Source: Candidatus Aenigmatarchaeota archaeon (GTDB lineage Archaea; Aenigmatarchaeota; Aenigmatarchaeia; QMZP01; QMZT01). From it: DNA of 64,000 bases. The number at the start of each line of letters is the position of its first letter. Position 1 is the stretch's first letter. Of this stretch, positions 1-64,000 are shown piece after piece. The position numbers were made by a program, and so were the translations under genes. The notes beneath the pieces were generated by a model, which saw nothing but the letters and a program-made list of their open reading frames with translations, searched no databases and was not told where the DNA came from. The DNA lies in contig WVZE01000036.1 of assembly GCA_011772645.1 (NCBI GenBank), positions 48,726-112,725 of the forward strand. Direction: 5' to 3'.

Positions 1-120
1 AAGCAAAGTTGTGTCCCTCGTGACAGGGCATGGATTGAAAACCCCCAAGACTGACATCCCGGGAAGGGAGATAAGGATTTCGAAAGATCCCGGGGTTCTG
101 AAGGGGATTTTCGGGTAACG

Positions 121-128
121 TTTATAAA
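121..128 (+). promoter_or_regulatory. TATA-box-like element TTTATAAA upstream of the S15 gene
   Basis: Perfect TTTATAAA in the AT-rich stretch about 135 nt upstream of the S15 start. The distance is long, so a leader or small RNA may lie between. Confidence 0.3.
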
Positions 129-264
129 CATTCCCCTTTATTATAATCATAAGAACAGGTCAGTGAGAGCTAACTTGTATCTCCAGAGGGCTTGTTCTAA
201 AATTTCGAAAGAAGCACACTTCGTATGCTTCAATGAAGAACGGTAAGGTGAAAATATCGCACGA

Positions 265-708
265 ATGCATTCAAGGAAGAAAGGGAAATCGAGTTCGAAA
301 AAACCGATAAAGAAGGAAGCTAAATGGGTAGAGTACAAACCGAAAGAAGTCGAGGATCTCGTGATAAAATACGCGAAGCAGGGTTTCCAGAGCGCGAATA
401 TAGGTATCGTTCTTCGAGATCAGTACGGAATCCCGTCCGTGAAGCTCGTTACGAAAAAGACGGTGAGCCAGATCCTTAAGGACAACGATCTCTATTCGAA
501 ACTCCCGGAAGACCTCTTCAACCTCCTGAAACGGGCGGTCGAACTCCGCGTTCACATGGAGAAGAACAAGAAGGACTATCAATCCTACAGGGGTCTGGAG
601 TTAACCGAGTCCAAGATCCGGAGGCTCGCGAAGTATTACATCAGAAAGGGCTCGCTCCCGAAGGGCTGGAAGTACGATCCTGAGCAGGCTAAGCTGCTTA
701 TCAGGTAG
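265..708 (+). CDS. rps15: 30S ribosomal protein S15 (uS15/S13e)
   Basis: 147-aa ORF with a basic N-terminus. The motifs KWVEY, ...GIPSVKL... and LELTESKIRRLAKYY are typical of archaeal S15. Confidence 0.85.
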   Translation: MHSRKKGKSSSKKPIKKEAKWVEYKPKEVEDLVIKYAKQGFQSANIGIVLRDQYGIPSVKLVTKKTVSQILKDNDLYSKLPEDLFNLLKRAVELRVHMEKNKKDYQSYRGLELTESKIRRLAKYYIRKGSLPKGWKYDPEQAKLLIR

Positions 709-1917
709 TTATTTATTGTAATTTTCTTTTACATATTCCTCGAGCTTGTTGAATGATTCCTCCAGGGTTTCGAGGGGTGGGAGGAAGACTATTCGGAGGT
801 GATCGGGCTTGGGGTAGCCGAACCCCGTCCCGAAAACCGTTAGGATCTGTTTCTTTCTCAAAAGATCGAGGACGAATTCCCTGTCGTCCTTCACTCCAAG
901 ATCGAACTTGGGGAAGGCGTAAAAGGCTCCTTTCGGTTTCACGCAGGAGAAGCCTTCGATCTCGTTAAGCCTCTTGTACAGGAGATCTCTTCTTTTTTGG
1001 AGTTTTGAAACCATCTCCGGTATGTGATCCTGCGGACCTTCCAAAGCGGGCTTTATCGCGTACTGGAAGGGACCGGGAGCGGAGAGTCTCGCTCTAGCCA
1101 TCTTGAAAACCGCTTCCTTGAATCCGCTTATTTCGTCTTTAATTCCTGTGAACACCGACCACCCGACACGCCATCCGGGACAGATATAGTTCTTTGAAAG
1201 TCCGTTAAAGGTTACGACCGGCATGTCATCCGTCAGGGACGCGAGTGGCGTGTGTCTCTCCCCGTCGAACAGGATCTTGTTGTAGATTTCATCTGTGAAA
1301 ATCACGAGGGAATGCTCGTTCGCGAGGTCTATTATTTCCTCCAGCGTATTCCTGTCGTACATCGAGCCTGTCGGGTTGTTGGGGTTTATCAGAACTATTC
1401 CCCTTGTCTTGTCGTTTATTTTCTTTTTAATATCGTCCAGGTCTGGCTGCCAGCCGTTTTCTTCATTGGTCATGTACTGGTTTGGAACAGCGTTTATCTT
1501 GTGAACCACGGCGAGATAAATAGGATAGGTGGGAATGGGTGTGAGGATATTCTCTCCTGGGTTTACCAGGGCGTTGAGAACGAGTTCTATCCCCTCGCTC
1601 ACCCCTGTCGTGACAAGAACATCGTCTGTTGTGACGCCCTTTATGCCGAGTCTTTCCTGTTCCTTGGCTATCGATTCTCTCGCCTCGGTGACGCCCATGG
1701 AATTTGCGTAGTTGCTCTTGTTCTCGAGCATCGCTTTGTTCACTGCGCGTATCATATGTTCCGGGGTCTGGAAATCGAAGACATTTGGATCGCCTATGTT
1801 CAGGTGGAGAATTTTTTTGCCCTGTTTTTCCAGCTTCGTGGACTCGACCACCACGTCGCGTATCGCATACGTGATCTTCTCCGTTCTTTTCGCAGGAGTT
1901 ATTTTCATGCAGATCAA
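709..1917 (-). CDS. PLP-dependent class I aminotransferase (aspartate/alanine aminotransferase family)
   Basis: 402-aa ORF with NPNNPTGSMY and the SKNY...PGWRVGW lysine region typical of fold-type I aminotransferases. Confidence 0.8.
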   Translation of the reverse strand: MICMKITPAKRTEKITYAIRDVVVESTKLEKQGKKILHLNIGDPNVFDFQTPEHMIRAVNKAMLENKSNYANSMGVTEARESIAKEQERLGIKGVTTDDVLVTTGVSEGIELVLNALVNPGENILTPIPTYPIYLAVVHKINAVPNQYMTNEENGWQPDLDDIKKKINDKTRGIVLINPNNPTGSMYDRNTLEEIIDLANEHSLVIFTDEIYNKILFDGERHTPLASLTDDMPVVTFNGLSKNYICPGWRVGWSVFTGIKDEISGFKEAVFKMARARLSAPGPFQYAIKPALEGPQDHIPEMVSKLQKRRDLLYKRLNEIEGFSCVKPKGAFYAFPKFDLGVKDDREFVLDLLRKKQILTVFGTGFGYPKPDHLRIVFLPPLETLEESFNKLEEYVKENYNK

Positions 1918-1945
1918 TAACCTTATTTGAAAAGGTAACTTAAAT

Positions 1946-2584
1946 CTATTCCCACACGAACTGGAATCCTTTCGGGATTCTTTTTCTTTCCTCCTTCAGC
2001 CTCCAGTAGGACATTATGAGCAATCCCGTTATTATCCCTCCCACGTGTCCGAAGTTCGCTATTCCCGGCTGGAGACTGAGAACCCCAAGGAAGGTTTCCT
2101 CTATCAGAAGGAAGATTATGAGGACAGCGGCAGGTAACGGGATCAATCCGAAAATGTATACCCACTGCCTCGGATACTTGAAGGCGTACGCAGCGAGAAC
2201 GCCGAACACGGCTCCTGAAGCCCCGAGAAGTCCTATGCCCATTTCCCCCATCATCAGCATCATCATTAATATGTAGAAGATCGCGGATCCTATTCCTGAG
2301 ATCATGTAAACTATTAGGAACCTGTTTCTTCCGAGTGTTTGTTCCAAGGGGAAGCCGAATATCGCGAGAACGAACATGTTCAAAACGATGTGCATGATTC
2401 CTCCGTGAAGGAACATGTAACTCACGAACTGGTAATAGTGACCGGAAAGGGCGAGGGAGGGGGTGAGGGAAAGTATATCCGTGAACAGAGGGAAGAATAT
2501 CTGGACTACAAAGAAGGCGAGGTTTACCAGGATAATGTAGAATGTCAGGGACTCCTTAAAGTTATAACCCCTCCGAATAATCAT
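1946..2584 (-). CDS. rhomboid-family intramembrane serine protease
   Basis: Polytopic membrane protein with GASGAVFG (catalytic Ser) and a GHVGG histidine helix. Confidence 0.7.
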   Translation of the reverse strand: MIIRRGYNFKESLTFYIILVNLAFFVVQIFFPLFTDILSLTPSLALSGHYYQFVSYMFLHGGIMHIVLNMFVLAIFGFPLEQTLGRNRFLIVYMISGIGSAIFYILMMMLMMGEMGIGLLGASGAVFGVLAAYAFKYPRQWVYIFGLIPLPAAVLIIFLLIEETFLGVLSLQPGIANFGHVGGIITGLLIMSYWRLKEERKRIPKGFQFVWE

Positions 2585-2663
2585 GTTAGCACCATTCTGA
2601 TTTTATCTTTAAATTCCCCGAACTGGTTTATAAATGTGATTCCCGGGAATTCAATATCCCGGT

Positions 2664-3620
2664 TCAGATAATGGCCTGGTCCATGTCGAGTATGTCCGGG
2701 GAGTGGGTTATGGAACCGATCGAGATTATGTCAACTCCTGTTTTTGCGTATTCTCCTATGTTATCGTCATTGATCCTTCCGGAGGCCTCCAGGAGGACGT
2801 AGCGGTAAAGATCCTTTGCTTTGAGCTCCCTGACTGTTTCCTTTATTCCCCTGGGAGCCATGTTGTCAAGCATGATTACGCAGGGGAATGTCCCCGGCTT
2901 TGACTGTAGTCTTCTGAATTCCCTGGCAGCTCTGAGGGCCTCCCCCCTGCTCTCCACCTCTATCTCTATGAAGAGGGATTTTCCCTTGTCCTTCCAAGCC
3001 CTCTTGAGGGCCTCTTCGATGTAGTCCTTCCTGTGTCCGGATTCCTTCAGCCTTTCGAGATGGTTGTCCTTTATCATTATGGATTCGGACAGCCCCAGGC
3101 GGTGGGCCAGCCCGCCGCCAAGGCAGACGGCCTTCTTGTCCAGCAACTGCCAGTGTGTCTTCCGTGTGGCAGCAATGAAAACTTTTTCTTTCCTCGTTTT
3201 CTCGACGAGCCTCCTGGTCGCCGTTGCGATGCCGCTCATCCTCTGCAGAATCTTCAGGCCTGTCCTCTCGGTCTCCATGAGCAGTTTTCCAGGACCGGAA
3301 AGTTCGATTATGGCTTCTCCCTTCTTCACGGATTCCCCGTCCTTTTTGCGCGGCCTGGCCCTTATGCCGTGCTTCCCGTAGAACCACATGGCCTCCTCGA
3401 TTCCTGCGATAAGGCCTTCACCCCCTGATCTGATAACCGACCTGAAAGGCCTTGTCTTTCTCCCGAAAAGTGATTGCGTGGTGACGTCCCCCCTGCTTCC
3501 GAGGTCCTGCCTGAGCACATCCGATGTGAATATCCTGACCCATTTCGCGTATTCCCTGTTCTTCAGGTTGAGTTTCTCCACCCTCCAGAATCCCTTCTTT
3601 ACGAGATCTGTCCTATTCAT
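2664..3620 (-). CDS. nadC: nicotinate-nucleotide pyrophosphorylase (quinolinate phosphoribosyltransferase)
   Basis: The C-terminal ...MLDNM...DIISIGSITHS... TIM-barrel motifs of NadC. Lies adjacent to nadA. Confidence 0.8.
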   Translation of the reverse strand: MNRTDLVKKGFWRVEKLNLKNREYAKWVRIFTSDVLRQDLGSRGDVTTQSLFGRKTRPFRSVIRSGGEGLIAGIEEAMWFYGKHGIRARPRKKDGESVKKGEAIIELSGPGKLLMETERTGLKILQRMSGIATATRRLVEKTRKEKVFIAATRKTHWQLLDKKAVCLGGGLAHRLGLSESIMIKDNHLERLKESGHRKDYIEEALKRAWKDKGKSLFIEIEVESRGEALRAAREFRRLQSKPGTFPCVIMLDNMAPRGIKETVRELKAKDLYRYVLLEASGRINDDNIGEYAKTGVDIISIGSITHSPDILDMDQAII

Positions 3621-4523
3621 TCACACAACCTCCAGCATCCTGTCCAGGGCCTTCTTTGCCCTTGTCCTGATGTCTTCAGGGACCGTGACTCTGTGCTGTT
3701 CCTTTTCTAGGGACTCGAGGACGGAATTGAGCGTGGTCTTCTTCATCTGCAAGCAGATGTTCGCGGGTGGCGCGCTCAGAAACGTCCTGCCCGGGAACTC
3801 CATCTTCAGCCTCTCTATCATGCCTATCTCTGTTCCTATTATGAATTTCCTCGAGGTGCTTTTTTTTAAGTGCTCCAGCATGCCGCCCGTGCTGAAAATA
3901 TTGTCCGCCAGGTCTATGACCTCTGGCCTGCATTCGGGATGAACGACAACCTCTGCGTCAGGATGGATTCCCTTGGATCGCCTGAGCATTCCGGCCGAGA
4001 ATTTATCGTGAACGTAACACCACCCCTTACAGGGGATAATGTTTTTCTTGGTGTGCCTCGAGACGTAGTTAGCGAGGTTATGATCAGGCACGAAGATGAC
4101 GTCCTTCTCGTCCAGGGAATTGACCACCTTGACGGCGTTCGAACTCGTGCAGCATATGTCTGACTCTGCCTTCACCCCTGCGCTAGTGTTAACGTAACTG
4201 ACCACGGCGGCCTCGGGGTGCTTGCCCTTCAATTTCCTCATATCCTCAACGCTAACCATGGCAGCCATGGGGCAGCGGGCCTCTATCTCAGGAAGCAGGG
4301 TGGTCTTGCCGGGGCTCAGTATGTGGGCGCACTCTGCCATGAAGTCAACGCCGCAGAAAACTATCATCTCAGCTCCTGTTTCCGAGGCCTTCTTGCTGAG
4401 GCCGAAAGAATCTCCTATGTGATCAGCTATCCTGTATATCTCGGGCCTCTGGTAGTTGTGGACTAGGATTACGGCCCCTCTCTCTTCCTTGAGAGTTCTT
4501 ATCCTGCCTATCAAATCTTTCAT
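3621..4523 (-). CDS. nadA: quinolinate synthase A
   Basis: 300-aa ORF with VILVHNYQ and the three conserved Cys regions of NadA. Confidence 0.85.
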   Translation of the reverse strand: MKDLIGRIRTLKEERGAVILVHNYQRPEIYRIADHIGDSFGLSKKASETGAEMIVFCGVDFMAECAHILSPGKTTLLPEIEARCPMAAMVSVEDMRKLKGKHPEAAVVSYVNTSAGVKAESDICCTSSNAVKVVNSLDEKDVIFVPDHNLANYVSRHTKKNIIPCKGWCYVHDKFSAGMLRRSKGIHPDAEVVVHPECRPEVIDLADNIFSTGGMLEHLKKSTSRKFIIGTEIGMIERLKMEFPGRTFLSAPPANICLQMKKTTLNSVLESLEKEQHRVTVPEDIRTRAKKALDRMLEVV

Positions 4524-4555
4524 GCAACCATCACATAAAGAATTACACTTTTTTA

Positions 4556-5212
4556 TTAAAAAGGATTATGTTGTCCCTTATAGTAATCGCAGATTCTCGT
4601 TAGCGAACATTCCGGACACTTCGGTCGAATTGGGTTGCATATCTCCTGACCGAATTTCACGAGACCGATATTAACGACAAACCGATCTCTTCCGGGAATT
4701 AGGGATTCCAGGGTCTTTCGGACGTCCTCCACGTTCTTTTCGCTGGAAACGAACCCTATCCTTTTCGATATCCTGTTCACGTGCGTGTCGACCGCGATGG
4801 TGGGGATTCCGAAACCGTAGGAAAGCGTTATATCAGCGGTTTTGAATCCCACGCCGGGGAGTTCCATTAGTTCCTCCCTGTTATCAGGGATTTTCCCTTT
4901 GTATTTCTTCAGGATTATTCTTGAGATCTCTCTTATCCTCTTCGCCTTCTGCCTGTAGGGGCCTGAAACCCTTATTAGTTTTCTTAATTCCCTCTCCGGA
5001 AGTTTCGCTATCTTCTCGGGCGTGTCCGCTACCGAGAACAAACGCTCGCTCGCCCTCGCTGTGTTCTGATCCTTCGTCCTCTGGGAGAGGACGCAGGAAA
5101 TAAGGGTCTGGAATACGCTTCTCTTCCTGTGTTTTTCCACCCTTGCTGAATACCTTTCCTTCAGGAATTTTACGAGCGTTTCCGCTTTCTCTTTCCTGTT
5201 AATTGAAATCAC
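4556..5212 (-). CDS. nth: endonuclease III (HhH-GPD DNA glycosylase with [4Fe-4S] cluster)
   Basis: LSQRT.D, helix-hairpin-helix LPGVG.KTA, and a C-terminal CxxxxxxCxxCxxxxxC cluster loop. Confidence 0.85.
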   Translation of the reverse strand: MISINRKEKAETLVKFLKERYSARVEKHRKRSVFQTLISCVLSQRTKDQNTARASERLFSVADTPEKIAKLPERELRKLIRVSGPYRQKAKRIREISRIILKKYKGKIPDNREELMELPGVGFKTADITLSYGFGIPTIAVDTHVNRISKRIGFVSSEKNVEDVRKTLESLIPGRDRFVVNIGLVKFGQEICNPIRPKCPECSLTRICDYYKGQHNPF

Positions 5213-6404
5213 CCAGTCTTCTCTGGCGGAGGATCCTGCTCTTCCTGATGAATTCCGTTATGTTCAACCTCAGCTTGGAATCTATATGTTTCAGAGCGTC
5301 TCTCAGGGTTTCAAACCTCGAGGGCTTTGAGAGGAACGCGTTCCTGGCTGTCTCCCGGACCACCCATACCCCTAACGGGATCGTATACCCCTCGTGAATC
5401 TCCCGGAATCCCACCACGCGCGCCTGTTTCCCTATGCGATTGAGATATTCGATCACGGCGAGCCTGCTCGCGTAGTATCCGCCTGCCTGGAGGTTCGCGT
5501 ACTTCGTTCGTCCGTGGAAGGGCTCGTATTCCTCCAGGATTTCGGTCTTTTTCAGATTGAAGGACCAGGTTGATCCCGGGGACCACGCCTCGAAATTCTC
5601 GAACTCCCAGTTCCCCGGCATTAAAAGAAAGGAGAAGTGATTGTCAAGATACTCGCTCGAGAAAACGAAATAATCGTTTATCTGTTTCTGCTCCTTCACC
5701 TTTTTGACAAGCCTTTTGAATATGATATCATCCGTTGCGGTGATCGACCATCTTGTGGGGACGAGCTTCCTGCTTTTCTCAAGGCCGAGAATTCCCGAGG
5801 AGAGGATGTTCGAAACCTTGTAAACGTCTTTTGCTTGCTTGTACAGCAAGAAGCCTGCCTCCTCTGCCTTCAGCTCGTCATTAACGACCCTTTCGGTCTT
5901 CCTCGGTATAACCGGATTCTCCGTTATCCTCATTTTCTTCAGGGAAGCGGAAGGCCCCATCGGCTGAACGATGTCGGAGTATTCGAAAGAGATCGTGGGT
6001 TTCTTCTTGAATTCGAGCTCCACATCAGTCGGTTTCTTCGCGAGAGCGAGTTCCTGCGTGTTCTCCACGAACCGGGACCTTGAAAATACGTTCTCCCTCT
6101 GTTTCGAGCGCAGAACGAAGGAACGCATCTCTATGATGTTCGAATATGGTTTCCCGAACCAACTCCGGGGGGAATCGATGGTCTCGAGGTGGTCGGAATC
6201 CAGGGAGGCGAGAGGTCCGACATAAACGTTCGGGTAGAAGTTATGCCCGATAAAAACAGAGGTGGAAGGCCCGAAGAATTCGTTTCCTATCCTCTCCTTT
6301 ATCTTTGGAATTACCCTCTTTCTCGATAGTAACGGACAAACCCTCCATCCACACAACCTACGAGAGCCCTTACATAACAGACACAAGCGGGCAGGAGAAA
6401 CCAT
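5199..6404 (-). CDS. NreA-like archaeal DNA-repair-associated protein (N-terminal C4 zinc finger)
   Basis: 401-aa ORF beginning CLLCKGSRRLCGWRVCP, as in the archaeal Nre family. It overlaps the nth gene by 14 nt. Family assignment is from memory of the N-terminal motif only. Confidence 0.45.
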   Translation of the reverse strand: MVSPARLCLLCKGSRRLCGWRVCPLLSRKRVIPKIKERIGNEFFGPSTSVFIGHNFYPNVYVGPLASLDSDHLETIDSPRSWFGKPYSNIIEMRSFVLRSKQRENVFSRSRFVENTQELALAKKPTDVELEFKKKPTISFEYSDIVQPMGPSASLKKMRITENPVIPRKTERVVNDELKAEEAGFLLYKQAKDVYKVSNILSSGILGLEKSRKLVPTRWSITATDDIIFKRLVKKVKEQKQINDYFVFSSEYLDNHFSFLLMPGNWEFENFEAWSPGSTWSFNLKKTEILEEYEPFHGRTKYANLQAGGYYASRLAVIEYLNRIGKQARVVGFREIHEGYTIPLGVWVVRETARNAFLSKPSRFETLRDALKHIDSKLRLNITEFIRKSRILRQRRLGDFN

Positions 6405-6554
6405 GCAAATCGCCTCGCTAAAGGATTGATTTTTATAGTTATATATTCAAACTTTCCGTATAAAATTCAAAAAGTATTTAAACTACCGTTAATAAATAAA
6501 TTAGGAAAAAAGAGGCGGTTTCTAACAGCGGTGGTTATAGACAAGAAGAGAGTG

Positions 6555-7355
6555 TCAATCTAAATTACAATTTGGGACAATAAATATCAAATTTTGTAAA
6601 AGTCTATCATTCGGGAATTTCCCGTGGTATTCATCCCAAGCGGAGAAACTTTCTACATCCCAACCGTTATCAACAAATACAGTTCCAGATAATTTGTCAT
6701 CCGGAAGGAAATGTTCAGTTCTAATTTCAATGCATTTGTCCCCTTTCTTTTTAATATCACCAGAAATTGAATTTACAAAACCATCGAAACAGACCGTTAA
6801 TTTAAAATTTTCCAATTTATTATTACCAGAATTTATAGCCTCGATGGTTTTTTCGTAACATTCTGGACAACCCTTTGCTGTTTTATCGATACCACTACAA
6901 AATTGATACGTTCTGCCACCAGTTGTATACAATTTATAAAAGAAAAGGAAAAAACAATTATACTGCTCTATACTACCATTCCTATAAACAAAATTCCATT
7001 CATCTACTAAACCTACGTCTGCAATGGTACTGCCATCAATCTCCAAACTTATATCTGGTTCCCTTCCTATATCCTTATTCAAAACTATTATCATTTCATC
7101 ACCTGAATGAAAATTATAATGAAAACCATATAGTCCTGAAGGTAATTTACTAATGTTAACGAGCTCTTCCTCACCAGGCATTCTAAAGATATGGTTTAAT
7201 GTAACAGTAACATCAGAGTATTTTCCAAATAAATAGATGTTGACAAAATCCGTTATCGTATCCCCTGTAATAGCATTTATGAAGATGCCTGAAAGGTTTC
7301 CAACTAAGAAAATTAAAATGACAATAAAAACCTTTCTCTTGTTAGGAAGTCTCAT
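6555..7355 (-). CDS. hypothetical membrane-anchored secreted protein (AT-rich island)
   Basis: 266-aa ORF with an N-terminal hydrophobic anchor and low-GC codon usage unlike its neighbours. Confidence 0.4.
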   Translation of the reverse strand: MRLPNKRKVFIVILIFLVGNLSGIFINAITGDTITDFVNIYLFGKYSDVTVTLNHIFRMPGEEELVNISKLPSGLYGFHYNFHSGDEMIIVLNKDIGREPDISLEIDGSTIADVGLVDEWNFVYRNGSIEQYNCFFLFFYKLYTTGGRTYQFCSGIDKTAKGCPECYEKTIEAINSGNNKLENFKLTVCFDGFVNSISGDIKKKGDKCIEIRTEHFLPDDKLSGTVFVDNGWDVESFSAWDEYHGKFPNDRLLQNLIFIVPNCNLD

Positions 7356-7363
7356 TCAAACCA

Positions 7364-7672
7364 TCACCAGAATTTAAACCAACTTCTCCCCTTCCAGTAG
7401 AATTTTCTTCCCTTAACTAATGCCCATTTTTCATTTTGTGTTAGCTGCTTAATTTCTTTCTCCAATCTCCGGGCTTCCGACCTAGTCCGACACTTTTGCT
7501 TCCAAGCAAGTCTTACGTAGTCAAATCTTCCGGTATACCTTTCTGTATCTCTGTATATGACATTCTCAATGTGTTCAGAAAGTCTTGCAGAAATATCATT
7601 CGTCTGTCCGGTGTAAAAGTTTGTGAATCTTCTCCTCTTATAACACTTGAGAAGATATACCCAGTAAGGCAT
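7364..7672 (-). CDS. GIY-YIG domain nuclease-like protein
   Basis: The N-terminus VYLLKC...FYTGQTND...RLSEH matches the GIY-YIG motif. The gene is AT-rich. Confidence 0.6.
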   Translation of the reverse strand: MPYWVYLLKCYKRRRFTNFYTGQTNDISARLSEHIENVIYRDTERYTGRFDYVRLAWKQKCRTRSEARRLEKEIKQLTQNEKWALVKGRKFYWKGRSWFKFW

Positions 7673-7761
7673 TCAATCCTCTCCAATTAAAAATTCGAGA
7701 AAGGTTTTAAAAGGGTATGTTTAAACCAAAGCTCTTAAATCAATAAAGCTAAAAATTAAAT

Positions 7762-10700
7762 ATGAGAGTGTTAGTCTTGGCTCTCGTTGTTATTTTCATT
7801 GCATTATTTTTAGCTACATATCCGCAACCGAATTTAACAGGAATGGTTACAATTTCTGTCTTGCCTGATGGCTCAAATTCAAAAAATCTAACATTTACTA
7901 AGGCTGGGGATCAGATTGTTTACTTACTAATACCAAAAAATGCCAATGTTATAAACGCAAATTTGAATGTAAGTGGATTAATTGGATATGCTTTTTATGG
8001 TATTGAAAATGGCGGTTTTGAGACAGGAAATAGTTTGGGATGGATAAATAGTCGTGAAGATGGATGGAGTTCAAATAATGCACCAGAAGGTAGTTGCTAT
8101 AATACTTGGGGATATAAGGCAAGCACGGTCCAGAAACACTCTGGTAATTATTCATGGTGGATGTCTTTAAGTGGCCAAGCCAACACTGCTCTGTCTATAA
8201 AGAAAGATATAACAATCGATCAAATTAATACTCAATTGTCTTACTGGAGATATTTGTATATATATGGATGTTCATTGATTAATTTTTACGTATACCTTAA
8301 CCATCCTAATGGAGCACACATAGCTACATTAGAGCACTTTGATGGGTATACGGGTCTAGTTAATTGGACTAGAAAAACTTATAATATAAAAGACTACACC
8401 AATAAAGACAAAGTCCAAATCGAATTTAAAATATCTTCTGGTAACTGTATCTCTATAGGTTGTCATCAAGTATACATAGACGATGTTGAGATTGGTGGTG
8501 CTGAGGTATATCCGATCAATCCAACTCTTGATATTGGCAACGATGGGGATACTCAATGGTTTCATTCTGGTGAATTTGACACGAGAGAAAAGACACCAAG
8601 CCTTTCAACAGAAATTAACGAATATTTGAGTACATGTGTCCCAGATGCAAACAGAGAATGCTTGGTTCCGTTAGTTTTTCGATCAGAGTCAGCAGGGACA
8701 ATTGAAATTTCTGATATTAATATAACTTACAATCTTGAGGAATGCTCTGACTGGACTCCTTATAATCAATGCTCAGCAACAAAACCAAAATACTGCTCAA
8801 ACGGGACTTTGGTTGATAAATGTTATCTTTGTGATTGTCCTGCCGGCAAAGTGTGCCGTGGTGATGGAACCTGTGTTATTAGCTATTATTTTTGCCAAAA
8901 TGGGGATGTTTATAAAAACTATACAAACTATACTTGCATTAATTCTCAATGCCAAAACATCACCACATCAATTCTTATAGATGATTGTAGCGAGGCAGAT
9001 GAAACTTATTGCAAAGAAGGTATAAGCAGTTGTGTTAGGGACTTGATATTTACTGAAGCTGGAAATCAGATTATCTATATTGATATTCCAAAAAAATCTA
9101 TCGTGAATAATGCAACTTTGAATTTAAGTGGATTGACTATCCCTAGTGAAATTAGTTATTTATGTAATGGGATGGATTGTAAGGCATATTCTGGTAAATA
9201 TCTCCGTACAACGAGTGATTATGGTTGCGGTGATCCAGATGATATTAATTTCACAAATGGTAATGAAATATCTGATTACAACAAAATACAAAGTAATGAT
9301 GGTATTTATGAAACATCTGGACCTATCGTAAGAACACACAATTACGCTTTCACAAAATTTATTTATACACTTGAATATGATACAAGCAGAATTAATAATA
9401 TAACTGTTTATTTTGATGGAGGTGGAGATGCTTCTTGTAGCGGAAGTCATCTATACATTTATAATTTTCCATCAAACACTTACACAAGATATAGAACTAC
9501 AGATAGTTGGTTCGAAACTTATACCAAAGTTTTTGATGATTTATCTCCCATAGTAAATAATTCAAGGAATCTTATTGTAGTTGCAAGGTCTCGTGCGACA
9601 GGACATTACGGTGTAAATTGTGCAGCTTCCAGTCCACCAGGATCGGGTTGTGGAATATCAACAGATATAATTAACGTAACAATAAAGTTAAAAACACTGG
9701 ATACAAATCCTACAAATCCGTTTCTTGAGGTAGGAACACCGGACGGAATTTATGAATGGAGTTATTTAGGAAAATTTTTCACATTGGAAACAACTCCAGA
9801 CTTCTCAGCAGAACTTAACGAACATCTAAGTACCTGCATACCGGATACCGAATTTAATTGCACTATTCCTTTGGTTTTTCATTCAGATTCAATAGGGAGA
9901 ATTGAAATTTTTAACATGAATGTTATGTATGAATATGCCGAGTGTCTTGCTGATTCAGATTGTGATGATGAAAACCTCTGTACAACTGATATTTGTTCTG
10001 AATCCTCCAGAACTTGTTCTAACGAACCAGTAATTCCATGTTGTGGGGATGGTTTATGCGAGTCGAATGAAACGTATTCAAATTGTTGTTTGGATTGTTC
10101 ATGCCCAACTGGATATATATGCCAAAACAATAACTGTATTTCTGAAAGGACTGAAGAGCCAGGAGACGGCTCAGGTACGATAACACCGCCGGGAACTGAA
10201 CCTGAAAAACCATCAATAAACATAACTAAGAAAATTAATGAGATAGTTCCTGGTGAAATGGCAAACATAACAGTGGAAAATAATGAGACGGGTGTCAAGG
10301 AGATATACATAGAGGTAAAAAATCCTGTTAAAGAAATAGATGTAAATATTGTGAAATTCCCACAAAAGCCTGCCCAAGTATTTCATGAAGTTGCAGAAAA
10401 TGTATATGAATACCTTGAATTGAGCATGACCAACGTGACTGATGAAAATATTGAAAAAGCAACAGTGGGTTTCAGGGTGAACAAGACTTGGATTGCGAAG
10501 AACAATATCAACAAAACAACTGTTAAGCTGAATAGGTATTTCAACGGGACTTGGTACGAAATGCCCACTATTCCGAGTGGGGAAAGCCCTGAATTCGTTT
10601 ATTATGAGTCGGATGTCCCTGGATTCTCTATATTCGCGATAACTGGGGAGGAAATAGAAGAACCGAAGATGTGCGTTCCGAACGAAAAGAGATGTTCTGA

Positions 10701-10908
10701 TAATAATCTTGAGCAGTGTGTTACAGATGGAACCGAATTGTCAATTCTGGAGACTTGTGAATATGGATGTAATGATGAGACCCTTTTATGCAACCAGCCA
10801 CCAGTTATTGAAACAGTTATGCTGTATTTCTTCATTTCATCTATTGTGATAGCTGTTATGGTTCTTTATTTAGTCATTAAGAGAAAGCGAGAATTTCTGT
10901 GGAAGTAA
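7762..10908 (+). CDS. large secreted cysteine-rich surface protein with an internally duplicated ~390-aa module and a C-terminal TM anchor
   Basis: 1048-aa ORF with a signal peptide. A two-fold repeat (AGDQIVYLLIPK...NLNVSGL / ...ELNE.LSTC.PD...PLVF.S.S.G.IEI) is followed each time by EGF-like Cys clusters. The C-terminus is a hydrophobic helix plus KRKREF. AT-rich. Confidence 0.6.
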   Translation: MRVLVLALVVIFIALFLATYPQPNLTGMVTISVLPDGSNSKNLTFTKAGDQIVYLLIPKNANVINANLNVSGLIGYAFYGIENGGFETGNSLGWINSREDGWSSNNAPEGSCYNTWGYKASTVQKHSGNYSWWMSLSGQANTALSIKKDITIDQINTQLSYWRYLYIYGCSLINFYVYLNHPNGAHIATLEHFDGYTGLVNWTRKTYNIKDYTNKDKVQIEFKISSGNCISIGCHQVYIDDVEIGGAEVYPINPTLDIGNDGDTQWFHSGEFDTREKTPSLSTEINEYLSTCVPDANRECLVPLVFRSESAGTIEISDINITYNLEECSDWTPYNQCSATKPKYCSNGTLVDKCYLCDCPAGKVCRGDGTCVISYYFCQNGDVYKNYTNYTCINSQCQNITTSILIDDCSEADETYCKEGISSCVRDLIFTEAGNQIIYIDIPKKSIVNNATLNLSGLTIPSEISYLCNGMDCKAYSGKYLRTTSDYGCGDPDDINFTNGNEISDYNKIQSNDGIYETSGPIVRTHNYAFTKFIYTLEYDTSRINNITVYFDGGGDASCSGSHLYIYNFPSNTYTRYRTTDSWFETYTKVFDDLSPIVNNSRNLIVVARSRATGHYGVNCAASSPPGSGCGISTDIINVTIKLKTLDTNPTNPFLEVGTPDGIYEWSYLGKFFTLETTPDFSAELNEHLSTCIPDTEFNCTIPLVFHSDSIGRIEIFNMNVMYEYAECLADSDCDDENLCTTDICSESSRTCSNEPVIPCCGDGLCESNETYSNCCLDCSCPTGYICQNNNCISERTEEPGDGSGTITPPGTEPEKPSINITKKINEIVPGEMANITVENNETGVKEIYIEVKNPVKEIDVNIVKFPQKPAQVFHEVAENVYEYLELSMTNVTDENIEKATVGFRVNKTWIAKNNINKTTVKLNRYFNGTWYEMPTIPSGESPEFVYYESDVPGFSIFAITGEEIEEPKMCVPNEKRCSDNNLEQCVTDGTELSILETCEYGCNDETLLCNQPPVIETVMLYFFISSIVIAVMVLYLVIKRKREFLWK

Positions 10909-11030
10909 GTACACAACTACATAATGAGCTTCTAATAGTTTGAAAGGAAAAATTAATTATGGAATTGAATTTTATATGGGGGAAATTGGTTTTTATAGTT
11001 ATAAGTTTAAATTAAACTTTATGAAGCAGC

Positions 11031-11479
11031 AGCAGAAGCAGGTGTTGATGGCGGTATTCATTGCCTTCATAATGATCGCTTCCGCGATCGGGTTCGCCCT
11101 CCTTCAGGGCGTTCCGAAGGATTTGGGTCCAGACACTCCAACATTCCCGAACGTGGTGGAGAGGGTTCTTGATCCGGAGGAGAAGCTCGCCATCCTGAGG
11201 GGAGGGAAGAGCCTGATAGAGTTTCTTTATCCCTCCAACTGCACATATTGCTTTGAGAGGAGAATCATGTACGAGAACTTCGCGAAATCCCAGGAATTCA
11301 AGGACTACGTTGTTCTCGAGACGAGCGTGGAGGAGAACGTGACAGCGGACTGGATCGTGATTGCATACACAGGGGATCAGACAGACCTTTCGGACGTTAA
11401 CACAACGGATGATCTCATGGAGATATTCTGCGATTCGAGCGTGGTCAAACCGAACATATGCGTGCTGCAAGAGATTTAA
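11031..11479 (+). CDS. membrane-anchored thioredoxin-fold-like protein with a CxxC motif (putative thiol-disulfide oxidoreductase)
   Basis: N-terminal signal/TM, then ...LIEFLYPSNCTYCFERR... with a CTYC motif at the typical Trx position. This is a weak call. Confidence 0.3.
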
Positions 11480-11577
11480 ATTCAAATTTATAAATATAAC
11501 CTGACAAAACCTATTATATCGATTGACGACTTGAATCGAAAGCGTAGGTCGTCCTTCGAAACTACCCATTGTGATCG

Positions 11578-12154
11578 CATGTACAAGATTTTGGAGATAA
11601 GAGACAGGATAAGGGTTTCACCGGACAAGTTCAGTCTGAACCTCGAGGATGCGGTGAAGACCAGCCTGGAGGAGAAACTGGAGGGATCGATAGACAAAAA
11701 TGTAGGCGTTATTCTATCCGTCCTATCGATAGAGAAGATAGGGGAAGGGGTGATACTTGCAGGGGACGGAGCGCTGTATTACCCTGTTGAGTTCAAGATC
11801 CTTGCATACCTTCCGGAGCAGCACGAACTCGTGAAGGGGGATGTGATAGACGTGACGGAGTTCGGGGTGTTCGTGAGGATGGGACCGGTGGACGGGATGG
11901 TTCACGTTTCGCAGTTGATGGACGATTTCGTTTCGTATGATTCGAAAAACCTCATGTTCACCGGGAAGAAAACGAAAAGGAGGGTGAAGGAGAAATCGCA
12001 GGTTATGGCGAGGGTTATTTCTGTGAGCATGATCGAGAGCCAATACAAAATCGGATTGACCACGAGACAGCCCGGACTGGGGGCGCTGGAGTGGTATAAG
12101 AAGGAGGAGAAAAGGATCGAGAAGAAGAAGGTACATCCGAAAAAGAAAAAATAA
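11578..12154 (+). CDS. rpoE: DNA-directed RNA polymerase subunit E' (Rpo7)
   Basis: MYKILEIRD..., an S1 domain (GDVIDVTEFGVFVRMGPVDGMVHVSQL) and a basic tail. Confidence 0.85.
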
Positions 12155-12155
12155 G

Positions 12156-12356
12156 GTGGATTTTATGGTTGAAAGGGAAAAGGTATGCAAGCACTGCAAG
12201 AGGTTCGTTATCGGGGATAAGTGCCCTGCGTGTAACACGAAGGATTTCACCAGGACGTGGAAGGGCATGATTATCGTGAATGATCCCGAGAATTCAGAGG
12301 TGGCGAAAATTCTGGGCATAGCGGCTCCTGGTAAATACGCCCTGTGGGTGAAGTAG
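12156..12356 (+). CDS. spt4: transcription elongation factor Spt4 / RNAP subunit E''
   Basis: 66-aa ORF with CKHC...CPAC zinc ribbon and GIAAPGKYALWV, directly downstream of rpoE'. Confidence 0.8.
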   Translation: MDFMVEREKVCKHCKRFVIGDKCPACNTKDFTRTWKGMIIVNDPENSEVAKILGIAAPGKYALWVK

Positions 12357-12364
12357 GTGTTAAG

Positions 12365-12787
12365 ATGGTAGTAAAGGTTATCGAGGAGAAAAAGAACCCC
12401 CTTCTGAAAAGGGAGGAGGTTTACTGCATTTTTGAACACCCGGACAAAGCGACGCCTTCCAGGAAAGAGATGCTGCCTTCCCTGGAAAAAATCCTTAAGG
12501 CCAAAAAGGATCTGATAATAATAGACAAGATATTCTCTGTCAAGGGCAGGGGGGAATCGAAAGTCCACGTGTTCGCGTACAAGAAAAAGGAGGACATACC
12601 GAAGGAGAAACTGGAAAAAATGCAGAGGAGAATGGAAAAGAAAGAGGCGAAGGGAAAGACGATCGAGGAGGCGAAGCCGGAGGTGGCAAAGGAAGAGGCC
12701 GGAAAGGAACCGGAGGAAAAACCAGAAGAAAAGGGTGAAAAGGAAGAGGAACCCGAGAAAGAGGAGAAGCCTGAAGGTAAGGGATAG
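12365..12787 (+). CDS. rps24e: 30S ribosomal protein S24e with K/E-rich C-terminal extension
   Basis: [18 protein letters not shown]...HP...TPSR.E match the S24e core. The low-complexity KE tail is unusual. Confidence 0.85.
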
Positions 12788-12789
12788 TT

Positions 12790-13143
12790 ATGGCAAAGAA
12801 AGAAAAGAAGACAAGAAAGAGGGGCAAGAAAGAGAGAAAGGGAAGAAAACACGAGTCCATAGAGGTAAAGAAATACTACGAGATCAAGGGCGATAACCTG
12901 GAAAGGAACAGGAATTTCTGTCCAAGGTGCGGATCTGGCACTTGGCTCTCGAAACACAAGGGGAGATCCTACTGCGGAAAGTGCGGGTACACGAGCTTCG
13001 GAGGGAAAAAACCACCTGAAGAGACCAGGCCTGAGGAGAAAACCACGGAAGAGGTTAAAGAGGAAAACCCTATTGAGGAAGAGAGGGCGAAGCCTGAGGA
13101 AGAAACAAGGGAAGAGAACAAGAAAGAGGAAGCCAAAGAGTAA
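12790..13143 (+). CDS. rps27ae: 30S ribosomal protein S27ae (eS31) with K/E-rich C-terminal extension
   Basis: [25 protein letters not shown] zinc ribbon. Confidence 0.85.
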
Positions 13144-13186
13144 TTTTCTACTTATTAATTCTTTTTTGAAAAGTATTATAACAGCC

Positions 13187-13336
13187 GGGCCTGTAGCTTA
13201 GTAGGATGTCAAATGACGCAGGTTTTACCTGCGTCCACCTGCAGTAGAGCGTCAGATTGCGGATCTGGAGGTCGCGGGTTCAAAGAGCGTCTGAAGCAGG
13301 TTTCACCTGCTTCGTTCGAAATTCCCGCCAGGCCCA
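13187..13336 (+). tRNA. tRNA-Arg (anticodon GCG) with two putative non-canonical introns: D-loop ~13206-13244 and T-loop ~13285-13322
   Basis: Acceptor GGGCCTG/CAGGCCC+A, D-stem GCTT/GAGC, anticodon stem TCAGA/TCTGG with loop TTGCGGA, T-stem GCGGG/CCCGC. Spliced length is about 73 nt. Each insert has an 8-bp hairpin (GACGCAGGTTTTACCTGCGTC and GAAGCAGGTTTCACCTGCTTC). Confidence 0.55.
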
Positions 13337-13380
13337 TAGATTTAAATTTAAAAAACAATCAAATAGTTATTAACCGCAAC

Positions 13381-13515
13381 GGGGCTGTGAGGTAGTCTGG
13401 CTATCCTGGCGGGCTCCAGTCTTTCGAAAGAGTGGAGCGATGAGGGTCTTATGAGGATTAAGATCCTGTGATGAAGAGAGACCCGTATACCTGGGTTCGA
13501 ATCCCAGCAGCCCCA
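13381..13515 (+). tRNA. tRNA-Trp (anticodon CCA) with ~61-nt intron at the canonical 37/38 position (13420-13480)
   Basis: Acceptor GGGGCTG/CAGCCCC+A, D-arm AGG..CCT, anticodon stem GCGGG/CCCGT with loop CTCCAG, variable ATAC, T-arm CTGGG-TTCGAAT-CCCAG. Spliced length is 74 nt. The intron contains a UGAUGA box C-like motif. Confidence 0.65.
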
Positions 13516-13550
13516 CTTATTTTTTATTCCAGCCAGGACAAAGAATTAAT

Positions 13551-13955
13551 ATGAGGGCTCAAACCGCCTTTGAATATATGGTCATAGCAATGATAATTCT
13601 TGGTTTCCTCGTGCCCATATGGCTGTACGTATCACAGGTCCAGAACGAGAGCGCGGAAACCCTGGCGCTGACCTATGCGAAGAACGCGGTCAAGAAGATA
13701 GCGGAGAACGCGGATCTTGTCTACTCCCAGAGATTGGGGGCGAAGGTGAAGGTCGGTGTTTACATCCCGAACGGCGTTGAGGAAATAAACATAACCGGGA
13801 AGACCGTGATAATGAAGGTTTATTCTTCCTCAGGAGTGGTTGATATTTTTGAGACATCTGCGGCGAATTTGAACGGGAGCCTGCCGACAACCTCAGGCTT
13901 CCACTGGATCCTGATAGAGGCAAAGGGAGACTACGTCCAGATAGATATGTCGTGA
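13551..13955 (+). CDS. type IV pilin-like protein (class III signal peptide)
   Basis: MRAQTAFEYMVIAMIILGF begins with a short basic N-terminus and has Q at +1 and E at +5 of a hydrophobic helix, as in archaeal/bacterial type IV prepilins. Confidence 0.5.
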   Translation: MRAQTAFEYMVIAMIILGFLVPIWLYVSQVQNESAETLALTYAKNAVKKIAENADLVYSQRLGAKVKVGVYIPNGVEEINITGKTVIMKVYSSSGVVDIFETSAANLNGSLPTTSGFHWILIEAKGDYVQIDMS

Positions 13956-13958
13956 GTT

Positions 13959-14342
13959 ATGAAAGCTCAAACGGGTGTGGAGTTCATGATACTTTTCGGG
14001 ATTTTCCTAGCTGCAATAATAATAATGGTGTTCGTGGTCTGGGGGTACGTATTGGATATAAACGTCTCGACAACCGATCTCCATGCGAATTCGCTGTTGG
14101 ACAGGGTATCGGGCAAGCTGGATACCGTATTTCTCGAGGGTCACGGGTTCTCAGTCAACTTCACGCTGCCCGAAACGCTTTCGGGCATCAATTATTCATT
14201 GGACATAAAGAACGGTTTCGTGTTTCTGAACATTAGTGAAAGGGTTTACACCAAAAGGCTCATAACGAGAAACGTGACCGGGGATCTCGAGGTCGGCAAA
14301 AACATCATTGAAAACGTCAACGGCGTGGTGGTGATATCATGA
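13959..14342 (+). CDS. type IV pilin-like protein (class III signal peptide)
   Basis: MKAQTGVEFMILFGIFLAAIII has the same KA|QxxxE architecture. It sits 4 nt after the previous gene. Confidence 0.5.
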   Translation: MKAQTGVEFMILFGIFLAAIIIMVFVVWGYVLDINVSTTDLHANSLLDRVSGKLDTVFLEGHGFSVNFTLPETLSGINYSLDIKNGFVFLNISERVYTKRLITRNVTGDLEVGKNIIENVNGVVVIS

Positions 14343-14815
14343 AAAAAGGTCAGGTTTGGTCGCTGGATTTCGTAACATCGCTAGTCATATTCACCCTTGT
14401 TCTCATTCCTTTGCTGTTCGTCTGGAACTATGTGAACATACAGAACATGGAGCAGAGGACATTCGATGAGATAGAGACGTTGGCGCTGTCGATCTCGGAT
14501 TCCCTGATACGGACGAAGGGCGTACCCGAAAACTGGAATTCAAGCAACGTGAACGTGATAGGCCTGGCAGAGGGGGAGAACGTTCTGAGCATCCCGAAAG
14601 TCTCGGAATTCCTCTACATGGGGAACAATGAATACGACCTCACGAAAAACATACTCGTGGGCAGATACGATTTCTTTTTCAGCATAACCGACCTGAACGG
14701 GACGGTATACGGGACGGCAGGGAGCAAACCGGCTGACAGAACGATCGTCCCTGTTGAGAGGTATTGTTTGTATAACAACAGGGTCGTTAAGATAGAATTG
14801 GCTCTGATAGGCTAG
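14339..14815 (+). CDS. pilin-like/pseudopilin-like protein with N-terminal KG|Q signal
   Basis: MKKGQVWSLDFVTSLVIFTLVLIPLLFVW. Its start overlaps the previous gene by 4 nt. Confidence 0.4.
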   Translation: MKKGQVWSLDFVTSLVIFTLVLIPLLFVWNYVNIQNMEQRTFDEIETLALSISDSLIRTKGVPENWNSSNVNVIGLAEGENVLSIPKVSEFLYMGNNEYDLTKNILVGRYDFFFSITDLNGTVYGTAGSKPADRTIVPVERYCLYNNRVVKIELALIG

Positions 14816-15084
14816 AGATCGACCTCGAACCATTTGTATTTTATCCTTATTTTATAGCCCATCTTTCTCAGTCTTTTTATTACCTGCACGTCCTTCTCTC
14901 CCTTCCTGGAGAGAAACTCCTCTATTCCCAGCTCCAGAGCGATTATAGGGTGGATTATATTGACTATTATGTCCTTATCTACCAGCTCGATCTCGGCGGC
15001 AGGTGACTTCCCAAGGTATACCATAAAATGAACCCTGCCGACAATGCTCCTAAAAATTTCTCCCAGAATGTTCATAAGGATCAA
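14812..15084 (-). CDS. hypothetical small protein (TTG start), same frame as the upstream small ORF
   Basis: 90-aa ORF. Only one TAA and one codon separate it in-frame from ORF 15088-15285. Confidence 0.25.
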   Translation of the reverse strand: MILMNILGEIFRSIVGRVHFMVYLGKSPAAEIELVDKDIIVNIIHPIIALELGIEEFLSRKGEKDVQVIKRLRKMGYKIRIKYKWFEVDL

Positions 15085-15087
15085 GAA

Positions 15088-15285
15088 TTATTTTTTCTTA
15101 ACGAAAGGCACTATCGTGAACTCCACGTTGCCGTTCACCTTTACCTGCGAGTTCCCTATGTTGAACTCTACTCCGTCAAGGTTTACCTTTGTCTTAGTTT
15201 CCTTTCCTTCAAGTATCTGAAGTATCTTAAGGAAAAGCTCTTCCTTGTTTTTGACTATCTCCTCGAAAACGCCCATACACACCAC
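15088..15285 (-). CDS. hypothetical small protein
   Basis: 65-aa ORF. See the in-frame relation with 14812-15084. Confidence 0.25.
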   Translation of the reverse strand: MVCMGVFEEIVKNKEELFLKILQILEGKETKTKVNLDGVEFNIGNSQVKVNGNVEFTIVPFVKKK

Positions 15286-15360
15286 CTTAGATCAGATTAT
15301 ATAATATTTGTCTTTTATTTTAAATAACTTATTAACGTATTCCCCACTAATTCTTAATAT

Positions 15361-16662
15361 ATGGTGGAGAAGATAATCGTGGGGAAGGGGTGGAAGGATC
15401 TCAAAAAATACGGACCTAGAGGAACCGCTTACATAGGGAAGCACATCGTCGGGAAGGGAGAGGAATCCCACTTGACGAACCCCATCCACATGGACGTCAC
15501 GAGACCTCACGTCGTTCTTGTGTGCGGGAAAAGGGGGACGGGAAAATCCTACACCGCAGGGGTGGTTGCGGAGGAGATATACCGGCTTCCGAAGGACATC
15601 AGAAAGAACATATGCGTTCTCATGATAGACACCATGGGAATCTACTGGTCCATGAAGCTCCCGAATGAAAGGGATGCGGACCTCCTGAAGGAATGGGGGG
15701 TAAAACCCGAGGGGATAAAAACGAACCTCTTCGTCCCGAAAGGGTATTTTGATGAATACAAGAAGGCAGGAATAACAGTGGATTTCCCCTTCACGGTTTC
15801 CGTTTCCGAGCTGACCTCTGAGGACTGGGCGATAACCTTCGGGTTCTCCATGATAGATGAGTATGGGATCCTGATAGAGCAGGTTATGGAGAGGCTGGAG
15901 GAAAGGGAAGGAAATTATTCGATAGAGGATATAATAGGGGAGATAGAAAAGGACGAGAGATCGGGAAAGAAGGTCAAGGAAGCGCTCATAAACAGGTTTT
16001 TAGCCGCTAAGGAATGGGGGATATTTGAGAAGAAGGGGACGAAAACCGAGGATCTCCTGAAATCCGGGACGATTTCGATCCTAGACGTTTCTCATTACAT
16101 GCGAGTTTCGGAATCGTGGTCGATTCGCGCGATGGTTGTCGGATTACTCAGCAGGAAGATATTCAAGGAGAGGCTGGCGGCAAGGAAGGTCGAGGAATAC
16201 GGGAAGGTCACGGGCCAGGCCAGGAAAACTATCCCCATGATATGGATCATGATCGATGAGGCTCACCAGTTCATCCCCGAGAAGGGATCGACAGCCGCCT
16301 CCGGTCCTCTTTTAACGCTTGTCAAGGAGGGGAGGGAACCGGGGATTTCGATGCTCATGATAACCCAGCAACCGAACAAGCTCCGCGGGGACGCGCTGTC
16401 GCAGGCGGATCTCATAATCTCCCACAGGCTGACATCCAAAGCGGACATAGAAGCCCTTCGCTCGATCATGCAGACCTACATGCTCGAGGACATACAGGAT
16501 TACCTGAACGAGCTCCCCAAGACCAAGGGATCAGCGATAGTCCTTGATGATAACCTCGAAAGAATTTACGAAATTCAGGTTCGTCCGCGATTTTCCTGGC
16601 ACGCCGGAGGCTCGCCCATAATATTGAAAGAGAGGAGCCTGCTTGAGGGAATGGAAACCTGA
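15361..16662 (+). CDS. HerA/FtsK-like P-loop ATPase (COG0433/DUF87-type)
   Basis: Walker A VLVCGKRGTGKSY and Walker B MIDEAHQFIP (the DEAH-type motif typical of DUF87 ATPases), 433 aa. Confidence 0.55.
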   Translation: MVEKIIVGKGWKDLKKYGPRGTAYIGKHIVGKGEESHLTNPIHMDVTRPHVVLVCGKRGTGKSYTAGVVAEEIYRLPKDIRKNICVLMIDTMGIYWSMKLPNERDADLLKEWGVKPEGIKTNLFVPKGYFDEYKKAGITVDFPFTVSVSELTSEDWAITFGFSMIDEYGILIEQVMERLEEREGNYSIEDIIGEIEKDERSGKKVKEALINRFLAAKEWGIFEKKGTKTEDLLKSGTISILDVSHYMRVSESWSIRAMVVGLLSRKIFKERLAARKVEEYGKVTGQARKTIPMIWIMIDEAHQFIPEKGSTAASGPLLTLVKEGREPGISMLMITQQPNKLRGDALSQADLIISHRLTSKADIEALRSIMQTYMLEDIQDYLNELPKTKGSAIVLDDNLERIYEIQVRPRFSWHAGGSPIILKERSLLEGMET

Positions 16663-16665
16663 AAT

Positions 16666-17916
16666 CTATCTCTTTATCTTTCCCCTCTTCTTTACGATCT
16701 TTATCCTCTTTATCCTCTCCTTGTCTGCGTCCTTCACCATTATTCTGAAGTTCTTCAGTTTTATCTTGTCCCCTTTCTTGGGAAAGCGCCCGAGCTTGTT
16801 AACAATAAGGTCAGCGATCGTTTCGAGATCCTTCTGCTTGAACTCGATCCCCATTATTTCCGTGATGTCCTTCAGGGGGGTATCCGCCTCGACAATTATG
16901 CTCTTCTCGTCCAGCAGGCGGAGTTTGGTTTTCCTCACGTCGCTCTCATCGTATATCTCTCCCACGATCTCTTCCAGCAGGTCCTCAAGCGTGACCAGAC
17001 CTTTCACGCTACCCTTCTTGTCCGTTACGATCGCGAGGTGGGTTCCTGTCTCCCTGAAATCATCAAGTAGTAGGGCGAGATTCTTGTCCTCACCAACGAA
17101 CATCACAGGGGAAACGAGCCTCTCGATCTCCATGTCGAACTGTTTCCTTTTCACGTGTCTAAGTATGTCCTTTATGTGGACGATCCCTATGATGTTGTCA
17201 AAGCTGTTCTTGTAAACAGGTATTCTCGAATACCTGGATTCCAGTATTTTCGTCATGACATCAGACAGACGCATGTCAGAGCGTATGGAAGCGATCCTCT
17301 TCCTCGGAGTCATAACCTCCGAAACTTTCGTATCCCCGAATTCAAAGATTCTGTGTATCATCCTTTCCTCATCCCTCTCTATGATCCCTATCTCCGTTGC
17401 CATTCCCAGGGCGGTCTTTATCTCCTCCTCTGTTATGGTTGCTTTCTTTTTCTTTGTGCCAAAGATCCTCAGAATCCCCAGGCTGAGGTTTTCAATGAAA
17501 ATGACAACGGGGTAGAATATCTTGGTAAGGATGTAGAAGGGCCCTGAGAGCAGGAGGGAGACCCTCTCCGCGTTCTGGTAGCAGAAGGATTTCGGTGTGA
17601 TCTCCCCGAAGACAAGGATTATGAACGTCATCACCCCCGTCGCCACGCCCAGACCTGCCGACCCGAAAATCTCCGTGGATATAACGGTAGCGAGCGCGGC
17701 GGCCGCGATGTTCACCAGGTTGTTCCCGATCAGGATGGTCACGAGCAGCTTGTGCGGCTCGTCCTTAAGTTTTCTAAGTATTTTCGCCCCCCTCTTTCGC
17801 TGGCGGACAAGCTTCCTTACCTTTATGTCGCTCAAGGAGAAAAAAGCGATCTCAGAACCTGAGAAGATGGAGGAGAAAACCAGCAGAATTATCAAAACCA
17901 GTATTTCCAGCCACAT
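16666..17916 (-). CDS. CNNM/CorC-family transporter-associated protein (DUF21 TM domain + CBS pair + CorC_HlyC)
   Basis: N-terminal 4-TM DUF21 (SGSEIAFFSLS), two CBS domains, and a C-terminal transporter-associated domain. Confidence 0.8.
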   Translation of the reverse strand: MWLEILVLIILLVFSSIFSGSEIAFFSLSDIKVRKLVRQRKRGAKILRKLKDEPHKLLVTILIGNNLVNIAAAALATVISTEIFGSAGLGVATGVMTFIILVFGEITPKSFCYQNAERVSLLLSGPFYILTKIFYPVVIFIENLSLGILRIFGTKKKKATITEEEIKTALGMATEIGIIERDEERMIHRIFEFGDTKVSEVMTPRKRIASIRSDMRLSDVMTKILESRYSRIPVYKNSFDNIIGIVHIKDILRHVKRKQFDMEIERLVSPVMFVGEDKNLALLLDDFRETGTHLAIVTDKKGSVKGLVTLEDLLEEIVGEIYDESDVRKTKLRLLDEKSIIVEADTPLKDITEIMGIEFKQKDLETIADLIVNKLGRFPKKGDKIKLKNFRIMVKDADKERIKRIKIVKKRGKIKR

Positions 17917-17941
17917 AAAAAATAATTGTGTTTCCTGGCTT

Positions 17942-18367
17942 TTATTTGTTCATTTCCTTCGACAGCTTGTTTACCTTGTTCTCGATCTCTATTATCTTCG
18001 AGACGAGTTCCCTGTATTTCTTTTCGAGTTTTATGTCCGTGTCTATCCTTTTCTTGTCAAGCTTGTGGACCCTGTAGTCAGTCGTTCTCTTGTGTTTGGT
18101 GGCGATTTCGAACGTGTTTTCCAGCTGCTGCGAGATCGAACTCAGTTTCTTGTAGATGTCATCCTGGTATCCCACGACTTTCGTGTTTGTCAGCTCTTCC
18201 GAAAGCTTCCCCGCTCCTATGATAACCACGATGGCCAGAAAAATCGCAAAGGATTCGAAGGGCATCGCTGCAGCAATAACCCCTGTCAACAGCGAGAGGG
18301 CGATCACTGCGAACAGTACCCAGAATATCTTATCCCAGTGCCTGAACCAGTGCATACTCGAAAACAT
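17942..18367 (-). CDS. hypothetical membrane protein with coiled-coil
   Basis: Two N-terminal TM helices followed by a heptad-like charged region. Confidence 0.35.
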   Translation of the reverse strand: MFSSMHWFRHWDKIFWVLFAVIALSLLTGVIAAAMPFESFAIFLAIVVIIGAGKLSEELTNTKVVGYQDDIYKKLSSISQQLENTFEIATKHKRTTDYRVHKLDKKRIDTDIKLEKKYRELVSKIIEIENKVNKLSKEMNK

Positions 18368-18461
18368 AGTTATTATTTAAAGGTAAAGAATTTAAAGGTT
18401 TTTTACCCTTAATTTTCACGGTTTGTTAAAGTTTTTAAACTTGTATCCCTATATAACGTTT

Positions 18462-18746
18462 ATGAAATTCCCGAAAACCCTGCGCACCTACTGCCCGAAG
18501 TGCAGGAAGCACACGGAGCACACGGTGAAGCAGTCCAAGAGGAAGGGACGTTCCAAGGCTCACCCCCAGTCCCAGTCGCAGAGGAGGTTCAAGAGGAAGA
18601 TGGAGGGATACGGATCCTTCCCCAGGCCCAATCCCAAGGGCGAGGGAAAGCCCACCAAGAAGGTGGATCTCCGCCTGACGTGCAAGGAGTGCAAGAAGGC
18701 GCATACAAAGAAGGGTTTCAGGGTAAAGAAGTTCGAGCTGGTATGA
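18462..18746 (+). CDS. rpl44e: 50S ribosomal protein L44e (eL42)
   Basis: [22 protein letters not shown]...CKECKK C4 zinc ribbon. A TATA-like CCTATATAAC lies about 22 nt upstream. Confidence 0.85.
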
Positions 18747-18917
18747 TGGATATTAACGATAAAGGAAGGTCCTACGTCCTGGAGATGGCCGCCAGATCCT
18801 ACTGTGAAGGTTTAACGGAAAGGTTTGACCAGGGATACAAAAGGCTGCTATTCCTCGCCAGGGCGTTCAACTAGAACTGTGACTCCCGGGCCGGAAATAT
18901 ACAGTCCGGGTGTTCAC

Positions 18918-20042
18918 ATGACCAAAAACAGAGGTTCGGTAGAGAATAAGTTGAAGGAGCTTCTTTCTGACAGGACTATAACCGATAGGAACAGGGACCA
19001 TATACTGAAATTCAAGGACAATTGCGTTGCTGAGGTCATGGGCAATAACAGGATTCACAAGTATCTGACCTACCTTCCCAAAATCGCTAGAATTCTTAAA
19101 AAAGACTTTAAAAAAGCTGAAAAGGAGGATATCCAGAGGGTTCTGGCTGAACTGGAGAAGAACCAGAGCTATTCTGCGTGGACGAAGTACGATTTCAGGG
19201 TGATGATAAAGCGATTCTACAAGTGGCTTGAGGGAGACGATGAAGTGTATCCGAAGAAGGTCAGATGGATCAAATCCTGGGCAGTTGTTAAAAAGGCTAG
19301 GGGGGTCCTTCCTGATGAGCTTCTCACTGTAGAGGAAATCAAGGCAATGATAGAGAATTGTTATAACATTCGCGACAAAGCGATAATCTCTGTTCTTTAC
19401 GAAAGCGGATTTCGAGTGAGTGAATTCCTTGGAATGAGGATTAAGCATGTGGATTTCTCTGGGGACCTTGCTCATATCACTTTTGAAATAGAAGGAGCTA
19501 AAACAGGAATGAGAAAGATACCTCTGATAAACTCCATTCCCTATCTGGCCAATTGGATTGGAAATCACCCAAGCCAGAATGATCCGAACTCATATGTGTG
19601 GATATCAAATGGCCACGTAAATCACAATCAACCAATGTGCTATGGCAATCTGATGGATTTGCTGAGAAAGATAGCTGTGAGGGCAGGCGTGAAGAAGAGG
19701 GTTAATCCGCACAATTTCAGGCATTCCAAGGCCACAGAGATGGCAAAATCCCTTACAGAATACCAGCTATGTCTTTACTTTGGCTGGAAGAAATCAGCAA
19801 CAGCATCCACATATGTTCATCTCGCAGGAAGGGATCTGGACATAGCAATAAGGGAACTGGCTGGATTATCAACTCCAGAGCAGAAAAAGAACGAGCTCGA
19901 GCCAATCAAATGCCCACGCTGCGAGAAGACAAACGAGCCCACAGCAAAGATGTGCAACAGATGCGGATTGATTCTGAGCGCAAAGAACGCCATGCAAACA
20001 ATGTTCTGGCGAGGAAAAGAACTGAACACTCCTCCCTCTTAG
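18918..20042 (+). mobile_element. tyrosine recombinase/integrase (phage-integrase family) with C-terminal zinc ribbon
   Basis: Catalytic motifs ...HNFRHSKATEM... and ...ASTYVHL (Tyr), a SAM-like N-domain, and a C-terminal CPRC...CNRC. It is inserted between rpl44e and rps27e. Confidence 0.75.
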
Positions 20043-20118
20043 TTTATCCCCCCTTTCCGCCCGAGCGAGTTTTACTATACAAATCGTTTTTATTGATAAC
20101 TATCTGAAATTTAATTGG

Positions 20119-20790
20119 ATGGTTTTTATGAAGAGAAGTAAAAATAATAAAATAAAGACAAAAACAGGAAAAACTCCCATCATGTACGAATCAGATTTTA
20201 TTACCAAAAAGGAGAAGAGGACTCTAATAATACAGACTGCCACTGCCGTTATTCTGGCCGTAACTGCTGTAGTCTACGCTGGGGGTGTTTTTGTCCAATA
20301 TAATACTTTTCAGAACCAGTTGGACCTAGATAATCCACATTTTGTAATATCTTTTGATCCAAATCAGGCGTGTAGGGACAGTATAAATGAACTTGATAGT
20401 CCATGGATTAGAATATCTTTGAAGAATTACGGTAAGTATCCAGCAAGTATAAAATTCAGTCCTTTGGTAGAGGGCATATCATTTGATGGGGGTGAAGAGG
20501 TAAGTTATGTAATCACTGAGGATTCAATAATGGAGAATTCAATACGACTGAGACCCAATCTTTCTACACAGAATTTCACAGTATCTTTAATGTACGATTG
20601 TACACCAATTCCAGTATCATATTATAGGTTCCCATTTTGGACTACTCGTGATGCACCCTGTAATTTCTGGACTGATTGTGGAATAAGATGCGAATATGAA
20701 AGAAAATATGGATATAACCATTGGGAAAGAGTAGGGGATATAGAAGGTTTAAGATGGTATAATGGAAAATGCAAGAGACTAGTTTTATAA
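20119..20790 (+). CDS. hypothetical membrane-anchored secreted protein (AT-rich, integrase-adjacent cargo)
   Basis: 223-aa ORF with a TM helix after a basic N-terminus. Its codon usage differs from the backbone. Confidence 0.4.
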   Translation: MVFMKRSKNNKIKTKTGKTPIMYESDFITKKEKRTLIIQTATAVILAVTAVVYAGGVFVQYNTFQNQLDLDNPHFVISFDPNQACRDSINELDSPWIRISLKNYGKYPASIKFSPLVEGISFDGGEEVSYVITEDSIMENSIRLRPNLSTQNFTVSLMYDCTPIPVSYYRFPFWTTRDAPCNFWTDCGIRCEYERKYGYNHWERVGDIEGLRWYNGKCKRLVL

Positions 20791-20845
20791 AGCCATTTGA
20801 CAAATTCATACAAGGCGCTGTGTTGGCATTTCCTTGGCGGCCAGG
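20785..20845 (+). repeat. direct repeat copy 1 (TTATAAAGCCATTTGACAAATTCATACAAGGCGCT...TCCTTGGCGGCCAG) containing a TATA-like TTTATAAA
   Basis: A 35-bp exact match to 22058-22093, plus a shared TCCTTGGCGGCCAG about 10 bp downstream. Confidence 0.7.
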
Positions 20846-20902
20846 GGTTTACGTATATTATATTGAATATTAACTTATTAACAATTAAAACAATAATTAT
20901 TT

Positions 20903-21973
20903 ATGGCCAAACATAAAAAAGCCATAATCATAATTCTTTTATTAATTGTTTTTATAGCCCTACTGTATCTTTCTATACCACTATTTATTTGCCCTATTGT
21001 TGATGGGGTTTCTTGCAATAATATTACTTTAACAGGAATCTGGAATTCTGATAATGATTATGTCATTGAAGTCAAGAATCTCAATGGCTCCTCTTTAGAT
21101 AATGATAATCCAATTTTTGAAAATGAGGCATATTGTCAAATATTTTTAAAAGAGAATGACCTGTCTTTTGATGAATTTAAAAACTACACGAGAAAAATCT
21201 CAGGTATGGTCCGCACCTACCAAGAAGTGAAAGAGACAGTTTCTAATGTATCAATACCCTATAGAATACAATTAGAATTTAACCAATGTTATCCGTTCGG
21301 GGGATTTTATTGTCCAGGATACGAAGTAAATATTGATACCCCGCCTTGTTTTTTCTATCAGATTGATAAGGAAACAGACCCAAATATTGCGTTGCAAGTA
21401 TGTGAAAAGACCACACTCGATGTCGAAGGTAGTAGCAAATGTTATAGAATAGTAGCCCTAAAATTTGCTGATGTAGATACAGATATGGCTGTTGCGTTAT
21501 GTGATAGAACAGCTATTTTCGGTATTTATGAGAAACTTAAATGTTATAAAAAAATTGTAATAAAGTTAGCTGAGAAAGACATTAGTAAAGCTATAGATAT
21601 ATGTGAAATTGAAGGCATGTATTGTCGTGGAGACGTTATAGAACACTATCAGAATACGTATAACATTACTGGAGAGAAGTTGGTTAAAGAATGTCTATAT
21701 TATGAATTAGGGGATAAAGTAACCGAGCGACTGTGTGCACACAACAGCATCTATCTTTATGGTTGGCAGGGACATCATGATTTAGTTTACATGTACGGCA
21801 ATGGTTATTCTGAGAAAGCAAAGATTCTTTGTGATAAAATGCTGCTTTTTTATGGTAGTGATGAATTATGCCTTAAAAAACGAGAAGGAACCATTAAAGA
21901 AATTAATAGGCCAGGAAGCGCTTTAAACCAATTCGTTCTGCAACACCCCGATGGTTTAGGAGAACCTCAATAG
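20903..21973 (+). CDS. hypothetical secreted cysteine-rich protein (AT-rich cargo gene flanked by the direct repeats)
   Basis: 356-aa ORF with a signal peptide and many Cys. It is bracketed by the two repeat copies. Confidence 0.4.
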   Translation: MAKHKKAIIIILLLIVFIALLYLSIPLFICPIVDGVSCNNITLTGIWNSDNDYVIEVKNLNGSSLDNDNPIFENEAYCQIFLKENDLSFDEFKNYTRKISGMVRTYQEVKETVSNVSIPYRIQLEFNQCYPFGGFYCPGYEVNIDTPPCFFYQIDKETDPNIALQVCEKTTLDVEGSSKCYRIVALKFADVDTDMAVALCDRTAIFGIYEKLKCYKKIVIKLAEKDISKAIDICEIEGMYCRGDVIEHYQNTYNITGEKLVKECLYYELGDKVTERLCAHNSIYLYGWQGHHDLVYMYGNGYSEKAKILCDKMLLFYGSDELCLKKREGTIKEINRPGSALNQFVLQHPDGLGEPQ

Positions 21974-22057
21974 TTAATTTAAAAGTAAAACATACTTGCA
22001 TAATATCGATTTAGAATGAGACTCGTGAGACAACCAAATTGTGCAGAACCAAGTTAA

Positions 22058-22125
22058 TTTATAAAGCCATTTGACAAATTCATACAAGGCGCTAGGCTGC
22101 GATATCCTTGGCGGCCAGAGCGGGC
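22058..22125 (+). repeat. direct repeat copy 2 (junction to native GC-rich sequence)
   Basis: Same 35-bp core and TCCTTGGCGGCCAG tail as 20785-20845. GC-rich backbone sequence follows. Confidence 0.7.
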
Positions 22126-22267
22126 GGCCTGGACATTGAAAATCTAAGAAAGAACGACGTTATACTCCTGTTGATGGGACACGGCCTGGAATGGGGAGAC
22201 ATGGACCTCAGAAGTCTTTCCAGAGATGTTAAGTGGGATATCAGAAAATTGAAAGAAAAAAAGGTGA

Positions 22268-22436
22268 TATGATGGCTTCGAAATTTTTAAGGGTGAAGTG
22301 CAGGAAATGCAAGAACGAGCAGGTTGTTTTTGAGAGACCGTCCTCCAGCATAAAATGCCTGGTCTGCGAAGAGGTTCTTGCAGAGCCCACGGGCGGGAAG
22401 GCGAAGATAAAAACCGACGTTATATCCAAGGTTTAG
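22268..22436 (+). CDS. rps27e: 30S ribosomal protein S27e
   Basis: MMASKFLRVKCRKCKNEQVVFERPSSSIKCLVCEEVLAEPTGGKAKI is the C4 zinc-finger S27e. Confidence 0.85.
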
Positions 22437-22444
22437 GTGTTATT

Positions 22445-23191
22445 TTGGAGAAAAAGATTCCTAAGAAGTGGGAGCTGGTCGTGTGCAGGATCAAGAAGAT
22501 CAATCCCCACTCCGTCCTGGCATACCTTGTGGAATACGAGAGGATGGGATTAATACACGTTTCCGAGGTCGCATCGAGGTGGGTGCGAGACATACGGGAG
22601 TTCGTGAAGGAGAACCAGTACGTTGTCTGCAGGGTCATGGAGGCGAACACTGAGCATATCTCCCTTTCCCTCAAGAGGGTCTACAAGGAGGACAGGACAA
22701 AGAAGCTGAACGAATTCAAGAGGGAGAGGAGATCGGAAAAGCTCATCGAGATGTGCGGCAGGCTGCTGAAGAAGAGCGCGGAGGAGGTCAAGAAGGAGAT
22801 AGTCCCCGTCCTGGTGGAGGAGTTCGGCTCTCTCACGAAAACGTTCGAGATGGCCCTAAGGAAGCCGGATCTCCTGAAAAGGAAAGACATCCCGGTCAAA
22901 TGGAGAGAAGCGATAATGGATATCGCCAAGAAGAACTACGCTGAGAAGACGTTCGCCGTAAAGGGCGAGCTGAGACTGATCACGAGCAGGCCCGACGGGA
23001 TCGATCTCATAAAGAAGGCTTTACTGAAGGCCAAGAGCCAGGGCCTGGAAGTCCAGTACGTGTCAGCCCCCAAGTACGTCCTGATCGGCAAGGGCAAGAA
23101 CTACAAGGAAGTGGAGAGCAAGGTCAGGGAGATCGGCGAGGGGATAGCCAAGGGCTTCGAGGGCGAAGCCAGTTTTGAGCTGGAGAAATAA
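22445..23191 (+). CDS. eif2a: translation initiation factor 2 alpha subunit (aIF2-alpha)
   Basis: S1 domain (...LVVCRIKKINPHSVLAYLVEYE...GLIHVSEV...) plus the helical and C-terminal alpha-beta domain. A TTG start at 22445 is likely. Follows S27e as in the conserved archaeal L44e-S27e-aIF2a operon. Confidence 0.8.
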   Translation: MEKKIPKKWELVVCRIKKINPHSVLAYLVEYERMGLIHVSEVASRWVRDIREFVKENQYVVCRVMEANTEHISLSLKRVYKEDRTKKLNEFKRERRSEKLIEMCGRLLKKSAEEVKKEIVPVLVEEFGSLTKTFEMALRKPDLLKRKDIPVKWREAIMDIAKKNYAEKTFAVKGELRLITSRPDGIDLIKKALLKAKSQGLEVQYVSAPKYVLIGKGKNYKEVESKVREIGEGIAKGFEGEASFELEK

Positions 23192-23209
23192 ACATAAAAT
23201 AATAAGAAT

Positions 23210-23908
23210 TTACTTGGTTATTTTAATGGAAACATTTTTTGGTTTTTTGGGCTTCCATTTGTATCTCTTGAAAAAGGGGAATCCTTCTCTTAATTCTATC
23301 CCTATTCCCATTTCCCTTAATGTATTCGTTTCTTCTTTGCTCAGCTGCGTCAGGTAAACCCTGTCGGTTGTCACTGTACTTCCCTTTCCGGAAATGTATT
23401 CGGCTGTTCTGGCTGTATTCTGCATGCCGTCCAAATTCAGAAGTTTCGGTACGAGTTCACTGACAGGAACTTCCTTCGTAAATATGTACAGGTATTTTCT
23501 TTTCTTCCCAATTCTGTTATTACTAAGCTTCTTTCTTCTCGTTCTCCAGGGTATTTTCTTGCCGTCAACTTCAACGTAACTTCCCATGTCAGTTACCCTC
23601 CATTTCTTACTATTAAGTCCGAGATCTGGTATATCCAGCATGTTGGAAGCATGCTCTTCGATTTTCGTTCCTTCATATTTCCTTTCCAAAATGTCAATCC
23701 TGGAACCACTCAATCTCGCATTTTTGAGGGTTTTTCCCTTCCTTTTGAAAGCAAGTTGTTTATAAGACTCGCCTTTCTTGATCTCACCGTGAGGTTCAAA
23801 TCCCATGTTCAAGATATCACTCACCAAACCCTTAGGTATACCCTCTTGGTTCGTGATCTGATAAACAGCTTCTGAATTCCTGTAAATCCTTGAAACGTAT
23901 TTTACCAT
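23210..23908 (-). CDS. hypothetical basic protein (AT-rich islet)
   Basis: 232-aa ORF, K/R-rich, with no recognisable motif. Confidence 0.35.
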   Translation of the reverse strand: MVKYVSRIYRNSEAVYQITNQEGIPKGLVSDILNMGFEPHGEIKKGESYKQLAFKRKGKTLKNARLSGSRIDILERKYEGTKIEEHASNMLDIPDLGLNSKKWRVTDMGSYVEVDGKKIPWRTRRKKLSNNRIGKKRKYLYIFTKEVPVSELVPKLLNLDGMQNTARTAEYISGKGSTVTTDRVYLTQLSKEETNTLREMGIGIELREGFPFFKRYKWKPKKPKNVSIKITK

Positions 23909-23918
23909 TCAATCACCT

Positions 23919-24293
23919 CTATTTGGAATATCCTTCGGGCAATACCATTCCGTCCGGTTTGCCTGTTTCAGGATCGACCATGTCGAAAAGCTTAATCTCC
24001 TCTCCCGTATCGAATTGATGCATTTTCTTTCCACCATTCACCTTTTCGAGCATGTCCTGATGGACACCCCATGCAAGCCCGCTGTGCTTTATTGGTTCAT
24101 GCATGTAGTTATTCCAGGCAACGCCTGATGTACACTCAACTGCCTGTATTTCCGAACCATTATAGGCTTTCACAGCATTGGCATAATTGTTGTATTCAAC
24201 CAGTCCGAGGCCTCCTGCCGCTCCTATGGCTAGCGCAAAGAACGCCAGGTGATCGGACGTCTTTCTCGGTAATCTTATCTTGTATGTGGTCAT
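23919..24293 (-). CDS. hypothetical small secreted/membrane protein
   Basis: 124-aa ORF with an N-terminal hydrophobic segment (LAFFALAIGAAGGLGL). Confidence 0.35.
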   Translation of the reverse strand: MTTYKIRLPRKTSDHLAFFALAIGAAGGLGLVEYNNYANAVKAYNGSEIQAVECTSGVAWNNYMHEPIKHSGLAWGVHQDMLEKVNGGKKMHQFDTGEEIKLFDMVDPETGKPDGMVLPEGYSK

Positions 24294-24385
24294 CCTAACC
24301 CTCCTTTATAAATTTTATCACTTTTTAATAGTTAATTATTACATATTTATTGATTTGGGGGTATTTAAAGCTTTCGTTTGCCTCT

Positions 24386-24727
24386 TCAAGCCGCTGTCAG
24401 CTGGATTTCCGCTTCCTCTTCGGGGATACTGTTTCCAGGAAGGGTGTAGCCTGATTCCGTGAGGGTGGCGTCCTCGTACTGCTTGCCTTCCCTGTGGTCC
24501 CTGTCGGTTGCTCGCCAGTTGTTTTCTTCCAGGATTAATTCGTCCGCGTGGTCGTCGTACCTGATCTCGCGGAATATCTCGAGAAGGTTCAGGTATTCCC
24601 CGATCACGTGGTCGGGAACGATCAGGTCGTATCGTATTTTGAACTTCTCGTAGAACAAAGAGGGATCTATGGATTTCTCCTTGTTTCTTCCGTGCAGGGA
24701 CGGCCTGGTTTCGGCATCTACTAACAT
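24386..24727 (-). CDS. hypothetical acidic small protein
   Basis: 113-aa ORF. The overlapping Arg-rich 132-aa ORF in another frame looks like a GC-frame artefact. Confidence 0.35.
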   Translation of the reverse strand: MLVDAETRPSLHGRNKEKSIDPSLFYEKFKIRYDLIVPDHVIGEYLNLLEIFREIRYDDHADELILEENNWRATDRDHREGKQYEDATLTESGYTLPGNSIPEEEAEIQLTAA

Positions 24728-24809
24728 TCTTTCTCAAACCTTAACTTTAAAACAAGTATATTAATATATAAACAAAAATTTATAAAAATTTAGTGCCCAG
24801 CGTGTTAAT

Positions 24810-26144
24810 ATGGTCTTGGACAAACTTGGATCGGGCCTGAAGGAGACGTTCCGCAGGATCGCGGGCCTGGGGATCGTGGACAAGGAGGCAGTGGAAAGGA
24901 TAGTTCGCGACCTGCAGAGAACGCTGATCCAGTCGGACGTGGACGTCCAGATAGTTCTCGGAATGTCGCAGAACATAAAGAACAAGGTTCTTAAGGAAAA
25001 ACCTCCCAAGGGGATGACGATCAAGGAGTATTTCGTGAAGACGCTCTATGATGAGATCATTAATCTTTTGGGCAGGGAGAAGGGTAAGCTCGGACTGAAG
25101 CCCTCCAGGATCCTTCTGATAGGCCTGTTCGGCTGCGGGAAGACAACGACCTGCGGGAAGCTCGCGCTCTGGTTCAAGAAACGGGGTCTGTCCACCGCGC
25201 TGGTTGCCTGCGACACGCACAGGGCAGCGGCGCAGGACCAGCTCAAACAGATAGGGAAGAAGCTTGATGTTAACGTCTACTCCGAAGGGAAGAAGCCAGA
25301 GGACATCGCAAAAAACGCGGTTAAAAAAGCAAAGGAAAACGTCCTGATCTTCGATTCCGCGGGAAGGGACGCTCTGGACAGGGGATTGGCGAAGGAATTG
25401 AAAAACCTGGGTAAGATCATAAAACCGGATGAGGTTTTCCTCGTGATCCCGGCGGACATAGGCCAGGCAGCCAGGAAGCAATCCGAGGAATTCAACAAGA
25501 TGGTGGGGATAACGGGCCTGATAGTGACGAAACTTGACGGGACAGCGAAAGGGGGAGGAGCTCTCGCTGCCTCGAGCGTTTCAGGATCGAACGTACTCAT
25601 GATAGGGGTGGGGGAGAAGCTTGAGAACTTCGAGGAGTACGACCCCCAGAGGTTCGTCTCGAGACTGATAGGTTACGGGGACATACAGGGACTGCTCGAG
25701 AAGGCGAAGGAGGCAGGGGCGGAAGAGACCGCGAAGAAGTTAATGGAAGGGAAATTCACGCTCAACGAATTCTACGAGCAGTTGGGTTCCCTCCAGAAAA
25801 TGGGCTCGCTCTCGAGCATGATGAACATGATCCCGGGCTTGTCCGGGGGGGCGCTCGCGAAAAAACTCCCGAAGGACTTCCTCGATGTGCAGGAGGACAA
25901 GATGAAGAGATGGAAGTTCATAATCGATTCCATGACCCCGGGGGAGAGGGAGGAACCTGACGTGATAAAGCAGTCAAGGGTCCAGAGGATCGCGAAGGGT
26001 TCGGGGACGACCCAGGCAGAAGTGAGGGAACTTCTTAAGAACTACAGGCAGATAAAGAAGGTCCTGAAGATGACCGGCGGGGGGAAGGCTTTCAAGAGAG
26101 GACCGCTGGCGAAGCTCGCGAAGCAGTTCGGGCTTGGAGCATGA
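24810..26144 (+). CDS. srp54: signal recognition particle protein SRP54
   Basis: N domain, G domain (GLFGCGKTTTCGKLA, DTHRAAA, DSAGR), and a Met-rich M domain. Confidence 0.9.
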   Translation: MVLDKLGSGLKETFRRIAGLGIVDKEAVERIVRDLQRTLIQSDVDVQIVLGMSQNIKNKVLKEKPPKGMTIKEYFVKTLYDEIINLLGREKGKLGLKPSRILLIGLFGCGKTTTCGKLALWFKKRGLSTALVACDTHRAAAQDQLKQIGKKLDVNVYSEGKKPEDIAKNAVKKAKENVLIFDSAGRDALDRGLAKELKNLGKIIKPDEVFLVIPADIGQAARKQSEEFNKMVGITGLIVTKLDGTAKGGGALAASSVSGSNVLMIGVGEKLENFEEYDPQRFVSRLIGYGDIQGLLEKAKEAGAEETAKKLMEGKFTLNEFYEQLGSLQKMGSLSSMMNMIPGLSGGALAKKLPKDFLDVQEDKMKRWKFIIDSMTPGEREEPDVIKQSRVQRIAKGSGTTQAEVRELLKNYRQIKKVLKMTGGGKAFKRGPLAKLAKQFGLGA

Positions 26145-26204
26145 TTCGCTTTCTACCGAAAGAAATCATAACTTATATAAGAGATGCGAGCGAATTATTA
26201 ATTA

Positions 26205-29200
26205 ATGAAAAGAATCCTAATCCCGGCTTTGATATTCATCTTCATTTTTATTTCCTTCTCCAACCCCGCAGTCGCACCATACAACCAGACAAATCAAACC
26301 GCTAACTGCACGAATTACTTCGATGGGATATGCCCGGCCCAGTGCTCTGTTGATATTGATGCGGACTGCTGTTTTCAAGGAGGAAAATGCTGGGTTGGAG
26401 AGGAATGTTTTATCTGCATGACCTGCACTGATACCGATGGGGGTAAGGATTACTATGTTAGGGGGGATGTAAGCTATTGTGATTGGATCACTGAAGAAGA
26501 GCCTGGTTCTGGTGTTCCGGTTGGATGTGCACTGCATAGTGATGTGTGTAAAGATGGTGATGTAGTTTTGGAATATTATTGCCAAGAGGGATTAATCGTT
26601 GGAGTGGTCCATGCCTCAAAATTGAAAGCGGAAGATTACGTATGCCCTTACGGATGCGAGGATGGCGTGTGCGTTACAATCGATCATTGTTCCAACGGGG
26701 TGAAGGATGCGGATGAGGATGGGGTGGACTGCGGCGGGGTGGATTGCCATCCCTGTAAAATATGCGGTAACGGGGTGTGCGAAATAGGGGAGACCTGGGA
26801 GAACTGCCCCCAGGACTGCGAGATGCCGAAATGTCCTGCTTATATCGATCTGGCCTTCAACAAGTACGAATACTACCCGGGAGATTATTTCGAGGTCCTG
26901 GTCAAGATTTATGACGTAAACGAGAATCCTTTCCCTAACCAGGTTTTCAGCATGCACAACGAGAGGGAGGGTTCGACATCGGAATTCTACACTGATCCGA
27001 CCGGGATCTACAAATCAGTCTCAACCGTACCATCCGATCCCAAATACGCGGGGGAATGGACATTCTCAGCCTCCGTGAACAAGGAAAACTGTCATTACAT
27101 CTCGGAGAGGGAGAGCTTTTACATAAAGATTTCAGATGAGTGCGGCGACGGTTTCTGCAGCCAGCATGAAAGGGAATTGATATGCGAGACGGTTTGTTAC
27201 GGGGTTCAATCTTCCGGGGGTGCGACCACGGGCGTGACGGGCGCCATTACGGCGTATCCGGAGACAATGATAGCCCCTACCTATGTGGAACCGATAAGTT
27301 GCGTAAGCTATTGTCATGTTAAATGCCAGAGGGATTGCACTCCGAACTGCGGGAACGGGGTGTGCGATATGGAGGTTTGTGAAAGGGAAGGTTGTCCGAT
27401 ACCTGAAAGCGAGGAGAACTGTCCCCAGGATTGCAGGAAACCGAACTACTGCGGTTCGCGTTCAAGGGATCCCAATTGTGTATGCAAGGAGGGCTACAGG
27501 AAGGAAATCTTTGAAGAGCCTTGCTTTGAAGATTATGTAGGGGGGGATGGAGTTATTCAGCCCACAACAGGAATGGTGACAGGAACTCTAAAAGAAATGG
27601 AATGTCCTGTGGAAGAAGTTTTATGTGCAGAAGGATCTGTTGTCAGATCTTATATTGGCAAAGACGGATGCGAACACAAAGCTTGTGTTTCGCCTGAATG
27701 TCCAGTAGAAGAAGTCTTGTGTGAAGTGGGATCTAAAAGATATTCTTATATAGGTGGTGACGGATGCATACATACTACATGTTTTATTGTAAAGTGCGCA
27801 AAGGAAGGGGAATACACGAGCGGGCCTGTTTCCCCTGAATATCAGTATGGTTGCTGTGAGGGTCTGAAAGGATTTAACACGCATCCTGATCTTGTGGGTA
27901 GCGGACTTCTCTGTTATGACCCGAATAAGGGAACCCCTGTCTGCAAACACGAAGGGACGGAATCGGAGGGTTGGTATTATTCCGGAACAGGCGATCTGCT
28001 GGTGTATGAGGATTGCCACAGGGAACAAAGGATGTGCAGGTATTACAGGTGCGTTCCGGCCTACAAGTACATTTACCTTCACACCGACAAGTACGCGTAC
28101 AACATCAATGAACGGGTTGAGATATCCACAAACCCGTTCGAAACCGGAAATCTCGAGGTGGAGCGGATCGAGGTAAGTGTGAAGAAACCCTACGGCGAAT
28201 CCGAGGTCGTGACACTGAGCGCTGTCTGCGAAACAGAGGATATCTGTCCGTTATGCCAGGTTGGGCAGTACTGTCCCCCGTGCAAAACTCACACCGCCTG
28301 CAGATACACGGGGACGTTCGCGGGGACGGACGAGGTCGGTGTTTACCACGTAGGACCGCTTCAGGAGGTAACGGATCTGGTAATCAATCCCGTTTCCTTC
28401 AGGGTTTACGATTACTCCCTGCTGGGGAAATACCTCATACTCAGGGACATAGATGGTTACATATACAGGGATGCGAAGTTGAGCCCGGGACCTGAAAACG
28501 TTATGGGTTACATGGCGAACTACTTTAAGGACGGGAAGGACTATGTAGTTATAGTGGCTGATTTCGAGAACAGGGAGGATCTGGAGAAATTCCTGAGGAC
28601 GGTCTTCGGGCAATTCGCCCCGAGAGAGGAAAAGATAAACACATACTACATATACGTTTTCGATACCTACGGCCAGAAGATTTACGTGTGGACGCACAGG
28701 ACCTTCCTGATAGGCGTTACGGGTCACATGCCCGTTGCATTAAGGGCAGAAATGGTCAAGCCCGTTCCTGTTGAGATTCCGGTCAAGCCAGTCAGCGGAG
28801 CCATTCCCTTGGAGGAGGAGACGGTTTACGGGACGCCCCAGAAGGCTCCGGAATTTTTGACCGGGATGATTACCGGGATGCCCATCGCAGAGACCATACC
28901 CGTCTACTGCGGCATGGATTCGATATACCCGCAATGCATATGCAGGGCGGACGAGACCAAGGAGGAGTTCACGCCTCCCTGTATGGAAGGTGTGTGTGAA
29001 AGGCATTACAGATGTAAGCCGCCGCTTCCGAGAGAGCTCTTGGTCGCGTATCTCGATAAGTATCCGAGCGATATCAAGGCTACAGGGACGGAGTGCGAAC
29101 AGAAGGGAGGTCACTGCATTCATTCTGAAGGATTCTGCAAACCAGGATTCGAGGAGACGGGCTTCGCATGCAAGACTAACGCTGAGAAGTGCTGTGTGAA

Positions 29201-29510
29201 GGAAGTGGACAGGGACGACTTCCTGGAGATGGTTATGAAACTCGAGGGAATAAGGGTTAAAATGGACAGGCTGGAAAGAAGGGCGAGAGCACTTTCAGGT
29301 TATTACGATTCCGTCGGGGATGAGAACAGGTTTGAGAAGTTCAGTGATGTGGCAGGCATGTTCGCCCATGCGAAGCAGATGATTGATGACATAATTGCGA
29401 AGATAAGGGCAAACCTCAACAACCTGGAAGGGATAAGGAGCGAGGTGAAAGAGGACATAGAGGAGCTGAGAGCGTATATAAGCAGCATACTCGAGAGAAT
29501 GGTTTCGTGA
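26205..29510 (+). CDS. large secreted cysteine-rich protein with tandem ECPVEEVLC repeats and a C-terminal coiled-coil
   Basis: 1101-aa ORF with signal peptide MKRILIPALIFIFIFISFSNPAVA and more than 100 Cys. An adjacent duplicate unit reads MECPVEEVLCAEGSVV.SYIGKDGC.H..C / PECPVEEVLCEVGSKRYSYIGGDGC.H..C. There is no C-terminal TM. Confidence 0.55.
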   Translation: MKRILIPALIFIFIFISFSNPAVAPYNQTNQTANCTNYFDGICPAQCSVDIDADCCFQGGKCWVGEECFICMTCTDTDGGKDYYVRGDVSYCDWITEEEPGSGVPVGCALHSDVCKDGDVVLEYYCQEGLIVGVVHASKLKAEDYVCPYGCEDGVCVTIDHCSNGVKDADEDGVDCGGVDCHPCKICGNGVCEIGETWENCPQDCEMPKCPAYIDLAFNKYEYYPGDYFEVLVKIYDVNENPFPNQVFSMHNEREGSTSEFYTDPTGIYKSVSTVPSDPKYAGEWTFSASVNKENCHYISERESFYIKISDECGDGFCSQHERELICETVCYGVQSSGGATTGVTGAITAYPETMIAPTYVEPISCVSYCHVKCQRDCTPNCGNGVCDMEVCEREGCPIPESEENCPQDCRKPNYCGSRSRDPNCVCKEGYRKEIFEEPCFEDYVGGDGVIQPTTGMVTGTLKEMECPVEEVLCAEGSVVRSYIGKDGCEHKACVSPECPVEEVLCEVGSKRYSYIGGDGCIHTTCFIVKCAKEGEYTSGPVSPEYQYGCCEGLKGFNTHPDLVGSGLLCYDPNKGTPVCKHEGTESEGWYYSGTGDLLVYEDCHREQRMCRYYRCVPAYKYIYLHTDKYAYNINERVEISTNPFETGNLEVERIEVSVKKPYGESEVVTLSAVCETEDICPLCQVGQYCPPCKTHTACRYTGTFAGTDEVGVYHVGPLQEVTDLVINPVSFRVYDYSLLGKYLILRDIDGYIYRDAKLSPGPENVMGYMANYFKDGKDYVVIVADFENREDLEKFLRTVFGQFAPREEKINTYYIYVFDTYGQKIYVWTHRTFLIGVTGHMPVALRAEMVKPVPVEIPVKPVSGAIPLEEETVYGTPQKAPEFLTGMITGMPIAETIPVYCGMDSIYPQCICRADETKEEFTPPCMEGVCERHYRCKPPLPRELLVAYLDKYPSDIKATGTECEQKGGHCIHSEGFCKPGFEETGFACKTNAEKCCVKEVDRDDFLEMVMKLEGIRVKMDRLERRARALSGYYDSVGDENRFEKFSDVAGMFAHAKQMIDDIIAKIRANLNNLEGIRSEVKEDIEELRAYISSILERMVS

Positions 29511-29523
29511 TAGGAGGGATTGA

Positions 29524-29778
29524 ATGGTGGAAAACATCTACGATGAGATGGAAAGCAGAGAGGGAGGCGTGAGCAGAAGGAAGGCGTACGCCCTGGTTTT
29601 TATCATAATTATTCTGGTGGGAGCCGTGGGGTTCCTCCTTTACGCGGGTTATGACGGTGTGTTACCCCTGGTGGAAAGGGTGACGAACGCGGAACAGGCT
29701 TCCAACACGCTTTCTGAGCTCGGGAACGATCTGAGCGGAATCTCGGATGATTTAAAGGATATGGAGAATATTCTTTGA
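29524..29778 (+). CDS. small membrane protein
   Basis: 84-aa ORF with one TM helix. Confidence 0.3.
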   Translation: MVENIYDEMESREGGVSRRKAYALVFIIIILVGAVGFLLYAGYDGVLPLVERVTNAEQASNTLSELGNDLSGISDDLKDMENIL

Positions 29779-29814
29779 CAAACGGATTTATAGGAATTCA
29801 GGGAATTATTAATT

Positions 29815-30282
29815 ATGGAAAAACCCAACCAGAAACCCCCGGCCAAAAAATTAACCAAGCATGAAATAGCAAAAAAGATAGTAAAGGAAGATGAGAAGCA
29901 GCAGGTTCTGAAGGAAATCATGAGGGGCACCAAGCAGAGAACGTTCGGCCAGAAATCAGCTGACTGGATGACAGAATGGGTGGGCAGCTGGACGTTCATA
30001 GTTCTTCTTTTCATATTCATGGCGATATGGATGACACTGAACATCTACATGGTGATCTACAGGTGGGATCCGTATCCCTTCATTCTTTTGAACTTCGTGC
30101 TTTCCTGCCTGGCTGCGATACAGGCCCCGATAATACTGATGAGCCAGAAAAGACAAACGGACAGGGACAGGGTAAAGGCTGAGCACGATTACAGGATCAA
30201 CCGGAAGGCAGAGCTTGAAATCGAGGATATGCAGAAGGACCTGGAGATAATAAAGCAGCTGATAAGAGGGACGAAGAAGTGA
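29815..30282 (+). CDS. DUF1003-like membrane protein
   Basis: A two-TM core followed by ...QKRQTDRDRVKAEHDYRINRKAE..., as in DUF1003 proteins. Confidence 0.5.
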   Translation: MEKPNQKPPAKKLTKHEIAKKIVKEDEKQQVLKEIMRGTKQRTFGQKSADWMTEWVGSWTFIVLLFIFMAIWMTLNIYMVIYRWDPYPFILLNFVLSCLAAIQAPIILMSQKRQTDRDRVKAEHDYRINRKAELEIEDMQKDLEIIKQLIRGTKK

Positions 30283-30283
30283 A

Positions 30284-32179
30284 TCACACCATAACCTTCA
30301 GATTCTTTGAACTGATCGCGCGCAGAACCTTACTTCCCTCTTCCGAGCGCTTGCGAATTCGGATGTAGCCGTTCTTCCCCACCACTGGGGAAAACAAATA
30401 CTCGTCCCCCGAATAGATATCAACCTGCTGTCCGGTGAATTTCTTCTCGACCTTTATGTTGAAATACGCTCCCTTCTCCCCCACAAGGTGCTTTATCTCC
30501 TCCCTCCGGGTCTTCTCTATCGGCTCCGCGGGTGTCTTCATTCCTGTCTTCTTCTCGATCTCCTCTATCGGCTCCACGGATATCTTCATTCCTGTCTTCT
30601 TCTCGATCTCCTCTATGGTTTTTCCCCTTCTGCCGATTATCTTGGGTATTACATCGTTCCTTACCTTCAGGACTATTCTGTTGTCCGACAGGAATTCTAC
30701 CTTGGGGTTTCTGTCGTATCTGCTGATCTCTTCCTCTATGGTTTTCGTTGCGAGTCTTCTCAGGGGGGTTTCCTTGGGTTTTTCCACCTGGATTATCACG
30801 TTTTCCTCCCCGAAGGTGTAGATTTCGTATTCGAGTTTTTTGGTCTCGAAATCCCTCACCTCTACAACAGGCCTTGCGAGGTCCTGCTCGGTCATGCCTG
30901 TCGGGACCTTCACTGTGAGGCCTATGGTGTAGGTTTTCTCGATATTCCCGTTCTTTATGTAGATAACGGTGTCTATAACGTGCGGGATCATTCCGAGTTC
31001 TATCCTTCCTATGAACCTCTGGATCGCTGAGATCAGGTCCGTGGAGTGGACAACGCCGATCATCCCCACTCCGGCAAGCCTCATGTCAGCGAAAACGCGG
31101 AAATCCCGGGTCTTCCGGATCTCATCGAATATGGTGTAATCCGGCCTTACCAGGAGCAAAAGCTCGGCTGTTTTCTCCCAGTCGTTCTCCAGAGGAGCGT
31201 ATTGTGTGATCTCAGGGCCCACCTGCAAATCCCTGGGCTGCTCGAAGGTTTTCACTATCTTTCCCTTTTTTGAAAGGAACTCCGCGATGCTCGCGGCGAA
31301 CGTGGATTTCCCAGAACCCGGGGGCCCTGCTATCAGGACTCCCTGGTAACCGGAAACGATCATTTCCTCCAGCTGTTTGTGGAGCTTGTAATCAGCGAGG
31401 GAGAGCTTCACAATGGGTCTCACCGCCGTGACTTCCGTGCCAGATGAGAACGGAGGTCTTGTGATCGAGATCCTGTATCTCCCCATCTGCACGACCATCG
31501 CCCCATGCTTTCCTATCTCGATAAATGAGCTGGGGTCCTTGTGGGTCTTCGAGAGTATCTCGTAAATTATGGATTTCAGCTCGTTATCCTCTATCGACTT
31601 GTCCCTGAGGTTTACGAGCTTCACGTCACCGGGTTTACCGCGTTTTGCATAAGGCTTCACACCGACCTTCAAGTGAACGGATTGCGTGTCGGGCGTGAAG
31701 AATTCCTCCAGTTTTATCTTCCTGCCTTTGATGTCAAAGGGGACGTACCAGATGGAAACATCCTCCGCCTCCCCAACCAGAGCCTGGACGTAATCGCTCG
31801 TCAGGAGAGTCGCATGTTCCTTGACAGCAAAATCCCTTATCAACGCGTCGATCCTCCCCTTCTTCGCGAGGTTTATGTCCTCCTGGGTAGGTCTCGTACC
31901 GTCGAAACTCAGGCTTATCTTATGCTTGTCACAGAGTTTTCTTATCTTCTTTATCTCATCCAGCCCACGGAATCCCGTGTCCTTTCCCCGGGAAGCCTGA
32001 GCCTGAAGCTCATCTATCACTATCCTTGGTATGATTATTTTAGAGTGGTCCAGCTTCCCTTTTTCTACAAGTTCCGTGAGCTTCTTGTTTATCAGGACAG
32101 AAGTATCAGGAACTATCTTTTTATCGTTTTTCTTCTTTATTCTTTCTATCATTTTATCACCTATGTTTGATAACTTCAA
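30284..32179 (-). CDS. PilT-family ATPase with N-terminal PIN domain and C-terminal KH domain (COG1855-type)
   Basis: PIN (DTSVLI), P-loop GPPGSGKSTFA, and KH (IIGRRGKTIEEIEKKTGMKI). It contains an in-frame tandem duplication of a 16-aa unit. Confidence 0.75.
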   Translation of the reverse strand: MKLSNIGDKMIERIKKKNDKKIVPDTSVLINKKLTELVEKGKLDHSKIIIPRIVIDELQAQASRGKDTGFRGLDEIKKIRKLCDKHKISLSFDGTRPTQEDINLAKKGRIDALIRDFAVKEHATLLTSDYVQALVGEAEDVSIWYVPFDIKGRKIKLEEFFTPDTQSVHLKVGVKPYAKRGKPGDVKLVNLRDKSIEDNELKSIIYEILSKTHKDPSSFIEIGKHGAMVVQMGRYRISITRPPFSSGTEVTAVRPIVKLSLADYKLHKQLEEMIVSGYQGVLIAGPPGSGKSTFAASIAEFLSKKGKIVKTFEQPRDLQVGPEITQYAPLENDWEKTAELLLLVRPDYTIFDEIRKTRDFRVFADMRLAGVGMIGVVHSTDLISAIQRFIGRIELGMIPHVIDTVIYIKNGNIEKTYTIGLTVKVPTGMTEQDLARPVVEVRDFETKKLEYEIYTFGEENVIIQVEKPKETPLRRLATKTIEEEISRYDRNPKVEFLSDNRIVLKVRNDVIPKIIGRRGKTIEEIEKKTGMKISVEPIEEIEKKTGMKTPAEPIEKTRREEIKHLVGEKGAYFNIKVEKKFTGQQVDIYSGDEYLFSPVVGKNGYIRIRKRSEEGSKVLRAISSKNLKVMV

Positions 32180-32263
32180 AGAAGTAATCTTTGAATATCA
32201 TTTTAAATATCATTTTCATATTGATTAATTAATTAAGTGGACCGATGGCTTTAAAAATGCATA

Positions 32264-33562
32264 TCATCCGATATTTTTGGGAATTTCCCCCAATTTGAGC
32301 ATTTTTTCCTTCCCTGACCGCATGTCCCTGAGCTTCACTTTATTCCTCGCCAGCTCCTGCTTTCCGATAAAAATCACGTAAGGGATTCCCAAAGAATTGG
32401 CGTAATTCAGGTTGTTTGAGATCCCTCTCCCAAGCAAATCGATCTCTGTCTTTATTCCAAGCCCTCGGAGGGCTTTTGATATTTTGACCGAATCCTTCAG
32501 GGTCTGGATGGGTATCACCAGGATCTGCGTAACAGTTTTTTTCTTTTTCTTTCTTCTCTTCTCCTTCAGCGCTTCCAGCATGGGCTCGAAACCGAAAGAT
32601 ATCCCGGTCGCTGGGTATTCCCCCCTTCCGATAAACATCCCTATCATCTTATCGTATCTCCCTCCTCCAGCAACAGCGGATTTCACCTTCGATTTCTTCA
32701 GGTAAACCTCGTACACAGGACCCGTGTAGTATTCGAGCCCCCGAGCGAGGGAGATGTCTATCTGTATTTCGAACCCCATCAGCTCGCAGTATCCGAGCAG
32801 TTCCTTCAGTTCGCTCACTCCCTCCTTCCCCTCCCCGCTCTTAATCATGCTTTCTGCTTTTTTGAGAACATCCCTGTTCTTCCCCTTGATCTTTATGATC
32901 TTCATAACATTACCTATCTGTTTCCTTTCGAACCCCTTGGTTTCCATCTCATCCCTGACTGTTTTGATACCGAACTTCCCGAGCTTGTCCATAGAGAGGA
33001 TCGCGTCCATCTTGTTCTTCTTTATGCCCGCATAATCCAGTATCCCGTTCAGGAGCTTCCGGTTATTGACCCTTATCGCGACATCCAGGCCCAGCGTCCG
33101 GAAAACCTCGTATGTTATAGAAAGAATTTCAGCGTCCGCAAGCATGTTTTTCGTACCCACGATATCAACATCACCCTGCCAGAATTCCCGGTACCTTCCC
33201 AGTTTAACGGGCCCGTCCCTCCATACGGGCTGGATCTGGTAGCGCTTGAATGGTTTGGGAAGGTTCGGGTTCATTCCCACGACTTTGCACATCGGAACGG
33301 TGAGATCGTATCTCAGGGCGAGCTCTCTCCCTCCCTGATCCTTCATCCGGAATATCTCCTTGAGTATCTCGCTCCCTCCCGCGAACTTCGCCGAGAGAAC
33401 ATCGAACCTCTCGATCGTGGGGGTTTCGAGAGGGGAGTAACCGTATCTCTCGAATATCTTCCTGAGAGTCTCAATCACTTCCTGCCTGTCTATACCCTCC
33501 TCTGGCAAAAAGTCCCTCGTTCCCTTCGCGTTCATGAGTTTGAATTTCGCCATTTCTATCAC
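32264..33562 (-). CDS. hisS: histidyl-tRNA synthetase
   Basis: Class II motifs (GTRDFLP, ...FRYE.PQ.GRYREF.Q...) and an anticodon-binding domain. Confidence 0.9.
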   Translation of the reverse strand: MIEMAKFKLMNAKGTRDFLPEEGIDRQEVIETLRKIFERYGYSPLETPTIERFDVLSAKFAGGSEILKEIFRMKDQGGRELALRYDLTVPMCKVVGMNPNLPKPFKRYQIQPVWRDGPVKLGRYREFWQGDVDIVGTKNMLADAEILSITYEVFRTLGLDVAIRVNNRKLLNGILDYAGIKKNKMDAILSMDKLGKFGIKTVRDEMETKGFERKQIGNVMKIIKIKGKNRDVLKKAESMIKSGEGKEGVSELKELLGYCELMGFEIQIDISLARGLEYYTGPVYEVYLKKSKVKSAVAGGGRYDKMIGMFIGRGEYPATGISFGFEPMLEALKEKRRKKKKKTVTQILVIPIQTLKDSVKISKALRGLGIKTEIDLLGRGISNNLNYANSLGIPYVIFIGKQELARNKVKLRDMRSGKEKMLKLGEIPKNIG

Positions 33563-33592
33563 TTTATTATTTGGTTTAGCTGTTATTATAGA

Positions 33593-34996
33593 TTAGTGGC
33601 CCATACTGGGTTTCCAGAATTGTGCTTCATTTTTCTGTTTCATTGATTTAACTGATTTTCCGCAAAGACTCTCGAAAAATAAATCTTCTTCCCCATATTT
33701 TTTAATCGCCTTTCTGGCTTCTGTTTCAAGTTCCTTTACCAGGTCATCTCCGCAAAGAGTGATCTTAGGTCCGGCCATTATAAATCTGAGGCCGGTATTC
33801 TTATCGCCTTCGTTTCTCAATCTCCAAACATACTTATCTTCTCCAGATGCATTTTTCTCATTGGTAGATGTTTCTATTGCTATTATCCAGGGGTCATCCA
33901 ATGTGAAATATTTCATCACATAGGCAAGATCACCTACCTTTTTTTGTATACTTTCGATCTCACGGCAATATATTTTGTAACTTTTAAAATAAAATTCTGT
34001 GTCATATCCTCTGTTAATTCTTTCTGCCTCCTCGAATGCTCTAAGCAATTTACGTTCTAAATCTCTTCCTCCTGCCCTTTCGAATAGGTCACCATTTTTC
34101 GTAATTATAACGGCATCAGTGTCTGATTCTTTTATTCCCATGCCTTCCGCCACGCTCCCGAAAATAAATGCCGCCTCGATCTCATCTCCTACAATTTTCC
34201 CAGTATCTTCCAGAATTTTATTTGCACTGACAATCCTTTTTGCAGATTCAACTGTAAGCATTCCATCACAATAAGTTAGAATATTATTCTTATTGATTCT
34301 TCTGTCATTTCGCAAATTCTTTATTTTTTCATTTAGCGCATTTTCACAGAAAACCTTTTCAAGCATTATTTTTTTATAAGGAGATAGTATGTTAATCAGG
34401 AAATCTGCAAGAATTTTGTTGCTTCTTTTTTCTCCAACAAAAGCTACAGATTCTATATCAATATTGCCGGGTTTTTTAACCAGGATAAGATTTAATATTT
34501 TTTCTGCGAGTTCAATGTCTTTTTCAGACCACACCGAAGAGGATGGTATTTCAAACTCTAAAAAATCTACATATCTACTGTAACAACCATTTCTTAAAGA
34601 CTTACCTAGATATGAATATTTATTTTCATTGAAATCCTTTTTCCATTTTATGAATTTATCATAATACCTGGATGTTCCTAAGAAATCTAAAATTTCCCAG
34701 CTTTTCCATATTGTTTCTATTGGAGGGAATTTTACCATGTTGCTTTTTGAGAAACAGTTTATATAGAAATTTCTTATTCTTTTGGCTATTTCCTTATCTG
34801 GCAATTCACTCCCAAATCTATATCCTCCAAACTTTTTGTTCTTTTCAATCCCGAATCGTGGCTCTTCTTCACCATAAATTATCAGATTATCGTTTACAAG
34901 AATTGCATCGCCTTTGTAGAACTTGTCCGGAATCTCATAAATTCTGTTGCCAAATCCTTTTATCGAATACTTCAATTCCGGAATGAACTGAATCAC
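33593..34996 (-). CDS. hypothetical protein with a central minimal nucleotidyltransferase (Pol-beta fold) domain; AT-rich
   Basis: 467-aa ORF with GS...DxD motif FIFGSVAEGMGIKESDTDAVII at about aa 280. It has a GTG start overlapping the upstream ORF stop (GTGA), and its codon usage differs strongly from its neighbours. Confidence 0.5.
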   Translation of the reverse strand: MIQFIPELKYSIKGFGNRIYEIPDKFYKGDAILVNDNLIIYGEEEPRFGIEKNKKFGGYRFGSELPDKEIAKRIRNFYINCFSKSNMVKFPPIETIWKSWEILDFLGTSRYYDKFIKWKKDFNENKYSYLGKSLRNGCYSRYVDFLEFEIPSSSVWSEKDIELAEKILNLILVKKPGNIDIESVAFVGEKRSNKILADFLINILSPYKKIMLEKVFCENALNEKIKNLRNDRRINKNNILTYCDGMLTVESAKRIVSANKILEDTGKIVGDEIEAAFIFGSVAEGMGIKESDTDAVIITKNGDLFERAGGRDLERKLLRAFEEAERINRGYDTEFYFKSYKIYCREIESIQKKVGDLAYVMKYFTLDDPWIIAIETSTNEKNASGEDKYVWRLRNEGDKNTGLRFIMAGPKITLCGDDLVKELETEARKAIKKYGEEDLFFESLCGKSVKSMKQKNEAQFWKPSMGH

Positions 34997-35372
34997 CCAT
35001 ATTCTTCACCTCCTTTCAGTTTGAAGCAGTTTGTCTGCTTCTTTCGCTCTTGAGGGCCAGGACCGGGATTTGCACCCGGTTCGGAGGATCCACAATCTTC
35101 CGTGCTACTACATACACCATCCTGGCCGTTGCTGAAAACCAGAACTACGAAATTCCTCTTCAGATCAAAAACAAGTTCGATCTCTACACCTTCCTCTAGA
35201 CCGAAATTCTTCCTGATCTCAGAAGGGATCGAAATCCTTCCCTTGGAATCTATCTTTATCTTCTTCGAAATTAACCCCTCACTTTCCAGAAAACCAGAAA
35301 AAGCAAGTTTGGAATCCGGGCTAAGAAATTCTTTCCTTCTACGCGTTATGAACCGAATCGCCCGTTTTCCTC
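34993..35372 (-). pseudogene. AbrB/SpoVT(MazE)-like swapped-hairpin DNA-binding ORF lacking a canonical in-frame start (probable homopolymer frameshift)
   Basis: The minus-strand frame encodes ...KIDSKGRISIPSEIRKNFGLEEGVEIELVFD.... The only ATG is in the +1 frame (MRKTGDSVHNA*), across an A4/T4 run near 35362-35366. The stop overlaps the NTase gene start. Confidence 0.4.
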
Positions 35373-35431
35373 ATAACTAAAGAAATAGAAATAAAAGATA
35401 TTTAAAGATTAGGTGGGACAAAATCCTTTTA

Positions 35432-36022
35432 TCACACGTCGAAAACCTTCACCTTCTGGGAAGGGAGATCGACTATCGCTGCCTTCCTGAACTCCGGAAG
35501 GGCGGCATTCACGAAAAGGGTTTCCTTGTGTTTCATCACGCCCGCGGATTCGTGAATGTGACCGAACACGTGGAGAGTCGGTTTCACCCTCTCGATCGCC
35601 TCCCTCAGCTCGATCACGCCTGCGTTGCTCCCGAAGTAGCTCATGTCCAGTATATCGAAAGGGGGATCGTGGGTTATGATTATCAGCTTCTTAGGATCTA
35701 TCCCTTTCGAGAGGTCTTGTATCCTCGAATAGTAACCCCAGTCCACCCCTAGGAAATAATATCCCTTGTATTCAACCACCTCGTTCTCCAAGATCTTGAC
35801 GTTCTTGCTCTTCGTTTTCAGTTCGTGATCCCAGTTACCTCGGACAACGAACGTTTGGACTTTCGCCCTGTCAAGAACCTTCTTCGCGAAGTCCTCCGAG
35901 AGGAAATCCCCTGCGTTTATTATAACGTCTACCCGTTCCTTTTCAGCGAGCTTTTCAACGCCATCCGCCAGCTCCTTTTCCCTGTGGTAGTCAGCGACGC
36001 AGAGTATTTTCATAACAATCAA
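35432..36022 (-). CDS. calcineurin-like metallophosphoesterase
   Basis: Motifs ILCVADYH, INAGDF, GNWDH, and GHIHE. Confidence 0.7.
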   Translation of the reverse strand: MIVMKILCVADYHREKELADGVEKLAEKERVDVIINAGDFLSEDFAKKVLDRAKVQTFVVRGNWDHELKTKSKNVKILENEVVEYKGYYFLGVDWGYYSRIQDLSKGIDPKKLIIITHDPPFDILDMSYFGSNAGVIELREAIERVKPTLHVFGHIHESAGVMKHKETLFVNAALPEFRKAAIVDLPSQKVKVFDV

Positions 36023-36046
36023 TTTGGAGGTTTCGATTATTTAAAA

Positions 36047-37207
36047 TTAAGTGAGCATGTCGAGACAGACCAGGCAGAGGATCTTTGCAAAGTCCGAGAG
36101 CTCGCGTATCGAGATGTATTCGTTCGCCATGTGAGCGACGTCCTCTCCCGGGGAGTAACCGACTGAGAGTATTCCCTTCCTTACAAGGGGTTTGACAAGG
36201 GTGGTTCCTGAAAGCCCGTGAAACCTCAATTCCTTCCCCAAAACCTTCTTTGCGTGTCTTTTTATCGTTTTAACCAGGATGTTGTCCCTTCCGACCTCAA
36301 CCGGTTTCTGGTGATCGATGACATCCATTCTGAATTTAGCTTTTTTGTTCCTCTTTCTGACCTCTCTGAACATGTTTTTTATCTCCCTCATTATCTCGCT
36401 TGCCTTCTGAGAGGGGAGGTACCTGAAGTCCAATTGAACCTCGCATTCCCCAGGAACTATGTTCGGGGCAGAACCCCCTCTTATCAGCCCGAGGTTTTCT
36501 GTGGGGTCGGAGAGGAGTTCATGCCTCCTGAACCTCATCCTGTATTTTTTCAGGATGTTCAGGAATTCGATCATGTTCCATACCGCATTCACTCCCTTGT
36601 GCGGTCTCGATCCGTGAGCCTGCTTCCCATAGGAGGTGATTTTAAGTAAGAGCAGACCCTTCTCGGCAACGTAGACCCTTCTCATTCTGTGCGCCACGTC
36701 CGGTACTATCCCGTATTCTCCCCTTACCTTACCCTTATCAACCAGGTAGTACATGCCGTATTTCGAGCCCTTCTCCTCGTCCGCCACGCATGCAAGAACG
36801 ACCTGGCCTTTCAATTGTTTTTCGAACTTCTTGAGTATCTTCCCTGCTATGAGGGAACTCGCTGTCGGTCCTTTGTCATCGTTCGTCCCTCTCCCGTACG
36901 CCTTTCCTCCCTTGACAACCATCCTGAACGGGTTGGTCTTCCAACCGTCCCCAGGAGGAACCACATCGAGATGGCAGGCGATTATTATTCTTGGTTTCCC
37001 CTTTCCTATGTAACCTATTATGTTTGTCCGACCTTTCTCCTTCTCGAATTTTTTGTATCTTATCCTGTTCCTGCGGAAGAATCTCTCGATGACTTTCGCC
37101 GCCCTCCACTCGTTCCCCGGAGGGTTCGTGGTGTCCGCGGCTATCAGTTTTGAAAGAAGCGTGACCATCTCCCCTTTCTGAGAATTGACCATTTTCGAGA
37201 CGTTCAT
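36047..37207 (-). CDS. M20-family metallopeptidase (ArgE/DapE/carboxypeptidase G2-like)
   Basis: Motifs CHLDVVP and GRGTNDDKG. Confidence 0.75.
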   Translation of the reverse strand: MNVSKMVNSQKGEMVTLLSKLIAADTTNPPGNEWRAAKVIERFFRRNRIRYKKFEKEKGRTNIIGYIGKGKPRIIIACHLDVVPPGDGWKTNPFRMVVKGGKAYGRGTNDDKGPTASSLIAGKILKKFEKQLKGQVVLACVADEEKGSKYGMYYLVDKGKVRGEYGIVPDVAHRMRRVYVAEKGLLLLKITSYGKQAHGSRPHKGVNAVWNMIEFLNILKKYRMRFRRHELLSDPTENLGLIRGGSAPNIVPGECEVQLDFRYLPSQKASEIMREIKNMFREVRKRNKKAKFRMDVIDHQKPVEVGRDNILVKTIKRHAKKVLGKELRFHGLSGTTLVKPLVRKGILSVGYSPGEDVAHMANEYISIRELSDFAKILCLVCLDMLT

Positions 37208-37242
37208 ATTTTTATAATATATTCCTTTACCTATTAATTGAT

Positions 37243-37659
37243 ATGATAGAGACTAAAACTCTCTCTTTCAGGACGAGATCCGGGACGGACATAATAGACA
37301 TCACAAAGGAGGTCTCGGAAGCGATCGGGAAATCGAAAATAAAATCAGGGATCGTCTCCGTGTTCGTGACGGGCTCGACTGCCTCGATCTCCACGGTGGA
37401 GTATGAACCGAACCTTATAAATGATATCAAGAGAGCTCTCGAAAAGATCGCGCCCGAAAGAGGGGATTACGAGCACCACAAGACCTGGGGGGACGACAAC
37501 GGGTCTGCGCACGTCCGCGCGACATTAATGAAACCGGGGATAAGCGTGCCTTTCGAAAACCGTAAGCTGTTGCTTGGAACTTGGCAGAATATCATAATTT
37601 TGGACTTTGATACAAAACCGAGAGAAAGGGAAATCATTTTGACTATAATTGGCGAGTGA
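37243..37659 (+). CDS. YjbQ/UPF0047-family protein (secondary thiamine-phosphate synthase-like)
   Basis: 138-aa ORF with the TGSTASIST..E.EP and WGDDNGSAHVRA motifs. Confidence 0.75.
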   Translation: MIETKTLSFRTRSGTDIIDITKEVSEAIGKSKIKSGIVSVFVTGSTASISTVEYEPNLINDIKRALEKIAPERGDYEHHKTWGDDNGSAHVRATLMKPGISVPFENRKLLLGTWQNIIILDFDTKPREREIILTIIGE

Positions 37660-38788
37660 GCGTGTATTTATAGGATTTACCCGACTTGAATTTTTTTACT
37701 CTATTCTTTCTCATCAACTGTTGCAGATGATGATATGTAGTCCACAAATTTATATTAACTATCTCCCTTAATTCATATACCGTTTTTGGACCTCTGGTTA
37801 AAGATTCTAGTATAATGTCTTTTGTTTTGAATTTCCTTCTTTGTTTCCATTTTCTATTATTTATCCTTATTATATTTTTGATTTCATTAAGCTTACGGCC
37901 AATATGCATATCGGAAAATTTAATTATTAGTTCTTCACAATCTTTAGCAAATTTTTTCAAAGAATTTGCACTAAGGTATAATGCGTAGTGATCCCCTTTC
38001 ATTTTTCCCTTTCTTTTAAATATGGAAACTGTACATTGGTAATTTAATGATTCCATTATACTTTTCAGGTCGTATGCAAAATTTCTGTTCGAAGAAAGAA
38101 GTCTTACTCTACCAGAAACGTTACCATCATCATGTAAAACTGCTAACAAAGTCGCTATTTTAACCTGTTTATCCCCATTCATTATTTTTTTAGGTATTCT
38201 GCATTTAGCACTCAAATACGTATCTACGTTGAGATATCTTGTAATGACTTCAGAAAAAAGAGCCGGAATATAGCAACCTCTTTTATATTCTTTAATCTCA
38301 TAACCGCCAAAAACATTTTGAATCAATCTTTTAAACCGTTCTAATCCAATTTTACCTTTCTGATAATAAAAGAAATTCTTTTTAGCGACTGACCCATCAC
38401 ACATCATATGAATTGCAATAGAGATGAATTCTGGTGTAACGATAACAGGCAATTTTGGTTTATAACCATATAATCTTCCATACGTAGATACGTAACTTTT
38501 TATATATTTCTCAATTTCTGATAGTTTGAAATTTATCTTTTTAGCTATTTCGTAAATAACCCACGCTGGTATATATTCTGCCTTCTTTTTATAATACCAA
38601 ACAATTCTGTAATCACTGGTTATGTTCTTACTGTATAATTTGGATTTTTTCTGCAAAAACAATGCTATCTTACCTGTGGTTGAAAAGTATTCCTCTGATT
38701 TTTTAAAGAACTTTTCCTTAAAATTTTTCTCTAGTTTAATAGAAGTCAAATCAAGTGGAAATTCCCACCAATGTATATGTTTTGTCAT
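37643..38788 (-). CDS. double-LAGLIDADG homing-endonuclease-like protein with C-terminal winged-helix domain (AT-rich island)
   Basis: Two LAGLIDADG-like motifs about 100 aa apart (IAIHMMCDGSV and LLAVLHDDGNVSG). The C-terminus LTRGPKTVYELREIV...HLQQLMRKNRVKK is wHTH-like. Confidence 0.45.
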   Translation of the reverse strand: MTKHIHWWEFPLDLTSIKLEKNFKEKFFKKSEEYFSTTGKIALFLQKKSKLYSKNITSDYRIVWYYKKKAEYIPAWVIYEIAKKINFKLSEIEKYIKSYVSTYGRLYGYKPKLPVIVTPEFISIAIHMMCDGSVAKKNFFYYQKGKIGLERFKRLIQNVFGGYEIKEYKRGCYIPALFSEVITRYLNVDTYLSAKCRIPKKIMNGDKQVKIATLLAVLHDDGNVSGRVRLLSSNRNFAYDLKSIMESLNYQCTVSIFKRKGKMKGDHYALYLSANSLKKFAKDCEELIIKFSDMHIGRKLNEIKNIIRINNRKWKQRRKFKTKDIILESLTRGPKTVYELREIVNINLWTTYHHLQQLMRKNRVKKFKSGKSYKYTLTRQL

Positions 38789-38913
38789 AATTTATTATTG
38801 CCATTTATACTAATAAATGTTTGCTCGATTTCGACACCAGGGACAGGGAGAGGGAGATCGTACTCCAGATAATAGGGGACTAGGATTTGTAGAAATCAAC
38901 ACCTCGCTATGGA

Positions 38914-40152
38914 TTAGAATAACTCTATGCTTGCAGGGGGTTTTTTGCTGATCTCATAGCCTGTCTTTAAAGCACCCATATCATACAATTCTCCTGCTGT
39001 TTCTTGAAGCATATCTATAGGTAGTTCCATGCTTAAGGCTGACATTGCATCAGAGCTGTTAACAGCCTTCATTATTATGGGATATCTTCCAGATCCCTCT
39101 GAAAGTTGTATAACAACCCTGGGATAATTATCCTTTTCTGCCTCTTCCCTGATCCTCCATAAAACATCGTAATCAGGAAATTTTTCGGCATTAATCCATA
39201 AAGTTGGTTCGTATAGAGCCCTTCTTTGTTCTTCTTCGGCAGGGTCAAAAAACATTGCCTTTGTATCTGTTACTAAGCATTCAACAGCTGTTCCCGCAAT
39301 ATCAGAGTACTTACCCTCAAGACTGCCAAATCTGTGCATTGCTGGGTCAATGGTGTATGCAAAATATTGAAACGGTTCCCTGACTCCTGTATCAGGGTCA
39401 TATTCATACGGCTTTCCTGTGATTGCTCTCATGTACTCTTCAATTCCCTGTTCAAATAAATCATTGGCTTCCTTTATAACATCGAGTTTATCTCTCTCAA
39501 ATCTCCCGCCTACCCTTAGAAGCATTGCTGGCCCAGGGCATGGTATCTTATGTACAAATTCTTCAGGCAGGCCTGCGTAGCGGCCCAGTCTCCTTACATG
39601 TGGTTTGAAAAGGGATGCAAGAGGCTCCAGCTTATCAACATCATAAGCAAGATCAAGATTATGCTGCAGTTGTTTCCGTGCCTTCTTGGTTACGATATCA
39701 GCTTTTATTGTCCCGTCAAGAACAAACAATGCACCAAGACGTTCTAAGAATCTGTTCGAGGCTTCCAAATATCTGTCTATCATTATCTGCCTTTTGAGCT
39801 CTCCGCTTGAATATCCTTCCAGTGCAGGAATTACTTTATCAGCAGTATGTATTACTTCAAAATTTTCAAAAGTTCCGAACATACCAGCAGTGACATCGGC
39901 TTCTGGTCTTCCCCCAATAATCCTTCTAAGACCATCATCAATGAAATACACATAAAGTCTACTTCCCAATATAGGGTGCAAAGCATAGGCAAGCGTGGTA
40001 CTGTCTACACCGCCTGATCCAGAAAGAGCTACTTTTGCATTGCTTGGCACCAGTTGGTCCACCCATTCACGAACTTCATGAGCGTATTTATCTGGATCAA
40101 AATCAGTGAAGGATTCCGGAATGTCTGTTTCATATCTGTATGTTTTTCCCAT
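38914..40152 (-). CDS. PP-loop ATP pyrophosphatase, GMP-synthase (GuaA ATP-PPase/subunit B)-like
   Basis: SGSGGVDS PP-loop, ...DGTIKADIV..., LFKPHVRRLGRYAGLP, and a C-terminal KTGYEISKKPPASIELF resembling the GuaA dimerisation motif. The protein is longer than typical subunit B, and the gene is AT-rich. Confidence 0.55.
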   Translation of the reverse strand: MGKTYRYETDIPESFTDFDPDKYAHEVREWVDQLVPSNAKVALSGSGGVDSTTLAYALHPILGSRLYVYFIDDGLRRIIGGRPEADVTAGMFGTFENFEVIHTADKVIPALEGYSSGELKRQIMIDRYLEASNRFLERLGALFVLDGTIKADIVTKKARKQLQHNLDLAYDVDKLEPLASLFKPHVRRLGRYAGLPEEFVHKIPCPGPAMLLRVGGRFERDKLDVIKEANDLFEQGIEEYMRAITGKPYEYDPDTGVREPFQYFAYTIDPAMHRFGSLEGKYSDIAGTAVECLVTDTKAMFFDPAEEEQRRALYEPTLWINAEKFPDYDVLWRIREEAEKDNYPRVVIQLSEGSGRYPIIMKAVNSSDAMSALSMELPIDMLQETAGELYDMGALKTGYEISKKPPASIELF

Positions 40153-40183
40153 TTTACAATGTTAAAACTAAATTTTAAATCAG

Positions 40184-40618
40184 TTACTTGTCATAAAGAT
40201 TAAGGTTATAGAACCTCTGAATCTTCCAGAGGGTCTTATCATCGGGCTTGAAGCCGCCCTCTATCCTTCTTAACAGCGAAGGGGAGATTCCCATTTTCTG
40301 GGCGGCCTCCTCCTGCTTGAGATTTCTTTCCTCCCTCGCGTCCCTGATCATCCTGGAGAAATCATCCCTCAGTTCTCTCTCCTTCTGCTCAAATTCCGGT
40401 TCCTTGACTATCCTCCTCTTCAGGACAGTCCTAAGTCTTTCCCTTGGTATCTCCTTCCCGAGTTTCATGCATTCATCGCACACATCGAGTAAAACCCCGT
40501 CGAGATCTATCCTTCTCGGATTAGAAACAGCCTTTCCGCAGACTTCGCACTCGCTCACTTTCCCACTTTCCCGGGGATTTAATAATTTATGCCGACCTTG
40601 ACTTCCGAGATATCCCAT
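40184..40618 (-). CDS. MBF1-like transcription factor (N-terminal zinc ribbon + C-terminal HTH-XRE)
   Basis: CEVCG...CDEC zinc ribbon, then QEEAAQKMGISPSLLRRIE, a cro/C1-type HTH. Confidence 0.6.
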   Translation of the reverse strand: MGYLGSQGRHKLLNPRESGKVSECEVCGKAVSNPRRIDLDGVLLDVCDECMKLGKEIPRERLRTVLKRRIVKEPEFEQKERELRDDFSRMIRDAREERNLKQEEAAQKMGISPSLLRRIEGGFKPDDKTLWKIQRFYNLNLYDK

Positions 40619-41742
40619 CCTCCGGTTCCTGAAAACTTGAGGGTGTTCATTCCCTTCGAGGCTTCGTTGTGGGTGAATTCCACCTTGTTCTCTCCGAGTT
40701 CAACCCCGTCGAGAGAGAGCCTGTTTCCGTTTAATTCTATGTCCAGCCTTCCCTCCCTCAACACCCTGTTGACGTTGAAGGATATCTCCCCTCTCGCTCT
40801 TCCAAGGAGGTTGTAGTCCTCCTCGGTGACGTTGAACTCGCGCGCGCGCTCCGCGCGGGTTGTGGAGAGGACTATGTCGAAATTCAGGTTGTCTATCTGG
40901 AAGACCCTGTTCGCCTTCATCGCGAGTATGTTGTCCCCTACCTTCGCGATGTGCGCGATATCAGAATAGTTGAGCTTTACGGAAACCAGGTGGGTGGGGT
41001 TCTGTTCCCTGTATATCTCGTAACCATTCAGCTTGATCATGATCTCCCCTGTCTGGTCGCTTGTGGTGTAGAAGCGGAGAGTTCCCTGGTGCCATGCCTC
41101 CATCTCGTTCGGATATATCCCGAAGGAGAAGAACTTCTCATCCCCGTATTCGGCTATCACCTTGAAATTCTTCAGGTTGTACGTATTGGAAGCCCAGAAC
41201 TGAAAACCGGGGTTGTCGGCCGAAACCTCCAGGACGTTGGAACTCCTGACGTTGGATTTTTCTATCGAGACATCGTAATGGTTGAGGTTCGCCACCTTCT
41301 CGAAAACATTCTTTCCGTTCCACTTTATCACGAGGTTGGCAAGGAGATTCGTTTCCCCTGTGTCAAAACTTACCTTGACGCTCCTCAGGTCGTTAAGTAT
41401 GTGCTGCCCGACAGCGATGTTGAAACTCTTGCTGTCCGGCTGCGTAACGCCGAACCAAGCGGCTGAGGAAACCTTGAGGTTTGGCAGGCTCGTCGCCCCT
41501 CCGATCTTGAGGTTCTCTGTCTGCGGCCTTCCGAGGACGAACGATCCGAAGTCAACACTCCTCTCAACGTTCTGTTCCGAGAACCCCACGCTTCCGATTG
41601 ATGAGAAGTAGGCCAAGGACTGGTAATTGCCCGTCGTTCCCGTTCCGGCCCAATCCGCAAGTGGCGTTCCGAAAACCATCATTACGCCTATGATAACAAA
41701 GGCCACAACCAGCAAAACCGCGAACGACATATTTTCGTCCAT
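40579..41742 (-). CDS. hypothetical secreted protein with N-terminal TM anchor
   Basis: 387-aa ORF with an N-terminal hydrophobic helix and no known motifs. It overlaps the MBF1 gene start by about 40 nt. Confidence 0.35.
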   Translation of the reverse strand: MDENMSFAVLLVVAFVIIGVMMVFGTPLADWAGTGTTGNYQSLAYFSSIGSVGFSEQNVERSVDFGSFVLGRPQTENLKIGGATSLPNLKVSSAAWFGVTQPDSKSFNIAVGQHILNDLRSVKVSFDTGETNLLANLVIKWNGKNVFEKVANLNHYDVSIEKSNVRSSNVLEVSADNPGFQFWASNTYNLKNFKVIAEYGDEKFFSFGIYPNEMEAWHQGTLRFYTTSDQTGEIMIKLNGYEIYREQNPTHLVSVKLNYSDIAHIAKVGDNILAMKANRVFQIDNLNFDIVLSTTRAERAREFNVTEEDYNLLGRARGEISFNVNRVLREGRLDIELNGNRLSLDGVELGENKVEFTHNEASKGMNTLKFSGTGGWDISEVKVGINY

Positions 41743-41839
41743 TCTTTTAATAATTTGTGGGGAAAGTTTAAATATGTAGGTTGAGCGTGGTTTTTGAGTT
41801 TCAAACGGATTTTTAAAACTTACTTTCCAGAGAATGTAT

Positions 41840-42031
41840 ATGAAATTTAAAGATTATGTTAAAGTGCTGGGACCGGCAGCTCTGGGTATTGGAGCTTTGG
41901 GTATTGGAGCTTTATATTTAACGAGCAGAAAAGGCAGGCCAGGAACATCTGGTGAAAATCCTGGGCACGCGAAAAATAATAACATCACTGATGAACGTTG
42001 GATTTATGGAGAGGAAGGGGAATCATGGTAG
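41840..42031 (+). CDS. small membrane protein (paralog pair member)
   Basis: MKFKDYVKVLGPAALGIGALGIGALYL. It shares a conserved upstream motif with the next gene. Confidence 0.3.
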   Translation: MKFKDYVKVLGPAALGIGALGIGALYLTSRKGRPGTSGENPGHAKNNNITDERWIYGEEGESW

Positions 42032-42097
42032 CCCTGATGATCCAAGACTTGAGGTTTAGAATTGATTTTTAAAACTTACTGTTCAAGGAGATGTAAT

Positions 42098-42250
42098 ATG
42101 AAATATTTACTGAAAAACTTAAGAGGAAGTAAAGTTGCTCTTTACGGACTTGGTCTGGTGGCAGGAGGCGTAGTTTTTAAAATAGCACAGAAAAATCTTA
42201 AAAAATATCCTGTAAATCCGAAGAAGGCAAGAAAGAATGGCGCCTACTAG
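42098..42250 (+). CDS. small membrane protein (paralog pair member)
   Basis: MKYLLKNLRGSKVALYGLGLVAGGVVF. Upstream, GATTTTTAAAACTTACT is conserved with the previous gene. Confidence 0.3.
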   Translation: MKYLLKNLRGSKVALYGLGLVAGGVVFKIAQKNLKKYPVNPKKARKNGAY

Positions 42251-45200
42251 TAATATTTATTCTCTATCCTTGCGAATTTCAGGTAGATCAGGGCAGCGAG
42301 TATCAGGAGGAATACAACCGCGATCGGGGAGAGCCCGGGGAATTCAGGGACGAAGACCGTGGTCACCCATACGCTGTCCTTGTCCTTAAGATCCGAGTCC
42401 ACGAAAGAGCTTGCGGTCACTGTCACATTATATCTAAGCTGTTCGGTGTACAAAATCCTGACTTTAATTTTTCTCTCTTCCTGGGGGTTCAGGTCTATAT
42501 CAGCCTCTGGCTGGTTGTTTATCGCGAATATGGCATTTGAAGGTTCCAGCTTCAAATGAACCGTGTCAAACTTCAGCTGTATGTTCCTCACAGCAACGTC
42601 CAGGGTGTTAAACTTCCCTATCATGGGCATCACGGATTCCGCCTCGAAATTCGCCAGGGGATGCTCGTACATTGTAAGTGAGTAGTAACCTGATGGCGGG
42701 TTCCTCTCCGTTTCTGATGTGTAGGAGTTCAACGTGTAGGAATAGTAATCGATTTTTGTATCGTTTGGGTAAGGTCCCAGCGTTACGACACACATGTTGT
42801 CAAGCAAACACGTCAATGTATCCCATGTCCCGGGTTCGAATCTTGGGTGATAGACTCTGTAGTTAATGGTCATGTTGAGCAGATCCCTGGTCATGTTCAT
42901 GAGTGTTATCGAAACATTCCTGTCCGCACCCGTCTTCCCTCTGTCCCTTATAATGTTGCCGAACTGGTCTATCACGTAAAGTTCCGCCAGCCCGGGGATA
43001 AAGATCGTGGTGTTGGTGTCGTATGTTGTCTTGACCTCCCAGTTGCCTGCGTTGTCCTTGGCGAGCGAGCGGAAGTAGAATCTGTAATTGTTTATCCCGC
43101 CCAGGGGGCTTCCTGCCTCTTCATATGCGTTGAATAATGTGAAAGTCTCTGTCGTACAACTAAACAGCTCCTGCCATGAAGTTAAATTCACGGTATCATT
43201 GTACCGGAATTCTATCTTGTAGCAGTCAATGCCGCTTCCGCTGTCGCTCCCTCCCCAGTAGAGATCGAAAGCGTTTGACTGGGTATAGAAGGGGAGAGTG
43301 GAAACAAGGGAAACAGGCGGTGTGGTGTCGTTCGTGTACTGCCAGCCCGTGTTTATGTATCCTGTCCCTCTCCCGGCCTCGTCGTAAAGGAATGCGTACA
43401 CGCTGTAACTCTTCTGACTGCTTCCTGTGTCTACGGTCCATATCTCGTCAACGCTCGCTCCCGTACAGCTGCCCGAGCAGGAAACCGATTGGATTGTCAG
43501 GTAATTATAGTTCCACATGTTGTCCGTGATGATTCCCGTATCAACATCAACGCTGGATTTTATCTCGTTACCGCTCGCGCATATTTCACCCCAGTTGCAT
43601 CCGCAGCTTTCCGGTGCGCAGCCGCTTGTGAATGTGATGTATTGTCTTGAGGGGGTTGAGACCGAATCAGTGTGCTGTATTCTATGGGTTGTTGTCCCTG
43701 AATTGACCCAGCAGATTTGGTTGGACGTGTCCTCGTAATCACACCCTGAAACCGAGTAGGAAACAAAGGTGGGGTTGGTCTTGTCGATTAATACCTGGGT
43801 TGATTGCGTGCTTTCCTGGTTGCCCGCGTTGTCCGTTGAGCGGTATCTCACGTAGTTGGTTCCTTCGTCCGAAACAATGAAGGAAGAAGAATACGGTATG
43901 GAGGGCGAGCAAGTGTCTGTGGTGTCCACGCAGTACGTTGTGTCAGCGCATCCCGAGCCTCCCGGGTCCGAGCAGGTCAGGGTGACCTGGACGTTCGTTG
44001 TGTACCAGTTGTTCCAGCCCATGGTTCCCGAAAGACTGATGGAAGTGGAGGGAGGCGTCGACTCCAGAATTATGGAATCGCTGTCCTGAATCACGCTGAG
44101 CAGATTGTTCCTAACTTCGTAATAGACTGTTTTTGTTCCGTCGCCCGCTGTCAAAGTCCAGGCTTTCGTTGGCGCACATGCCTCCCAGGTGGTCCAGCTA
44201 CCTCCCTCGTTTCTGTATCTGCAGTCCTTAATGCCCGGACCGACTGGGTCTGAATAGGCCAAATTAAGTGTTACGGAGTTCGAATTCGTATAGGTATCGT
44301 CATTGTTTATAAATATTGATGCCGTCATGCCTACCACTCCTATCAGGTACTGCCAGCCCGTGTCTATGTATCCGGTTTCTCTCCCGGCCTCGTCGTAGAG
44401 GAATGCGTATACGTTATAACTCTTCTGGTTGTTTCCTGTATTTACGGTCCATATCTCGTCAACGCTCGCTCCCGTACAGATGCCCGAGCAGGAAACCGAT
44501 TGGATTGTCAGGTAATCATCGTTCCACATGTGGCTTGTCGTGACTCCCGTATCGACATCAACGCTGGATTTTATCTCGTTTCCTGAGGCGCAGAGCTCGA
44601 TGTTGTTACATCCGCAGTTGTTTGGTGCGCAGCCGCTTGCGAATGCGATGTATTGTCTTGAGGGGGTTGAGACCGAATCAGTGTGCTGTATCTCGTGGGT
44701 TGTTATTGTCCCCGGATTGACCCAGCATGTTTGGGTGGTTGCGTTTTCGTAGTCGCATCCTGAAACCGAGTAGGAAACAAAGGTGGGGTTGGTCTTGTCG
44801 ATTAATACCTGGGTTGATTTCGTGCTTTCCTGGTTGCCCGCGTTGTCCGTTGAGCGGTATCTCACGTAGTTGGTTCCCTCAGGGGAAACGGCGAATGTGG
44901 ATGAATATGATATGGAGGGGGAGCATGTGTTTGTTGAATCTATGCAGTATCTTGTGAAATCGCAGTCAGAACCTCCTGAATCCGAGCAGGTAAGGGTGAC
45001 CTGGACGTCCGTTGTGTACCAGTTGTTCCAGCCCATGGTACCCGAAAGGCTGATGGAAGTGGAGGGGTCTGTTGTGTCCACCATAAGACGGGAGGAAACA
45101 TCCGTGTCGTAGTTCCCAGCCGAATCCTCGACCCACAAACACAGCCAGTCATTACGGTTGGTGTTTACCGTTATAACCGAACTTGTTGTTGAAAATGTGT

Positions 45201-48200
45201 AGCTTGATTTTGAACCGGAACACGTCCCGTCTGAGTCGAAGTAATACCACTTGGTTGATATGCAGCCGGAGCCTCCTGAATCCGAGCAGGAGAGTGTTAT
45301 ATCGTCTGAATTCACCCATGTTGTCGATTCGCCGGTTATGCTTGCAGTTGGATTTGTCTTGTCCACCCTGAATTCGACAGGGCTTGAAAATCCCGTGTTG
45401 CCCACGTTGTCCCTCGCCGCTGCGCACACCCACCTGTGGCTGGAGATGGTCTGGGGGGAGGCTAGGGTGTAGGAAGAGTAGGTGGAGGGGCAGCTCCCCG
45501 GGTTGGATGCGTACGTTACCAATCTGTAAGAACCTGCGTTGCAGCCGGAGCCTCCCGGGTCAGAGCAGGAAACGCTCGCCGTGGCGTCTGTGTTCTGCCA
45601 GGAAGCGGGAGCTCCCGTTACGGAGACCGAAGGGGAGGTTTTGTCCACTGTGAACGAATGGTCCGTTCCGTCGAATCTCAGAGACCATCCTCCGTTGGGC
45701 TCGAAGTCTGACCAGAGCCCGCAATAATCGACTGTCCAAGTCCCTCCCGGATCGCCCGATTGTATGGTGTAGGAGAAGGTCACACTAGTTCCCCAGTTGT
45801 TGAAGTATATTATGGAACCGCCCGGCTTTGCGAGTCTGCATTCGGAAATTATGGTGAATCCTGATGGGCTTCTTGAAACGCCTGAGAGGGAGATCTGGAT
45901 GGTGTCCCCTACTGAGTAATAGCCTGAGGGATAGGTGTATGAACTCCAAGTTCCGGTTACCTGCGTTGAGGTTCCTCCTTTCGTGCAGGAGGTGTAGCTG
46001 TTCGAACACACGCGATTGGAGTCGCATTTGTAGGAACCCGTCCTCCCGCAGGTGGAGTCTACCCAGATTCTCTGGTTACCAACACCCGGGCTGGGGGCGG
46101 CGCAGTCCAAAAGACATCCTCCCTGAGCGTAACAGTTCTCGCTGGAGTCGCAGATACCTGGTAGACCTATGCACGGGTCTCCGCATATCAGGCCTTGGCA
46201 TGCCCCTGTTTCCAAACGGAAGTTATTGCTCTGTTTTGTGGACTCCTGGTTGCCCACGCTGTCTCTCGAGTAGAAGCATACAACCTTGTTGCAGATCTGG
46301 CCTGCCGGGCATGTCACGCTTCCCGACGTTCCCGTGGTGAATCCTGTTGTCCCGCAGGACCCTCCCTGGTTGATAACCCTGTAATAAGTGGATGAACATC
46401 CCGAACCTCCTGAATCAGAGCAGGTCAGGGTGAAGGAAACGGAAGTTGTGGAATAACTCCCGCCGTTGGGTGATATGGATGTGGTCGGACCTGATACATC
46501 CCTCCATTCGCCGCCAACACACTGGGAACCCGCCATTCCCGGACGAGCAGCTCCTTCGCTGTAACATGCACTTTGCCAAACACAATCATTCGCGTTGTTG
46601 CAGCATGCATCATCACTCGAACTGGAAGTGCAGGCGTATCCGTCGCACTGCCTTGTTCTCCTGTATTCGTTCGAATCATCCCCGCAGCAGGTTGTTGCGT
46701 CCACTTCTCCTCCTATGTTCCAGCGGTTTGAACCGGCGATAGCTCCGCATTGCGTGCTTCCCGCGTCTCCTCCCTGCCACGTCCCTGCGTTGCAGTAGTT
46801 CCTGCTGGGGATGCTTCCTCTTGTTGAGGTTGATGAATAACAGGTGGAGTAGTAGACGCAGTCGTTGTTCGCGTTACAGCAGGCGTCGTCCGAGGATGAG
46901 GAGGAATAGGTCGAATCTGTTCCAGCGACTCTCGTTCTCCTGTTTTCACCCGAATCGTCGCCGCAACATGCGGTCGCTGCTACTTCGCCGCCAATTGCCC
47001 AGAATCCACCGCCGCAACCGCATAAATATGAATTGTAATCACCATTGGTCCGAAAAACTGCATCATAACATGCAGTGTAACCTCCGGCACACCAATCCTC
47101 TCCGGCATCGTCTCCGCAACAATCTCCCACTGAATCATCCCAGCAATTGCTTTCTCCTCCAGAACAGGTTCCCTGTGTCCCGCTCACTTCGCACTCGCAG
47201 GCACTCTGAACATTGTCAGGTTCCCTGGCAGGACCAGACCTATCACAACCATTTGCATTAATACCATCACAATAACCTTGAGTCTGATATCCGAATCCAC
47301 CGTTATTGTAAGCATTATCGGCTAGGTCATTACTTGTACATGCCCAAGCGGTGTTACATAGGTAACCAGTTCCCCTTATTGTATAAGGATGGCTGCTTGT
47401 ATCACAGCATACCCCACTGGAGCATTCATCATTAGCCGCCCATATTCCGTTTGATTGACATATAATGGCACCGCTTAAAGCAGTTTGACCACTTGAATAA
47501 CATACACCATTATAAACGCAATCACTACTTGAACTGCAGCAAGCATCGTCTGAACTGCTACTGCTACATCCGGAATCACATTGTCTTGTCCTTCTATTCT
47601 CTCCGGAGTCGTCACCGCAGCAGGTTGTTGCTGCCACTTCTCCTCCTATGTTCCAGCGGTTTGAACCGGCGATAGCTCCGCATTGCGTGCTTCCCGCGTC
47701 TCCTCCCTGCCACGTCCCTGCGTTGCAGTAGTTCCTGCTGGGGATGCTTCCCCTTGTTGAGGTTGATGAATAACAGGTGGAGTAGTAGACGCAGTCGCTG
47801 CTCGCATCACAGCAGGCGTCGTCCGAACTTGAGGAGGAATAGGTCGAATCTGTTCCCGCGACTCTTGTCCTCCTGTATTCGCCCGAATCGTCACCACAAC
47901 ATGTGGTCGCGGCGACTTCTCCTCCTATGTTCCACCTTCCCGTTGCCTCGCATGCATCGCAGTAAGCTTGACCTGCATCAGAATCATACCACGTACCGCT
48001 GCCGCAGTAAGCATCGTCTGAACGGCATGCCCCCGAAGAATAACAGGTGTTTGAATAGACGCAGTCACCGCCCGCATTACAACAGGCGTCGTCCGAACTT
48101 GAGGAGGAACACCAGGAATTGCACACCCTTGTTCTCCTGTATTCGCCCGAATCATCGCCGCAGCAGACACTCCCGGCGACCTCGCCTCCTATGTTCCAGC

Positions 48201-49992
48201 GGTTTGAACCGGCGATAGCTCCGCATTGCGTGCTTCCCGCGTCTCCACCCTGCCACGTCCCTGCATTGCAGTAAGCCTTGTTGGGGACTGCCGGGGGGGA
48301 GGTTCCTCCGGATGATGTGCACGCATCATTGTATGTGCAATCTGTGTTTGCATTACAGCAGGTTGTAATTCCGTCGTTGTAACCTGAAGGGGCGTCGGTT
48401 CCGCCAGTTTCTGTCCTTCTGTACTCGCCCGAATCGTCACCGCAGCAGTTTGTCGCTGCTACCTCACCGCCGATTGCCCAATTACCACCACCACAACTGC
48501 ATAAATATGAATTGTAATCACCATTGGTCCGAAAAACTGCATCATAACATGCAGTGTAACCTCCGGCACACCAATCCTCTCCGGAGTCGTCGCCGCAACA
48601 ATCTCCTACTGACTCATCCCAGCAATTGCTTTCCCCTCCAGAACAGGTTCCCTGGGTTCCGCTCGCTTCACATTCGCAGGCGCTCTGGTAATTGTCAGGC
48701 TCTCTGGCAACGCCCGAGACGTCACAACTCCCGCCGCCGTCACAGTATCCCTGGGTCTCGTACCCGAACCCGCCATTGTTATAAGCGTTATTGGTTTGCT
48801 CGGCGCTCGTACACGCCCAAGCGGTGTTGCATGGTGTGTTCGCCTGGATGCCGCAGGTGCTTGTCAGAACATCTCCTGCTGGAGCAGTTACAGGATACTG
48901 CTCATAATAACTTGTAGCTGCCGTGTCGCAAACGCCGCTCCCGTCGCATTCAGAGTAACGAATATATCCTGAACAACTTCCGGCAGTACAAAAATAATTG
49001 GTATTATCATCACACGAGAGTATTTCTGAAGTTGCATCAACGCTGCTTGCAGAATAACAGGCTTTGTAAGCGGGCGTGTTGTAAATGGCGCGTGCGCATT
49101 CGCCTAATCCGTCACAAACGCCCGTTCCCCCATCAATTGCGCACTGGGATGCAATGCAGGGACCTCCCCCGAAACATCTGTTGCCCGGGTCTGTCCCGGC
49201 CGGCGCCGGGTCGCAGTCTGGGTAGGCGTCGTAACATCCGTAACAAAGCGCGCAGTTGTCTGCCCTGCCATCGGAATAAACCCCACAGGCCCCGCCCGTG
49301 CAGGTGCCTGTCAGGCAGTCAGTTGTGCTGCACTCGCTGCGAGGATCGGTTCCGTCAGGTACGTTTTCGCATAATACATCAGTATCATAACACCCTTGAC
49401 AGATCCCGCAGTTAGCCTTCCTTCCGTCAGAATAGGCAGCACATCCTCCACCAGCAGCACAACTACCTGTTCTGCATTGCGATGTATCACAATCATTATT
49501 TGGGTCTGTTCCTGCATTTGCATCCTGACAACCACCAGCCCCATTACAAACCCTGCAGGTGGCAGGGCAATCATCGTTTGGATCTGTTCCTGCAGGAATA
49601 AAACTCCCGCTGCTGTCGCAGCAGGTAGTTCCCGGGGTGCATGCTGTACCGCAGATGCCATTCACACGGGTCCCGGAACAACATCTGCAGTCAGTAGGAG
49701 CGGAATTACCATCCAAAATACAACACACGCCCCTCCCGCTACATGTTTTGCAAAATGAGGCACCAGGACAAGTTGCGGCTTCTTCGTAGCAATTACTGGT
49801 ATCCTCCCCGGGTGGACAGAATCTTGTTGATGCACGCCGGCAAACTATTAAAATATCGCCAGTGGAGCAATAATTTGAGCCGCAATTAGCCGCACTAGTA
49901 CAACCATCCAGACAAGCAGCGCTAACCCCGTAACTCAAAACATTTAAAAGGATAACCGAATAAAACACCGCGATGACACACTTTGCCTTCAT
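42247..49992 (-). CDS. giant (2581 aa) secreted cysteine-rich surface protein with Ig-like repeats and C-terminal EFPGL-TM-basic sorting-signal-like tail
   Basis: Signal peptide. The N-terminal ~1000 aa are Cys-rich with at least 6 CCGDDSGEYRRTR repeat units. It has a conserved ~170-aa CGLWSDF module and two near-identical ~250-aa repeats. Ig-like units carry Y.STDNAGN.E. The C-terminus reads VPEFPGLSPIAVVFLLILAALIYLKFARIENKYY. Confidence 0.7.
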   Translation of the reverse strand: MKAKCVIAVFYSVILLNVLSYGVSAACLDGCTSAANCGSNYCSTGDILIVCRRASTRFCPPGEDTSNCYEEAATCPGASFCKTCSGRGVCCILDGNSAPTDCRCCSGTRVNGICGTACTPGTTCCDSSGSFIPAGTDPNDDCPATCRVCNGAGGCQDANAGTDPNNDCDTSQCRTGSCAAGGGCAAYSDGRKANCGICQGCYDTDVLCENVPDGTDPRSECSTTDCLTGTCTGGACGVYSDGRADNCALCYGCYDAYPDCDPAPAGTDPGNRCFGGGPCIASQCAIDGGTGVCDGLGECARAIYNTPAYKACYSASSVDATSEILSCDDNTNYFCTAGSCSGYIRYSECDGSGVCDTAATSYYEQYPVTAPAGDVLTSTCGIQANTPCNTAWACTSAEQTNNAYNNGGFGYETQGYCDGGGSCDVSGVAREPDNYQSACECEASGTQGTCSGGESNCWDESVGDCCGDDSGEDWCAGGYTACYDAVFRTNGDYNSYLCSCGGGNWAIGGEVAATNCCGDDSGEYRRTETGGTDAPSGYNDGITTCCNANTDCTYNDACTSSGGTSPPAVPNKAYCNAGTWQGGDAGSTQCGAIAGSNRWNIGGEVAGSVCCGDDSGEYRRTRVCNSWCSSSSSDDACCNAGGDCVYSNTCYSSGACRSDDAYCGSGTWYDSDAGQAYCDACEATGRWNIGGEVAATTCCGDDSGEYRRTRVAGTDSTYSSSSSDDACCDASSDCVYYSTCYSSTSTRGSIPSRNYCNAGTWQGGDAGSTQCGAIAGSNRWNIGGEVAATTCCGDDSGENRRTRQCDSGCSSSSSDDACCSSSSDCVYNGVCYSSGQTALSGAIICQSNGIWAANDECSSGVCCDTSSHPYTIRGTGYLCNTAWACTSNDLADNAYNNGGFGYQTQGYCDGINANGCDRSGPAREPDNVQSACECEVSGTQGTCSGGESNCWDDSVGDCCGDDAGEDWCAGGYTACYDAVFRTNGDYNSYLCGCGGGFWAIGGEVAATACCGDDSGENRRTRVAGTDSTYSSSSSDDACCNANNDCVYYSTCYSSTSTRGSIPSRNYCNAGTWQGGDAGSTQCGAIAGSNRWNIGGEVDATTCCGDDSNEYRRTRQCDGYACTSSSSDDACCNNANDCVWQSACYSEGAARPGMAGSQCVGGEWRDVSGPTTSISPNGGSYSTTSVSFTLTCSDSGGSGCSSTYYRVINQGGSCGTTGFTTGTSGSVTCPAGQICNKVVCFYSRDSVGNQESTKQSNNFRLETGACQGLICGDPCIGLPGICDSSENCYAQGGCLLDCAAPSPGVGNQRIWVDSTCGRTGSYKCDSNRVCSNSYTSCTKGGTSTQVTGTWSSYTYPSGYYSVGDTIQISLSGVSRSPSGFTIISECRLAKPGGSIIYFNNWGTSVTFSYTIQSGDPGGTWTVDYCGLWSDFEPNGGWSLRFDGTDHSFTVDKTSPSVSVTGAPASWQNTDATASVSCSDPGGSGCNAGSYRLVTYASNPGSCPSTYSSYTLASPQTISSHRWVCAAARDNVGNTGFSSPVEFRVDKTNPTASITGESTTWVNSDDITLSCSDSGGSGCISTKWYYFDSDGTCSGSKSSYTFSTTSSVITVNTNRNDWLCLWVEDSAGNYDTDVSSRLMVDTTDPSTSISLSGTMGWNNWYTTDVQVTLTCSDSGGSDCDFTRYCIDSTNTCSPSISYSSTFAVSPEGTNYVRYRSTDNAGNQESTKSTQVLIDKTNPTFVSYSVSGCDYENATTQTCWVNPGTITTHEIQHTDSVSTPSRQYIAFASGCAPNNCGCNNIELCASGNEIKSSVDVDTGVTTSHMWNDDYLTIQSVSCSGICTGASVDEIWTVNTGNNQKSYNVYAFLYDEAGRETGYIDTGWQYLIGVVGMTASIFINNDDTYTNSNSVTLNLAYSDPVGPGIKDCRYRNEGGSWTTWEACAPTKAWTLTAGDGTKTVYYEVRNNLLSVIQDSDSIILESTPPSTSISLSGTMGWNNWYTTNVQVTLTCSDPGGSGCADTTYCVDTTDTCSPSIPYSSSFIVSDEGTNYVRYRSTDNAGNQESTQSTQVLIDKTNPTFVSYSVSGCDYEDTSNQICWVNSGTTTHRIQHTDSVSTPSRQYITFTSGCAPESCGCNWGEICASGNEIKSSVDVDTGIITDNMWNYNYLTIQSVSCSGSCTGASVDEIWTVDTGSSQKSYSVYAFLYDEAGRGTGYINTGWQYTNDTTPPVSLVSTLPFYTQSNAFDLYWGGSDSGSGIDCYKIEFRYNDTVNLTSWQELFSCTTETFTLFNAYEEAGSPLGGINNYRFYFRSLAKDNAGNWEVKTTYDTNTTIFIPGLAELYVIDQFGNIIRDRGKTGADRNVSITLMNMTRDLLNMTINYRVYHPRFEPGTWDTLTCLLDNMCVVTLGPYPNDTKIDYYSYTLNSYTSETERNPPSGYYSLTMYEHPLANFEAESVMPMIGKFNTLDVAVRNIQLKFDTVHLKLEPSNAIFAINNQPEADIDLNPQEERKIKVRILYTEQLRYNVTVTASSFVDSDLKDKDSVWVTTVFVPEFPGLSPIAVVFLLILAALIYLKFARIENKYY

Positions 49993-50019
49993 TAATTAAT
50001 AATTATTGATTTCTATTAA

Positions 50020-53000
50020 TTAATCCTTTATTTTGACGAGTTTTACATAGATAAGAACTGATAGTAACAACAAAAATACTATTGCAGGCCAGTTCAGGCC
50101 CGGGAAGTCCGCGGGCGTCGCGATTTTTATCTCCAGCCAGTCGCTGTCCGCAAGCTGGGGGTCGGTTAGGGAATTCGCATTCACGGTCAGATTGAAATTC
50201 CCCAAAGATCTCGGGTATATTCTTGCGATCACCTCTCTGTATTCCTGGGGGTTCATCTGCAGATCCAGGGTTCGGTTTCCCGTTTCCGCGAACATCGCCT
50301 CCTGCATGTTCAGTGAGAGGCGAATCGTGTCCGCTATCAGCTGGGAATTTCTGACCAGAATTTTTATAATTCCCCCTCTTCCTATGGTCATGTGGAATTT
50401 CTCATCCACAGCGAACTTTACCATGGTCAGGAAGATAGTGGTGTACGTGTCGAATCCTGTCTTTGTTTCCTGGTTTCCCGCGTTGTCCCTGGCAAGCGAG
50501 CGGAAGTAGAAGGTGTAGCCGTCCGGGTTTGAACCTGCCGCCTGCTCAGCGTCGAATATCGTGCTTGTTTGTTTCGTGCATTCCCCATCGGAAAAATTTA
50601 TGTTCATAACAGGACTTTCCGGTTCGCTCTGCGGCCTGTACTTGTACTGTATAATGTAGCAATCCAAACCGCTCTCGTCATCCGTCCCGTTCCATGAGAG
50701 GTTAAAAGACTTTTGGGCCATGTACGTTGATAGCAACCGAACTCTGGAGGTTGGGGAGACCTTGTCAACCTTGAATTCAACAGGGCTTGAGAATCCCTCG
50801 TTTTCCGCTCTATCCTTTGCTGCCCCGCACACCCAGACGTGGCTCGAAATGGTCTGGGGGGAGGGAAGGGTGTAGGAGGCGTAGTCAGAGGGACAGCTTC
50901 CGGGGTTTGAATCGTAGGTTATCAATCTGTAAGAACCTGCGTTGCAGCCGGAGCCTCCCGGGTCAGAGCAGGAAACGCTCGCCGTGGCGTCTGTATTCTG
51001 CCAGAGTGGGGCAACATCGTCCACAGAGACTATTGGGGGGATTTTGTCAACCTTGAATTCGACAGGGCTTGAGAATCCCTCGTTGCCCATGTTATCCCTC
51101 GCCGCTGCGCACACCCACCTGTGGCTGGATATTGTCTGGGGGGAGGGAAGGGTGTAGGAGGCGTAGTCAGAGGGACAGCTTCCGGGGTTTGAATCGTATG
51201 TCAAAAGCATGTAGGTTGAGGGGTCGCATGGGCCTGTATTGCTCACGCATGTCACGTTCGCAGTGGCGTCTGTGTTTTGCCAGGAAGCGGGAGCCCCTGT
51301 CACGGAAACTGTCACCTGGATCTCATCCACTGTGAACGTCCGATCCGTACCGTCAAATTCGAGAACCCATCCGGTGTTGGACTCGAAGTCTGACCAGAGT
51401 CCGCAATAATCAACTGTCCATGTTCCGAGCGGATCCGCATCCTGTATGGTGTAGGGGAAGGTCACACTTGTTCCCCAGTTGTTGAAGTATATTGAAGATC
51501 CGCTCGGCTTTACGAGTCTGCATTCCGAGAGTATGGTGAAACCCGATGGCGAGTTCGAAACCCCGTTCAGTCTTATGTTTATGGTCTGGCCTGCATAGTA
51601 TGTTCCGCTCGGAGGAACGTAAGAAGTCCAGTCCCCTGTCACCTGTCTTGGAATTCCCCCCATCGTGCATGAGGTGTAGCTGTTGGAGCACACGTGCCGT
51701 GGACCGCACTTGTAGGAGCCCGTCCTCCCGCAGTTCGAATCTACCCATCTTCTTTCAGCATTGGGTCCTGTTGAAGGGACGGAACAATCCAGGAAGCATC
51801 CTCCGCCTGAATAACATTCATCCTCTCCGTTGCAGATTCCTCCCGGGCATGGCGTTCCGCACGGCTGTTGGTAGCAAACATTCGCTGTTATGCCGTCGCT
51901 CGAGCCCACGTCGCTCCACAGGCCCGAATTGCTCCTGGCCCTGACATTGAAATAATAGGTTTCGCCGTTGGAAAGGCTGAGACCGCTTCTGGTGACCTCC
52001 CTTAGCAACCCTCTTGAGGTCCAGCCGACTTCGCTGTTCCACCCGGAATTCGGGTATCTGGCGGTTCCTATTGCGTATTGATATTCTGCTATCCCCGAGC
52101 TTGAAGTGGACTGTGTCCAGGTCGCATGGAGAGTTGTAAGCGAGGAGGTGTAATCACCGTCATCCGTCACGACCGGTGTTGTGGGCGTCCCGTCATCCAC
52201 CATCAGCCGGGAGGAAACATCCGTGTCGTAGTTCCCAGCCGAATCCTCGACCCACAGGCACAGCCAGTCGTTATGAACTCCTGTTATGGTAAGCGTGTTG
52301 CTCGTTGTAGAGAGGTAGTAGGAGGATTTGGAAGAGGAACACGTTCCGTCTGAGTCGAAGTAATACCATCTGGTTGATAAGCAGCCTGAATCTCCGGTAT
52401 CGGTGCAAACGAGGTTTACGGTATCCGATGTAACCCACACCGTTGACTCCCCGGTTATGTCAGCCACCGGGTTTATCTTATCAATCCTGAATTCGACAGG
52501 GTTTGAAACCCCTGTGTTGCCTGCGTTGTCCCTCGCCGCTGCGCACACCCAGACGTGGCTGGAAATGGTCTGGGGGGAGGAGAGGGTGTAGGAGGCGTAG
52601 TCAGAGGGACAGCTTCCGGGGTTGGATGCGTACGTTCTCAGTCTATACGTCCCTGCATCGCAGCCGGAGCCTCCTGAATCCGAACAGGAAACGCTCGCCG
52701 TGGCGTCTGTATTCTGCCAGGAAGCTGGAGCTCCCGTTACGGAGACCGAAGGGGAGGTTTTGTCAATCCTTACCCGGGTTGATCTCGTGCTTTCCTGGTT
52801 GCCAGCGTTGTCCGTTGAGTAGTATCTCACGTAGCGTGTTCCCTCGCTGGAAATTGTGAACTGGGAAGAATAAACTGTTGAGGGCGAGCAAGTGTTTGAG
52901 GTGTCCACGCAGTATCTCGTGGCTGAACAGCCAGAACCACCCTGTCCGTCCGAGCAGGTCAGGGTTACATCGACGTTTGTCACATACCAACCGCTCAAAC

Positions 53001-53901
53001 CCTGGGTCCCGGAAAGCGTGATGGTGGTGATCGGAGGATCTGTATCTTCCGGGCAAAGGACCGGGTCAGTCTCGCACCCAGGCAAGCCGGCACTGCAGGT
53101 CTCGGTGAAGGCACAGGTCTGATCGGTAGCCCAGAGACCATATACCGTGCTTCCCGTACACTGAGCCGAATTCCCTGAACAATACTGGTTGTTAGTCTGC
53201 CTTTCCAGCGTGGCTCCGCACCCGTTAGAATCCCCTCCCACGCACCTGTATTCATTCCAAGTGTCGCAAACCTCGGATGTGGATTCATAGCAACCGGAAA
53301 GCGTTCCTGTTGTGCAGCAGGGACCTGACCAACATTGAGAGGTGATGCAGACTCCTCCGCAGCATGACCCACAACATGAAGTCGAAGCCGAACATGTGCA
53401 TCCTATGTTAGGAGGTTTTCTGCAAACAAGCCCGCACGCAGCCCAGCAAGTATCGGTGCCGCAGCAACCCGTCTCATCCATCAAACACCCGCCATCTCCA
53501 TGGGTATGTGACGCCGTTCCCTGCCAGCTGGGCCCGGAAGCCTGTATGCCAGCGCAATCGCATTCGTTCCTTCCCTCCCAGCTGCACGTCCAGATGCTGC
53601 ACCTGGTTGCGCTCGGGCAATCCCTCCGGGCGAGAGTGTTACCGCAAAATATCCCTCCTTCGCCACACCATGCTCCGCACGTATCCGTTCCCTGGTGGTC
53701 CCAGTCACAGTCACACCAGGTACAGCCGTTGCTAATGCAGTCATCCTTCGAATCTTCGTAATCTCCGCAGTTTTTGTCCGCGGGTCCCCTGCATGTAAAG
53801 ACCCTGTGTATCGTGGCAGAAGCCGAATAAGCTGTTGTGAATATAAAAAGGAGGATCACCACCGATATAACAAAAAATTTGTAAATGTCTTTTTTCATCA
53901 A
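50020..53901 (-). CDS. giant (1293 aa) paralogous cysteine-rich surface protein with DFPGL-TM-basic C-terminal tail
   Basis: Signal peptide and a Cys-rich N-domain. There are three internal copies of the GAPASWQNTDATA...SNPGSCPSDYASYTL.SPQTISSH.WVC unit. A ~200-aa block is about 85-90% identical to the 2581-aa neighbour. The C-terminus reads ATPADFPGLNWPAIVFLLLLSVLIYVKLVKIKD. Confidence 0.7.
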   Translation of the reverse strand: MMKKDIYKFFVISVVILLFIFTTAYSASATIHRVFTCRGPADKNCGDYEDSKDDCISNGCTWCDCDWDHQGTDTCGAWCGEGGIFCGNTLARRDCPSATRCSIWTCSWEGRNECDCAGIQASGPSWQGTASHTHGDGGCLMDETGCCGTDTCWAACGLVCRKPPNIGCTCSASTSCCGSCCGGVCITSQCWSGPCCTTGTLSGCYESTSEVCDTWNEYRCVGGDSNGCGATLERQTNNQYCSGNSAQCTGSTVYGLWATDQTCAFTETCSAGLPGCETDPVLCPEDTDPPITTITLSGTQGLSGWYVTNVDVTLTCSDGQGGSGCSATRYCVDTSNTCSPSTVYSSQFTISSEGTRYVRYYSTDNAGNQESTRSTRVRIDKTSPSVSVTGAPASWQNTDATASVSCSDSGGSGCDAGTYRLRTYASNPGSCPSDYASYTLSSPQTISSHVWVCAAARDNAGNTGVSNPVEFRIDKINPVADITGESTVWVTSDTVNLVCTDTGDSGCLSTRWYYFDSDGTCSSSKSSYYLSTTSNTLTITGVHNDWLCLWVEDSAGNYDTDVSSRLMVDDGTPTTPVVTDDGDYTSSLTTLHATWTQSTSSSGIAEYQYAIGTARYPNSGWNSEVGWTSRGLLREVTRSGLSLSNGETYYFNVRARSNSGLWSDVGSSDGITANVCYQQPCGTPCPGGICNGEDECYSGGGCFLDCSVPSTGPNAERRWVDSNCGRTGSYKCGPRHVCSNSYTSCTMGGIPRQVTGDWTSYVPPSGTYYAGQTINIRLNGVSNSPSGFTILSECRLVKPSGSSIYFNNWGTSVTFPYTIQDADPLGTWTVDYCGLWSDFESNTGWVLEFDGTDRTFTVDEIQVTVSVTGAPASWQNTDATANVTCVSNTGPCDPSTYMLLTYDSNPGSCPSDYASYTLPSPQTISSHRWVCAAARDNMGNEGFSSPVEFKVDKIPPIVSVDDVAPLWQNTDATASVSCSDPGGSGCNAGSYRLITYDSNPGSCPSDYASYTLPSPQTISSHVWVCGAAKDRAENEGFSSPVEFKVDKVSPTSRVRLLSTYMAQKSFNLSWNGTDDESGLDCYIIQYKYRPQSEPESPVMNINFSDGECTKQTSTIFDAEQAAGSNPDGYTFYFRSLARDNAGNQETKTGFDTYTTIFLTMVKFAVDEKFHMTIGRGGIIKILVRNSQLIADTIRLSLNMQEAMFAETGNRTLDLQMNPQEYREVIARIYPRSLGNFNLTVNANSLTDPQLADSDWLEIKIATPADFPGLNWPAIVFLLLLSVLIYVKLVKIKD

Positions 53902-53930
53902 TTATATAATTGGTTATGGGTAATTATTAG

Positions 53931-56900
53931 TTAAACCCTTCCTTTAACCACAAGTTTCAGGTAGATCAGGACAGCCAGAACCAGAAGCATACACACTCCA
54001 AACCAGTTCAGGCCAGGGAAGTCCGCGGGCATGAACACCACGATTCTCAGGCTATCGAAATCGTCAAGCATGGGGTCCGCTATGAGGGAATTCGCGTTGA
54101 GGTTAAGGGTGTATCCATCGAGACCGGAAGGGTATATCCTTGCGTAAACCACTCTCTCCTCCTGGGGATTGAGGTCAACAATGAGTGACCGGTTTCCGCT
54201 CTCTATGAACCTCGCATACTCGGAATCCAGTTCCAGATAAACACTGTCGAATCTGGTCTGGATGTTTCGAACTTCTATTCCTATGATGTCCGATCTCCCC
54301 ACCCTTGAGTAGAGCTCCTCCTTCGGGACGAAATTCGCCAGGGGATGGGTGTACATGGTGAAGTGGTAGAAGAACGGTTCGGGAGGGTTCCTCTCATCCT
54401 GAGAGCCGTCTATCGTCTGTGCGTAGGCAAAATAGCTGATCCGCATCTTATTTTTATATCTGCCTGCGGTGAGGTTGACCGAGTAAACCATGTTCTGCGT
54501 GTCCGTTGTGATGCCGCCAGTCAGGGGGTCCGAGCCCGGGGTGTGGTTGTAGTAGGTAAGGCTAATGTTGAGCAATCCCACGCTGGGAGTCCTGTTCGTT
54601 GCGATTATCATAACGATCCTGTCCGCTGATACCTTGCCCTCGTTGGGGATTAAGAATCCGCTGGATAAATCCACGGCGTAGACGTTCGTCAGATCCGGGA
54701 TGAAGATCGTGGTGTTGGTGTCGTAAGTTGTTTTAATTTCCTGGTTGCCAGCGATATCACTCGCAAGCGAACGGAAGTAGAATACGTACTCGTTAACGTT
54801 CGGCACCCCTGCCGCTGCCTGCGCATCAAACCCTGTCTCAGTTTCCAGAGTGCAGCTCTCCCCGTTAACCAAAAGGTCTGTCCAGTCCGTAAGTGTAAGA
54901 GTGTCGTTGTATTTGTATTGTATTGTGTAACAATACAAACCGCTCTCGTTGTCACCTCCTGTCCATGATATGTTGAACCTTGTCTCGGTCACGAATCCCG
55001 GCAGGGGGAGGACGTTAGAATAGGGCGGCTCGTCATCAATGCCCACGTTATTCACTGCCAAGCTGTTTTCGTTTCCTATCGTGTCGTTCGCCTTCACCCT
55101 GAAGGTGTATAAGCCGTCCTTCACGGAATTCACGCTAAACAGGGATGTCCAGGTTGAGTCCTGCCTGCTCATTGGAACCCACTGACCGGAACCTGTTGAG
55201 TTCTCCCACCTGTAGACAACTTCTGAAACCCCTGATCCCTGGTCCGTTACGGTTGCGTTAACCGTGAAGTCCGAGTTGTACCATGTATTTGGAGTGGGGA
55301 TATGAACGGTGACGTCCGGGGGAACCACATCGATAACGATGTCGACCGTTACCTCGCTTTCGTGACCCAGCGTGTCGTTCGCTTTGACCCTTACCGTGTA
55401 ATTCCCGTCAGCCAGTCCTGTTATGTCAAAATTCGCTGTAAAGAAATCCGTCCCTCCCCCTCTTGACATGGAAACCCAAGATCCCGTTCCTGTTGAGTTC
55501 TCCCACCTGTAAGCCACGGACTCCACGTTCGACCATGCATCCGTTACGGTTGCGTTTACCAGGAAGTCTGACTTGTGAAGGCTGTTCGGGAGCGGGGAGT
55601 TTATCGTTATAACTGGAGGGGTCCTGTCAACCGTGAAAGTCTGGTTGGTTCCGTCAAACCTCAGTTCCCACCCCCCGTTAGCCAGGAAATCCGACCAGAG
55701 CCCGCAGTAGTCCAGCGTCCAAACGCCTTCCGGGTCTGTTGCCTGTATGGTGTAGGAGAAAACCAGATTTCCAGACCCCCAGTTGTTGAAAAAGATAACA
55801 TTCCCGTTTGATTTAAACAGCATGCATTCTGTAAGTATGGTGAAGGCTAAGGGCGTGTTTGAGATCCCGCTAATCGTTATCTGGAAAGCTTCGTTCTCAT
55901 CATAATAACCGGATGGGGATGTGTAAGAACTCCAGTCCCCTGTCACCTGCATTGAACTCCCTCCGAGTGTGCAGGAATTATAGCTGTTGGAACACACTTG
56001 TTGCGGACCGCACTTGTAGGAGCCCGTTCTCCCGCAGTTCGAATTTTCCCATCTCCTTTCTTCACCGGGTCCCAGGGAAGGGGCCGAACAATCCAGGAGG
56101 CATCCACCGTCCGGGTAACAGTTCCCCTCAGGGCCATCGCACACGCCGGTAATTACGAGGCATGTTTGTCCGCACTGCCTGTTCAGGCACGCATCCGTTT
56201 TCAGGATGAAGACGTTGCTTTGTTTGACCGCTTCCTGGTTGCCCGCGTTGTCCGTGGAGTAAAAACATACCCTTTTGTAGCAGGTCTGTCCGAACGGGCA
56301 GGTCACGTCCCCTGAACTCCCCTGTGTGAATCCGGTGGATCCGCATGCCTGGCCGTCATCTATTATCTTGTAATAGGAATTGTCGCAGCCCGATCCTCCA
56401 GTGTCCGTGCATGTTAAAGTAAAGCTGGTTTCGTTGCTTCCCGTGAAGTTCCCTCCGTTCGGGTTTATGTTGGTGACCGGAGGGGTTGTGTCCTCCCAAA
56501 CCCCGTTAACGCAAGAGGCCCCTGTCACGGTCGGGTGGTTCGCTCCGTTGTTGTAGCATACGTCATTCAGAACGCAGTCGCTCGTCTGATCGCAGCAGGA
56601 GTCATCGCCCGAACTTGAACTGCAGGCGTATCCGTCGCACTGCCTTGTTCGAACGTATTCGTTCGAATCATCACCGCAGCAGTTCGCTATACCTCCTATG
56701 TTGTATCTCCCGCCTCCGAGACATGCCCCGCATGTGTTCGGGTTTGTGTCGGGATCGTAGGTTTTCTGTGTGCAGGTATCAAGCCCCGGACAAGAGTCTG
56801 CTGAATCATCAGCGTAGTATTCCCTGAACATGCAGCCAGCTCCTCCGGGGCACGCATTCGAATCCATGCAGCCCTCTGTCCCGCTGGAGCCGGGGGTCGT

Positions 56901-58502
56901 TGAAAAGCGATCGGATGGACAGCCCGCTCCTGTCCCGCCCGTACAAACACCCGTGGTTGCCGGATCGTCGTTCGTGTCGTTCCCTGTTGCGACAACCTCG
57001 ATATCCGGGCAGGTGTAGGTTCTCGAGGGGCAGGAAGCGCCGCTCGCGTAGTATTCTGTGAGCTGAGTTGTGGACGTGCAAACATCGTCGTATGCTGATG
57101 AGGTGCAAGACCCGGCGGAACAGCCCGTGTAATCCGTGCACGTTCCCGCCGTGAGGGGGACGTCTCCCCCGTCCGAATCAACAGAGGCCTTGGTCAGGCA
57201 ATCTTCAACCAAGGACCACGAGCCGGCAGAACATGAGCCAACCGCATTCGAATTCCAGGGGGAACAGTAATTGCCCTGGGAATAGCAGGTTCCCGAATAA
57301 ACGCAATCACTCGCTTGGTTACAACATGTGTCATCGCTCGGGCTCGAACTACAGCCTGACGTGCATGTTCTTGAATTGTACGCTTCGCCGCCATCATCAC
57401 CGCAGCAGTTGGTCAGGCACAGTTCTCCTGTGCAGTCCCCGCTGCCGCCAGCATTCCATTCCTGATTGCATCCCTCGCAGTATGTTTGATCGTTATCAGG
57501 ATCCCTGTTGGCATCTAAAACACAGCTTGCTCCAGGAGAGGGGTTTGAAGTGCAGCACCAGTTGTCATCATCGCAGTCAGTGGAGCCGCTGCAGGCATAA
57601 GTCTGATAAACGCAGGAATCCGGCCCGGTTCCGCACGTACCGGAACAAACATCATAATCACTACACATCGTCCATGCCCCGGCATCCCTCTGGCAGGCGC
57701 ATCTCGGATTGCTCGCGCTCGAGCCACAGGTTCCGTCATTCACGCAGGTGCAGTCATATCTCTGTCTCATGTTCCCCCTGCAGTAATACCCATCGCCACT
57801 ATCGCAATCAGTTGTTGTTGATGATGCGATTTTGCATGCACCTTCATCACAGTGATAATCCGTAGTCTGCACGTCTTTTGACATACCTGATCCCACGCAG
57901 GTAGCGGTATCATCGTTATCGCAGTTATAGTAACGATCTTCGCATAATGTCCCATCTGTTTTGTATTCCTGTAATCTCTGTGGCTGAGTAGCGGTACCGT
58001 CGCATCTATCACGATATGTCTCTGATGTGCAAACAGCCGAAACGTCGTCACAATCATCATAATCGTCACAATATTGTGGTGTGTAGGGGTTGAAAGTTGA
58101 AGTTCCTCCAGAAGCTATTGACAAACAGTCCTGCGAAGAGTAACTGCATGAGCAAGCTGCTCCGCACGTCCCGCCGTAGTATCTGACCTCACTTGCACTG
58201 CAATAATCGACGCAGTCGGCATTGGTTTCGCATTCAGCATCGCAATAAGTTACGCTGCAGTCACACCCCAAGAACGTGCAGGTTCCGATGGGATCAGCAA
58301 ATTCGCAGGTACTGGCAGTGCAATAATAAACACCAAGACAGCAGTTTTGACAGTCAGGGTCATACATGCACGAACCCGGACAATCGGCTGCCTGAGGTTG
58401 GACGTTTTGCATGGTAACAAACAATGAAAGAATGATCACGAGAGGTAGAAATATTGTGGTTTTGTGTAGACTTAGTTTTGAATAGAAACTCTTCACCCTC
58501 AT
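53931..58502 (-). CDS. giant (1523 aa) paralogous cysteine-rich surface protein with DFPGL-TM-basic C-terminal tail
   Basis: Signal peptide and a Cys-rich N-domain including CCGDDGGE/CCGDDSNEY units. It shares the CGLWSDF module and has a two-fold VTD..S.V..V.YRWENSTG repeat. The C-terminus reads MPADFPGLNWFGVCMLLVLAVLIYLKLVVKGRV. Confidence 0.7.
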   Translation of the reverse strand: MRVKSFYSKLSLHKTTIFLPLVIILSLFVTMQNVQPQAADCPGSCMYDPDCQNCCLGVYYCTASTCEFADPIGTCTFLGCDCSVTYCDAECETNADCVDYCSASEVRYYGGTCGAACSCSYSSQDCLSIASGGTSTFNPYTPQYCDDYDDCDDVSAVCTSETYRDRCDGTATQPQRLQEYKTDGTLCEDRYYNCDNDDTATCVGSGMSKDVQTTDYHCDEGACKIASSTTTDCDSGDGYYCRGNMRQRYDCTCVNDGTCGSSASNPRCACQRDAGAWTMCSDYDVCSGTCGTGPDSCVYQTYACSGSTDCDDDNWCCTSNPSPGASCVLDANRDPDNDQTYCEGCNQEWNAGGSGDCTGELCLTNCCGDDGGEAYNSRTCTSGCSSSPSDDTCCNQASDCVYSGTCYSQGNYCSPWNSNAVGSCSAGSWSLVEDCLTKASVDSDGGDVPLTAGTCTDYTGCSAGSCTSSAYDDVCTSTTQLTEYYASGASCPSRTYTCPDIEVVATGNDTNDDPATTGVCTGGTGAGCPSDRFSTTPGSSGTEGCMDSNACPGGAGCMFREYYADDSADSCPGLDTCTQKTYDPDTNPNTCGACLGGGRYNIGGIANCCGDDSNEYVRTRQCDGYACSSSSGDDSCCDQTSDCVLNDVCYNNGANHPTVTGASCVNGVWEDTTPPVTNINPNGGNFTGSNETSFTLTCTDTGGSGCDNSYYKIIDDGQACGSTGFTQGSSGDVTCPFGQTCYKRVCFYSTDNAGNQEAVKQSNVFILKTDACLNRQCGQTCLVITGVCDGPEGNCYPDGGCLLDCSAPSLGPGEERRWENSNCGRTGSYKCGPQQVCSNSYNSCTLGGSSMQVTGDWSSYTSPSGYYDENEAFQITISGISNTPLAFTILTECMLFKSNGNVIFFNNWGSGNLVFSYTIQATDPEGVWTLDYCGLWSDFLANGGWELRFDGTNQTFTVDRTPPVITINSPLPNSLHKSDFLVNATVTDAWSNVESVAYRWENSTGTGSWVSMSRGGGTDFFTANFDITGLADGNYTVRVKANDTLGHESEVTVDIVIDVVPPDVTVHIPTPNTWYNSDFTVNATVTDQGSGVSEVVYRWENSTGSGQWVPMSRQDSTWTSLFSVNSVKDGLYTFRVKANDTIGNENSLAVNNVGIDDEPPYSNVLPLPGFVTETRFNISWTGGDNESGLYCYTIQYKYNDTLTLTDWTDLLVNGESCTLETETGFDAQAAAGVPNVNEYVFYFRSLASDIAGNQEIKTTYDTNTTIFIPDLTNVYAVDLSSGFLIPNEGKVSADRIVMIIATNRTPSVGLLNISLTYYNHTPGSDPLTGGITTDTQNMVYSVNLTAGRYKNKMRISYFAYAQTIDGSQDERNPPEPFFYHFTMYTHPLANFVPKEELYSRVGRSDIIGIEVRNIQTRFDSVYLELDSEYARFIESGNRSLIVDLNPQEERVVYARIYPSGLDGYTLNLNANSLIADPMLDDFDSLRIVVFMPADFPGLNWFGVCMLLVLAVLIYLKLVVKGRV

Positions 58503-58567
58503 CTGTTAAATAGTTGTCAAGCCTGATTAATAAATTCAACTTTTTTAATTATTAAAAACAATCAGGC

Positions 58568-59965
58568 CTAACGGGTTCTCCTTCTTATGGATGTGAATAT
58601 CGAATAGAAAAACACGAAGAAGGGAAGGATCTCGAGTCTCCCCAGCAACATGCAGACCATGAGAACGGATTTTCCGAGAGGGTTCATTCCCGCGATGTCA
58701 ATCGTTGTCAATCCGACTGTCCCCTCCGCAGAGGCGGAGACAAAGAACGAATCTATTGGGGTGTAGCCCATGAAGCTAAGAACGAGAGTCGAAACAACGA
58801 GGATCAGTATGTATATGAAGGAGAATATCGAGATTATGGTTAAATCCTCCTCCCTTATCACCTTTCTTCCCAGCTTGAAGGGAATGACAGCAGAGGAGGG
58901 ATAGGAAATCTTCCTGCTCAGCCAGGAGACCGCTTTCCCGAGGATCCCGACCCTGACGAGTTTCAGCCCGCCTGCGGTCGATCCCGCGAACCCTCCCACT
59001 ATCATGAGTATGGGAAGCAATATCTTGGAGAGCTCTGGGTAGGTGGAAACCAGGGTGAAACCGCTCCCTGTCAGGGCTGAGAACGTCTGGAAAATCCCTA
59101 TCCTGAAGGGCTCGGGGCTCAGGATGAAGGAGATGGAGACCAGTATCGAGAAGATCAATATTATCACCCAGAACAAACGGACCTCGCTGTTCCTCAGGTA
59201 TTCGATGAACTTCCTCTTGAAGAGCTTATCGTGAATGAAGAAGGAGGTCGCTCCGAGAACCATCATCAAAATCATAACAGTTTCTATTAACGGGTTGCCG
59301 TAGGCTCCGATGGACTCGTTCTTGACAGAGAATCCTCCGGTAGCGATGGAGGTGAACGTGTGATTGAAAGAATCGAACAGGGGCATGCCCGCGAGCGCGA
59401 AGAGCAGGATCCCCACAGCGGTGTAGATCCCGTAGATTATGAATATCCTCTTCACGGTGGAGTAAACGCCGGCCTCTATCCTCTGTGGATGTCCTTCTGC
59501 CTTGTATATGTAATAGGAAGACATCCCCGGGGAGGACAGCAGCAAAAGGAAGATAACGAGTATCCCCACCCCTCCAATCCACTGGGTGAGCGACCGCCAG
59601 AAAAGAACCGAGTGAGGAAGGCTCTCCGGGTTCACGGTGGTGAGGCCTGTGGTTGTGAAGCCCGAAACTGATTCGAAGAGGGAATCCATCGGACTCAGAT
59701 GGTCGAGGTATGGGATCGCTCCAAAGAGGGAAACCACGATGAAGGTCAGGCTCGCCAGAACCATTGCGGAGCTGAGATCCAGGGGTTCCCTTTCGAATTT
59801 TTTGTAAAGGACTACGCCCACCGCGAAAGAGATCACCGCTCCCAGGAGGAAGGGGATGTAAACGTCCTCGGCAAAAACCAGGCTCACTGCAAGAGGGAAA
59901 AGCATCAGTATCGCTAATATACCCAACAACAGGCCGAGGTACGAAAGAACTGACTTGAAATTCAT
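58568..59965 (-). CDS. trkH: TrkH/KtrB-family potassium transporter
   Basis: Repeated M-P-M pore motifs (GFTTTGLT, GSGFT, GLTT) and polytopic membrane topology. Confidence 0.85.
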   Translation of the reverse strand: MNFKSVLSYLGLLLGILAILMLFPLAVSLVFAEDVYIPFLLGAVISFAVGVVLYKKFEREPLDLSSAMVLASLTFIVVSLFGAIPYLDHLSPMDSLFESVSGFTTTGLTTVNPESLPHSVLFWRSLTQWIGGVGILVIFLLLLSSPGMSSYYIYKAEGHPQRIEAGVYSTVKRIFIIYGIYTAVGILLFALAGMPLFDSFNHTFTSIATGGFSVKNESIGAYGNPLIETVMILMMVLGATSFFIHDKLFKRKFIEYLRNSEVRLFWVIILIFSILVSISFILSPEPFRIGIFQTFSALTGSGFTLVSTYPELSKILLPILMIVGGFAGSTAGGLKLVRVGILGKAVSWLSRKISYPSSAVIPFKLGRKVIREEDLTIISIFSFIYILILVVSTLVLSFMGYTPIDSFFVSASAEGTVGLTTIDIAGMNPLGKSVLMVCMLLGRLEILPFFVFFYSIFTSIRRRTR

Positions 59966-59995
59966 AATTTATAATGTAATTAGTGCAATAATAAA

Positions 59996-61567
59996 TTGAA
60001 GCGAAGCCGTAATTTTGGAAGGGTAATTCACATGAAGGGGTTTATGCACGTGGTTGAGGTTCTACTGGTTATCATGCTTGTCTTCCTGGTGTTTGTCCAG
60101 TTCTCATCGATACCGAGAATTTCGACTGAGTGGTCTGATGTGAAGATCAAGCTCGCGGGAAGCGACATGATCTCCTCCCTTGAACTCCAAGGGGTTGACT
60201 GGTTCAACGAGAGCGAGGTCAGGGACAAATTCAACAAAACCCTCCCTCTAAACATCATCTACAACCTGAGGTTGGAGAACATCATGAAGCCCAAAATAAC
60301 GGTGGGTTGCTTCTGTGACGAAGATGAATTTGATGAGCTTGTATCTATCCTCTCTCCCGGATGGTTCCTTATAAATGAGGAGAACGTTACCTTCGAGATG
60401 GTAAAGGTCGGGAACATCAGTGAGATATTCAATCTTGATTTTGATGTCTCATTTTTCCCCGAATACATCAACCTCGAATCGCAGGAAACGCCGCTGAGAA
60501 ATTTCCTGAGATACGACAAGGGTATAGTGGAGATGTTTGATTTCGAGAATACGGATTACATCCAGGAGAATCTGTTCGGTCTGAGGTTCAGCACGCTGAC
60601 ATCGAATTCGAACCCGATCCCCTTCTCCGGGGAGAGCAAGGCGGTGGACAACGAGGTTTACACCATAAAAAAATACTTCCACCACATCCCGATATTCCAG
60701 GAGAGTTTTGAAAACCTGGATCAGTGGAGGACGAACTCTGGGAACCCGGTGATAGTTGAATTCGGCGATGGAAACTCTGTTAAACTCCAGGGAACGGACT
60801 GCGGAACGACCAACACCTGGATCTATACGAATTACAACCAGTTCTATGAGGGGGAGATAGACCTGGACGTATACATAGAGGACGGGATTTTCTACCTGAA
60901 CTTCAGGCTGAACCCCGCGACCAGCGAATCCTATCTCGCCTCCTTCAGCACGAACTCCTCCATGGGGTACGATTCCTTCTACAGGCAAACGGGTTCTGGA
61001 ATTAACCCGATAGGCCAAAACACAAACCACCTGACCTCAGGAAATGAGTGGCACCACATGAAAATACGCGTGGACGGGAGCAGCTTTGAGCTGTACAACG
61101 ACGGGGAACTGGTCGCTGACGTTCCCTCGGACAACACCTACAACTCTCCCGGGTCCATAGGGATGTTCCATCAATGTGGGGAGGTTTACGCGGACAACGT
61201 GAGAACGACTTTCAAGAGAGACCACGGGTTCCAGGACTTCCTGAGTTCGAGTGAAAACGTCACGCAGCTTAACGATGATCAGGAAAAAATACTCTTGGTG
61301 CAGGACAGCGGTGTCTCCGCCTCTGCGATAAACTACCACGTACAGAATGGGAAGGGGAGAACAGCCTGGCTTTCGGGCGGGGGGGATACGGATACAGAGG
61401 AGCAAAAAATCCTGATAAAATCCCTGATCGTGTGGGCAGCAGGGGATACGCATGACGTTCTGAGAGGGGAAATCAGCAGGCCTGTTCTGATCCCCTTCTA
61501 CAAAACCTACAGCAAGGACATGCTGCAGGAGGTAAGGATCGTTCTCAGCATGGGTTACCTGTACTAA
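59996..61567 (+). CDS. hypothetical membrane-anchored protein with concanavalin/LamG-like lectin-fold domain
   Basis: N-terminal TM, then a central beta-rich region (…GNEWHHMKIRVDGSSFELYNDGELVADV…) resembling laminin-G/DUF1080 folds. This is a weak call. Confidence 0.35.
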   Translation: MKRSRNFGRVIHMKGFMHVVEVLLVIMLVFLVFVQFSSIPRISTEWSDVKIKLAGSDMISSLELQGVDWFNESEVRDKFNKTLPLNIIYNLRLENIMKPKITVGCFCDEDEFDELVSILSPGWFLINEENVTFEMVKVGNISEIFNLDFDVSFFPEYINLESQETPLRNFLRYDKGIVEMFDFENTDYIQENLFGLRFSTLTSNSNPIPFSGESKAVDNEVYTIKKYFHHIPIFQESFENLDQWRTNSGNPVIVEFGDGNSVKLQGTDCGTTNTWIYTNYNQFYEGEIDLDVYIEDGIFYLNFRLNPATSESYLASFSTNSSMGYDSFYRQTGSGINPIGQNTNHLTSGNEWHHMKIRVDGSSFELYNDGELVADVPSDNTYNSPGSIGMFHQCGEVYADNVRTTFKRDHGFQDFLSSSENVTQLNDDQEKILLVQDSGVSASAINYHVQNGKGRTAWLSGGGDTDTEEQKILIKSLIVWAAGDTHDVLRGEISRPVLIPFYKTYSKDMLQEVRIVLSMGYLY

Positions 61568-61602
61568 CCTTTTATTATAATCTTTTCTAAATTAATTTAA
61601 TT

Positions 61603-61893
61603 ATGAGAACGGAAAACGAGGAAGTGACCAGGGTCAGAACTCCCAGAGAAAACGAGATTCTAGGGATAGTTGAAGATATGCTCGGAGGGGGAAGGTTCCG
61701 GGTGAACTGCACTGATAAAAGGACCAGGATATGCAGGGTTTCCGGCAAGTTCAAGAGAAGGCAGTGGATAAGACCGGGGGATGTCGTGCTCGTAAAACCC
61801 TGGGAAGTCCAGGGCGATGAGAGGGGGGACGTGGTCTGGAAATACAGGAGAGCGCAGATAGATTGGCTGAAGAAAAAGGGATACCTAGAGTAA
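61603..61893 (+). CDS. eif1a: translation initiation factor 1A (aIF-1A)
   Basis: 96-aa ORF with an OB/S1-like core (...GGGRFRVNCTDKRTRICRVSGKFKRRQWIRPGDVVLV...). Confidence 0.85.
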   Translation: MRTENEEVTRVRTPRENEILGIVEDMLGGGRFRVNCTDKRTRICRVSGKFKRRQWIRPGDVVLVKPWEVQGDERGDVVWKYRRAQIDWLKKKGYLE

Positions 61894-61937
61894 TGTTTTT
61901 AAGTTTATGCCACCTTTATTATTAAGATTGAATTGGT

Positions 61938-62414
61938 ATGAATGATTTTATAAAAATCCCTGAACAGAGAAAGGGCGTGTTGATAGGGAAGGAAGGTTCT
62001 GTAAAGAAGGAACTGGAGAAGCTGACGAAAACGAAAATAGAGGTAAACGAGGATATCTCAATAGAGGGGGAATCGCTGAACGTTATCAAGGCGAAGGACA
62101 TAATAAAGGCGATCGGGAGGGGGTTTTCCCCTGAGAAGGCGTTTAAACTAATGAATGAGGAATGCCAACTGGTCGTCATAAGTTTGGGGAGCGAAACAGA
62201 GAAAACGATCAAGAGGTTGATGTCAAGGGTCATAGGAAGGAATGGTTTGTCCAAGAGGAGGATAGAGATGCGGACTGGAACGGACATATCGATCTACGGA
62301 AAAACCATCTCGATCATAGGCAACTGGAAGGACGTGGAGAAGGCGGAAAAGGCGGTGGAGATGATCCTGGAGGGGAGGCCGCATTCCTACGTCTATAAAT
62401 TCCTGGAGAGTTGA
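61938..62414 (+). CDS. KH-domain RNA-binding protein (Dim2/Pno1-like, two KH modules)
   Basis: Motifs IGKEGSVKKELEKLT and VIGRNGLSKRRIEMRTGTDISI. It sits immediately upstream of Topo VI-B. Confidence 0.7.
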   Translation: MNDFIKIPEQRKGVLIGKEGSVKKELEKLTKTKIEVNEDISIEGESLNVIKAKDIIKAIGRGFSPEKAFKLMNEECQLVVISLGSETEKTIKRLMSRVIGRNGLSKRRIEMRTGTDISIYGKTISIIGNWKDVEKAEKAVEMILEGRPHSYVYKFLES

Positions 62415-64000
62415 TATGGAGAGAAAGGCTGAGGATTTCGCGAGGCAGCAGAGGGAGATTTCGATATCCGAATTTTTCGAGAAAAACCGGCATCTTCTCG
62501 GGTATGACAACAAGGTGAAGGCGCTCCTGATGATCGTTAAAGAAGGGGTGGACAACGCCCTGGACGCGACAGAGGAGGCGGGGATACTTCCGGATATCTA
62601 CATCAGGGTAAAGGAAGTGAAGAATGAAAGATACGAAATAATTATAAAGGACAACGGGCCCGGGATCGTAAAAAAGCAGATCCCGAGAATTTTCGGAAAA
62701 CTGCTTTACGGCTCGAAGTTTCACCGCCTGAAACAGAACAGGGGGCAGCAGGGGATAGGGATTTCAGCCGCCACACTGTATACACAGTTAACGACAGGGG
62801 AACCCCTTGAAATCGTGAGCTCAACGGGTGACGGGAAAACCCACAAGTACAGGATAAAGATAAACGTCCGGAGGAATGAGCCCCTGATAATCGATAGCGG
62901 AATCGAGGAGGGGGTTGACTGGAGGGGTGTTCAGTTGAGGTTCCTTACAGAAGGCTTGTACAGGGAATACAAGCAATCGATTCTGGAGTACCTGAAACAG
63001 ACCGCGATCTCGAACCCGCACGCTAGAATAGTTTTTGATTCGCCCAACGGAAGGACGGAATTCAGGAGGGGGGTTGAATCCCTCCCGAAAGAACCGAAAG
63101 AGATCAGACCGCATCTCCACGGGGTTGAGCTTGGGATCTTAACAAGGATGCTCAGGGAGACAAAGGCGAGAACGCTCCTCAGTTTCCTGACAGGTGAATT
63201 CACCAAGGTCGGTAGGAAGACCGCGAAGGAGATATGCTCCAAGGCAGAGATGGAGGAAAACAAAAAGCCGAAGAGTGTAAAGGATGAGGACGCCCGAAAA
63301 CTTCTGGAGGTCATAAAGGACGTGAAGCTCCTGAAACCCCCGACCGATTGCCTGTCTCCCCTGGGGAACGAGGTGGTCAAGGAGGGCCTTCGAAAGGAGT
63401 TGAACCCCGAATGGGTGGAGTCCATCACGAGACCCCCGGAGGTGTACAGGGGGTGGCCTTTCCAGGTGGAATGCGGTCTGGCGTACGGGGGATCGATTCA
63501 GGAACCAAAATTCATGAGATTCGCGAACAGGGTTCCCCTCCTCTACCAGCAGGGGGACTGCGCGATAACGAAATCGGTCACCGGGATCGACTGGAGAAGG
63601 TATAAAATTAACGGGAAGAGAATTCCTGAGGAACCGCTGGCGATATTCGTTCATCTGGTTTCCGTGTGGGTCCCCTTCACATCCGAATCCAAGGAGGCGA
63701 TCGCTTCCTATCCCGTGATAATAAAGGAGATCAAGCTCGCGATCCAGGAGTGCGCCCGTAAGCTGGGGTTATACCTCTCAGGAAAGAGGAAGCACGAATA
63801 CCACCAGCATCGCATACGCACGTTCGAGAGGTATGCGGAGGAAACCATAAAGGCTTTATCCGAATTATCCGAAGAGGACAGGGAAAGGGTGAAAAGAGAG
63901 TTTCTCGAACTCATAAATTCGAATAACAATAAAATTACGGAGGAGGAGAATGGAGGAGCAAAAGAAGCTGAAAAACCTGGGGAAGAACGTGATGGACCAG
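62415..64000 (+). CDS. top6B: DNA topoisomerase VI subunit B (partial; runs off the window end)
   Basis: Bergerat/GHKL ATPase motifs (EGVDNALDA, DNGPGI, GSKF...GQQGIGISA), an H2TH region and a transducer. No stop before position 64000, so it is missing from the ORF track. Confidence 0.85.

Follow-up and report, generated by a model that had tools for sequence, protein, structure and literature searches.

A tRNA-Arg(GCG) gene of an uncultured Aenigmarchaeota archaeon with predicted D-loop and T-loop introns that share a probably portable hairpin cassette

Non-canonical introns at tRNA positions 20/21 and 59/60, tRNAs with multiple introns and relaxed bulge-helix-bulge (BHB) splice motifs are all known in archaea (PMC4090602). 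The multi-intron tRNAs of the Thermoproteales (Sugahara et al., 2008, as cited in PMC4090602 and PMC4033280) resemble the gene reported here in having several short introns outside position 37/38, including 20/21 and 59/60, and in having strict or relaxed BHB splice sites that ordinary tRNA finders miss; they belong to the Crenarchaeota, whereas the present gene comes from the Aenigmarchaeota, a DPANN lineage. According to the same sources, intron transposition among Thermoproteales tRNAs is established while its mechanism is unexplained, and the 2010 work that they cite likewise describes near-identical introns in different tRNAs together with gain and loss between close relatives. More generally, the way in which protein-spliced introns of archaea arise and relocate is still unknown (PMC4090602). 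Methanopyrus kandleri pre-tRNA-Glu(UUC) has an HBh' intron in its D-loop in addition to another intron (PMC5829648), and resembles the tRNA reported here in combining a relaxed D-loop BHB with a second intron. Splicing endonucleases of broad specificity are known from DPANN archaea, among them the ARMAN-2 epsilon2 EndA (PMC3239211); DPANN lineages whose EndA carries an extra loop have many disrupted tRNA genes, and the presence of this loop is correlated both with a larger number of such genes and with predicted tRNA sets that are incomplete (PMC5829648).

We analyzed a stretch of 64 kb (hereafter the window) and confirmed that positions 13187-13336 of its plus strand contain a genuine tRNA-Arg(GCG) gene of an uncultured DPANN archaeon (Aenigmarchaeota) with inserts in the D-loop and the T-loop. 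With the inserts bracketed, the gene reads GGGCCUG-UA-GCUU-AGUAGGA[...]UAGAGC-G-UCAGA-UUGCGGA-UCUGG-AGGUC-GCGGG-UUCAAA[...]U-CCCGC-CAGGCCC-A. Neither ARAGORN with default settings nor Rfam at its gathering threshold reported a tRNA at this location, the sole tRNA that they reported in 64 kb being a tRNA-His on the minus strand (35054-35126); at a relaxed threshold, Rfam gave only a partial tRNA match that skipped a block of 41 nt, and returned no family for the hairpin discussed below. The original prediction held that the cloverleaf closes only if 39 nt are removed from the D-loop (13206-13244) and 38 nt from the T-loop (13285-13322). In agreement with this, excision of both segments yielded a 73-nt cloverleaf that ARAGORN called as tRNA-Arg(GCG), and excision of either insert alone yielded no ARAGORN tRNA. 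The T-loop coordinates were upheld, and the D-loop insert proved real, but its 5′ boundary has a 1-nt ambiguity and BHB geometry places the intron at 13207-13244 (38 nt). A cut after 13206 gives a 38-nt intron and a 74-nt tRNA that ARAGORN accepts equally, and the base at the ambiguous boundary is an A in seven of the eight orthologues described below. The window corresponds to contig JABAOC010001901.1 of the metagenome-assembled genome GCA_012975005.1. An identical tRNA-Arg gene was present in an independent Logan assembly, ERR2564001 (L002), which rules out an assembly artefact.

With the D-loop cut after 13206, both introns are 38 nt long and have a common segment layout (1+3+4+21+3+4+2), and the intron positions are fixed to within 1 nt. 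Exon 1 (13187-13206) provides the 5′ strand of the acceptor stem, U8 and A9, the 5′ strand of the D-stem and D-loop positions 14-20, with the last base, 13206, being exonic under BHB geometry only; it is 95% identical to its counterpart in the closest relative that we collected, L043. Intron 1 (13207-13244) lies in the D-loop between 20 and 20a/21 and consists of a 1-nt bulge base, the 3-nt 5′ strand of an inner helix (h') of which 2 of 3 positions pair, a 4-nt spacer (AAAU), a 21-nt hairpin (13215-13235), the 3-nt 3′ strand of h', a 4-nt segment designated H3 (CUGC, 13239-13242) and a final AG. Exon 2 (13245-13284), which is 97.5% identical to that of L043, spans the 3′ end of the D-loop, the 3′ strand of the D-stem, the anticodon arm with anticodon GCG at 13259-13261, the variable loop, the 5′ strand of the T-stem and T-loop positions 54-59. 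Intron 2 (13285-13322) lies in the T-loop between 59 and 60 and is composed of G, AGC, GUCU, a hairpin (13293-13313), GUU, H3 (CGAA, 13317-13320) and AU. Exon 3 (13323-13336) contributes U60, the 3′ strands of the T-stem and acceptor stem and the discriminator A; CCA is not encoded.

The local gene order is rpoE', spt4, S24e, S27ae, tRNA-Arg, tRNA-Trp and pilin-like genes. Directly upstream of it is a promoter-like block on the plus strand (13150-13184, ACTTATTAATTC..., with TTATTAAT at 13152-13159, approximately 35 nt upstream of the tRNA), such that the 5′ leader left in the window is very short. This block, which may represent an archaeal TATA/BRE element, is kept upstream of all eight orthologous tRNA-Arg genes. 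The neighboring tRNA-Trp(CCA) gene (13381-13516, plus strand) has a 61-nt intron at 37/38 (13420-13480), and its T-loop is intact in the window.

BHB splice motifs comprise an outer helix (h) and a 4-bp central helix (H) formed by the exon and the 3′ end of the intron, each 3-nt bulge being cut between its second and third bases. The definition given in PMC5829648 agrees with the geometry rule applied here. At the D-loop junctions, h is the D-stem, H pairs 13201-13204 (GUAG) with 13239-13242 (CUGC), the bulges are 13205-13207 and 13243-13245, and h' pairs 13208-13209 with 13237-13238. At the T-loop junctions, h is the T-stem, H pairs 13279-13282 (UUCA) with 13317-13320 (CGAA), the bulges are 13283-13285 and 13321-13323, and h' pairs 13286-13288 with 13314-13316. 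Each insert thus retains a 4-nt segment that pairs with D-loop positions 15-18 or T-loop positions 54-57 in the register of a (relaxed) BHB. Measured against the strict hBHBh' form, the D-loop motif has a drawable 4-bp H, including one G.U, and both 3-nt bulges, with an h' of only 2 bp and an A.A mismatch abutting the 3′ bulge and outer helix; the T-loop motif has an H of 3 Watson-Crick pairs plus A.C and an h' of 3 bp. Motifs of the relaxed class that broad-specificity endonucleases accept (HBh', hBH or BHL, as defined in PMC5829648) can be drawn at both junctions, in a register that also suits the 9 D-loop and 14 T-loop introns compared below. Thermodynamic folding backed the acceptor stem, the T-stem and both hairpins, and gave pair probabilities of 0.98 for the D-loop H, 0.94-0.96 for the T-loop h' and 0.02 for the T-loop H, the last of which we take as a limit of nearest-neighbor models for isolated 3-bp helices and not as counter-evidence. 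The minimum-free-energy fold of the D-loop favors a 5-bp helix with a 1-nt bulge. A BHB-like motif can be drawn at both junctions, but it is relaxed rather than strict, since folding did not recover the T-loop H and favored an alternative D-loop helix.

Covariation among related genes agrees with this register. The D-loop H was 97% paired across 9 introns, in hand-built alignments of junction segments taken at fixed offsets (the 3′ register of L009 being shifted by 2 nt), and the pair types at its varying positions were GC/GU/AU, UG/CG/UA and CG/AU/UA; the H3 of intron 1 thus covaries with D-loop positions 15-18 over nine genes. The inner helix h' was 85% paired. Double changes were seen in 2 of 4 pairs of H and in all 3 pairs of h', or 5 of 7 for the two helices together, a level reached by none of 500 shuffles, and registers slid along the alignment gave only 22-48% pairing. 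The T-loop H was 93% paired in 14 introns from five tRNA species, compared with 54-57% when slid by 1. Covariation is weak here, the T-loop being almost invariant: position 57 alone changes, with A-U in four introns, G.U in four, G-C in three and a mismatch in three. A reading of the UGA-plus-hairpin arrangement as a K-turn or a C/D box sRNA, of the kind borne by the tRNA-Trp intron of euryarchaea, was rejected, as there is neither a box C (RUGAUGA) nor sheared G.A pairs; intron 2 has the box D sequence CUGA (13291-13294) without a box C, intron 1 has only AUGA, and the adjoining stem bases are Watson-Crick paired. A Pfam scan found no EndA, RtcB or reverse transcriptase among the 30 ORFs of the window.

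Relatives collected through S24e/S27ae and a metagenome pattern scan provided, with the window itself, eight distinct tRNA-Arg(GCG) genes in S24e-S27ae-tRNA-Arg-tRNA-Trp synteny (window, L043, L005, L003, L020, L009, L017 and L006). An insert was present in the D-loop in all eight (37-64 nt), so that no intron-less syntenic orthologue was available to fix the D-loop splice site, and in the T-loop in six (38-57 nt); L006 and L009 have intact T-loops, and that of L009 (UUCAAAU) is the window T-loop once spliced. The exons are 93-100% conserved across the eight genes while the inserts vary freely in sequence and length, and when cut at the BHB-predicted sites all eight gave tRNA-Arg(GCG) in ARAGORN with perfect cloverleaves, which argues for a functional interrupted gene and not a pseudogene. 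Compared with L043, the exons are 93-97.5% identical and the adjacent coding DNA is 70-80% identical, whereas the tRNA-Arg introns run from 92% identity down to sequences that do not align. In Aenigmarchaeota at a greater distance (L011, L013, L069 and L070), the synteny is L44e-S27ae-FBPase, with no tRNA at that place.

The hairpins of the two introns are members of a family. Each insert was predicted to contain a perfect 8-bp hairpin, which was found in both and reaches 9 bp when its U-A closing pair is included; the reported identity of 19/21 between the cores was revised to 18/21 on recounting, and two of the three differences amount to one compensatory change from C-G to A-U. The first copy (13215-13235, plus strand, GACGCAGGU-UUU-ACCUGCGUC) scored 38.6 bits (E 1.6e-8) with R1, a covariance model of the hairpin, and the second (13293-13313, plus strand, GAAGCAGGU-UUC-ACCUGCUUC) scored 38.8 bits (E 1.4e-8). 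A weaker third copy, GAAGCAG-ACAAA-CUGCUUC in the 3′ trailer of tRNA-His (35019-35045), was a plus-strand R1 hit of 23.8 bits (E 4.8e-4), and was assigned to the minus, tRNA-sense strand by reading the sequence. All three model hits in the window were thus in a tRNA gene or within ~10 nt of one. The core pattern allowing up to 3 mismatches occurred at two sites only in 64 kb, compared with 0 expected from 100 shuffles. Across the family, 10 copies were 100% paired over 9 bp, with double (compensatory) changes in 5 of the 9 pairs, and all six non-Watson-Crick cells were G.U on the tRNA-sense strand, which mildly favors a constraint that would act at the RNA level.

Model hits in the collected loci cluster in the leaders, introns and trailers of pre-tRNAs, with counts that rest on a biased set of loci. 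The hairpin occurs in 5′ leaders of tRNA-Arg (L005, L009, L020), of another tRNA in L030 and of tRNA-Asp in L046, and twice in tandem in the leader of a tRNA-Lys(CUU)-like gene in L015, whose putative isotype was read from the sequence. It occurs in D-loop introns in the window, L043, L017, L020 and L046 tRNA-Lys, in the anticodon-loop intron of L046 tRNA-Lys, and in T-loop introns of the window tRNA-Arg, L043 tRNA-Trp and L046 tRNA-Asp as well as in one long L046 intron. Trailer copies were found in L046 and beside the window tRNA-His. Two further copies lie between protein genes (L004:205-233 and L011:1935-1963), and in another lineage (L027, L038 and L066) an inverted hairpin is found inside ~190-nt T-loop introns of three tRNAs. 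The flanks of the hairpin are also conserved (...GCGUAU-hairpin-GUUCGAA...), and for this reason we regard the whole cassette of ~37 nt as the unit. A pattern scan of viral contigs gave one match, which was unrelated, and most of 50 metagenome pattern matches were coincidences in unrelated contexts, mostly coding-like sequence. The literature we searched contained no earlier report of an intron module in leaders or trailers, with the work of Fujishima (2010) being represented by the papers that cite it.

The duplication or mobility originally suggested for the introns can be evaluated by comparison with L043. The two introns are not recent mutual duplicates because each has its own counterpart there: the D-loop intron is 35/38 identical (92%) to that of the orthologous tRNA-Arg, and the T-loop intron agrees at 34/38 positions with one at 59/60 of the L043 tRNA-Trp (AGCGUAUGAAUCAGGUUUCACCUGCUUCGUCCGAAAU). 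Beyond the core, the two window introns agree at just 4 of 17 positions, and the idea that intron 2 arose recently as a copy of intron 1 was therefore rejected in favor of old paralogues of one family. Mobility, on the other hand, is backed by the tRNA-Trp match, and the overall interpretation as BHB-type introns with duplication or mobility is supported. The window and L043 tRNA-Arg T-loop introns have 55% identity and are unrelated; the latter, 50 nt long, belongs to a different family (GAAACCACCAGCGGGUUUC), which is common to L017 tRNA-Arg and, more loosely (GAAACCUCAAGCGGGUUUC), to L020 tRNA-Trp, with its core motif also found in L017 tRNA-Trp. In tRNA-Trp itself, L043 and the window show a precise 37-nt presence and absence, respectively, of the T-loop intron. 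The same intron of the window also matches that of L046 tRNA-Asp at 28/38 positions. Similar introns in different tRNAs and replacement at one site between close relatives, the features that define transposition in the Thermoproteales, are thus both found, and the intron appears to have relocated between tRNA genes. Its H3, CGAA, forms 4/4 Watson-Crick pairs with the UUCG of tRNA-Trp but leaves an A57.C mismatch with the UUCA of tRNA-Arg, which argues that it relocated from a UUCG-type T-loop. The simplest reading would be that it arose in such a loop and then moved into tRNA-Arg, displacing an earlier intron; the neighboring tRNA-Trp is the most likely donor, and transfer would then have run from tRNA-Trp to tRNA-Arg, at the level of either RNA or DNA. 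Alternatively, an ancestor with the intron in both genes followed by differential loss could have left the same pattern. A target-site duplication (GTTCAAA ... GTTCGAAAT) was considered as evidence of a DNA transposon and rejected: UUCGAA is self-complementary, and the strand that pairs with the T-loop therefore necessarily resembles it. In comparison with Thermoproteales transposition, the swap here is directly visible, as it involves one loop position in two tRNA genes that lie side by side; the H3 of donor type retains a mismatch with its new host, and the module is also present in 5′ leaders and trailers.

We consider it very likely that the locus encodes a functional tRNA-Arg(GCG) with two predicted BHB-type introns, one in the D-loop at ~20/21 and one in the T-loop at 59/60, and that these introns have a portable hairpin cassette in common. 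In the mechanism that we propose from the gene sequences, the last six nucleotides of each intron would supply the 4-nt H3 and a 2-nt part of a bulge, and the pairing partners of H3 would be the loop residues immediately 5′ to the splice site, at D-loop 15-18 or T-loop 54-57. The outer helix would be the D-stem or T-stem, and the inner one a short helix within the intron, closed off by the stable 9-bp hairpin, such that the predicted splice sites would fall in 3-nt bulges 4 bp apart, the arrangement that EndA, the splicing endonuclease of archaea, would cleave. The three exons would then be joined into a 74-nt tRNA by a ligase of the RtcB type, with CCA added afterwards. The shared hairpin would be the core of a portable cassette of ~37-38 nt (a short stem with a 4-nt bulge, the 9-bp hairpin, another short stem, H3 and 2 nt), which may have spread within the clade among the removable parts of pre-tRNAs, namely introns at three positions, 5′ leaders and trailers. 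That the gene is instead a decaying pseudo-tRNA with two unspliced insertions is highly improbable. Standard finders do miss it and its BHB motifs are relaxed, but its exons have been held at 93-100% identity over eight species, although S27ae in these species has no more than 59-80% identity to the window protein, all eight cloverleaves are perfect, the exon-intron pairing covaries and the promoter-like box is conserved.

The nature of the hairpin is harder to assign. It could be a functional RNA element under selection, to which a factor of pre-tRNA processing (an endonuclease, a chaperone or a modification enzyme) would bind or which would clamp the fold for such a factor. Its recurrence in leaders and introns would then reflect a need for it there, and it would be neither selfish nor mobile. 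A stem kept perfectly through 5 compensatory pairs with only sense-strand G.U exceptions, the location of nearly all copies in tRNA-sense orientation within segments that are co-transcribed and then removed, and the conserved 5′ and 3′ flanks (GCGUAU..., ...GUUCGAA) would all fit such a role, which we nevertheless regard as rather unlikely: introns at the same sites in L003, L005, L009 and L043 differ in sequence and lack the module, which is therefore dispensable for splicing at these sites, and neither the copies between protein genes nor the inverted ones are expected of such an element. Furthermore, we know of no protein partner of the hairpin. Those same intergenic and inverted copies, together with a stem that is a near-perfect DNA palindrome and leader copies positioned just downstream of the promoter-like box, would be accommodated by a small DNA-level repeat, REP- or MITE-like or an operator for a dimeric DNA-binding protein, inserting anywhere and surviving only where DNA can be spared; in genomes as compact as these, such places are mostly the introns and leaders of tRNAs. 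Like bacterial REP and other small palindromic repeats or MITEs, the hairpin is a short, multi-copy, imperfectly conserved palindrome in non-coding positions. However, we find this origin unlikely, as the six imperfect pairs that are G.U on the tRNA-sense strand would be A.C on the other, orientation is strongly biased toward the pre-tRNA sense strand, model hits in the window keep to tRNA genes, and a whole 38-nt intron has moved as a unit that includes its host-pairing splice helix. In addition, and again unlike REPs or MITEs, we saw no terminal repeats, no target duplications beyond the self-complementarity of UUCGAA and no cognate transposase nearby. An equally speculative extension of the preferred reading, that of two introns with a portable cassette, is that the cassette is an autonomous mobile RNA-level element that hops from one pre-tRNA loop to another, or into a leader, by reversed or mis-joined EndA/RtcB splicing followed by fixation in DNA. 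If so, the window and L043 would capture a recent hop from tRNA-Trp to tRNA-Arg, and would offer the first tractable system for the mechanism of BHB-intron transposition.

The kind of phenomenon observed here is known, as non-canonical BHB introns and, in the Thermoproteales, as intron transposition. A literature search found no description of tRNA introns in Aenigmarchaeota, and the lineage is therefore new for this kind of intron; the leader copies are new as well. To what was known, the locus adds a visible swap between neighboring genes and the presence of intron-type cassettes in leaders. Of the three tRNA genes in the window, two escaped the standard tRNA finders, so that the tRNA complements of DPANN metagenome-assembled genomes, and the inferences on completeness and codon usage drawn from them, are likely underestimated. 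The pair of adjacent tRNA genes constitutes a natural experiment, in which a 38-nt intron is found at one loop position in either gene of relatives with ~80% identical DNA, and in which a donor-type splice helix is still unadapted to its new host. Finally, the occurrence of the module in 5′ leaders suggests an exchange of sequence between leaders and introns, and such exchange would bear on ideas that link introns, split tRNAs and leader-mediated trans-splicing.

The window carries a tRNA-Trp(CCA) gene at 13381-13516 on the forward strand, which yields a normal 75-nt tRNA-Trp once a 61-nt intron at position 37/38 (13420-13480) is removed. This gene was matched neither by ARAGORN at default settings nor by Rfam, and the ARAGORN intron search returned a 44-nt intron together with a long variable arm, which is an implausible structure. 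Within the 61-nt intron, GGGUCU is complementary to the 3′ splice region, and two box-C-like motifs, GCGAUGA and GUGAUGA, make the intron reminiscent of the euryarchaeal tRNA-Trp introns with a C/D-box sRNA; unlike in a C/D-box sRNA, however, no box D (CUGA) was seen in it. In the tRNA-Trp gene of the relative L003 (4285-4385), which has an anticodon-loop intron, the T-arm also seems, as judged from the sequence, to contain two separate inserts, at 53/54 and 59/60.

Further intron families are shared between tRNA genes of the relatives. A second family, with the core GAAACC-ACCAGCG-GGUUUC, has members in the T-loops of tRNA-Arg as well as tRNA-Trp genes, across different genomes (L043:8640-8690, minus strand; L017:475-530 and 705-730; L020:2415-2470). 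A third motif, AACCUUUUCCG-R-AAGCUU, occurs in the introns of three tRNA genes, namely the D-loop intron of a tRNA-Arg and the T-loop introns of a tRNA-Trp and a tRNA-Lys-like gene (L009:2383-2400 and 2665-2685; L015:1390-1410). The T-loops of three tRNA genes of a more AT-rich lineage (L027:3880-4130; L038, minus strand, about 900-1250; L066, minus strand, about 130-560) are interrupted by introns of about 190 nt that are homologous to one another, and each intron holds the GACGCAGGC/GCCUGCGUC hairpin, which there has the opposite orientation and an AAA loop. The host in L027, where a 5S rRNA is followed by two interrupted tRNAs, reads as a putative tRNA-Lys(UUU), and that in L038 is apparently a tRNA-Trp.

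Hairpins were also found at other loci. In L051 (13950-14285), L062 and L065, three similar ones of the form ACAAAU-GAYGUAGGU...ACCUACRUC-CAC follow each other at distances of 100-200 nt, in a region that otherwise looks coding-like on the opposite strand; their 3′ flank, CCACCUG, is similar to intron 1 of the window. An intergenic family-type hairpin, GACAYAGGC-UUU-GCCUGUGUC, is nested in a larger hairpin with the arms GACGCAGG and CCUGCGUC (L036:10660-10720; L056:2225-2290).

Elsewhere in the window, a low-GC stretch (34% at 20-22 kb) comes after a tyrosine recombinase of the Phage_integrase family (18825-20042) and contains ORFs that matched no Pfam family. The region 18825-22000, which lies about 5 kb away from the tRNA pair, may represent an integrated element. 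On the minus strand, 42247-58502 is occupied by three consecutive, very large ORFs (2581, 1293 and 1523 aa).

A weaker copy of the hairpin family, GAAGCAG-ACAAA-CUGCUUC (35019-35045, minus strand), lies 12 nt past the 3′ end of the tRNA-His at 35054-35126, just upstream of the ribosome-binding site of the next gene. In L004 (2340-2395), a close relative, the promoter-like box is present after S27ae, but tRNA-Arg is not next; a short hairpin and the box-C-like GGAUGAUGA follow before the contig ends. Intron-type hairpin cassettes also lie in tRNA 5′ leaders, downstream of the promoter-like box and ahead of the first tRNA nucleotide (L005:2405-2433; L009:2334-2362; L015:1220-1285; L020:2053-2081; L030:1818-1846; L046:9545-9672), and consist of the hairpin followed by N-UUCGA(A/G)A. 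They are in tandem in L015 (two cassettes) and L046 (three), and in the latter the UUCGAGA-like tails of adjacent cassettes pair into an 8-bp helix that encloses one of the cassettes.

Follow-up and report, generated by a model that had tools for sequence, protein, structure and literature searches.

A stretch of mobile DNA of 3.5 kb lies within the L44e-S27e-aIF2alpha ribosomal-protein operon of an uncultured Aenigmarchaeota archaeon. It is read here as a small integrated element, most likely left by the decay of two related ones in tandem, with boxes near their right ends that would act as promoters. A probability of about 0.5 is given to this reading.

The window, that is, the whole stretch of DNA analysed, is 64,000 nucleotides long, and the insert occupies positions 18741-22261. 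Comparison with the seven closest relatives (aIF2alpha 75-89% identical) showed an empty site in all of them, with L44e and S27e joined by spacers of 11-52 nt. The flanks are colinear with those of the relatives, and homology in blastn breaks at 18740|22262. The last native gene ahead of the insert is L44e (18462-18746, plus strand; Pfam PF00935, E 5.6e-25), which matches the relatives up to 18740, and homology resumes at 22262 in the S27e Shine-Dalgarno sequence GGTGAT, the edges of the insert being exactly the L44e stop and the S27e ribosome-binding site. The native genes that follow on the same strand, S27e (22272-22436) and aIF2alpha (22445-23191), both identified with Pfam, are now separated from the L44e promoter by the insertion. 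A sequence-only reading of the window had described an integrase-bearing insertion at this place, composed of a tyrosine recombinase and two AT-rich open reading frames; the empty site in the relatives bears out the insertion, and Pfam assignments and base composition (GC 0.35 and 0.34 for the cargo genes against 0.45-0.49 in the flanks) confirm the content. None of the relatives carries these genes between L44e and S27e, with or without an integrase. The 52-nt spacer of one relative (L023) was considered as a scar of the element and rejected, as it has no similarity to it. Across other Aenigmarchaeota the L44e-S27e spacer is a variable gene slot, in which ORFs of five or more unrelated families occur. 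The left junction with the integrase was reproduced by the Logan assembly of another run, ERR2564001 (contig L002), as was the whole segment between the two repeats described below (contig L118, 1298 nt, an exact substring corresponding to 20790-22087).

The insert encodes an intact tyrosine integrase of 374 aa (18918-20042, plus strand) with a C-terminal CxxC...CxxC zinc ribbon, which scored 94.9 bits against PF00589 (cut-off 27.1; E 6e-27). Alignment to XerA (4a8e) placed the catalytic R, K, HxxR, W, and Y in the stretches GFRVSE, GAKTG, HNFRHS, GW, and TYVH, and these positions, together with the four cysteines of the zinc ribbon, are invariant across 20 family members. The protein is full length and colinear with homologues of 373-434 aa. 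The search for relatives gave 291, from Aenigmarchaeota, Thermoplasmatota, and Nanoarchaeota, relatives were also found at the ends of tailed proviruses in IMG/VR, and the identity was 51% to P0004 and 40% to the integrase of the pleolipovirus GacPV1 (Geoglobus acetivorans pleomorphic virus 1, BK065156.1). Three other assignments were ruled out: a XerA chromosome-dimer resolvase (NF040815, 120.5 bits against a cut-off of 220), from which the protein also differs in its extra zinc ribbon and in the lack of the gene at this position in all relatives; an SSV-type (partitioned) integrase, the reading frame being uninterrupted; and an IntI-type integrase (TIGR02249, 54 bits against 265; NF011946, 22.7 against 435).

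Integrases of this family start 58-63 nt downstream of tRNA 3' ends, for example 60-63 nt after tRNA-Asp (L015 and L116) and tRNA-Arg (L018). In locus L116 the 18-nt 3' end of tRNA-Asp is present in two exact copies 10,541 nt apart, and a second family integrase begins 61 nt past the second copy; this locus holds two elements of the family in tandem. Att repeats of L014, L015, and L018 were absent from 6-kb flanks and were first found once the flank was extended, and the IMG/VR proviruses begin trimmed at the integrase start and therefore hold no att information from upstream. The family normally targets tRNA genes and is known to form tandems. The integrase described here is of the non-partitioned (pNOB8) type, with the gene intact after integration and a candidate att core outside it, 52 nt upstream of the ATG.

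That candidate attL core, the tRNA-3'-end-like 16-mer ATTCCTCGCCAGGGCG at 18850-18865 (plus strand), falls, in a MAFFT alignment, at the same place as the tRNA 3' ends that precede homologous integrases. It agrees with the tRNA-Asp core of L116 at 12 of 16 positions, a better match than any other within the 171 nt that precede the integrase gene (p 0.005). It is recognisable solely through the related integrase loci, in which a tRNA gene has its 3' end at the same position. The left boundary had been called unclear in the sequence-only reading, for want of a matching repeat on the L44e side; a search there likewise found no copy, and 18850-18865 is now a candidate for the boundary. Another left core, TGGCCGCCAGA at 18793 (10/11 against the right copy), was discarded, as it is out of register with the cores of the related loci and places the reconstructed gene X described below out of register with its counterpart in L007.

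Two fragments of a small gene, termed X and missed in the sequence-only reading, flank the insert. The right fragment, X-C, is a 54-codon ORF (22108-22272, plus strand) whose stop overlaps the S27e start region. It is homologous to a 92-aa protein whose gene occupies the L44e-S27e interval of L007 and L045 (score 74 against 27 +/- 5 for shuffled sequences; BLASTP E 8e-7). Significant homology is limited to this fragment, and the match is an operon-slot gene in a distant relative. The left one, X-N, is a 43-codon ORF (18747-18874, plus strand) and a putative N-terminal fragment; its start overlaps the L44e stop (GGTATGATGG), and L007 has the same coupling and the same MM..R(S/T)Y(V/L)..M start, but the homology of X-N alone is not significant (p 0.1-0.24). 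In the reconstructed X, the spacing from LL to KNDVI is 14 residues, as in L007. Both fragments are host-like in GC (0.49 for X-N). An initial reconstruction of 68 aa matched only its own 54-aa fragment and was dropped, and homology of X to ORFs of 170-180 aa in the slot of L043, L053, and L068 was unsupported. Gene X is wholly missing in all seven closest relatives, so its presence here requires either several independent losses among them or re-acquisition.

A direct repeat of 61 nt occurs at 20784-20844 and 22058-22118 (plus strand) and is identical at 55 of 61 positions (90%), being composed of 36 identical nt, a 10-nt block in which 6 positions differ, and a further 15 identical nt. The earlier claim of an exact 35-bp repeat that brackets the last cargo gene and whose second copy adjoins native-type sequence holds: the 35-mer occurs exactly twice in the 64 kb against none in 100 shuffles, the copies flank the gene orf356, and copy 2 adjoins X-C. 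No further full or partial copy was found within the window, and a 24-mer taken from the repeat had no exact match in viral or metagenome collections. Copy 1 consists of a TTTATAAA box, a 28-nt arm, the variable 10-mer GTGTTGGCAT, and the core-like TTCCTTGGCGGCCAG; copy 2 has the same box, arm, and core-like 15-mer, with the variable 10-mer AGGCTGCGAT. The concentration of the six substitutions in one 10-nt block, with none in the remaining 51 nt (p 2e-4), points to constraint on the two flanking blocks or to their mosaic origin. Neither copy folds better than shuffled sequence on either strand (z -0.08 to +1.29), and with no Rfam match at E <= 1 a structured RNA or known RNA family was ruled out. 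The repeat arm may be a relic of a tRNA-Asp 3' half, with which it shares CAAGGCGCT and to which copy 2 can be aligned (p 0.004), but the T-arm misfits and ungapped matches are limited to 9-10 of 16 positions. The arm does not significantly resemble the L116 element at its right end (p 0.2-0.28).

Comparison of the two ends of the insert gave a gapped stretch of 25-29 nt that is about 80% similar (p 0.016-0.13). Specifically, the 10-mer and core of copy 2 aligned to the attL flank at 18842-18866 with a score of 19, for which p was 0.016 with 60-nt windows and 0.13 with windows of 180 nt. No long exact repeat joins the ends; the longest common word is 8 nt, which is at chance level. Indels distinguish the core-like 15-mer of the repeats, TCCTTGGCGGCCAG, from the attL 16-mer, and the 15-mer is the less tRNA-like of the two. 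A core-like motif defined post hoc had three matches, all within the insert, against 0.13 expected, a weak signal that includes a possible degenerate site, TCCGCCCGAGCG, at 20056-20067 (plus strand), 14 nt past the integrase stop codon.

The TATA-type element reported in the repeats is present in both copies as the consensus TTTATAAA. This 8-mer occurs 11 times against 1.3 expected (8-fold enriched) and also precedes the SRP54 start codon by 31 nt; comparable boxes are located 19-50 nt ahead of other first genes. The repeat as a whole is not a genome-wide promoter motif as far as the window goes: it has no further 61-nt copy there, and only the 8-mer is generic. The box is probably an outward-firing promoter, which from its position would read from copy 1 into orf356 and from copy 2 into S27e-aIF2alpha. 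A second TATA-like box, TTTAAAAG at about 21980, is likewise located upstream of S27e.

Two cargo genes accompany the integrase on the plus strand, each encoding a protein with one strongly hydrophobic N-proximal segment. The product of orf223 (20119-20790; gene callers start at 20182) is a membrane-anchored protein with 6 Cys, hydrophobic from residue 34 to 62. It belongs to no family of Pfam, PHROG, or NCBIfam, and three distant homologues share the TM segment and a CDFW..C..CEY motif. The product of orf356 (20903-21973) is an orphan with 16 Cys and an N-terminal signal or anchor helix; it has no Pfam family and matched only itself among 5.8 billion proteins. It showed no similarity to orf223 or to a pleolipovirus VP4-like protein, and its single-sequence AF2 model was too poor to be used (pLDDT 44, helix 2-29).

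According to the preferred reading, an integrase whose family normally recombines at tRNA 3' ends, its gene then lying about 60 nt downstream, would here have used gene X, a small accessory gene between L44e and S27e, at a site resembling a tRNA 3' end (ATTCCTCGCCAGGGCG). Module A would consist of the integrase gene and orf223, and module B of orf356 alone, with no integrase. Both modules would end in the 61-nt right-end sequence, the TTTATAAA-box arm followed by the core-like 15-mer, and since each does so, the middle copy would be the junction of modules A and B and the last copy attR. The copy-1 box would then read into orf356, and transcription from the copy-2 box would cross the junction to reach the remnant of X, S27e, and aIF2alpha. 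These right-end sequences are 55/61 identical; the likeness between the left ends of modules B and A extends over only about 10 nt. An att-site duplication and a duplicated promoter had been proposed as alternatives. The two are probably not alternatives, as the repeat looks like a promoter-bearing arm plus a core-like 15-mer present once per module. Tandem arrays and protein-gene targets are known for archaeal elements (PMC8371274, PMC6563490), and integrase-less modules that retain att sites are known in bacteria (PMC5704250).

The leading rival, unlikely but to be taken seriously, is that a single element was inserted and that the repeat is a duplicated promoter with no role in recombination. 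A promoter-bearing segment at the right end of this element would have been duplicated as orf356 came in, for instance through illegitimate or homologous recombination with a different element, whereby orf356 and the downstream operon would have been given the same promoter. Such an origin would suit a repeat that carries a TATA box of the consensus type found in this genome and forms no hairpin or RNA structure, a module B with neither an integrase nor a left end like that of module A, and a weak left att. It accounts poorly for a repeat that runs 25 nt past a typical promoter and whose terminal 15-mer resembles the core-like site upstream of the integrase. The substitutions (0 in 51 nt against 6 in 10 nt) suggest two separately constrained blocks, and tandem arrays are documented in this integrase family.

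It is improbable that X was not the local target and that X-N, the element, and X-C arrived as one block, or that X is itself part of the mobile DNA. The element would have entered X in another lineage, and the region would have been imported by recombination in the conserved flanking genes. The lack of X in all close relatives and the variable content of the slot speak for import, as does the exact placement of the insert edges, both of which carry the 8-nt TATGATGG. This 8-mer is at chance level (p 0.58) and can be put down to ATGA start/stop coupling, and it was also rejected as an att core. Against import, the match to L023, L021, and L006 stays uniform (about 75-90% identity) as far as both breakpoints, no imported tract can be seen in L44e or S27e, and the GC of X-N and X-C is that of the host.

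Quite improbable is an active cassette system, akin to a cis-mobilisable element or to the cassette of an integron, though served by a tRNA-type integrase, in which the orf356 module between two att-like copies would be excised and inserted in trans by the neighbouring enzyme. Direct repeats with perfectly conserved blocks do surround one gene, the adjoining integrase is intact, and up to four core-like sites lie between the three insert genes, the fourth being a post-hoc, gapped match. The 1298-nt Logan contig runs exactly from repeat to repeat, but a break of the assembly graph at the repeat gives the same contig. No sign of circular or excised forms was seen, the repeat was found nowhere else in viral and metagenome collections, orf356 matches only itself, and the insert is not an integron. 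Very improbable is the wider proposal that a DPANN zinc-ribbon integrase of the tRNA type runs a cassette platform in an essential ribosomal operon, capturing and excising integrase-less modules of one gene, all with the same 61-nt att-plus-promoter unit at their end, the terminal unit keeping S27e and aIF2alpha expressed; if true, archaea would have a means of capturing gene cassettes other than the integron. A chimeric joining of strain variants at the repeat is hardly credible, for although the contig is metagenome-assembled and 36-nt exact repeats break assembly graphs, the same gene order is present on two long contigs (65 kb and 115.6 kb) and the ERR2564001 contigs cover the join of L44e to the integrase as well as the whole stretch between the repeats, including the edges of both.

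Mobile elements of DPANN archaea have been poorly described so far, and the present case sets an apparently intact integrase element in an operon of essential translation genes rather than at a tRNA gene. Should the outward promoter be real, the case would show how a host can survive with an element placed ahead of its essential genes, and the arrangement would also make loss of the element difficult. The analysis also identified a large family of zinc-ribbon integrases, common to Aenigmarchaeota, Thermoplasmatota, Nanoarchaeota, and their viruses, in which a constant distance separates the att core from the integrase gene that follows it. Current concepts are unchanged; known behaviour (tRNA-type integrases, secondary sites, and tandem arrays) is extended to a new host group and a new target.

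Among known systems, integrons, including those reported from archaeal MAGs, also combine a tyrosine recombinase with single-gene units that are each followed by a repeat. An integron was ruled out here by the IntI scores (54 bits against 265), the lack of attC hairpin folding, the co-orientation of the integrase with the cargo, and the presence of only two repeat copies. The tandem accretion of Streptococcus ICESt1-type elements and CIMEs (PMC5704250) would be the bacterial counterpart of an integrase-less, att-bounded module beside an integrase module at one target site; the present case differs in its archaeal (DPANN) host, single-gene module, and unconserved left arm. In concept, the supply of a promoter to a displaced gene would resemble outward promoters of insertion sequences and pTN3 (PMC8371274), in which the integrase promoter is used for a tRNA gene and the integrase gene is split on integration, whereas here an essential operon for a ribosomal protein and an initiation factor would be driven from a separate TATA box at the right end. 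With the pNOB8-type archaeal elements and proviruses (the L116 tandem and GacPV1), the element shares the integrase family, an intact integrase gene at the left end, a core-like site 52-63 nt upstream of that gene, and the occurrence of tandem arrays. It departs from them in its target, a small protein-coding gene in a ribosomal-protein operon rather than a tRNA gene, in short and imperfect att cores, in a size of only 3.3 kb with no replication or virion genes, and in a duplicated unit that comprises 61 nt of the right end rather than the core alone. The element is therefore an unusual case of an already known kind of element.

In the window, the L44e gene (18462-18746) is followed by a tyrosine recombinase whose C terminus carries a zinc ribbon (18918-20042), two ORFs without family, orf223 (20119-20790) and orf356 (20903-21973), S27e (22272-22436) and aIF2alpha (22445-23191). 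The gene content described in the sequence-only reading was correct. The cargo genes are poorer in GC (0.34-0.35) than the flanks (0.45-0.49), and each encodes one strongly hydrophobic N-proximal segment. For comparison, 87 related aIF2alpha loci were fetched. The L44e-S27e distance was 11-52 nt in all of the seven closest (L023, L021, L006, L022, L024, L025, and L026; protein identity 75-89%). Using blastn, both sides of the window were colinear with L023, L021, and L006, with a break at 18740 and a resumption at 22262, which is the ribosome-binding site of S27e. The 3.5 kb between L44e and S27e is an insertion, as had been claimed. The gene order was recorded identically on two long contigs, and run ERR2564001 yielded two matching Logan contigs, of which L002 spans the left junction with 10 mismatches over 1430 nt and L118, an exact substring, covers the complete segment between the repeats.

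Among the 56 loci holding both genes, the L44e-S27e gap was at most 60 nt in 39 and 220-542 nt in 13, the longer gaps being filled by small ORFs from five or more unrelated families, one of which carries an FGPV...GWY...RVP motif. Small ORFs were found in the spacers of L043, L046, L047, L053, L055, L065, L068, L078, L080, L082, L092, L007, and L045, and an integrase between the two genes in none of the 56. Because so many unrelated families occur in these gaps, the slot is variable in this phylum; the conserved L44e-S27e operon contains a variable gene slot across Aenigmarchaeota-type loci. The 52-nt gap of the closest relative, L023, holds an inverted repeat, GCGCAGGT...ACCTGCGT (L023 5776-5817), and no similarity was found between this gap and the insert. 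Directly after aIF2alpha, 1 kb from the insert, lies a second variable spot (23192-24313). Its two ORFs (232 and 124 aa), both on the minus strand, belong to no family, and alignment with L023, L021, or L006 fails here but holds on either side.

Two short ORFs mark the edges of the insert. The left one (X-N, 43 codons, 18747-18874) starts on the L44e stop codon, and the right one (X-C, 54 codons, 22108-22272) ends on the S27e start. X-C has a clear homologue in a protein of 92 aa encoded in the L44e-S27e slot of L007 (complete Aenigmarchaeota genome CP070801) and of L045, with a score of 74 versus 27 +/- 5 in shuffles, and the joined sequence matched this protein with a BLASTP E value of 8e-7. 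The homology of X-N alone was not significant (p 0.1-0.24); X-N and L007 have in common an identical GGTATGATGG coupling and an MM..R(S/T)Y..M start. From these similarities, the edge ORFs are read as the two parts of a putative small accessory gene, X, that the insertion interrupted. X is wholly absent from the closest relatives, which counts against this reading.

All catalytic residues of the integrase align with XerA, and the protein scored below the XerA and integron-integrase cut-offs. A total of 291 relatives (E < 1e-10, identity 40-55%) came from Aenigmarchaeota, Thermoplasmatota, and Nanoarchaeota, all with the four-cysteine ribbon. Relatives occur at the ends of tailed proviruses (IMG/VR), and one is encoded by Geoglobus acetivorans pleomorphic virus 1 (40% identity). 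On the cellular contigs inspected, the integrase lay 60-63 nt downstream of a tRNA gene (tRNA-Asp for L015 and L116; for L018, a tRNA-Arg with an intron). In L116, the 18-nt 3' end of tRNA-Asp recurs exactly, 10,541 nt downstream, and a second integrase of the family begins 61 nt past this copy. The L116 repeat and the tRNA-adjacent relatives together indicate that tRNA 3' ends are the att cores of the zinc-ribbon family, whose members also form tandem arrays. The tRNA-Asp at L116 9794-9942 (L015 5794-5942) seems to be interrupted in or close to the T-loop by roughly 75 nt of extra sequence, which looks like a non-canonical intron; the ARAGORN call stops well short of the true 3' end of the gene, ATTCCCGCCCAAGGCG. 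In the window, the default ARAGORN run returned only tRNA-His (35054-35126), and a 136-nt tRNA-Trp(CCA) with an intron (13381-13516) was found only with intron detection. The closest homologue of the integrase (55% identity) is encoded in L014, next to a DUF87/HerA-like gene; 58 nt upstream of its start stands an orphan core-like site, TTTCTCGCCTGGCGCA (about 2568-2584), without a tRNA, and tRNA targets may have been abandoned altogether in this sub-lineage.

A candidate for the left core was located by aligning the regions upstream of integrase genes. The candidate attL core, ATTCCTCGCCAGGGCG (18850-18865), is 52 nt before the integrase ATG; it lines up with the 3' ends of the tRNA genes in L015 and L018 and with the orphan site of L014, and matches the tRNA-Asp core at 12 of 16 positions (p 0.005). 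No tRNA body was found upstream of it. Over its variable 10-mer and final 15-mer, copy 2 of the repeat aligns around the same site (AGGCTGCTAT-TCCT---C-GCCAGGGCG vs AGGCTGCGATATCCTTGGCGGCCAGAGCG) only marginally above chance, and the left and right ends have no exact word longer than 8 nt in common. Joining X at the 18850 site gives a protein in the length register of L007 X. The alignments and this register place the candidate crossover within about 10 nt. The sequence-only reading, an integrase cassette with direct repeats and an unclear left boundary, was supported in part and extended; the insertion and the repeat stand, and the left boundary now has a candidate. A further sequence, TCCGCCCGAGCG (20056-20067), lies 14 nt past the stop codon of the integrase gene and is similar to both the att-core motif and the L116 tRNA-Asp core; if real, core-like sites would bound the integrase gene itself.

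The direct repeat (copy 1, 20784-20844; copy 2, 22058-22118) is 61 nt long; its two copies are identical over the first 36 nt and the last 15 nt and differ at 6 positions of the 10-nt block in between. The window has these two copies and no other, shuffles have none, and a 24-mer from the repeat had no exact match in viral or metagenome collections. All six differences fall in the one block (p 2e-4), so the flanking blocks are under constraint or else share a recent origin. The repeat closes with the core-like 15-mer and opens with the 8-mer TTTATAAA, which occurs 11 times in the window (1.3 expected), one of them 31 nt upstream of where the SRP54 gene starts; other first genes are preceded by similar boxes at 19-50 nt. 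Repeats of another kind, 55-300 nt long and both internal and shared, abound on the minus strand at 42247-58502 in three giant ORFs (2582, 1294, and 1524 aa) that probably encode large repetitive surface proteins.

The reading that most simply accounts for all the repeat observations is that the 61-mer would be the right end of an element, comprising an arm with an outward promoter and half of the att core, present once per module (module A, integrase and orf223; module B, orf356). The order would then be attL at 18850-18865, a module junction at copy 1, and attR at copy 2. Past the core, the similarity of modules A and B stops after about 10 nt (GGCGTTCAAC vs GGGTTTACG), so module B would be either a decayed element minus its integrase or a module captured otherwise. 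The insertion cut S27e and aIF2alpha off from the L44e promoter, and copy 2 is the obvious candidate to replace it; copy 1, judged on sequence, would serve orf356. A tandem remnant with an outward promoter is a plausible mechanism, to which a probability of about 0.5 was assigned.

An integron was rejected, since the IntI signature is absent and the repeat, which neither folds nor matches any RNA family, was ruled out as an attC-like site. Archaeal elements offer precedents both for tandem arrays and for insertion into protein-coding genes (PMC8371274, PMC6563490); an element promoter drives the target gene in pTN3-type elements (PMC8371274), and att-bounded modules without an integrase are known from bacteria as cis-mobilisable elements (PMC5704250). 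By these precedents the locus belongs to a known kind of element, although it differs from known archaeal elements in lacking replication and virion genes, in its unusually small size, and in its ribosomal-operon target.

Follow-up and report, generated by a model that had tools for sequence, protein, structure and literature searches.

What do three giant Cys-rich proteins encoded side by side in an archaeal genome do, and does the tail with which they all end hold them in the membrane or mark them for an enzyme? The source organism, represented by a MAG, is a tiny archaeon of Candidatus Aenigmarchaeota (DPANN), probably a symbiont. DPANN archaea are believed to spend their lives attached to hosts and, to our knowledge, their host-contact proteins are almost unknown and mostly annotated as hypothetical. 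The initial annotation of the 64-kb window (the whole stretch of DNA that was analysed) had singled out this locus as a candidate adhesin or S-layer-like system, with tails laid out like those of exosortase/archaeosortase substrates but of no class that it recognised by name.

Three tandem genes encode giant Cys-rich paralogs

The open reading frames (ORFs) reproduce the annotated gene arrangement to the exact coordinate: three paralogous genes of 2581, 1293, and 1523 aa stand in tandem on the minus strand, with intergenic gaps of 27 and 29 bp. The genes and their putative signal peptides are as follows.

42247..49992, minus strand: gene 1, predicted giant Cys-rich surface protein of 2581 aa (ORF)
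50020..53901, minus strand: gene 2, paralog of 1293 aa (ORF)
53931..58502, minus strand: gene 3, paralog of 1523 aa (ORF)
58568-59965: TrkH, 65 bp upstream of gene 3
49918..49992, minus strand: putative Sec signal peptide of gene 1, aa 1-25, MKAKCVIAVFYSVILLNVLSYGVSA followed by A
53815..53901, minus strand: putative signal peptide of gene 2, aa 1-29, ending in FTTAYSASA and followed by T
58389..58502, minus strand: putative signal peptide of gene 3, aa 1-38, ending in VTMQNVQPQA and followed by A

Gene 1 is deposited in GenBank as NIO23089.1 (GTN38_03630) on a 115.6-kb contig, with an N-terminus 109 aa shorter than that of the ORF used here, and gene 2 starts with a TTG that is immediately followed by an ATG. 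The very high Cys content that had been claimed is borne out, at 7.5%, 5.8%, and 6.8% in proteins 1, 2, and 3 versus 0-3% in nearly all other ORFs of the window; the exceptions include two other large Cys-rich proteins (4.6% and 7.1%). The signal peptides were likewise recovered, as putative features read from the sequence: all three N-termini pass from basic through hydrophobic to small residues, as in Sec-type signal peptides, which would export each protein. At the other end, proteins 1, 2, and 3 each terminate in a single hydrophobic helix (..VPEFPGLSPIAVVFLLILAALIYLKFARIENKYY, ..PADFPGLNWPAIVFLLLLSVLIYVKLVKIKD, and ..PADFPGLNWFGVCMLLVLAVLIYLKLVVKGRV, respectively). A bacterial-type promoter and terminator scan, a type not applicable to archaea, returned the same counts as shuffled sequence. 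The neighboring 387-aa ORF (40579-41742) was considered as a partner and rejected, as it is conserved in close relatives only.

The ectodomains combine Cys-rich repeats with Ig-like modules

The regions between the signal peptide and the C-terminal tail contain the following repeats and modules.

46498..48831, minus strand: Cys-rich 'CCGDD' repeat region of gene 1, aa 388-1165
45613..46209, minus strand: CGRTGSYKC...CGLWSDF module of gene 1, aa 1262-1460
51295..51891, minus strand: CGRTGSYKC...CGLWSDF module of gene 2, aa 671-869
55596..56195, minus strand: CGRTGSYKC...CGLWSDF module of gene 3, aa 770-969
43336..45096, minus strand: region of gene 1 with OmpL47-type beta-barrel domains, two ~250-aa block copies

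In the first of these regions, the CCGDD motif occurs eight times and internal duplications reach 94% identity, and the two ~250-aa blocks of protein 1 (aa 1633-1882 and 1971-2219) share 81-85% identity. The Y-x-S/A-x-D-x-AGN-x-E repeat described by the initial annotation is real, but it belongs to a domain that already has a name, the OmpL47-type beta-barrel of NCBIfam NF047446. Against the cut-off of 40 bits, protein 1 scored 95.2 bits over three stretches and protein 2 scored 53.1 bits, while protein 3 fell short with 34.5 bits; protein 3 has Big_7 and Big_13 domains that score above their own cut-offs. The shared CGRTGSYKC...CGLWSDF module was also found as claimed, with a length of about 200 aa and 57-76% identity among the paralogs. 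In it, a disulfide-rich N-terminal part is followed by a beta-sandwich, and the fold search returned generic matches only (Ig-, MG-, FN3-, or carbohydrate-binding-like). The module is a generic disulfide-rich beta-sandwich.

In their long strings of Ig-like and beta-barrel modules with the Y-x-S-x-D-x-AGN-x-E signature, proteins 1-3 resemble the OmpL47-type/Big fibrillar surface proteins of bacteria. They differ from these in having an archaeal host, a very high Cys content with CCGDD repeats, and a helix-bearing C-terminal cassette in place of an outer-membrane or cell-wall anchor.

The shared tail is part of a conserved cassette of about 135 aa

The tail and the domain before it were mapped in each gene.

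42250..42666, minus strand: predicted anchoring cassette of gene 1, aa 2443-2581; Ig-like beta-sandwich 42355-42666, motif FVPEFPGL 42331-42354, helix 42280-42324, predicted cytoplasmic tail KFARIENKYY 42250-42279
50023..50430, minus strand: cassette of gene 2, aa 1158-1293; motif TPADFPGL 50095-50118, helix 50044-50088, tail KLVKIKD
53934..54344, minus strand: cassette of gene 3, aa 1387-1523; motif MPADFPGL 54009-54032, helix 53958-54002, tail KLVVKGRV

The AF2 model of the gene 1 cassette confidently shows a sandwich plus a helix (pLDDT 93), and the fold search with the sandwich brought up only the same generic kinds of match as for the CGLWSDF module. An exhaustive HMMER search of public data placed the unit in a family of 206 cluster representatives. 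Among the 150 matches listed, nearly all lie at the extreme C-terminus, and family matches cover the entire profile except in fragments. How the search is done matters here: word-seeded protein searches miss the family (one match with the three-tail alignment, none with a 48-sequence alignment), and a scan of a genome collection with a narrow cassette alignment found two loci only. Because the unit recurs in these 206 representatives and the three-gene locus was found again in another genome (L004), the conserved tail goes beyond a quirk of three paralogs.

The motif [YF]-P-x-x-F-[PS]-[GE]-L is present in the tails of 146 of 151 relatives. It is followed by a helix of about 15 residues and, in 144 of the 146 motif-bearing tails, by K/R; the residues after the motif have a median number of 24. 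These tails are thus a conserved tripartite C-terminal element, as the initial annotation had proposed, rather than ordinary anchors whose pattern is lost elsewhere. The motif is the most informative eight-column stretch of the whole unit (2.85 bits per column versus 1.74 in the sandwich and 2.02 in the helix) and varies by clade (FPGL, FSGL, FSEL, and FPEF). Along the helix, conservation follows one face at i+4 intervals (a small residue at +7, Leu at +11, Ala/Ser at +15, and Tyr at +19), and aromatic residues flank the helix (W/F at +6 and Y at +19).

The tail is not free-standing but forms the end of a ~135-aa cassette. Within 243 kb of related sequence, each of the 17 tail-HMM hits was preceded by the Ig-like beta-sandwich of about 100 aa, which runs into the motif without a linker, and no module-bearing ORF there was without a tail hit. 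The passengers of the cassette are unrelated to one another: LamG (lectin), GLUG with M26_N, NosD-type beta-helix, Big_13, Cys-rich, or no recognised domain.

The cassette occurs in Aenigmarchaeota at a conserved genomic position

All cassette members with a source name come from Ca. Aenigmarchaeota, and a distant cassette locus was assigned to the same phylum by its HisRS. The cassette genes keep the same genomic position amid housekeeping genes. The number of copies at this position is one in the close relatives L006 and L009 and three in the window and in L004, with mosaic paralogs; per genome or contig, L002 carries two.

A retained membrane anchor is the most likely reading

On the most likely reading of these data, the proteins resemble adhesins and are tethered to the membrane by an anchoring cassette specific to their lineage. 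We give a probability of about 0.5 to the full statement, in which the locus arose by tandem expansion within this lineage and encodes giant, disulfide-rich, multi-Ig surface proteins of Aenigmarchaeota that are anchored by the cassette and serve most plausibly as adhesins or contact proteins. After export, the phylum-specific cassette would hold each protein in the cytoplasmic membrane with type I topology; by default, the helix of about 15 residues would be kept as the anchor, with 7-10 K/R-rich residues predicted to lie in the cytoplasm. The cassette is portable and occurs fused to many unrelated ectodomains. The aromatic residues at both helix ends fit a stably embedded anchor. Because the motif and one helix face are under the strongest constraint, a membrane partner that recognises both is implied. 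The adhesin role is the most plausible one given the domain types and the symbiosis in which DPANN archaea are reported to live. Two observations run against a retained anchor: such juxtamembrane conservation is more typical of enzyme-recognised signals (LPXTG, PEP, and PGF), and the post-motif length matches that of enzyme-recognised sorting signals.

Could the tail be a sorting signal?

A tentative alternative makes the tail a genuine sorting signal: after export, a dedicated membrane enzyme would cleave the protein and then either release it or, in the manner of ArtA, join it to a lipid anchor. Candidates for an enzyme that would recognise P-x-x-F-P-G-L plus the helix are an archaeosortase/exosortase homolog, a rhomboid-type sortase, or another enzyme. 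This alternative draws on the tripartite structure at the extreme C-terminus with its motif and K/R, on the constraint on the motif, which exceeds that on the rest of the unit, and on the multiple copies that a genome or contig can carry on ectodomains unrelated to one another; the tripartite structure and the multiple copies are as in exosortase/archaeosortase substrates. Co-evolution of the motif with an enzyme would also be expected to yield clade-specific variants such as those observed. This part of the layout put forward by the initial annotation stands. Against the alternative, a signal of this type would stand on its own within about 25-40 aa, regardless of the preceding sequence, whereas the present tail always follows its beta-sandwich in the related sequence examined.

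The claim that the tails fall outside the named classes is also upheld. No curated Pfam or NCBIfam model covers the cassette tail, and 125 family tails gave only scattered sub-threshold matches in NCBIfam (12 to midcut-by-XrtH, 9 to IPTL-CTERM, and 4 to PEF-CTERM); these weak matches go mainly to exosortase- or archaeosortase-type signals, which favors a sorting signal. The PGF-CTERM, PEFG, VPXXXP, PIP, Loki-CTERM, and Heimdall-CTERM classes were rejected, with none or scattered sub-threshold matches.

A precedent for a dedicated upstream domain is PGF-pre-PGF (TIGR04213), which stands ahead of PGF-CTERM (TIGR04126) in the archaeosortase A system typified by the Haloferax S-layer glycoprotein; there too, surface proteins pair a dedicated extracellular domain with a motif, helix, and basic tail, as our unit does. 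The motif described here also contains Pro, Gly, and Phe, but in the order F-P-G instead of P-G-F; the cassette lacks a Ser/Thr-rich linker, and its beta-sandwich is from an unrelated family. Proteins 1-3 have no PGF-pre-PGF match, and neither they nor the family tails match PGF-CTERM (E <= 1, E <= 10). In the ArtA system, the mechanism of which is set out in PMC6098224, permuting PGF to PFG blocks processing (PMC6098224). Another protein of the window does have a PGF-pre-PGF domain; it is, however, without a PGF motif, a hint that this organism does without processing of the ArtA type.

The search for an enzyme also speaks against a sorting signal. As the initial annotation had noted for the window, no exosortase/archaeosortase-like gene (PF09721 or an archaeosortase match) was found in the 64 kb, and the same held for eight other neighborhoods of +/-10 kb. 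The multi-pass membrane ORFs of the window are only a generic rhomboid, a CNNM/CorC-type transporter, and TrkH. The rhomboid, about 40 kb from the locus, was rejected as a rhombosortase (31.9 bits on that model versus a cut-off of 84). A five-helix membrane ORF of 184-190 aa near the cassette gene in two loci (L005 and L008) was rejected as a Cys-dependent sortase, with one copy having no Cys; neither copy matches any family, and its conservation is probably local synteny. Archaeosortases are known from a subset of Euryarchaeota according to a 2018 review (PMC6098224), and our literature search gave no report of one in a DPANN lineage. It is conceivable, although doubtful, that the cassette marks the substrates of a sorting system so far unrecognised in DPANN, either the first of the archaeosortase type there or one run by an unrelated enzyme.

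Envelope glycoprotein or PEF-CTERM substrate?

An unlikely alternative is that the cassette proteins are the main S-layer-like envelope glycoproteins of Aenigmarchaeota, with the cassette as a membrane stalk, and not adhesins. The conserved genomic position and the 6-20 N-x-S/T sequons in each protein would suit this. At four distant loci, the cassette gene is oriented head-to-head with arrays that encode radical-SAM enzymes, glycosyltransferases, DegT aminotransferases, and sugar dehydrogenases; these glycosylation and radical-SAM clusters also fit a major envelope glycoprotein. However, no glycosylation cluster adjoins the locus in the window, the ectodomains are extremely variable and mosaic, the passengers differ, the copy number is 1-3, and sizes range widely, whereas a lattice-forming S-layer protein is usually one conserved, abundant species. 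The S-layer-like role suggested at the outset was not supported; proteins 1-3 have no S-layer family match in Pfam or NCBIfam.

It is highly improbable that the tails belong, as divergent members, to the PEF-CTERM class and are processed by archaeosortase C (ArtC), the enzyme with which PEF-CTERM pairs (PMC5244752): protein 1 has a literal P-E-F (VPEFPGL) and its isolated tail reached 18.6 bits with TIGR03024 (E = 0.0016; full protein 10.7 bits), but the cut-off is 23, proteins 2 and 3 (PADFPGL) had no match, and 121 of the 125 family tails (97%) had none either, the other four being weak (best E = 0.0015). Both are archaeal extreme C-terminal signals in which a signature of Pro, an acidic residue, and Phe comes before a single hydrophobic helix and basic residues at the end. 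The motif of the family is longer, with a conserved Pro at -3 to the Phe, E, S, D, or N just before it, and P/S-G/E-L after it, and its tail is always fused to a specific beta-sandwich. PEF-CTERM and ArtC have been reported in Methanosarcinales and ANME-2 genomes, whereas the cassette occurs in DPANN; no archaeosortase C gene was seen in the 64-kb window.

Significance for the biology of Aenigmarchaeota

Overall, the cassette is a previously uncatalogued, phylum-specific unit that probably anchors proteins in the membrane and may be a new protein-sorting signal. As a beta-sandwich plus P-x-x-F-P-G-L plus helix within about 135 aa, it offers a compact, searchable marker that is independent of the ectodomain. 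This marker picks out predicted membrane-tethered surface proteins of one phylum, Aenigmarchaeota, and so provides a list of candidate host-contact proteins. A known parallel is given by the SPEARE proteins of Nanohaloarchaeum antarcticus, giant surface proteins of a DPANN archaeon for which host contact has been proposed. Both groups are very large, fast-evolving, multi-domain secreted proteins of host-dependent archaea with small genomes; the likeness is one of general description, and the cassette is found only in Aenigmarchaeota among source-named members.

A curated model of the cassette would improve the annotation of several hundred giant proteins now called "hypothetical". If the motif is an enzyme-recognised signal, sortase-like processing of surface proteins would extend to DPANN, which would point to a new enzyme; the giant adhesins would then be cleaved at the membrane surface and either lipid-anchored or released, allowing regulated display or shedding of contact proteins. 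If, instead, the cassette anchors the protein for good, the conservation on one helix face would still predict a specific membrane partner.

A tandem locus of giant Cys-rich surface proteins

Three consecutive giant genes lie on the minus strand of the window, exactly where the initial annotation had placed them. They are separated by gaps of 27 and 29 bp, and a TrkH potassium-transporter gene is located 65 bp upstream of the set on the same strand:

42247-49992, minus, gene 1, ORF of 2581 aa
50020-53901, minus, gene 2, ORF of 1293 aa
53931-58502, minus, gene 3, ORF of 1523 aa

Proteins 1, 2 and 3 contain 7.5, 5.8 and 6.8% Cys, respectively, compared with 0-3% in nearly all remaining ORFs of the window. 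Their N-termini, read by eye, pass from basic through hydrophobic to small residues and represent putative Sec signal peptides, while one hydrophobic helix closes each protein. The three are mosaic paralogs with an overall identity of about 30-33%, which rises to 57-76% in a shared CGRTGSYKC...CGLWSDF module. The very high Cys content, the signal peptides, this module and the tail sequences had all been described in the initial annotation and agree with our data. In protein 1, the CCGDD Cys-rich repeats include internal duplicates up to 94% identical, and a block of ~250 aa is duplicated internally with 81-85% identity; these duplications are recent.

The Y-x-S/A-x-D-x-AGN-x-E repeat reported in the initial annotation is present but not new, as it corresponds in its Y-x-S-x-D-x-AGN-x-E form to the named OmpL47-type beta-barrel domain of NCBIfam (NF047446), scoring 95.2 bits in protein 1, 53.1 bits in protein 2 and, below the 40-bit cut-off, 34.5 bits in protein 3. 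Protein 3 also carries Big_7, Big_13, Big_3_3 and Y_Y_Y domains, each above cut-off. The GenBank counterpart of protein 1, NIO23089.1 (2472 aa; locus tag GTN38_03630; Candidatus Aenigmarchaeota MAG, 115.6-kb contig), omits the first 109 residues of the ORF (window 49666-49992) and with them the signal-peptide-like segment; the longer ORF model is the more plausible one.

Another Cys-rich protein (26205-29510, plus; 1101 aa, 7.1% Cys) starts with a signal-peptide-like segment, and a C-terminal stretch rich in Asp/Glu/Arg/Lys appears helical on visual inspection; the protein lacks a membrane anchor and matches nothing in Pfam or NCBIfam. An RNA polymerase subunit E' gene, a tRNA-His gene and small ORFs with class III signal peptides fit an archaeal origin of the window. 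Three such pilin-like ORFs (MRAQTAFEYM.., MKAQTGVEFM.., MKKGQVWSLDF..), followed by a HerA/DUF87-type ATPase, lie at 13551-14815 and 15361-16662 (both plus) and may form a pilus or related surface-filament locus.

A conserved C-terminal cassette with an uncatalogued motif

The final ~135 aa of proteins 1-3 align well and share the pattern VRNxQ...NPQE[EY]R..., [ED]FPGL, helix, IY[LV]K and basic end. We refer to this unit, an Ig-like beta-sandwich followed by the motif, helix and basic end, as the cassette. A word-seeded search returned a single relative, a syntenic metagenome fragment. The initial annotation had proposed scanning the genome for further copies of the tail with an HMM. When 1.84 billion cluster representatives were searched exhaustively with HMMER, 206 matched at E <= 1e-3, of which 106 reached E <= 1e-10. 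For the 150 of these 206 that were listed, the match forms, with few exceptions, the extreme C-terminus of proteins ranging from 54 to 2799 aa. The anchor motif is common to 146 of the 151 sequences examined.

Residue preferences in the motif and helix (HMM alignment of 146 C-termini, numbered from the near-invariant Phe)
-3, motif: Pro, 88%
0, motif: Phe, 98%
+1, motif: Pro or Ser, 95%
+2, motif: Gly or Glu, 97%
+3, motif: Leu, Ile or Met, 94%
+6, helix: mostly Trp or Phe
+7, helix: small residue, 94%
+11, helix: Leu, 74%
+15, helix: Ala or Ser, 98%
+19: Tyr or Phe, 94%

Of the 146 motif-bearing tails, 144 have Lys or Arg after the helix, and a median of 24 residues lies C-terminal to the motif. 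In information content, the motif is the richest 8-column window of the 139-column unit (2.85 bits per column, versus 1.74 in the upstream domain and 2.02 in the helix), an order far beyond the need of a generic stop-transfer anchor. No Pfam family covers the cassette in the 48 members scanned, which gave only weak, scattered Ig-like matches. Similarly, no NCBIfam model covers the tail in the 125 tails scanned (best E around 1e-3), the weak matches being to midcut-by-XrtH (12), IPTL-CTERM (9) and PEF-CTERM (4). Of proteins 1-3, protein 1 (VPEFPGL) alone approached PEF-CTERM, at 18.6 bits (cut-off 23). Model scores failed to support membership in PEF-CTERM or PGF-CTERM. The shared tail is conserved and uncatalogued, as the initial annotation had suggested.

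The tail is always coupled to the beta-sandwich. When separate HMMs of the tail and the upstream module were run on every ORF in 243 kb (the window and ten loci), all 17 ORFs matching the tail also matched the module, and no module-bearing ORF without a tail match was found. The signal-like element is real, but it belongs to a ~135-aa cassette and is not self-standing. In the 59-kb contig L002, a distant "YPASFPGL"-type locus, a 146-aa ORF (9195-9635) just upstream of a full-length cassette protein consists of beta-sandwich, motif and helix alone, without a signal peptide; it could be a decayed-gene remnant or a tail-anchored mini-protein.

Distribution and genomic context of the cassette

All named members (NIO23089.1, MCK5022897.1, MCD6590639.1, MBN1896468.1 and MBN2330886.1) come from Candidatus Aenigmarchaeota, and the HisRS of L002, 52-65% identical to named Aenigmarchaeota sequences, places this locus there as well. 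The cassette carries diverse passengers, including ConA-like lectin/LamG, GLUG with M26-N, NosD-type right-handed beta-helix, Big_13 and Cys-rich/OmpL47-type domains, and several ectodomains have no Pfam match.

Two close relatives (L006 and L009) have a single cassette gene at the same position as the window locus, flanked by TrkH and a conserved 380-aa/HTH/YjbQ/M20/metallophosphoesterase block. Three tandem genes occur in the window and in L004, a GTDB species representative whose paralogs are mosaics of those in the window; L004-C, for example, joins a protein 1-like middle to a protein 2-like C-terminus. The tandem sets are a recent expansion accompanied by shuffling of domains, a pattern to be expected of surface proteins subject to diversifying pressure. 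The first two L004 paralogs have identical helix segments (LSWFAICLLLIFSVLIYLKLVS; 10300-10402 and 14530-14629) in proteins with diverged ectodomains, which suggests gene conversion of the cassette. In close relatives, the following neighbour keeps its place directly downstream of the cassette gene (73, 51 and 49% identity in L003, L006 and L009); it was not seen in the distant loci:

40579-41742, minus, 387-aa protein that lacks Cys, has a single N-terminal helix and matches no family

On four distant Aenigmarchaeota-type contigs, the giant cassette gene stands head-to-head with 3-6 radical-SAM genes (some SPASM):

L005, 2408-9463, cassette and radical-SAM array
L007, 610-9650, cassette and radical-SAM array
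L008, 262-6649, cassette and radical-SAM array
L010, 300-9954, cassette and radical-SAM array

These arrays, which also carry glycosyltransferases, DegT aminotransferases, an Asn-synthase fusion and a UDP-sugar dehydrogenase, may be glycan-modification clusters dedicated to the surface protein; no such array is present at the window locus.

Search for a sorting enzyme

No homolog of an exosortase or archaeosortase is encoded in the 64-kb window, where the initial annotation had likewise seen no archaeosortase gene. Multi-pass membrane ORFs are limited to a generic rhomboid, a CNNM/CorC-type transporter and TrkH. On the rhombosortase model, with its cut-off of 84 bits, the rhomboid reaches 31.9. 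The rhomboid and another surface protein of the window are located as follows:

1946-2584, minus, rhomboid-family intramembrane protease, 212 aa, the window's sole candidate of this kind
7762-10908, plus, surface protein, 1048 aa, 4.6% Cys, PGF-pre-PGF domain (TIGR04213, 102 bits)

Eight further +/-10 kb neighbourhoods contained no PF09721 match or recognisable sorting enzyme. According to a 2018 review, which also explains ArtA-dependent cleavage and lipid anchoring, archaeosortases occur in a subset of Euryarchaeota (PMC6098224); PEF-CTERM is paired with ArtC (PMC5244752). Our literature search found no report of an archaeosortase in a DPANN lineage, and a comparative-genomics paper on Aenigmarchaeota mentions neither sortases nor these proteins (PMC8407114). 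The 7762-10908 protein has a strong PGF-pre-PGF domain yet no PGF-CTERM/PGF motif. It ends in a plain helix and KRKREFLWK, resembling Loki-CTERM and Heimdall-CTERM only weakly and below threshold; this hints, if weakly, that the organism does not use ArtA-type processing. Its gene sits in a low-GC stretch (0.35-0.37, versus 0.48-0.55 at the cassette locus, the GC-richest part of the window). Low-GC stretches (0.34-0.37) at 6001-10000, 20001-22000 and 38001-40000 alternate with regions of 0.48-0.55.

Proposed membrane anchoring and possible function

The tandem genes encode secreted Cys-rich multi-Ig proteins, each ending in a phylum-specific portable cassette. Proteins 1-3 would be exported by the Sec pathway and adopt a type I topology, with the beta-sandwich seated on the membrane. 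The motif and one helix face (i+4 spacing) are strongly constrained, which implies recognition by a membrane partner. We favour, with a probability of about 0.5, retention of the helix as an anchor that packs against this partner or itself, because aromatic residues mark both helix ends and no sortase is nearby. That the cassette is a true sorting signal cleaved by a putative enzyme seems less likely: conservation of the motif, its clade-specific variants, the number of residues that follow it and the spread across unrelated ectodomains speak for this reading, but the element lies within a larger cassette and none of the nine neighbourhoods holds a recognisable sorting enzyme. Distant members that adjoin glycosylation and radical-SAM clusters could have an S-layer role, although the ectodomain variability fits this poorly. 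Given the domain types, and since DPANN archaea are reported to depend on hosts, a role in adhesion or host contact is plausible. Overall, the tail belongs with the known C-terminal tripartite anchoring or sorting elements, in a form absent from current catalogues.

Follow-up and report, generated by a model that had tools for sequence, protein, structure and literature searches.

Probable short-tract gene conversion among diverged modules of three tandem giant genes for predicted surface proteins in an Aenigmatarchaeota archaeon

Three tandem giant genes and their modules

Three tandem giant paralogues, named A, B and C, are found on the minus strand at positions 42247-58502 of the window, the 64-kb stretch of DNA that was analysed as a whole. 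The genes all have the same orientation, with intergenic gaps of 27-32 nt, and are organized as follows:

53931-58502, minus strand: gene C (NCBI GTN38_03640), 1523 aa. Signal peptide, Cys-rich N-terminal half, an OmpL47-like module (aa 689-766), a 185-aa block without family match (aa 777-961) and two Big_7 Ig modules (aa 963-1160); C-terminal module with PADFPGL and a transmembrane (TM) anchor
50020-53898, minus strand: gene B (NCBI GTN38_03635), 1292 aa, start codon ATG at 53898. Signal peptide, Cys-rich region and an OmpL47-type module (aa 306-379); units u1+u2, one fn3-like module, the no-family block, units u3+u4 and the C-terminal anchor module
42247-49992, minus strand: gene A, 2581 aa, start codon ATG at 49992. 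Cys-rich repeats, OmpL47-like modules, a no-family block, units u1+u2 and two 250-aa blocks; C-terminal module with PEFPGL and a TM anchor

In all three proteins the N-terminus is hydrophobic and a TM segment lies near the C-terminus. None of the genes is a silent cassette; each forms a complete expression unit. In the NCBI annotation, gene A (GTN38_03630) begins at GTG 49665 and encodes 2472 aa, which leaves out the signal peptide. The chromosome around the trio is archaeal, and the TrkH protein of the window is identical to GTN38_03645 from a Candidatus Aenigmarchaeota MAG. Only about eight homologues of the A/B/C protein family were detectable in 5.8 billion clusters.

The OmpL47-type beta-barrel domain (NF047446) was found above its cutoff of 40 bits in A (95.2 bits, two stretches) and B (53.1 bits), and under this cutoff in C (34.5 bits), which matches Big_7 and Big_13. 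The domain that A and B have in common with NF047446 proteins carries the ...TLTCSDxGGSGC...DNAGNQE... signature, and it is all that OmpL47 proteins share with the trio. Scores for the full-length OmpL47 equivalog (NF047441) were 67.8, 38.2 and 21.3 bits against a cutoff of 250, and therefore A, B and C are not OmpL47 orthologues. Most of their modules had no match among curated families, and no ATPase or other enzymatic domain was matched in the three proteins. Thirteen modules of ~95 aa align as a single superfamily, and an AF2 model of the unit has an all-beta fold (pLDDT 79), with weak PDB matches (best E 0.013) to an S-layer protein, the SraP and SiiE adhesins and PKD domains.

The C-terminal module shared by A, B and C ends with P-x-[DE]-F-P-G-L, one TM helix and a basic tail. 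Every paralogue keeps this tripartite signal, as does the related lineage discussed below, and the signal resembles that of archaeosortase substrates (PEF-CTERM / PGF-CTERM). It differs from these in that gene A scores below the cutoff of the PEF-CTERM model TIGR03024 (18.3 bits, E 0.002, cutoff 23) and that B and C do not match this model; Pfam scans covering 33 proteins of the window, namely A, B, C and 30 neighbouring ones, did not turn up an archaeosortase. The trio thus encodes large modular proteins, predicted to lie at the cell surface, in which a signal peptide is combined with Cys-rich repeats, beta-sandwich modules of ~95 aa (Ig-like / OmpL47-type) and lineage-specific modules. Judging from the sequence features and the weak fold matches, these proteins are probably anchored on the cell surface and may mediate adhesion or contribute to envelope structure.

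Repeated blocks and their divergence

The initial annotation placed repeated blocks within and between genes A and B, and these repeats are present at the positions given and occur far above chance, with 19 direct-repeat families in 40000-58000. Within 42247-58502, 20 exact direct repeats of at least 30 nt were found, and only two repeats of at least 25 nt (36 and 34 nt) have a copy elsewhere in the window. Gene C (53931-58502), which the initial annotation had passed over, is part of the same repeat network. The main repeat features are:

44347-45096, minus strand: gene A block, copy 1 (aa 1633-1882), an OmpL47-type module and a ~150-aa Cys-containing no-family module
43336-44082, minus strand: gene A block, copy 2 (aa 1971-2219), with exact tracts of 61, 57 and 45 nt shared with copy 1
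45058-45645, minus strand: units u1+u2 of A (aa 1450-1645), a ~196-aa block common to gene B
52177-52764, minus strand: units u1+u2 of B (aa 380-575), the counterpart of A u1+u2
51049-51327, minus strand: unit u3 of B (aa 859-951), which over its N-terminal half is still the orthologue of u3 in the related lineage
50767-51048, minus strand: unit u4 of B (aa 952-1045), with exact tracts shared with A u1 and B u3
46540-48831, minus strand: region of Cys-rich repeats in A (aa 388-1151), with eight CCGDD motifs and ~90-aa units arranged in a higher-order repeat
45539-45727, plus strand: shadow ORF of 62 aa, antisense to A u1; its two sister ORFs lie at 50942-51157 and 52622-52822

The blocks had been described as near-identical, which is wrong at the level of whole blocks. 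The two ~250-aa blocks of A, said to be ~90% identical, are 80% identical in amino acids and 84% in nucleotides (85% over the first 110 aa that had been quoted), with a dS of 0.41 and a dN/dS of 0.30. The ~200-aa block shared by A and B, put at 85-90%, is 79-81% identical in amino acids and 78% in nucleotides, with a dS of 0.71. Synonymous divergence of these blocks is 0.41-0.71, and it reaches 1.3 in other copies. Overall, the repeat copies have 72-90% amino acid identity, a dS of 0.41-1.29 and a dN/dS of 0.11-0.38, and the highest similarity, overlooked in the initial annotation, is observed between Cys-rich units of A (aa 685-819 and 996-1130; 90% amino acid identity and a 118-nt exact tract). 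With block identity well short of near-identical, the similarity is mostly due to old duplication and purifying selection and not to recent exchange; the blocks arose through module duplication within and between genes and are now moderately diverged under purifying selection.

Two smaller points concern gene B and the opposite strand. Three further copies of the unit had been counted in gene B, whereas the ~94-aa unit is present there in a total of three canonical copies (aa 380-473, 859-951 and 952-1045) and one divergent copy (aa 474-575). The plus-strand shadow ORFs reported at 45539, 50942 and 52622 are all present; they carry ...QPEPP[GE]SEQETLAVASVFCQ..., the antisense of the conserved WQNTDATASVSCSDxGGSGC motif, and are a by-product of the repeat.

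Short exact tracts within old copies

Exact tracts of 38-118 nt (118, 86, 72, 65, 62, 61 and 57 nt among them) are embedded in the diverged copies. The two longest lie in the Cys-rich region of A (46701-46818 = 47634-47751, 118 nt; 47020-47105 = 48499-48584, 86 nt), and B u4 shares 72 nt with A u1 (50923-50994 = 45520-45591) and 65 nt with B u3 (50852-50916 = 51134-51198). Codon-shuffle tests of the tracts gave P = 0.0095, 0.001 and <0.0005. Along A u1, the nearest paralogue switches from B u1 to B u4 and then to B u3, and Sawyer-type permutation of the Ig-like units was significant for several pairs (P<=0.001) and globally (P<=0.0002). The Cys-rich units likewise have mosaic nearest neighbours and a significant Sawyer-type test (global P<=0.0002). 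No significant signal came from a PHI-type test, which had 22 informative sites (P=0.82). Bubble-popping or consensus building during short-read assembly may also have lengthened the exact tracts slightly.

A reading in which the modules are old duplicates without any exchange, kept similar by purifying selection, with the high-identity patches being the most constrained residues, fits the dN/dS of 0.1-0.4 and the substantial synonymous divergence everywhere (dS 0.4-1.3). Some identical tracts also overlap the most conserved motifs (WQNTDATA, DNAGNQEST and CCGDDSGE), and the ~185-aa no-family block lacks significant synonymous clustering (A/B P=0.16-0.73; B/C P=0.23-0.71). However, this explanation is unlikely, as the identity tracts extend over synonymous sites as well: among conserved degenerate codons, 27-42 identical ones follow each other without a break (P<0.0001), and the CCGDDSGE motifs located just outside the tracts are encoded with many synonymous differences. 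Clustering based on synonymous sites only was observed in the Cys repeats (P<0.0001), the A blocks (0.014/0.023) and the A/B block (0.003, runs test). The change of nearest paralogue within a unit also speaks against it, as does the divided grouping of the units, one half of the unit sequence clustering by genome and the other half by position.

This last pattern was obtained by comparison with one related lineage, in whose retrievable loci the B-like and the A-like gene are both incomplete. TrkH is 86% identical between this lineage and the window, whereas the gene C orthologue is only 66% identical. Nucleotide identity of the units is 0.72-0.87 within a lineage versus 0.62-0.72 between lineages; thus, a unit is closer to its paralogues in the same genome than to its positional counterpart, with a duplication older than the split, as in concerted evolution. 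In the C-terminal half of the Ig-like unit, sequences group by genome, with the units of the related lineage forming a clade (NJ bootstrap 0.99), and the C-terminal half of B u3 is homogenised with other window units. In the N-terminal half, sequences group by position, and u3 of the window pairs with u3 of the related lineage (bootstrap 0.74). This combination is the pattern expected of short-tract gene conversion. Also, a 96%-identical patch is shared by RB and RC within the no-family block of the related lineage.

Short-tract non-allelic gene conversion has thus transferred patches between copies, ranging in length from tens of nucleotides to ~200 nt; therefore, individual units are mosaics, and units of the same genome resemble each other more than their positional counterparts in the related lineage. 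The earlier proposal of recent gene conversion or repeat shuffling stands for short patches, on the basis of the permutation tests, the synonymous tests and the lineage clustering, but not for a recent homogenisation of whole blocks: the data support conversion in short patches (38-118 nt exact, up to ~230 nt near-exact) within old copies. As a whole, the locus is likely explained by three tandem surface-protein paralogues whose modules were duplicated and then patched by short-tract gene conversion. The same module homology would also allow entire modules to be lost or fused through unequal recombination, possibly as in the B::A hybrid of one contig described below. Gene conversion is a familiar evolutionary route for surface-protein families, and at this locus a commonplace mechanism acts on a protein family that is itself poorly known.

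Assembly of the locus and related systems

Because of the A/B/C repeats, public assemblies of the locus disagree, and the hazard of assembly collapse that had been pointed out is real. The 65-kb contig JABAOC010001901.1 from the same population jumps from B to A, with exactly 7,119 nt missing between the shared blocks, which yields an in-frame B::A hybrid gene. The edges of the missing part are:

52711-52764, minus strand: junction, B side, made up of an exact repeat of 38 nt (52727-52764 = 45608-45645) plus the next two diagnostic sites
45592-45645, minus strand: junction, A side, the other edge of the missing 7,119 nt

This contig represents either real recombination or assembly collapse. 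The base combination at the hybrid junction is absent from both parental copies, and because of this, ongoing recombination at the repeats is possible. In addition, contigs L003, L007 and L009 terminate inside repeats, an NN gap interrupts a repeat in a 1.2-kb scaffold, and a MAG contig of the related lineage (L008) omits one whole paralogue compared with L009 and L011.

All these irregularities, and the fact that the window itself comes from a MAG, would fit a repeat pattern or mosaicism produced by chimeric joins or a collapsed consensus in short-read metagenome assembly. Yet such an artefact is very unlikely to account for the pattern. The three ORFs are intact, each with signal peptide and anchor, and the proteins A, B and C are each found under four identical NCBI accessions, although these may be non-independent assemblies. 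Independent contigs reproduce the window across several exact tracts (L003, 100%, 1,170/1,170 aligned bases; L007, 99.9%, 8,503/8,510). The Logan contig L007 stops at the last unique 31-mer ahead of the 38-nt repeat (its end, 52735, lies inside the repeat), which would be the expected break if the left flanks of A and B both exist in that sample. Moreover, chimeric joins reshuffle flanks and do not create a lineage-specific clustering of units.

The antigenic or phase variation that had been suggested found no support. A dedicated system of this kind (cassette recombination, a diversity-generating retroelement, or invertible or slipped-strand switches) could pay for surface-exposed proteins of a probable episymbiont, and the modules common to tandem paralogues, the in-frame B::A hybrid of the same population with junction bases found in neither parent, and the low identity of the C orthologue relative to TrkH point in this direction, but it is highly improbable given a dN/dS below 0.4, the lack of a reverse transcriptase among the 33 scanned window proteins, mismatches without adenine bias (e.g., A 42, C 35, T 22, G 21; 57% transitions), the absence of inverted repeats of at least 20 nt in 40000-60500 and of simple-sequence tracts (apart from the 264-nt protein-coding repeat, TRF found just one array, 15 nt x2.4, at 41878-41913), and the absence of promoterless cassettes in the trio, since every repeat copy sits in a complete gene. 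The only recombinase found is encoded at 18825-20042, at a distance of 22 kb.

Among known systems, bacterial surface adhesins (e.g., tandem Ig-like repeat proteins in Gram-positive cocci, Leptospira Lig/OmpL47-type proteins and SiiE/BIg) have repeat modules in concerted evolution; many have near-perfect repeats and an LPXTG or outer-membrane anchor. Like A, B and C, they are long secreted proteins of ~90-100-aa beta-sandwich modules that are duplicated within and between paralogues, with intragenic and intergenic homologous exchange preserving similarity, and their repeats provoke assembly errors and in-frame gain or loss of modules. The trio differs in its DPANN archaeal host, its far more diverged copies (72-90% in amino acids), its large Cys-rich region and C-terminal TM anchor, and the lack of a curated-family match for most modules.

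The SPEARE proteins of Nanohaloarchaeota are 8,800-9,400 aa long and have a VirB4/TraG-like ATPase domain (PMC10266531). Compared with these proteins, A, B and C are small (1,292-2,581 aa, under the length of >5,000 aa taken as typical of the SPEARE type), have no ATPase match and are three tandem paralogues of a family with few detectable homologues. Similarities are the DPANN lineage, the Sec signal peptide, the extracellular Ig-like/fibronectin-like array and a presumed role in host-cell contact; the combination of signal peptide, Ig-like array and membrane anchor is present in the trio, with the array judged from the domain matches and from weak fold matches (best E 0.013). In both systems, module content differs by strain, and in SPEARE a 529-aa Ig-like/fibronectin-like stretch is absent from the protein of one strain (PMC10266531).

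The giant-gene cluster and its proteins

Three consecutive minus-strand open reading frames, referred to here as genes A, B and C, are present within 42247-58502 with a spacing of merely 27-32 nt.

Genes of the cluster
53931-58502, minus, gene C, 1523 aa, deposited as GTN38_03640
50020-53901, minus, gene B, start most likely ATG 53898, 1292 aa, deposited as GTN38_03635
42247-49992, minus, gene A, 2581 aa, deposited as GTN38_03630

Each of the three proteins has four identical NCBI accessions. In GTN38_03630, gene A is annotated from GTG 49665 and encodes 2472 aa. The ATG at 49992, located 27 nt past the gene B stop, adds 109 residues that open with a typical signal peptide, MKAKCVIAVFYSVILLNVLSYGVSAA, and therefore the deposited start, with which the protein loses this signal peptide, is probably too far downstream. 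The cluster is surrounded by archaeal housekeeping genes (Nre, eIF2-alpha, Rpb7/RpoE, S15, SRP54, HisRS, an MBF1-like HTH protein and TrkH). The best named matches of SRP54 are from Candidatus Aenigmarchaeota, up to 89% identical, and the TrkH protein is the same as GTN38_03645 from a MAG of Candidatus Aenigmarchaeota.

An N-terminal hydrophobic, signal-peptide-like segment is found in A, B and C, and all three end in P-x-[DE]-F-P-G-L followed by a hydrophobic helix and a basic tail, an ending that is also found in a related lineage.

C-terminal motif P-x-[DE]-F-[PT]-G-L with one TM helix and a basic tail, kept in every paralogue and orthologue
42250-42350, minus, end of gene A
50023-50120, minus, end of gene B
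53934-54030, minus, end of gene C
L002 1-204, another contig
L008 17800-17931, contig of the related lineage

This ending resembles the PEF-CTERM sorting signal, yet it scores beneath the cutoff of model TIGR03024, which matched gene A alone (18.3 bits, cutoff 23 bits). Possibly, Aenigmarchaeota use the motif as an archaeosortase-type sorting signal that has so far gone unrecognised. Judged by sequence features and weak fold matches, A, B and C are probably adhesin-like or envelope proteins anchored on the cell surface. Giant surface proteins have been reported for other DPANN archaea (PMC10266531), and A, B and C are comparable to these in kind but not homologous in architecture.

The N-terminal halves of the giant proteins consist of 8-20% cysteine. 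Matches to NF047446, the OmpL47-type barrel domain, reach significance in A and B but stay under the threshold in C, which additionally carries Big_7 and Big_13 modules. Thirteen ~95-aa modules of the three genes can be aligned and have the common pattern D..P..S...W..TD...LTCSD.GGSGC...VC...DNAGN...IDK. Modelled with AlphaFold on the basis of this alignment, the canonical unit is all-beta (pLDDT 79.4, pTM 0.69). Among PDB structures the model comes nearest to a Deinococcus S-layer protein, the adhesins SraP and SiiE, and PKD domains, each of these matches being weak (E>=0.013, TM about 0.6); Foldseek gave no match at E<=0.001, so nothing beyond the fold class can be stated for the unit. Module-by-module searches of Pfam and NCBIfam assigned no family to the canonical unit, the 185-aa block common to A, B and C, the 150-aa block of A only or the Cys unit, and a PDB sequence search gave no matches, including for both blocks and the Cys unit. 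The family is sparse: a homology search with protein A found 8 proteins in 5.8 billion clusters, among which P0001 alone is orthologue-like (a C orthologue, 67% identical), and therefore no deep alignment is available for these modules. An AlphaFold model of the 253-aa A block from a two-row alignment reached a pLDDT of 31.7 and was left unused. Scans of genome and metagenome contigs with protein A gave the distant Cys-repeat relatives L001, L004 and L005 and one identical 1.2-kb scaffold (L003), and no second full-length allele of A.

Divergence of the repeats and gene conversion

The repeats described in the initial annotation are real and lie where they had been placed. A repeat search gave 19 direct-repeat families in 40000-58000, and 20 exact direct repeats of at least 30 nt occur inside the three giant genes; only two of their exact repeats of at least 25 nt have a copy elsewhere in the 64-kb window. 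A self-comparison of the region by protein diagonal scan paired A 1633-1882 with A 1971-2219 (the A blocks) and A 1450-1645 with B 380-575 (the A/B block). In the same scan, B showed three canonical ~94-aa units, and the Cys-rich part of A a dense network of repeats. The three plus-strand shadow ORFs are likewise present, as the antisense reading of the motif WQNTDATASVSCSDxGGSGC.

The identities turned out lower than claimed: the A blocks are 80% identical in amino acids and 84% in nucleotides instead of about 90%, and the A/B block 79% and 78% (81% over the exact stretch quoted) instead of 85-90%. The most similar pair consists of copies from the Cys-rich region (90% aa, 84% nt). Given also the Nei-Gojobori estimates over the repeat copies (dS 0.41-1.29, dN/dS 0.11-0.38), the repeats are moderately old duplicates under purifying selection, not recent copies. 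Of the proposed recent gene conversion or repeat shuffling, short-tract conversion among the copies holds, and a recent homogenisation of whole blocks does not. In the codon-aligned copies, stretches in which all codons are identical are flanked by positions with the same amino acids but different codons.

Exact tracts shared by repeat copies
118 nt, the longest, 46701-46818 = 47634-47751
86 nt
72 nt, A_u1 = B_u4 (canonical units of A and B)
65 nt, B_u3 = B_u4
62 nt, common to three Cys units
61 nt
57 nt

When codon columns were shuffled, the longest run was significant for the A blocks (P=0.0095), the A/B block (P=0.001) and the Cys repeats (P<0.0005). A second clustering test was limited to conserved, degenerate codons, which removes constraint as an explanation. 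Synonymous differences were clustered in both Cys pairs (P<0.0001), in the A blocks (P=0.014; runs test 0.023) and, by the runs test, in the A/B block (P=0.003); the 185-aa block was not significant in this test. Unit A_u1 is a mosaic: its initial ~75 nt are identical to B_u1 and the next ~60 nt to B_u4, and further along it is nearest to B_u3. The Cys units show mosaic behaviour like that of the canonical units. Sawyer-type permutations on the four canonical units of the window reached a global P<0.0002, with P<=0.001 in several pairwise comparisons. A PHI-type test, for which 22 sites were informative, gave no significance (P=0.82); as the site patterns visibly cluster, the Sawyer-type tests were relied upon.

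The related lineage is represented by the syntenic loci L008, L009 and L011, in which TrkH is 86% identical to that of the window and a C orthologue (66% identical) is followed by further giant genes; of its B-like and A-like genes, the 5' portions were covered. The window contributed four and the relative three to a comparison of seven canonical units, in which nucleotide identity was 0.72-0.87 inside a lineage versus 0.62-0.72 across lineages. In the C-terminal half, the units of the relative form a clade (bootstrap 0.99), with R_A_u1 and R_B_u4 of the relative 96% identical. Positional orthology survives in the N-terminal half, where u3 of the window pairs with u3 of the relative (bootstrap 0.74). 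Such positional pairing at one end and lineage-wise grouping at the other place the unit duplication before the lineage split; after it, the C-terminal halves were homogenised, separately in both lineages. The pattern in the canonical units is concerted evolution by partial conversion. Similar local patches occur in the 185-aa block, where the copies RB and RC of the relative are 96% identical over ~120 nt and B is nearest C in the same sub-region.

Conversion among repeats is well known from surface-protein families of bacteria and eukaryotes, and DPANN surface proteins are thought to mediate host contact; to our knowledge, their evolution has hardly been studied. The mechanism is thus already known, and what is new here is the lineage and an otherwise uncharacterised protein family, providing a quantified example of concerted evolution among cell-surface protein modules in a DPANN archaeon.

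Module content differs strongly between the lineages despite conserved synteny. In L008, the gene after the C orthologue (17977-21397) combines a C-like signal peptide, a ten-proline run, three divergent u2-type units and an A-like body. On the TrkH side of the relative, two genes, for an HAD-family hydrolase and an HhH-GPD glycosylase, separate TrkH from the first giant gene (L008/L009/L011 11395-12780), while in the window TrkH directly abuts gene C (58503-58567) and an HhH-GPD gene lies far off at 4556-5212. Therefore, the boundary of the cluster has been rearranged between the lineages.

A dedicated variation mechanism, as implied by the suggested antigenic or phase variation, is not supported: repeat mismatches lack the adenine bias of a DGR, a scan of 33 window proteins gave no reverse transcriptase, neither inverted repeats of at least 20 nt (invertible promoter) around the giant genes nor simple-sequence tracts were found, and all repeat copies sit within complete genes with dN/dS well under 1.

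Assembly of the locus and the B::A hybrid

The contig JABAOC010001901.1 (65 kb) is from the same population, with only ~11 SNPs relative to the window outside the repeats. It passes from B straight into A, so that 7,119 nt are absent and an in-frame hybrid gene of 1510 aa results (B 1-379 + A 1450-2581). Two diagnostic sites 15 nt apart enclose the switch, which takes place just past a 38-nt exact repeat (52727-52764 = 45608-45645), and therefore the junction has a base combination that is absent from every copy in the window. Logan contig L007 covers window 52735-61244 with 99.9% identity and ends exactly at the last unique 31-mer before the same repeat. Such a break would be expected if sample ERR2564001 contained both left flanks and, with them, the intact arrangement. 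Scaffold L003 matches window 46408-47614 perfectly save for an NN scaffold gap in an SSSSSDDACC repeat; at either end the scaffold stops within a repeat. In the relative, L008 agrees fully with L009 and L011 until 10 nt short of the C orthologue's stop, where it enters a different paralogue. The omission, the breaks at repeats and this paralogue switch demonstrate the assembly hazard that had been predicted for the locus. Since it is mis-assembled or fragmented in several public records, gene counts, protein lengths and strain comparisons for this locus need long reads.

The novel base combination at the junction speaks for support by reads, or else for a conversion tract that extends slightly further in that strain, and real unequal recombination behind the hybrid is plausible. 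A consensus artefact is a possible alternative source of the junction, and the 1510-aa 'protein' may not exist. It is considered unlikely that the hybrid is a real in-population variant and that homologous recombination between modules common to the three tandem genes continually yields new in-frame combinations of surface modules in this probably episymbiotic archaeon. If it were real, these organisms would have module shuffling as a source of surface diversity, and the population would carry a repertoire of surface architectures relevant to attachment to the host or evasion of viruses. This would be an archaeal counterpart, based on recombination, of surface-antigen shuffling in bacteria, and it would need no dedicated enzyme.

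Other features of the window

GC content is 48-55% in the giant genes (42000-58500; 51-55% from 44 kb on) and 37-49% in their immediate neighbours, a difference that probably derives from the Gly/Ser/Cys/Asp-rich composition rather than foreign origin. Two genes from the cluster, 37643-38788 encodes a 381-aa protein with a weak LAGLIDADG_3 match and a C-terminal winged-helix (ArsR/TrmB-like) domain. Two large ORFs, 7762-10908 (1048 aa) and 26205-29510 (1101 aa), have no Pfam match, and the GC content around the first, 35%, is well under the window average. A 36-nt exact direct repeat, TTTATAAAGCCATTTGACAAATTCATACAAGGCGCT, which includes the TATA-box-like TTTATAAA, is located at 20784-20819 and 22058-22093, just downstream of a tyrosine-integrase gene (18825-20042). 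It encloses a low-GC (34%) ORF without family match (20903-21973), and the repeat pair may have arisen as a promoter duplication or may mark the two ends of a small inserted element.
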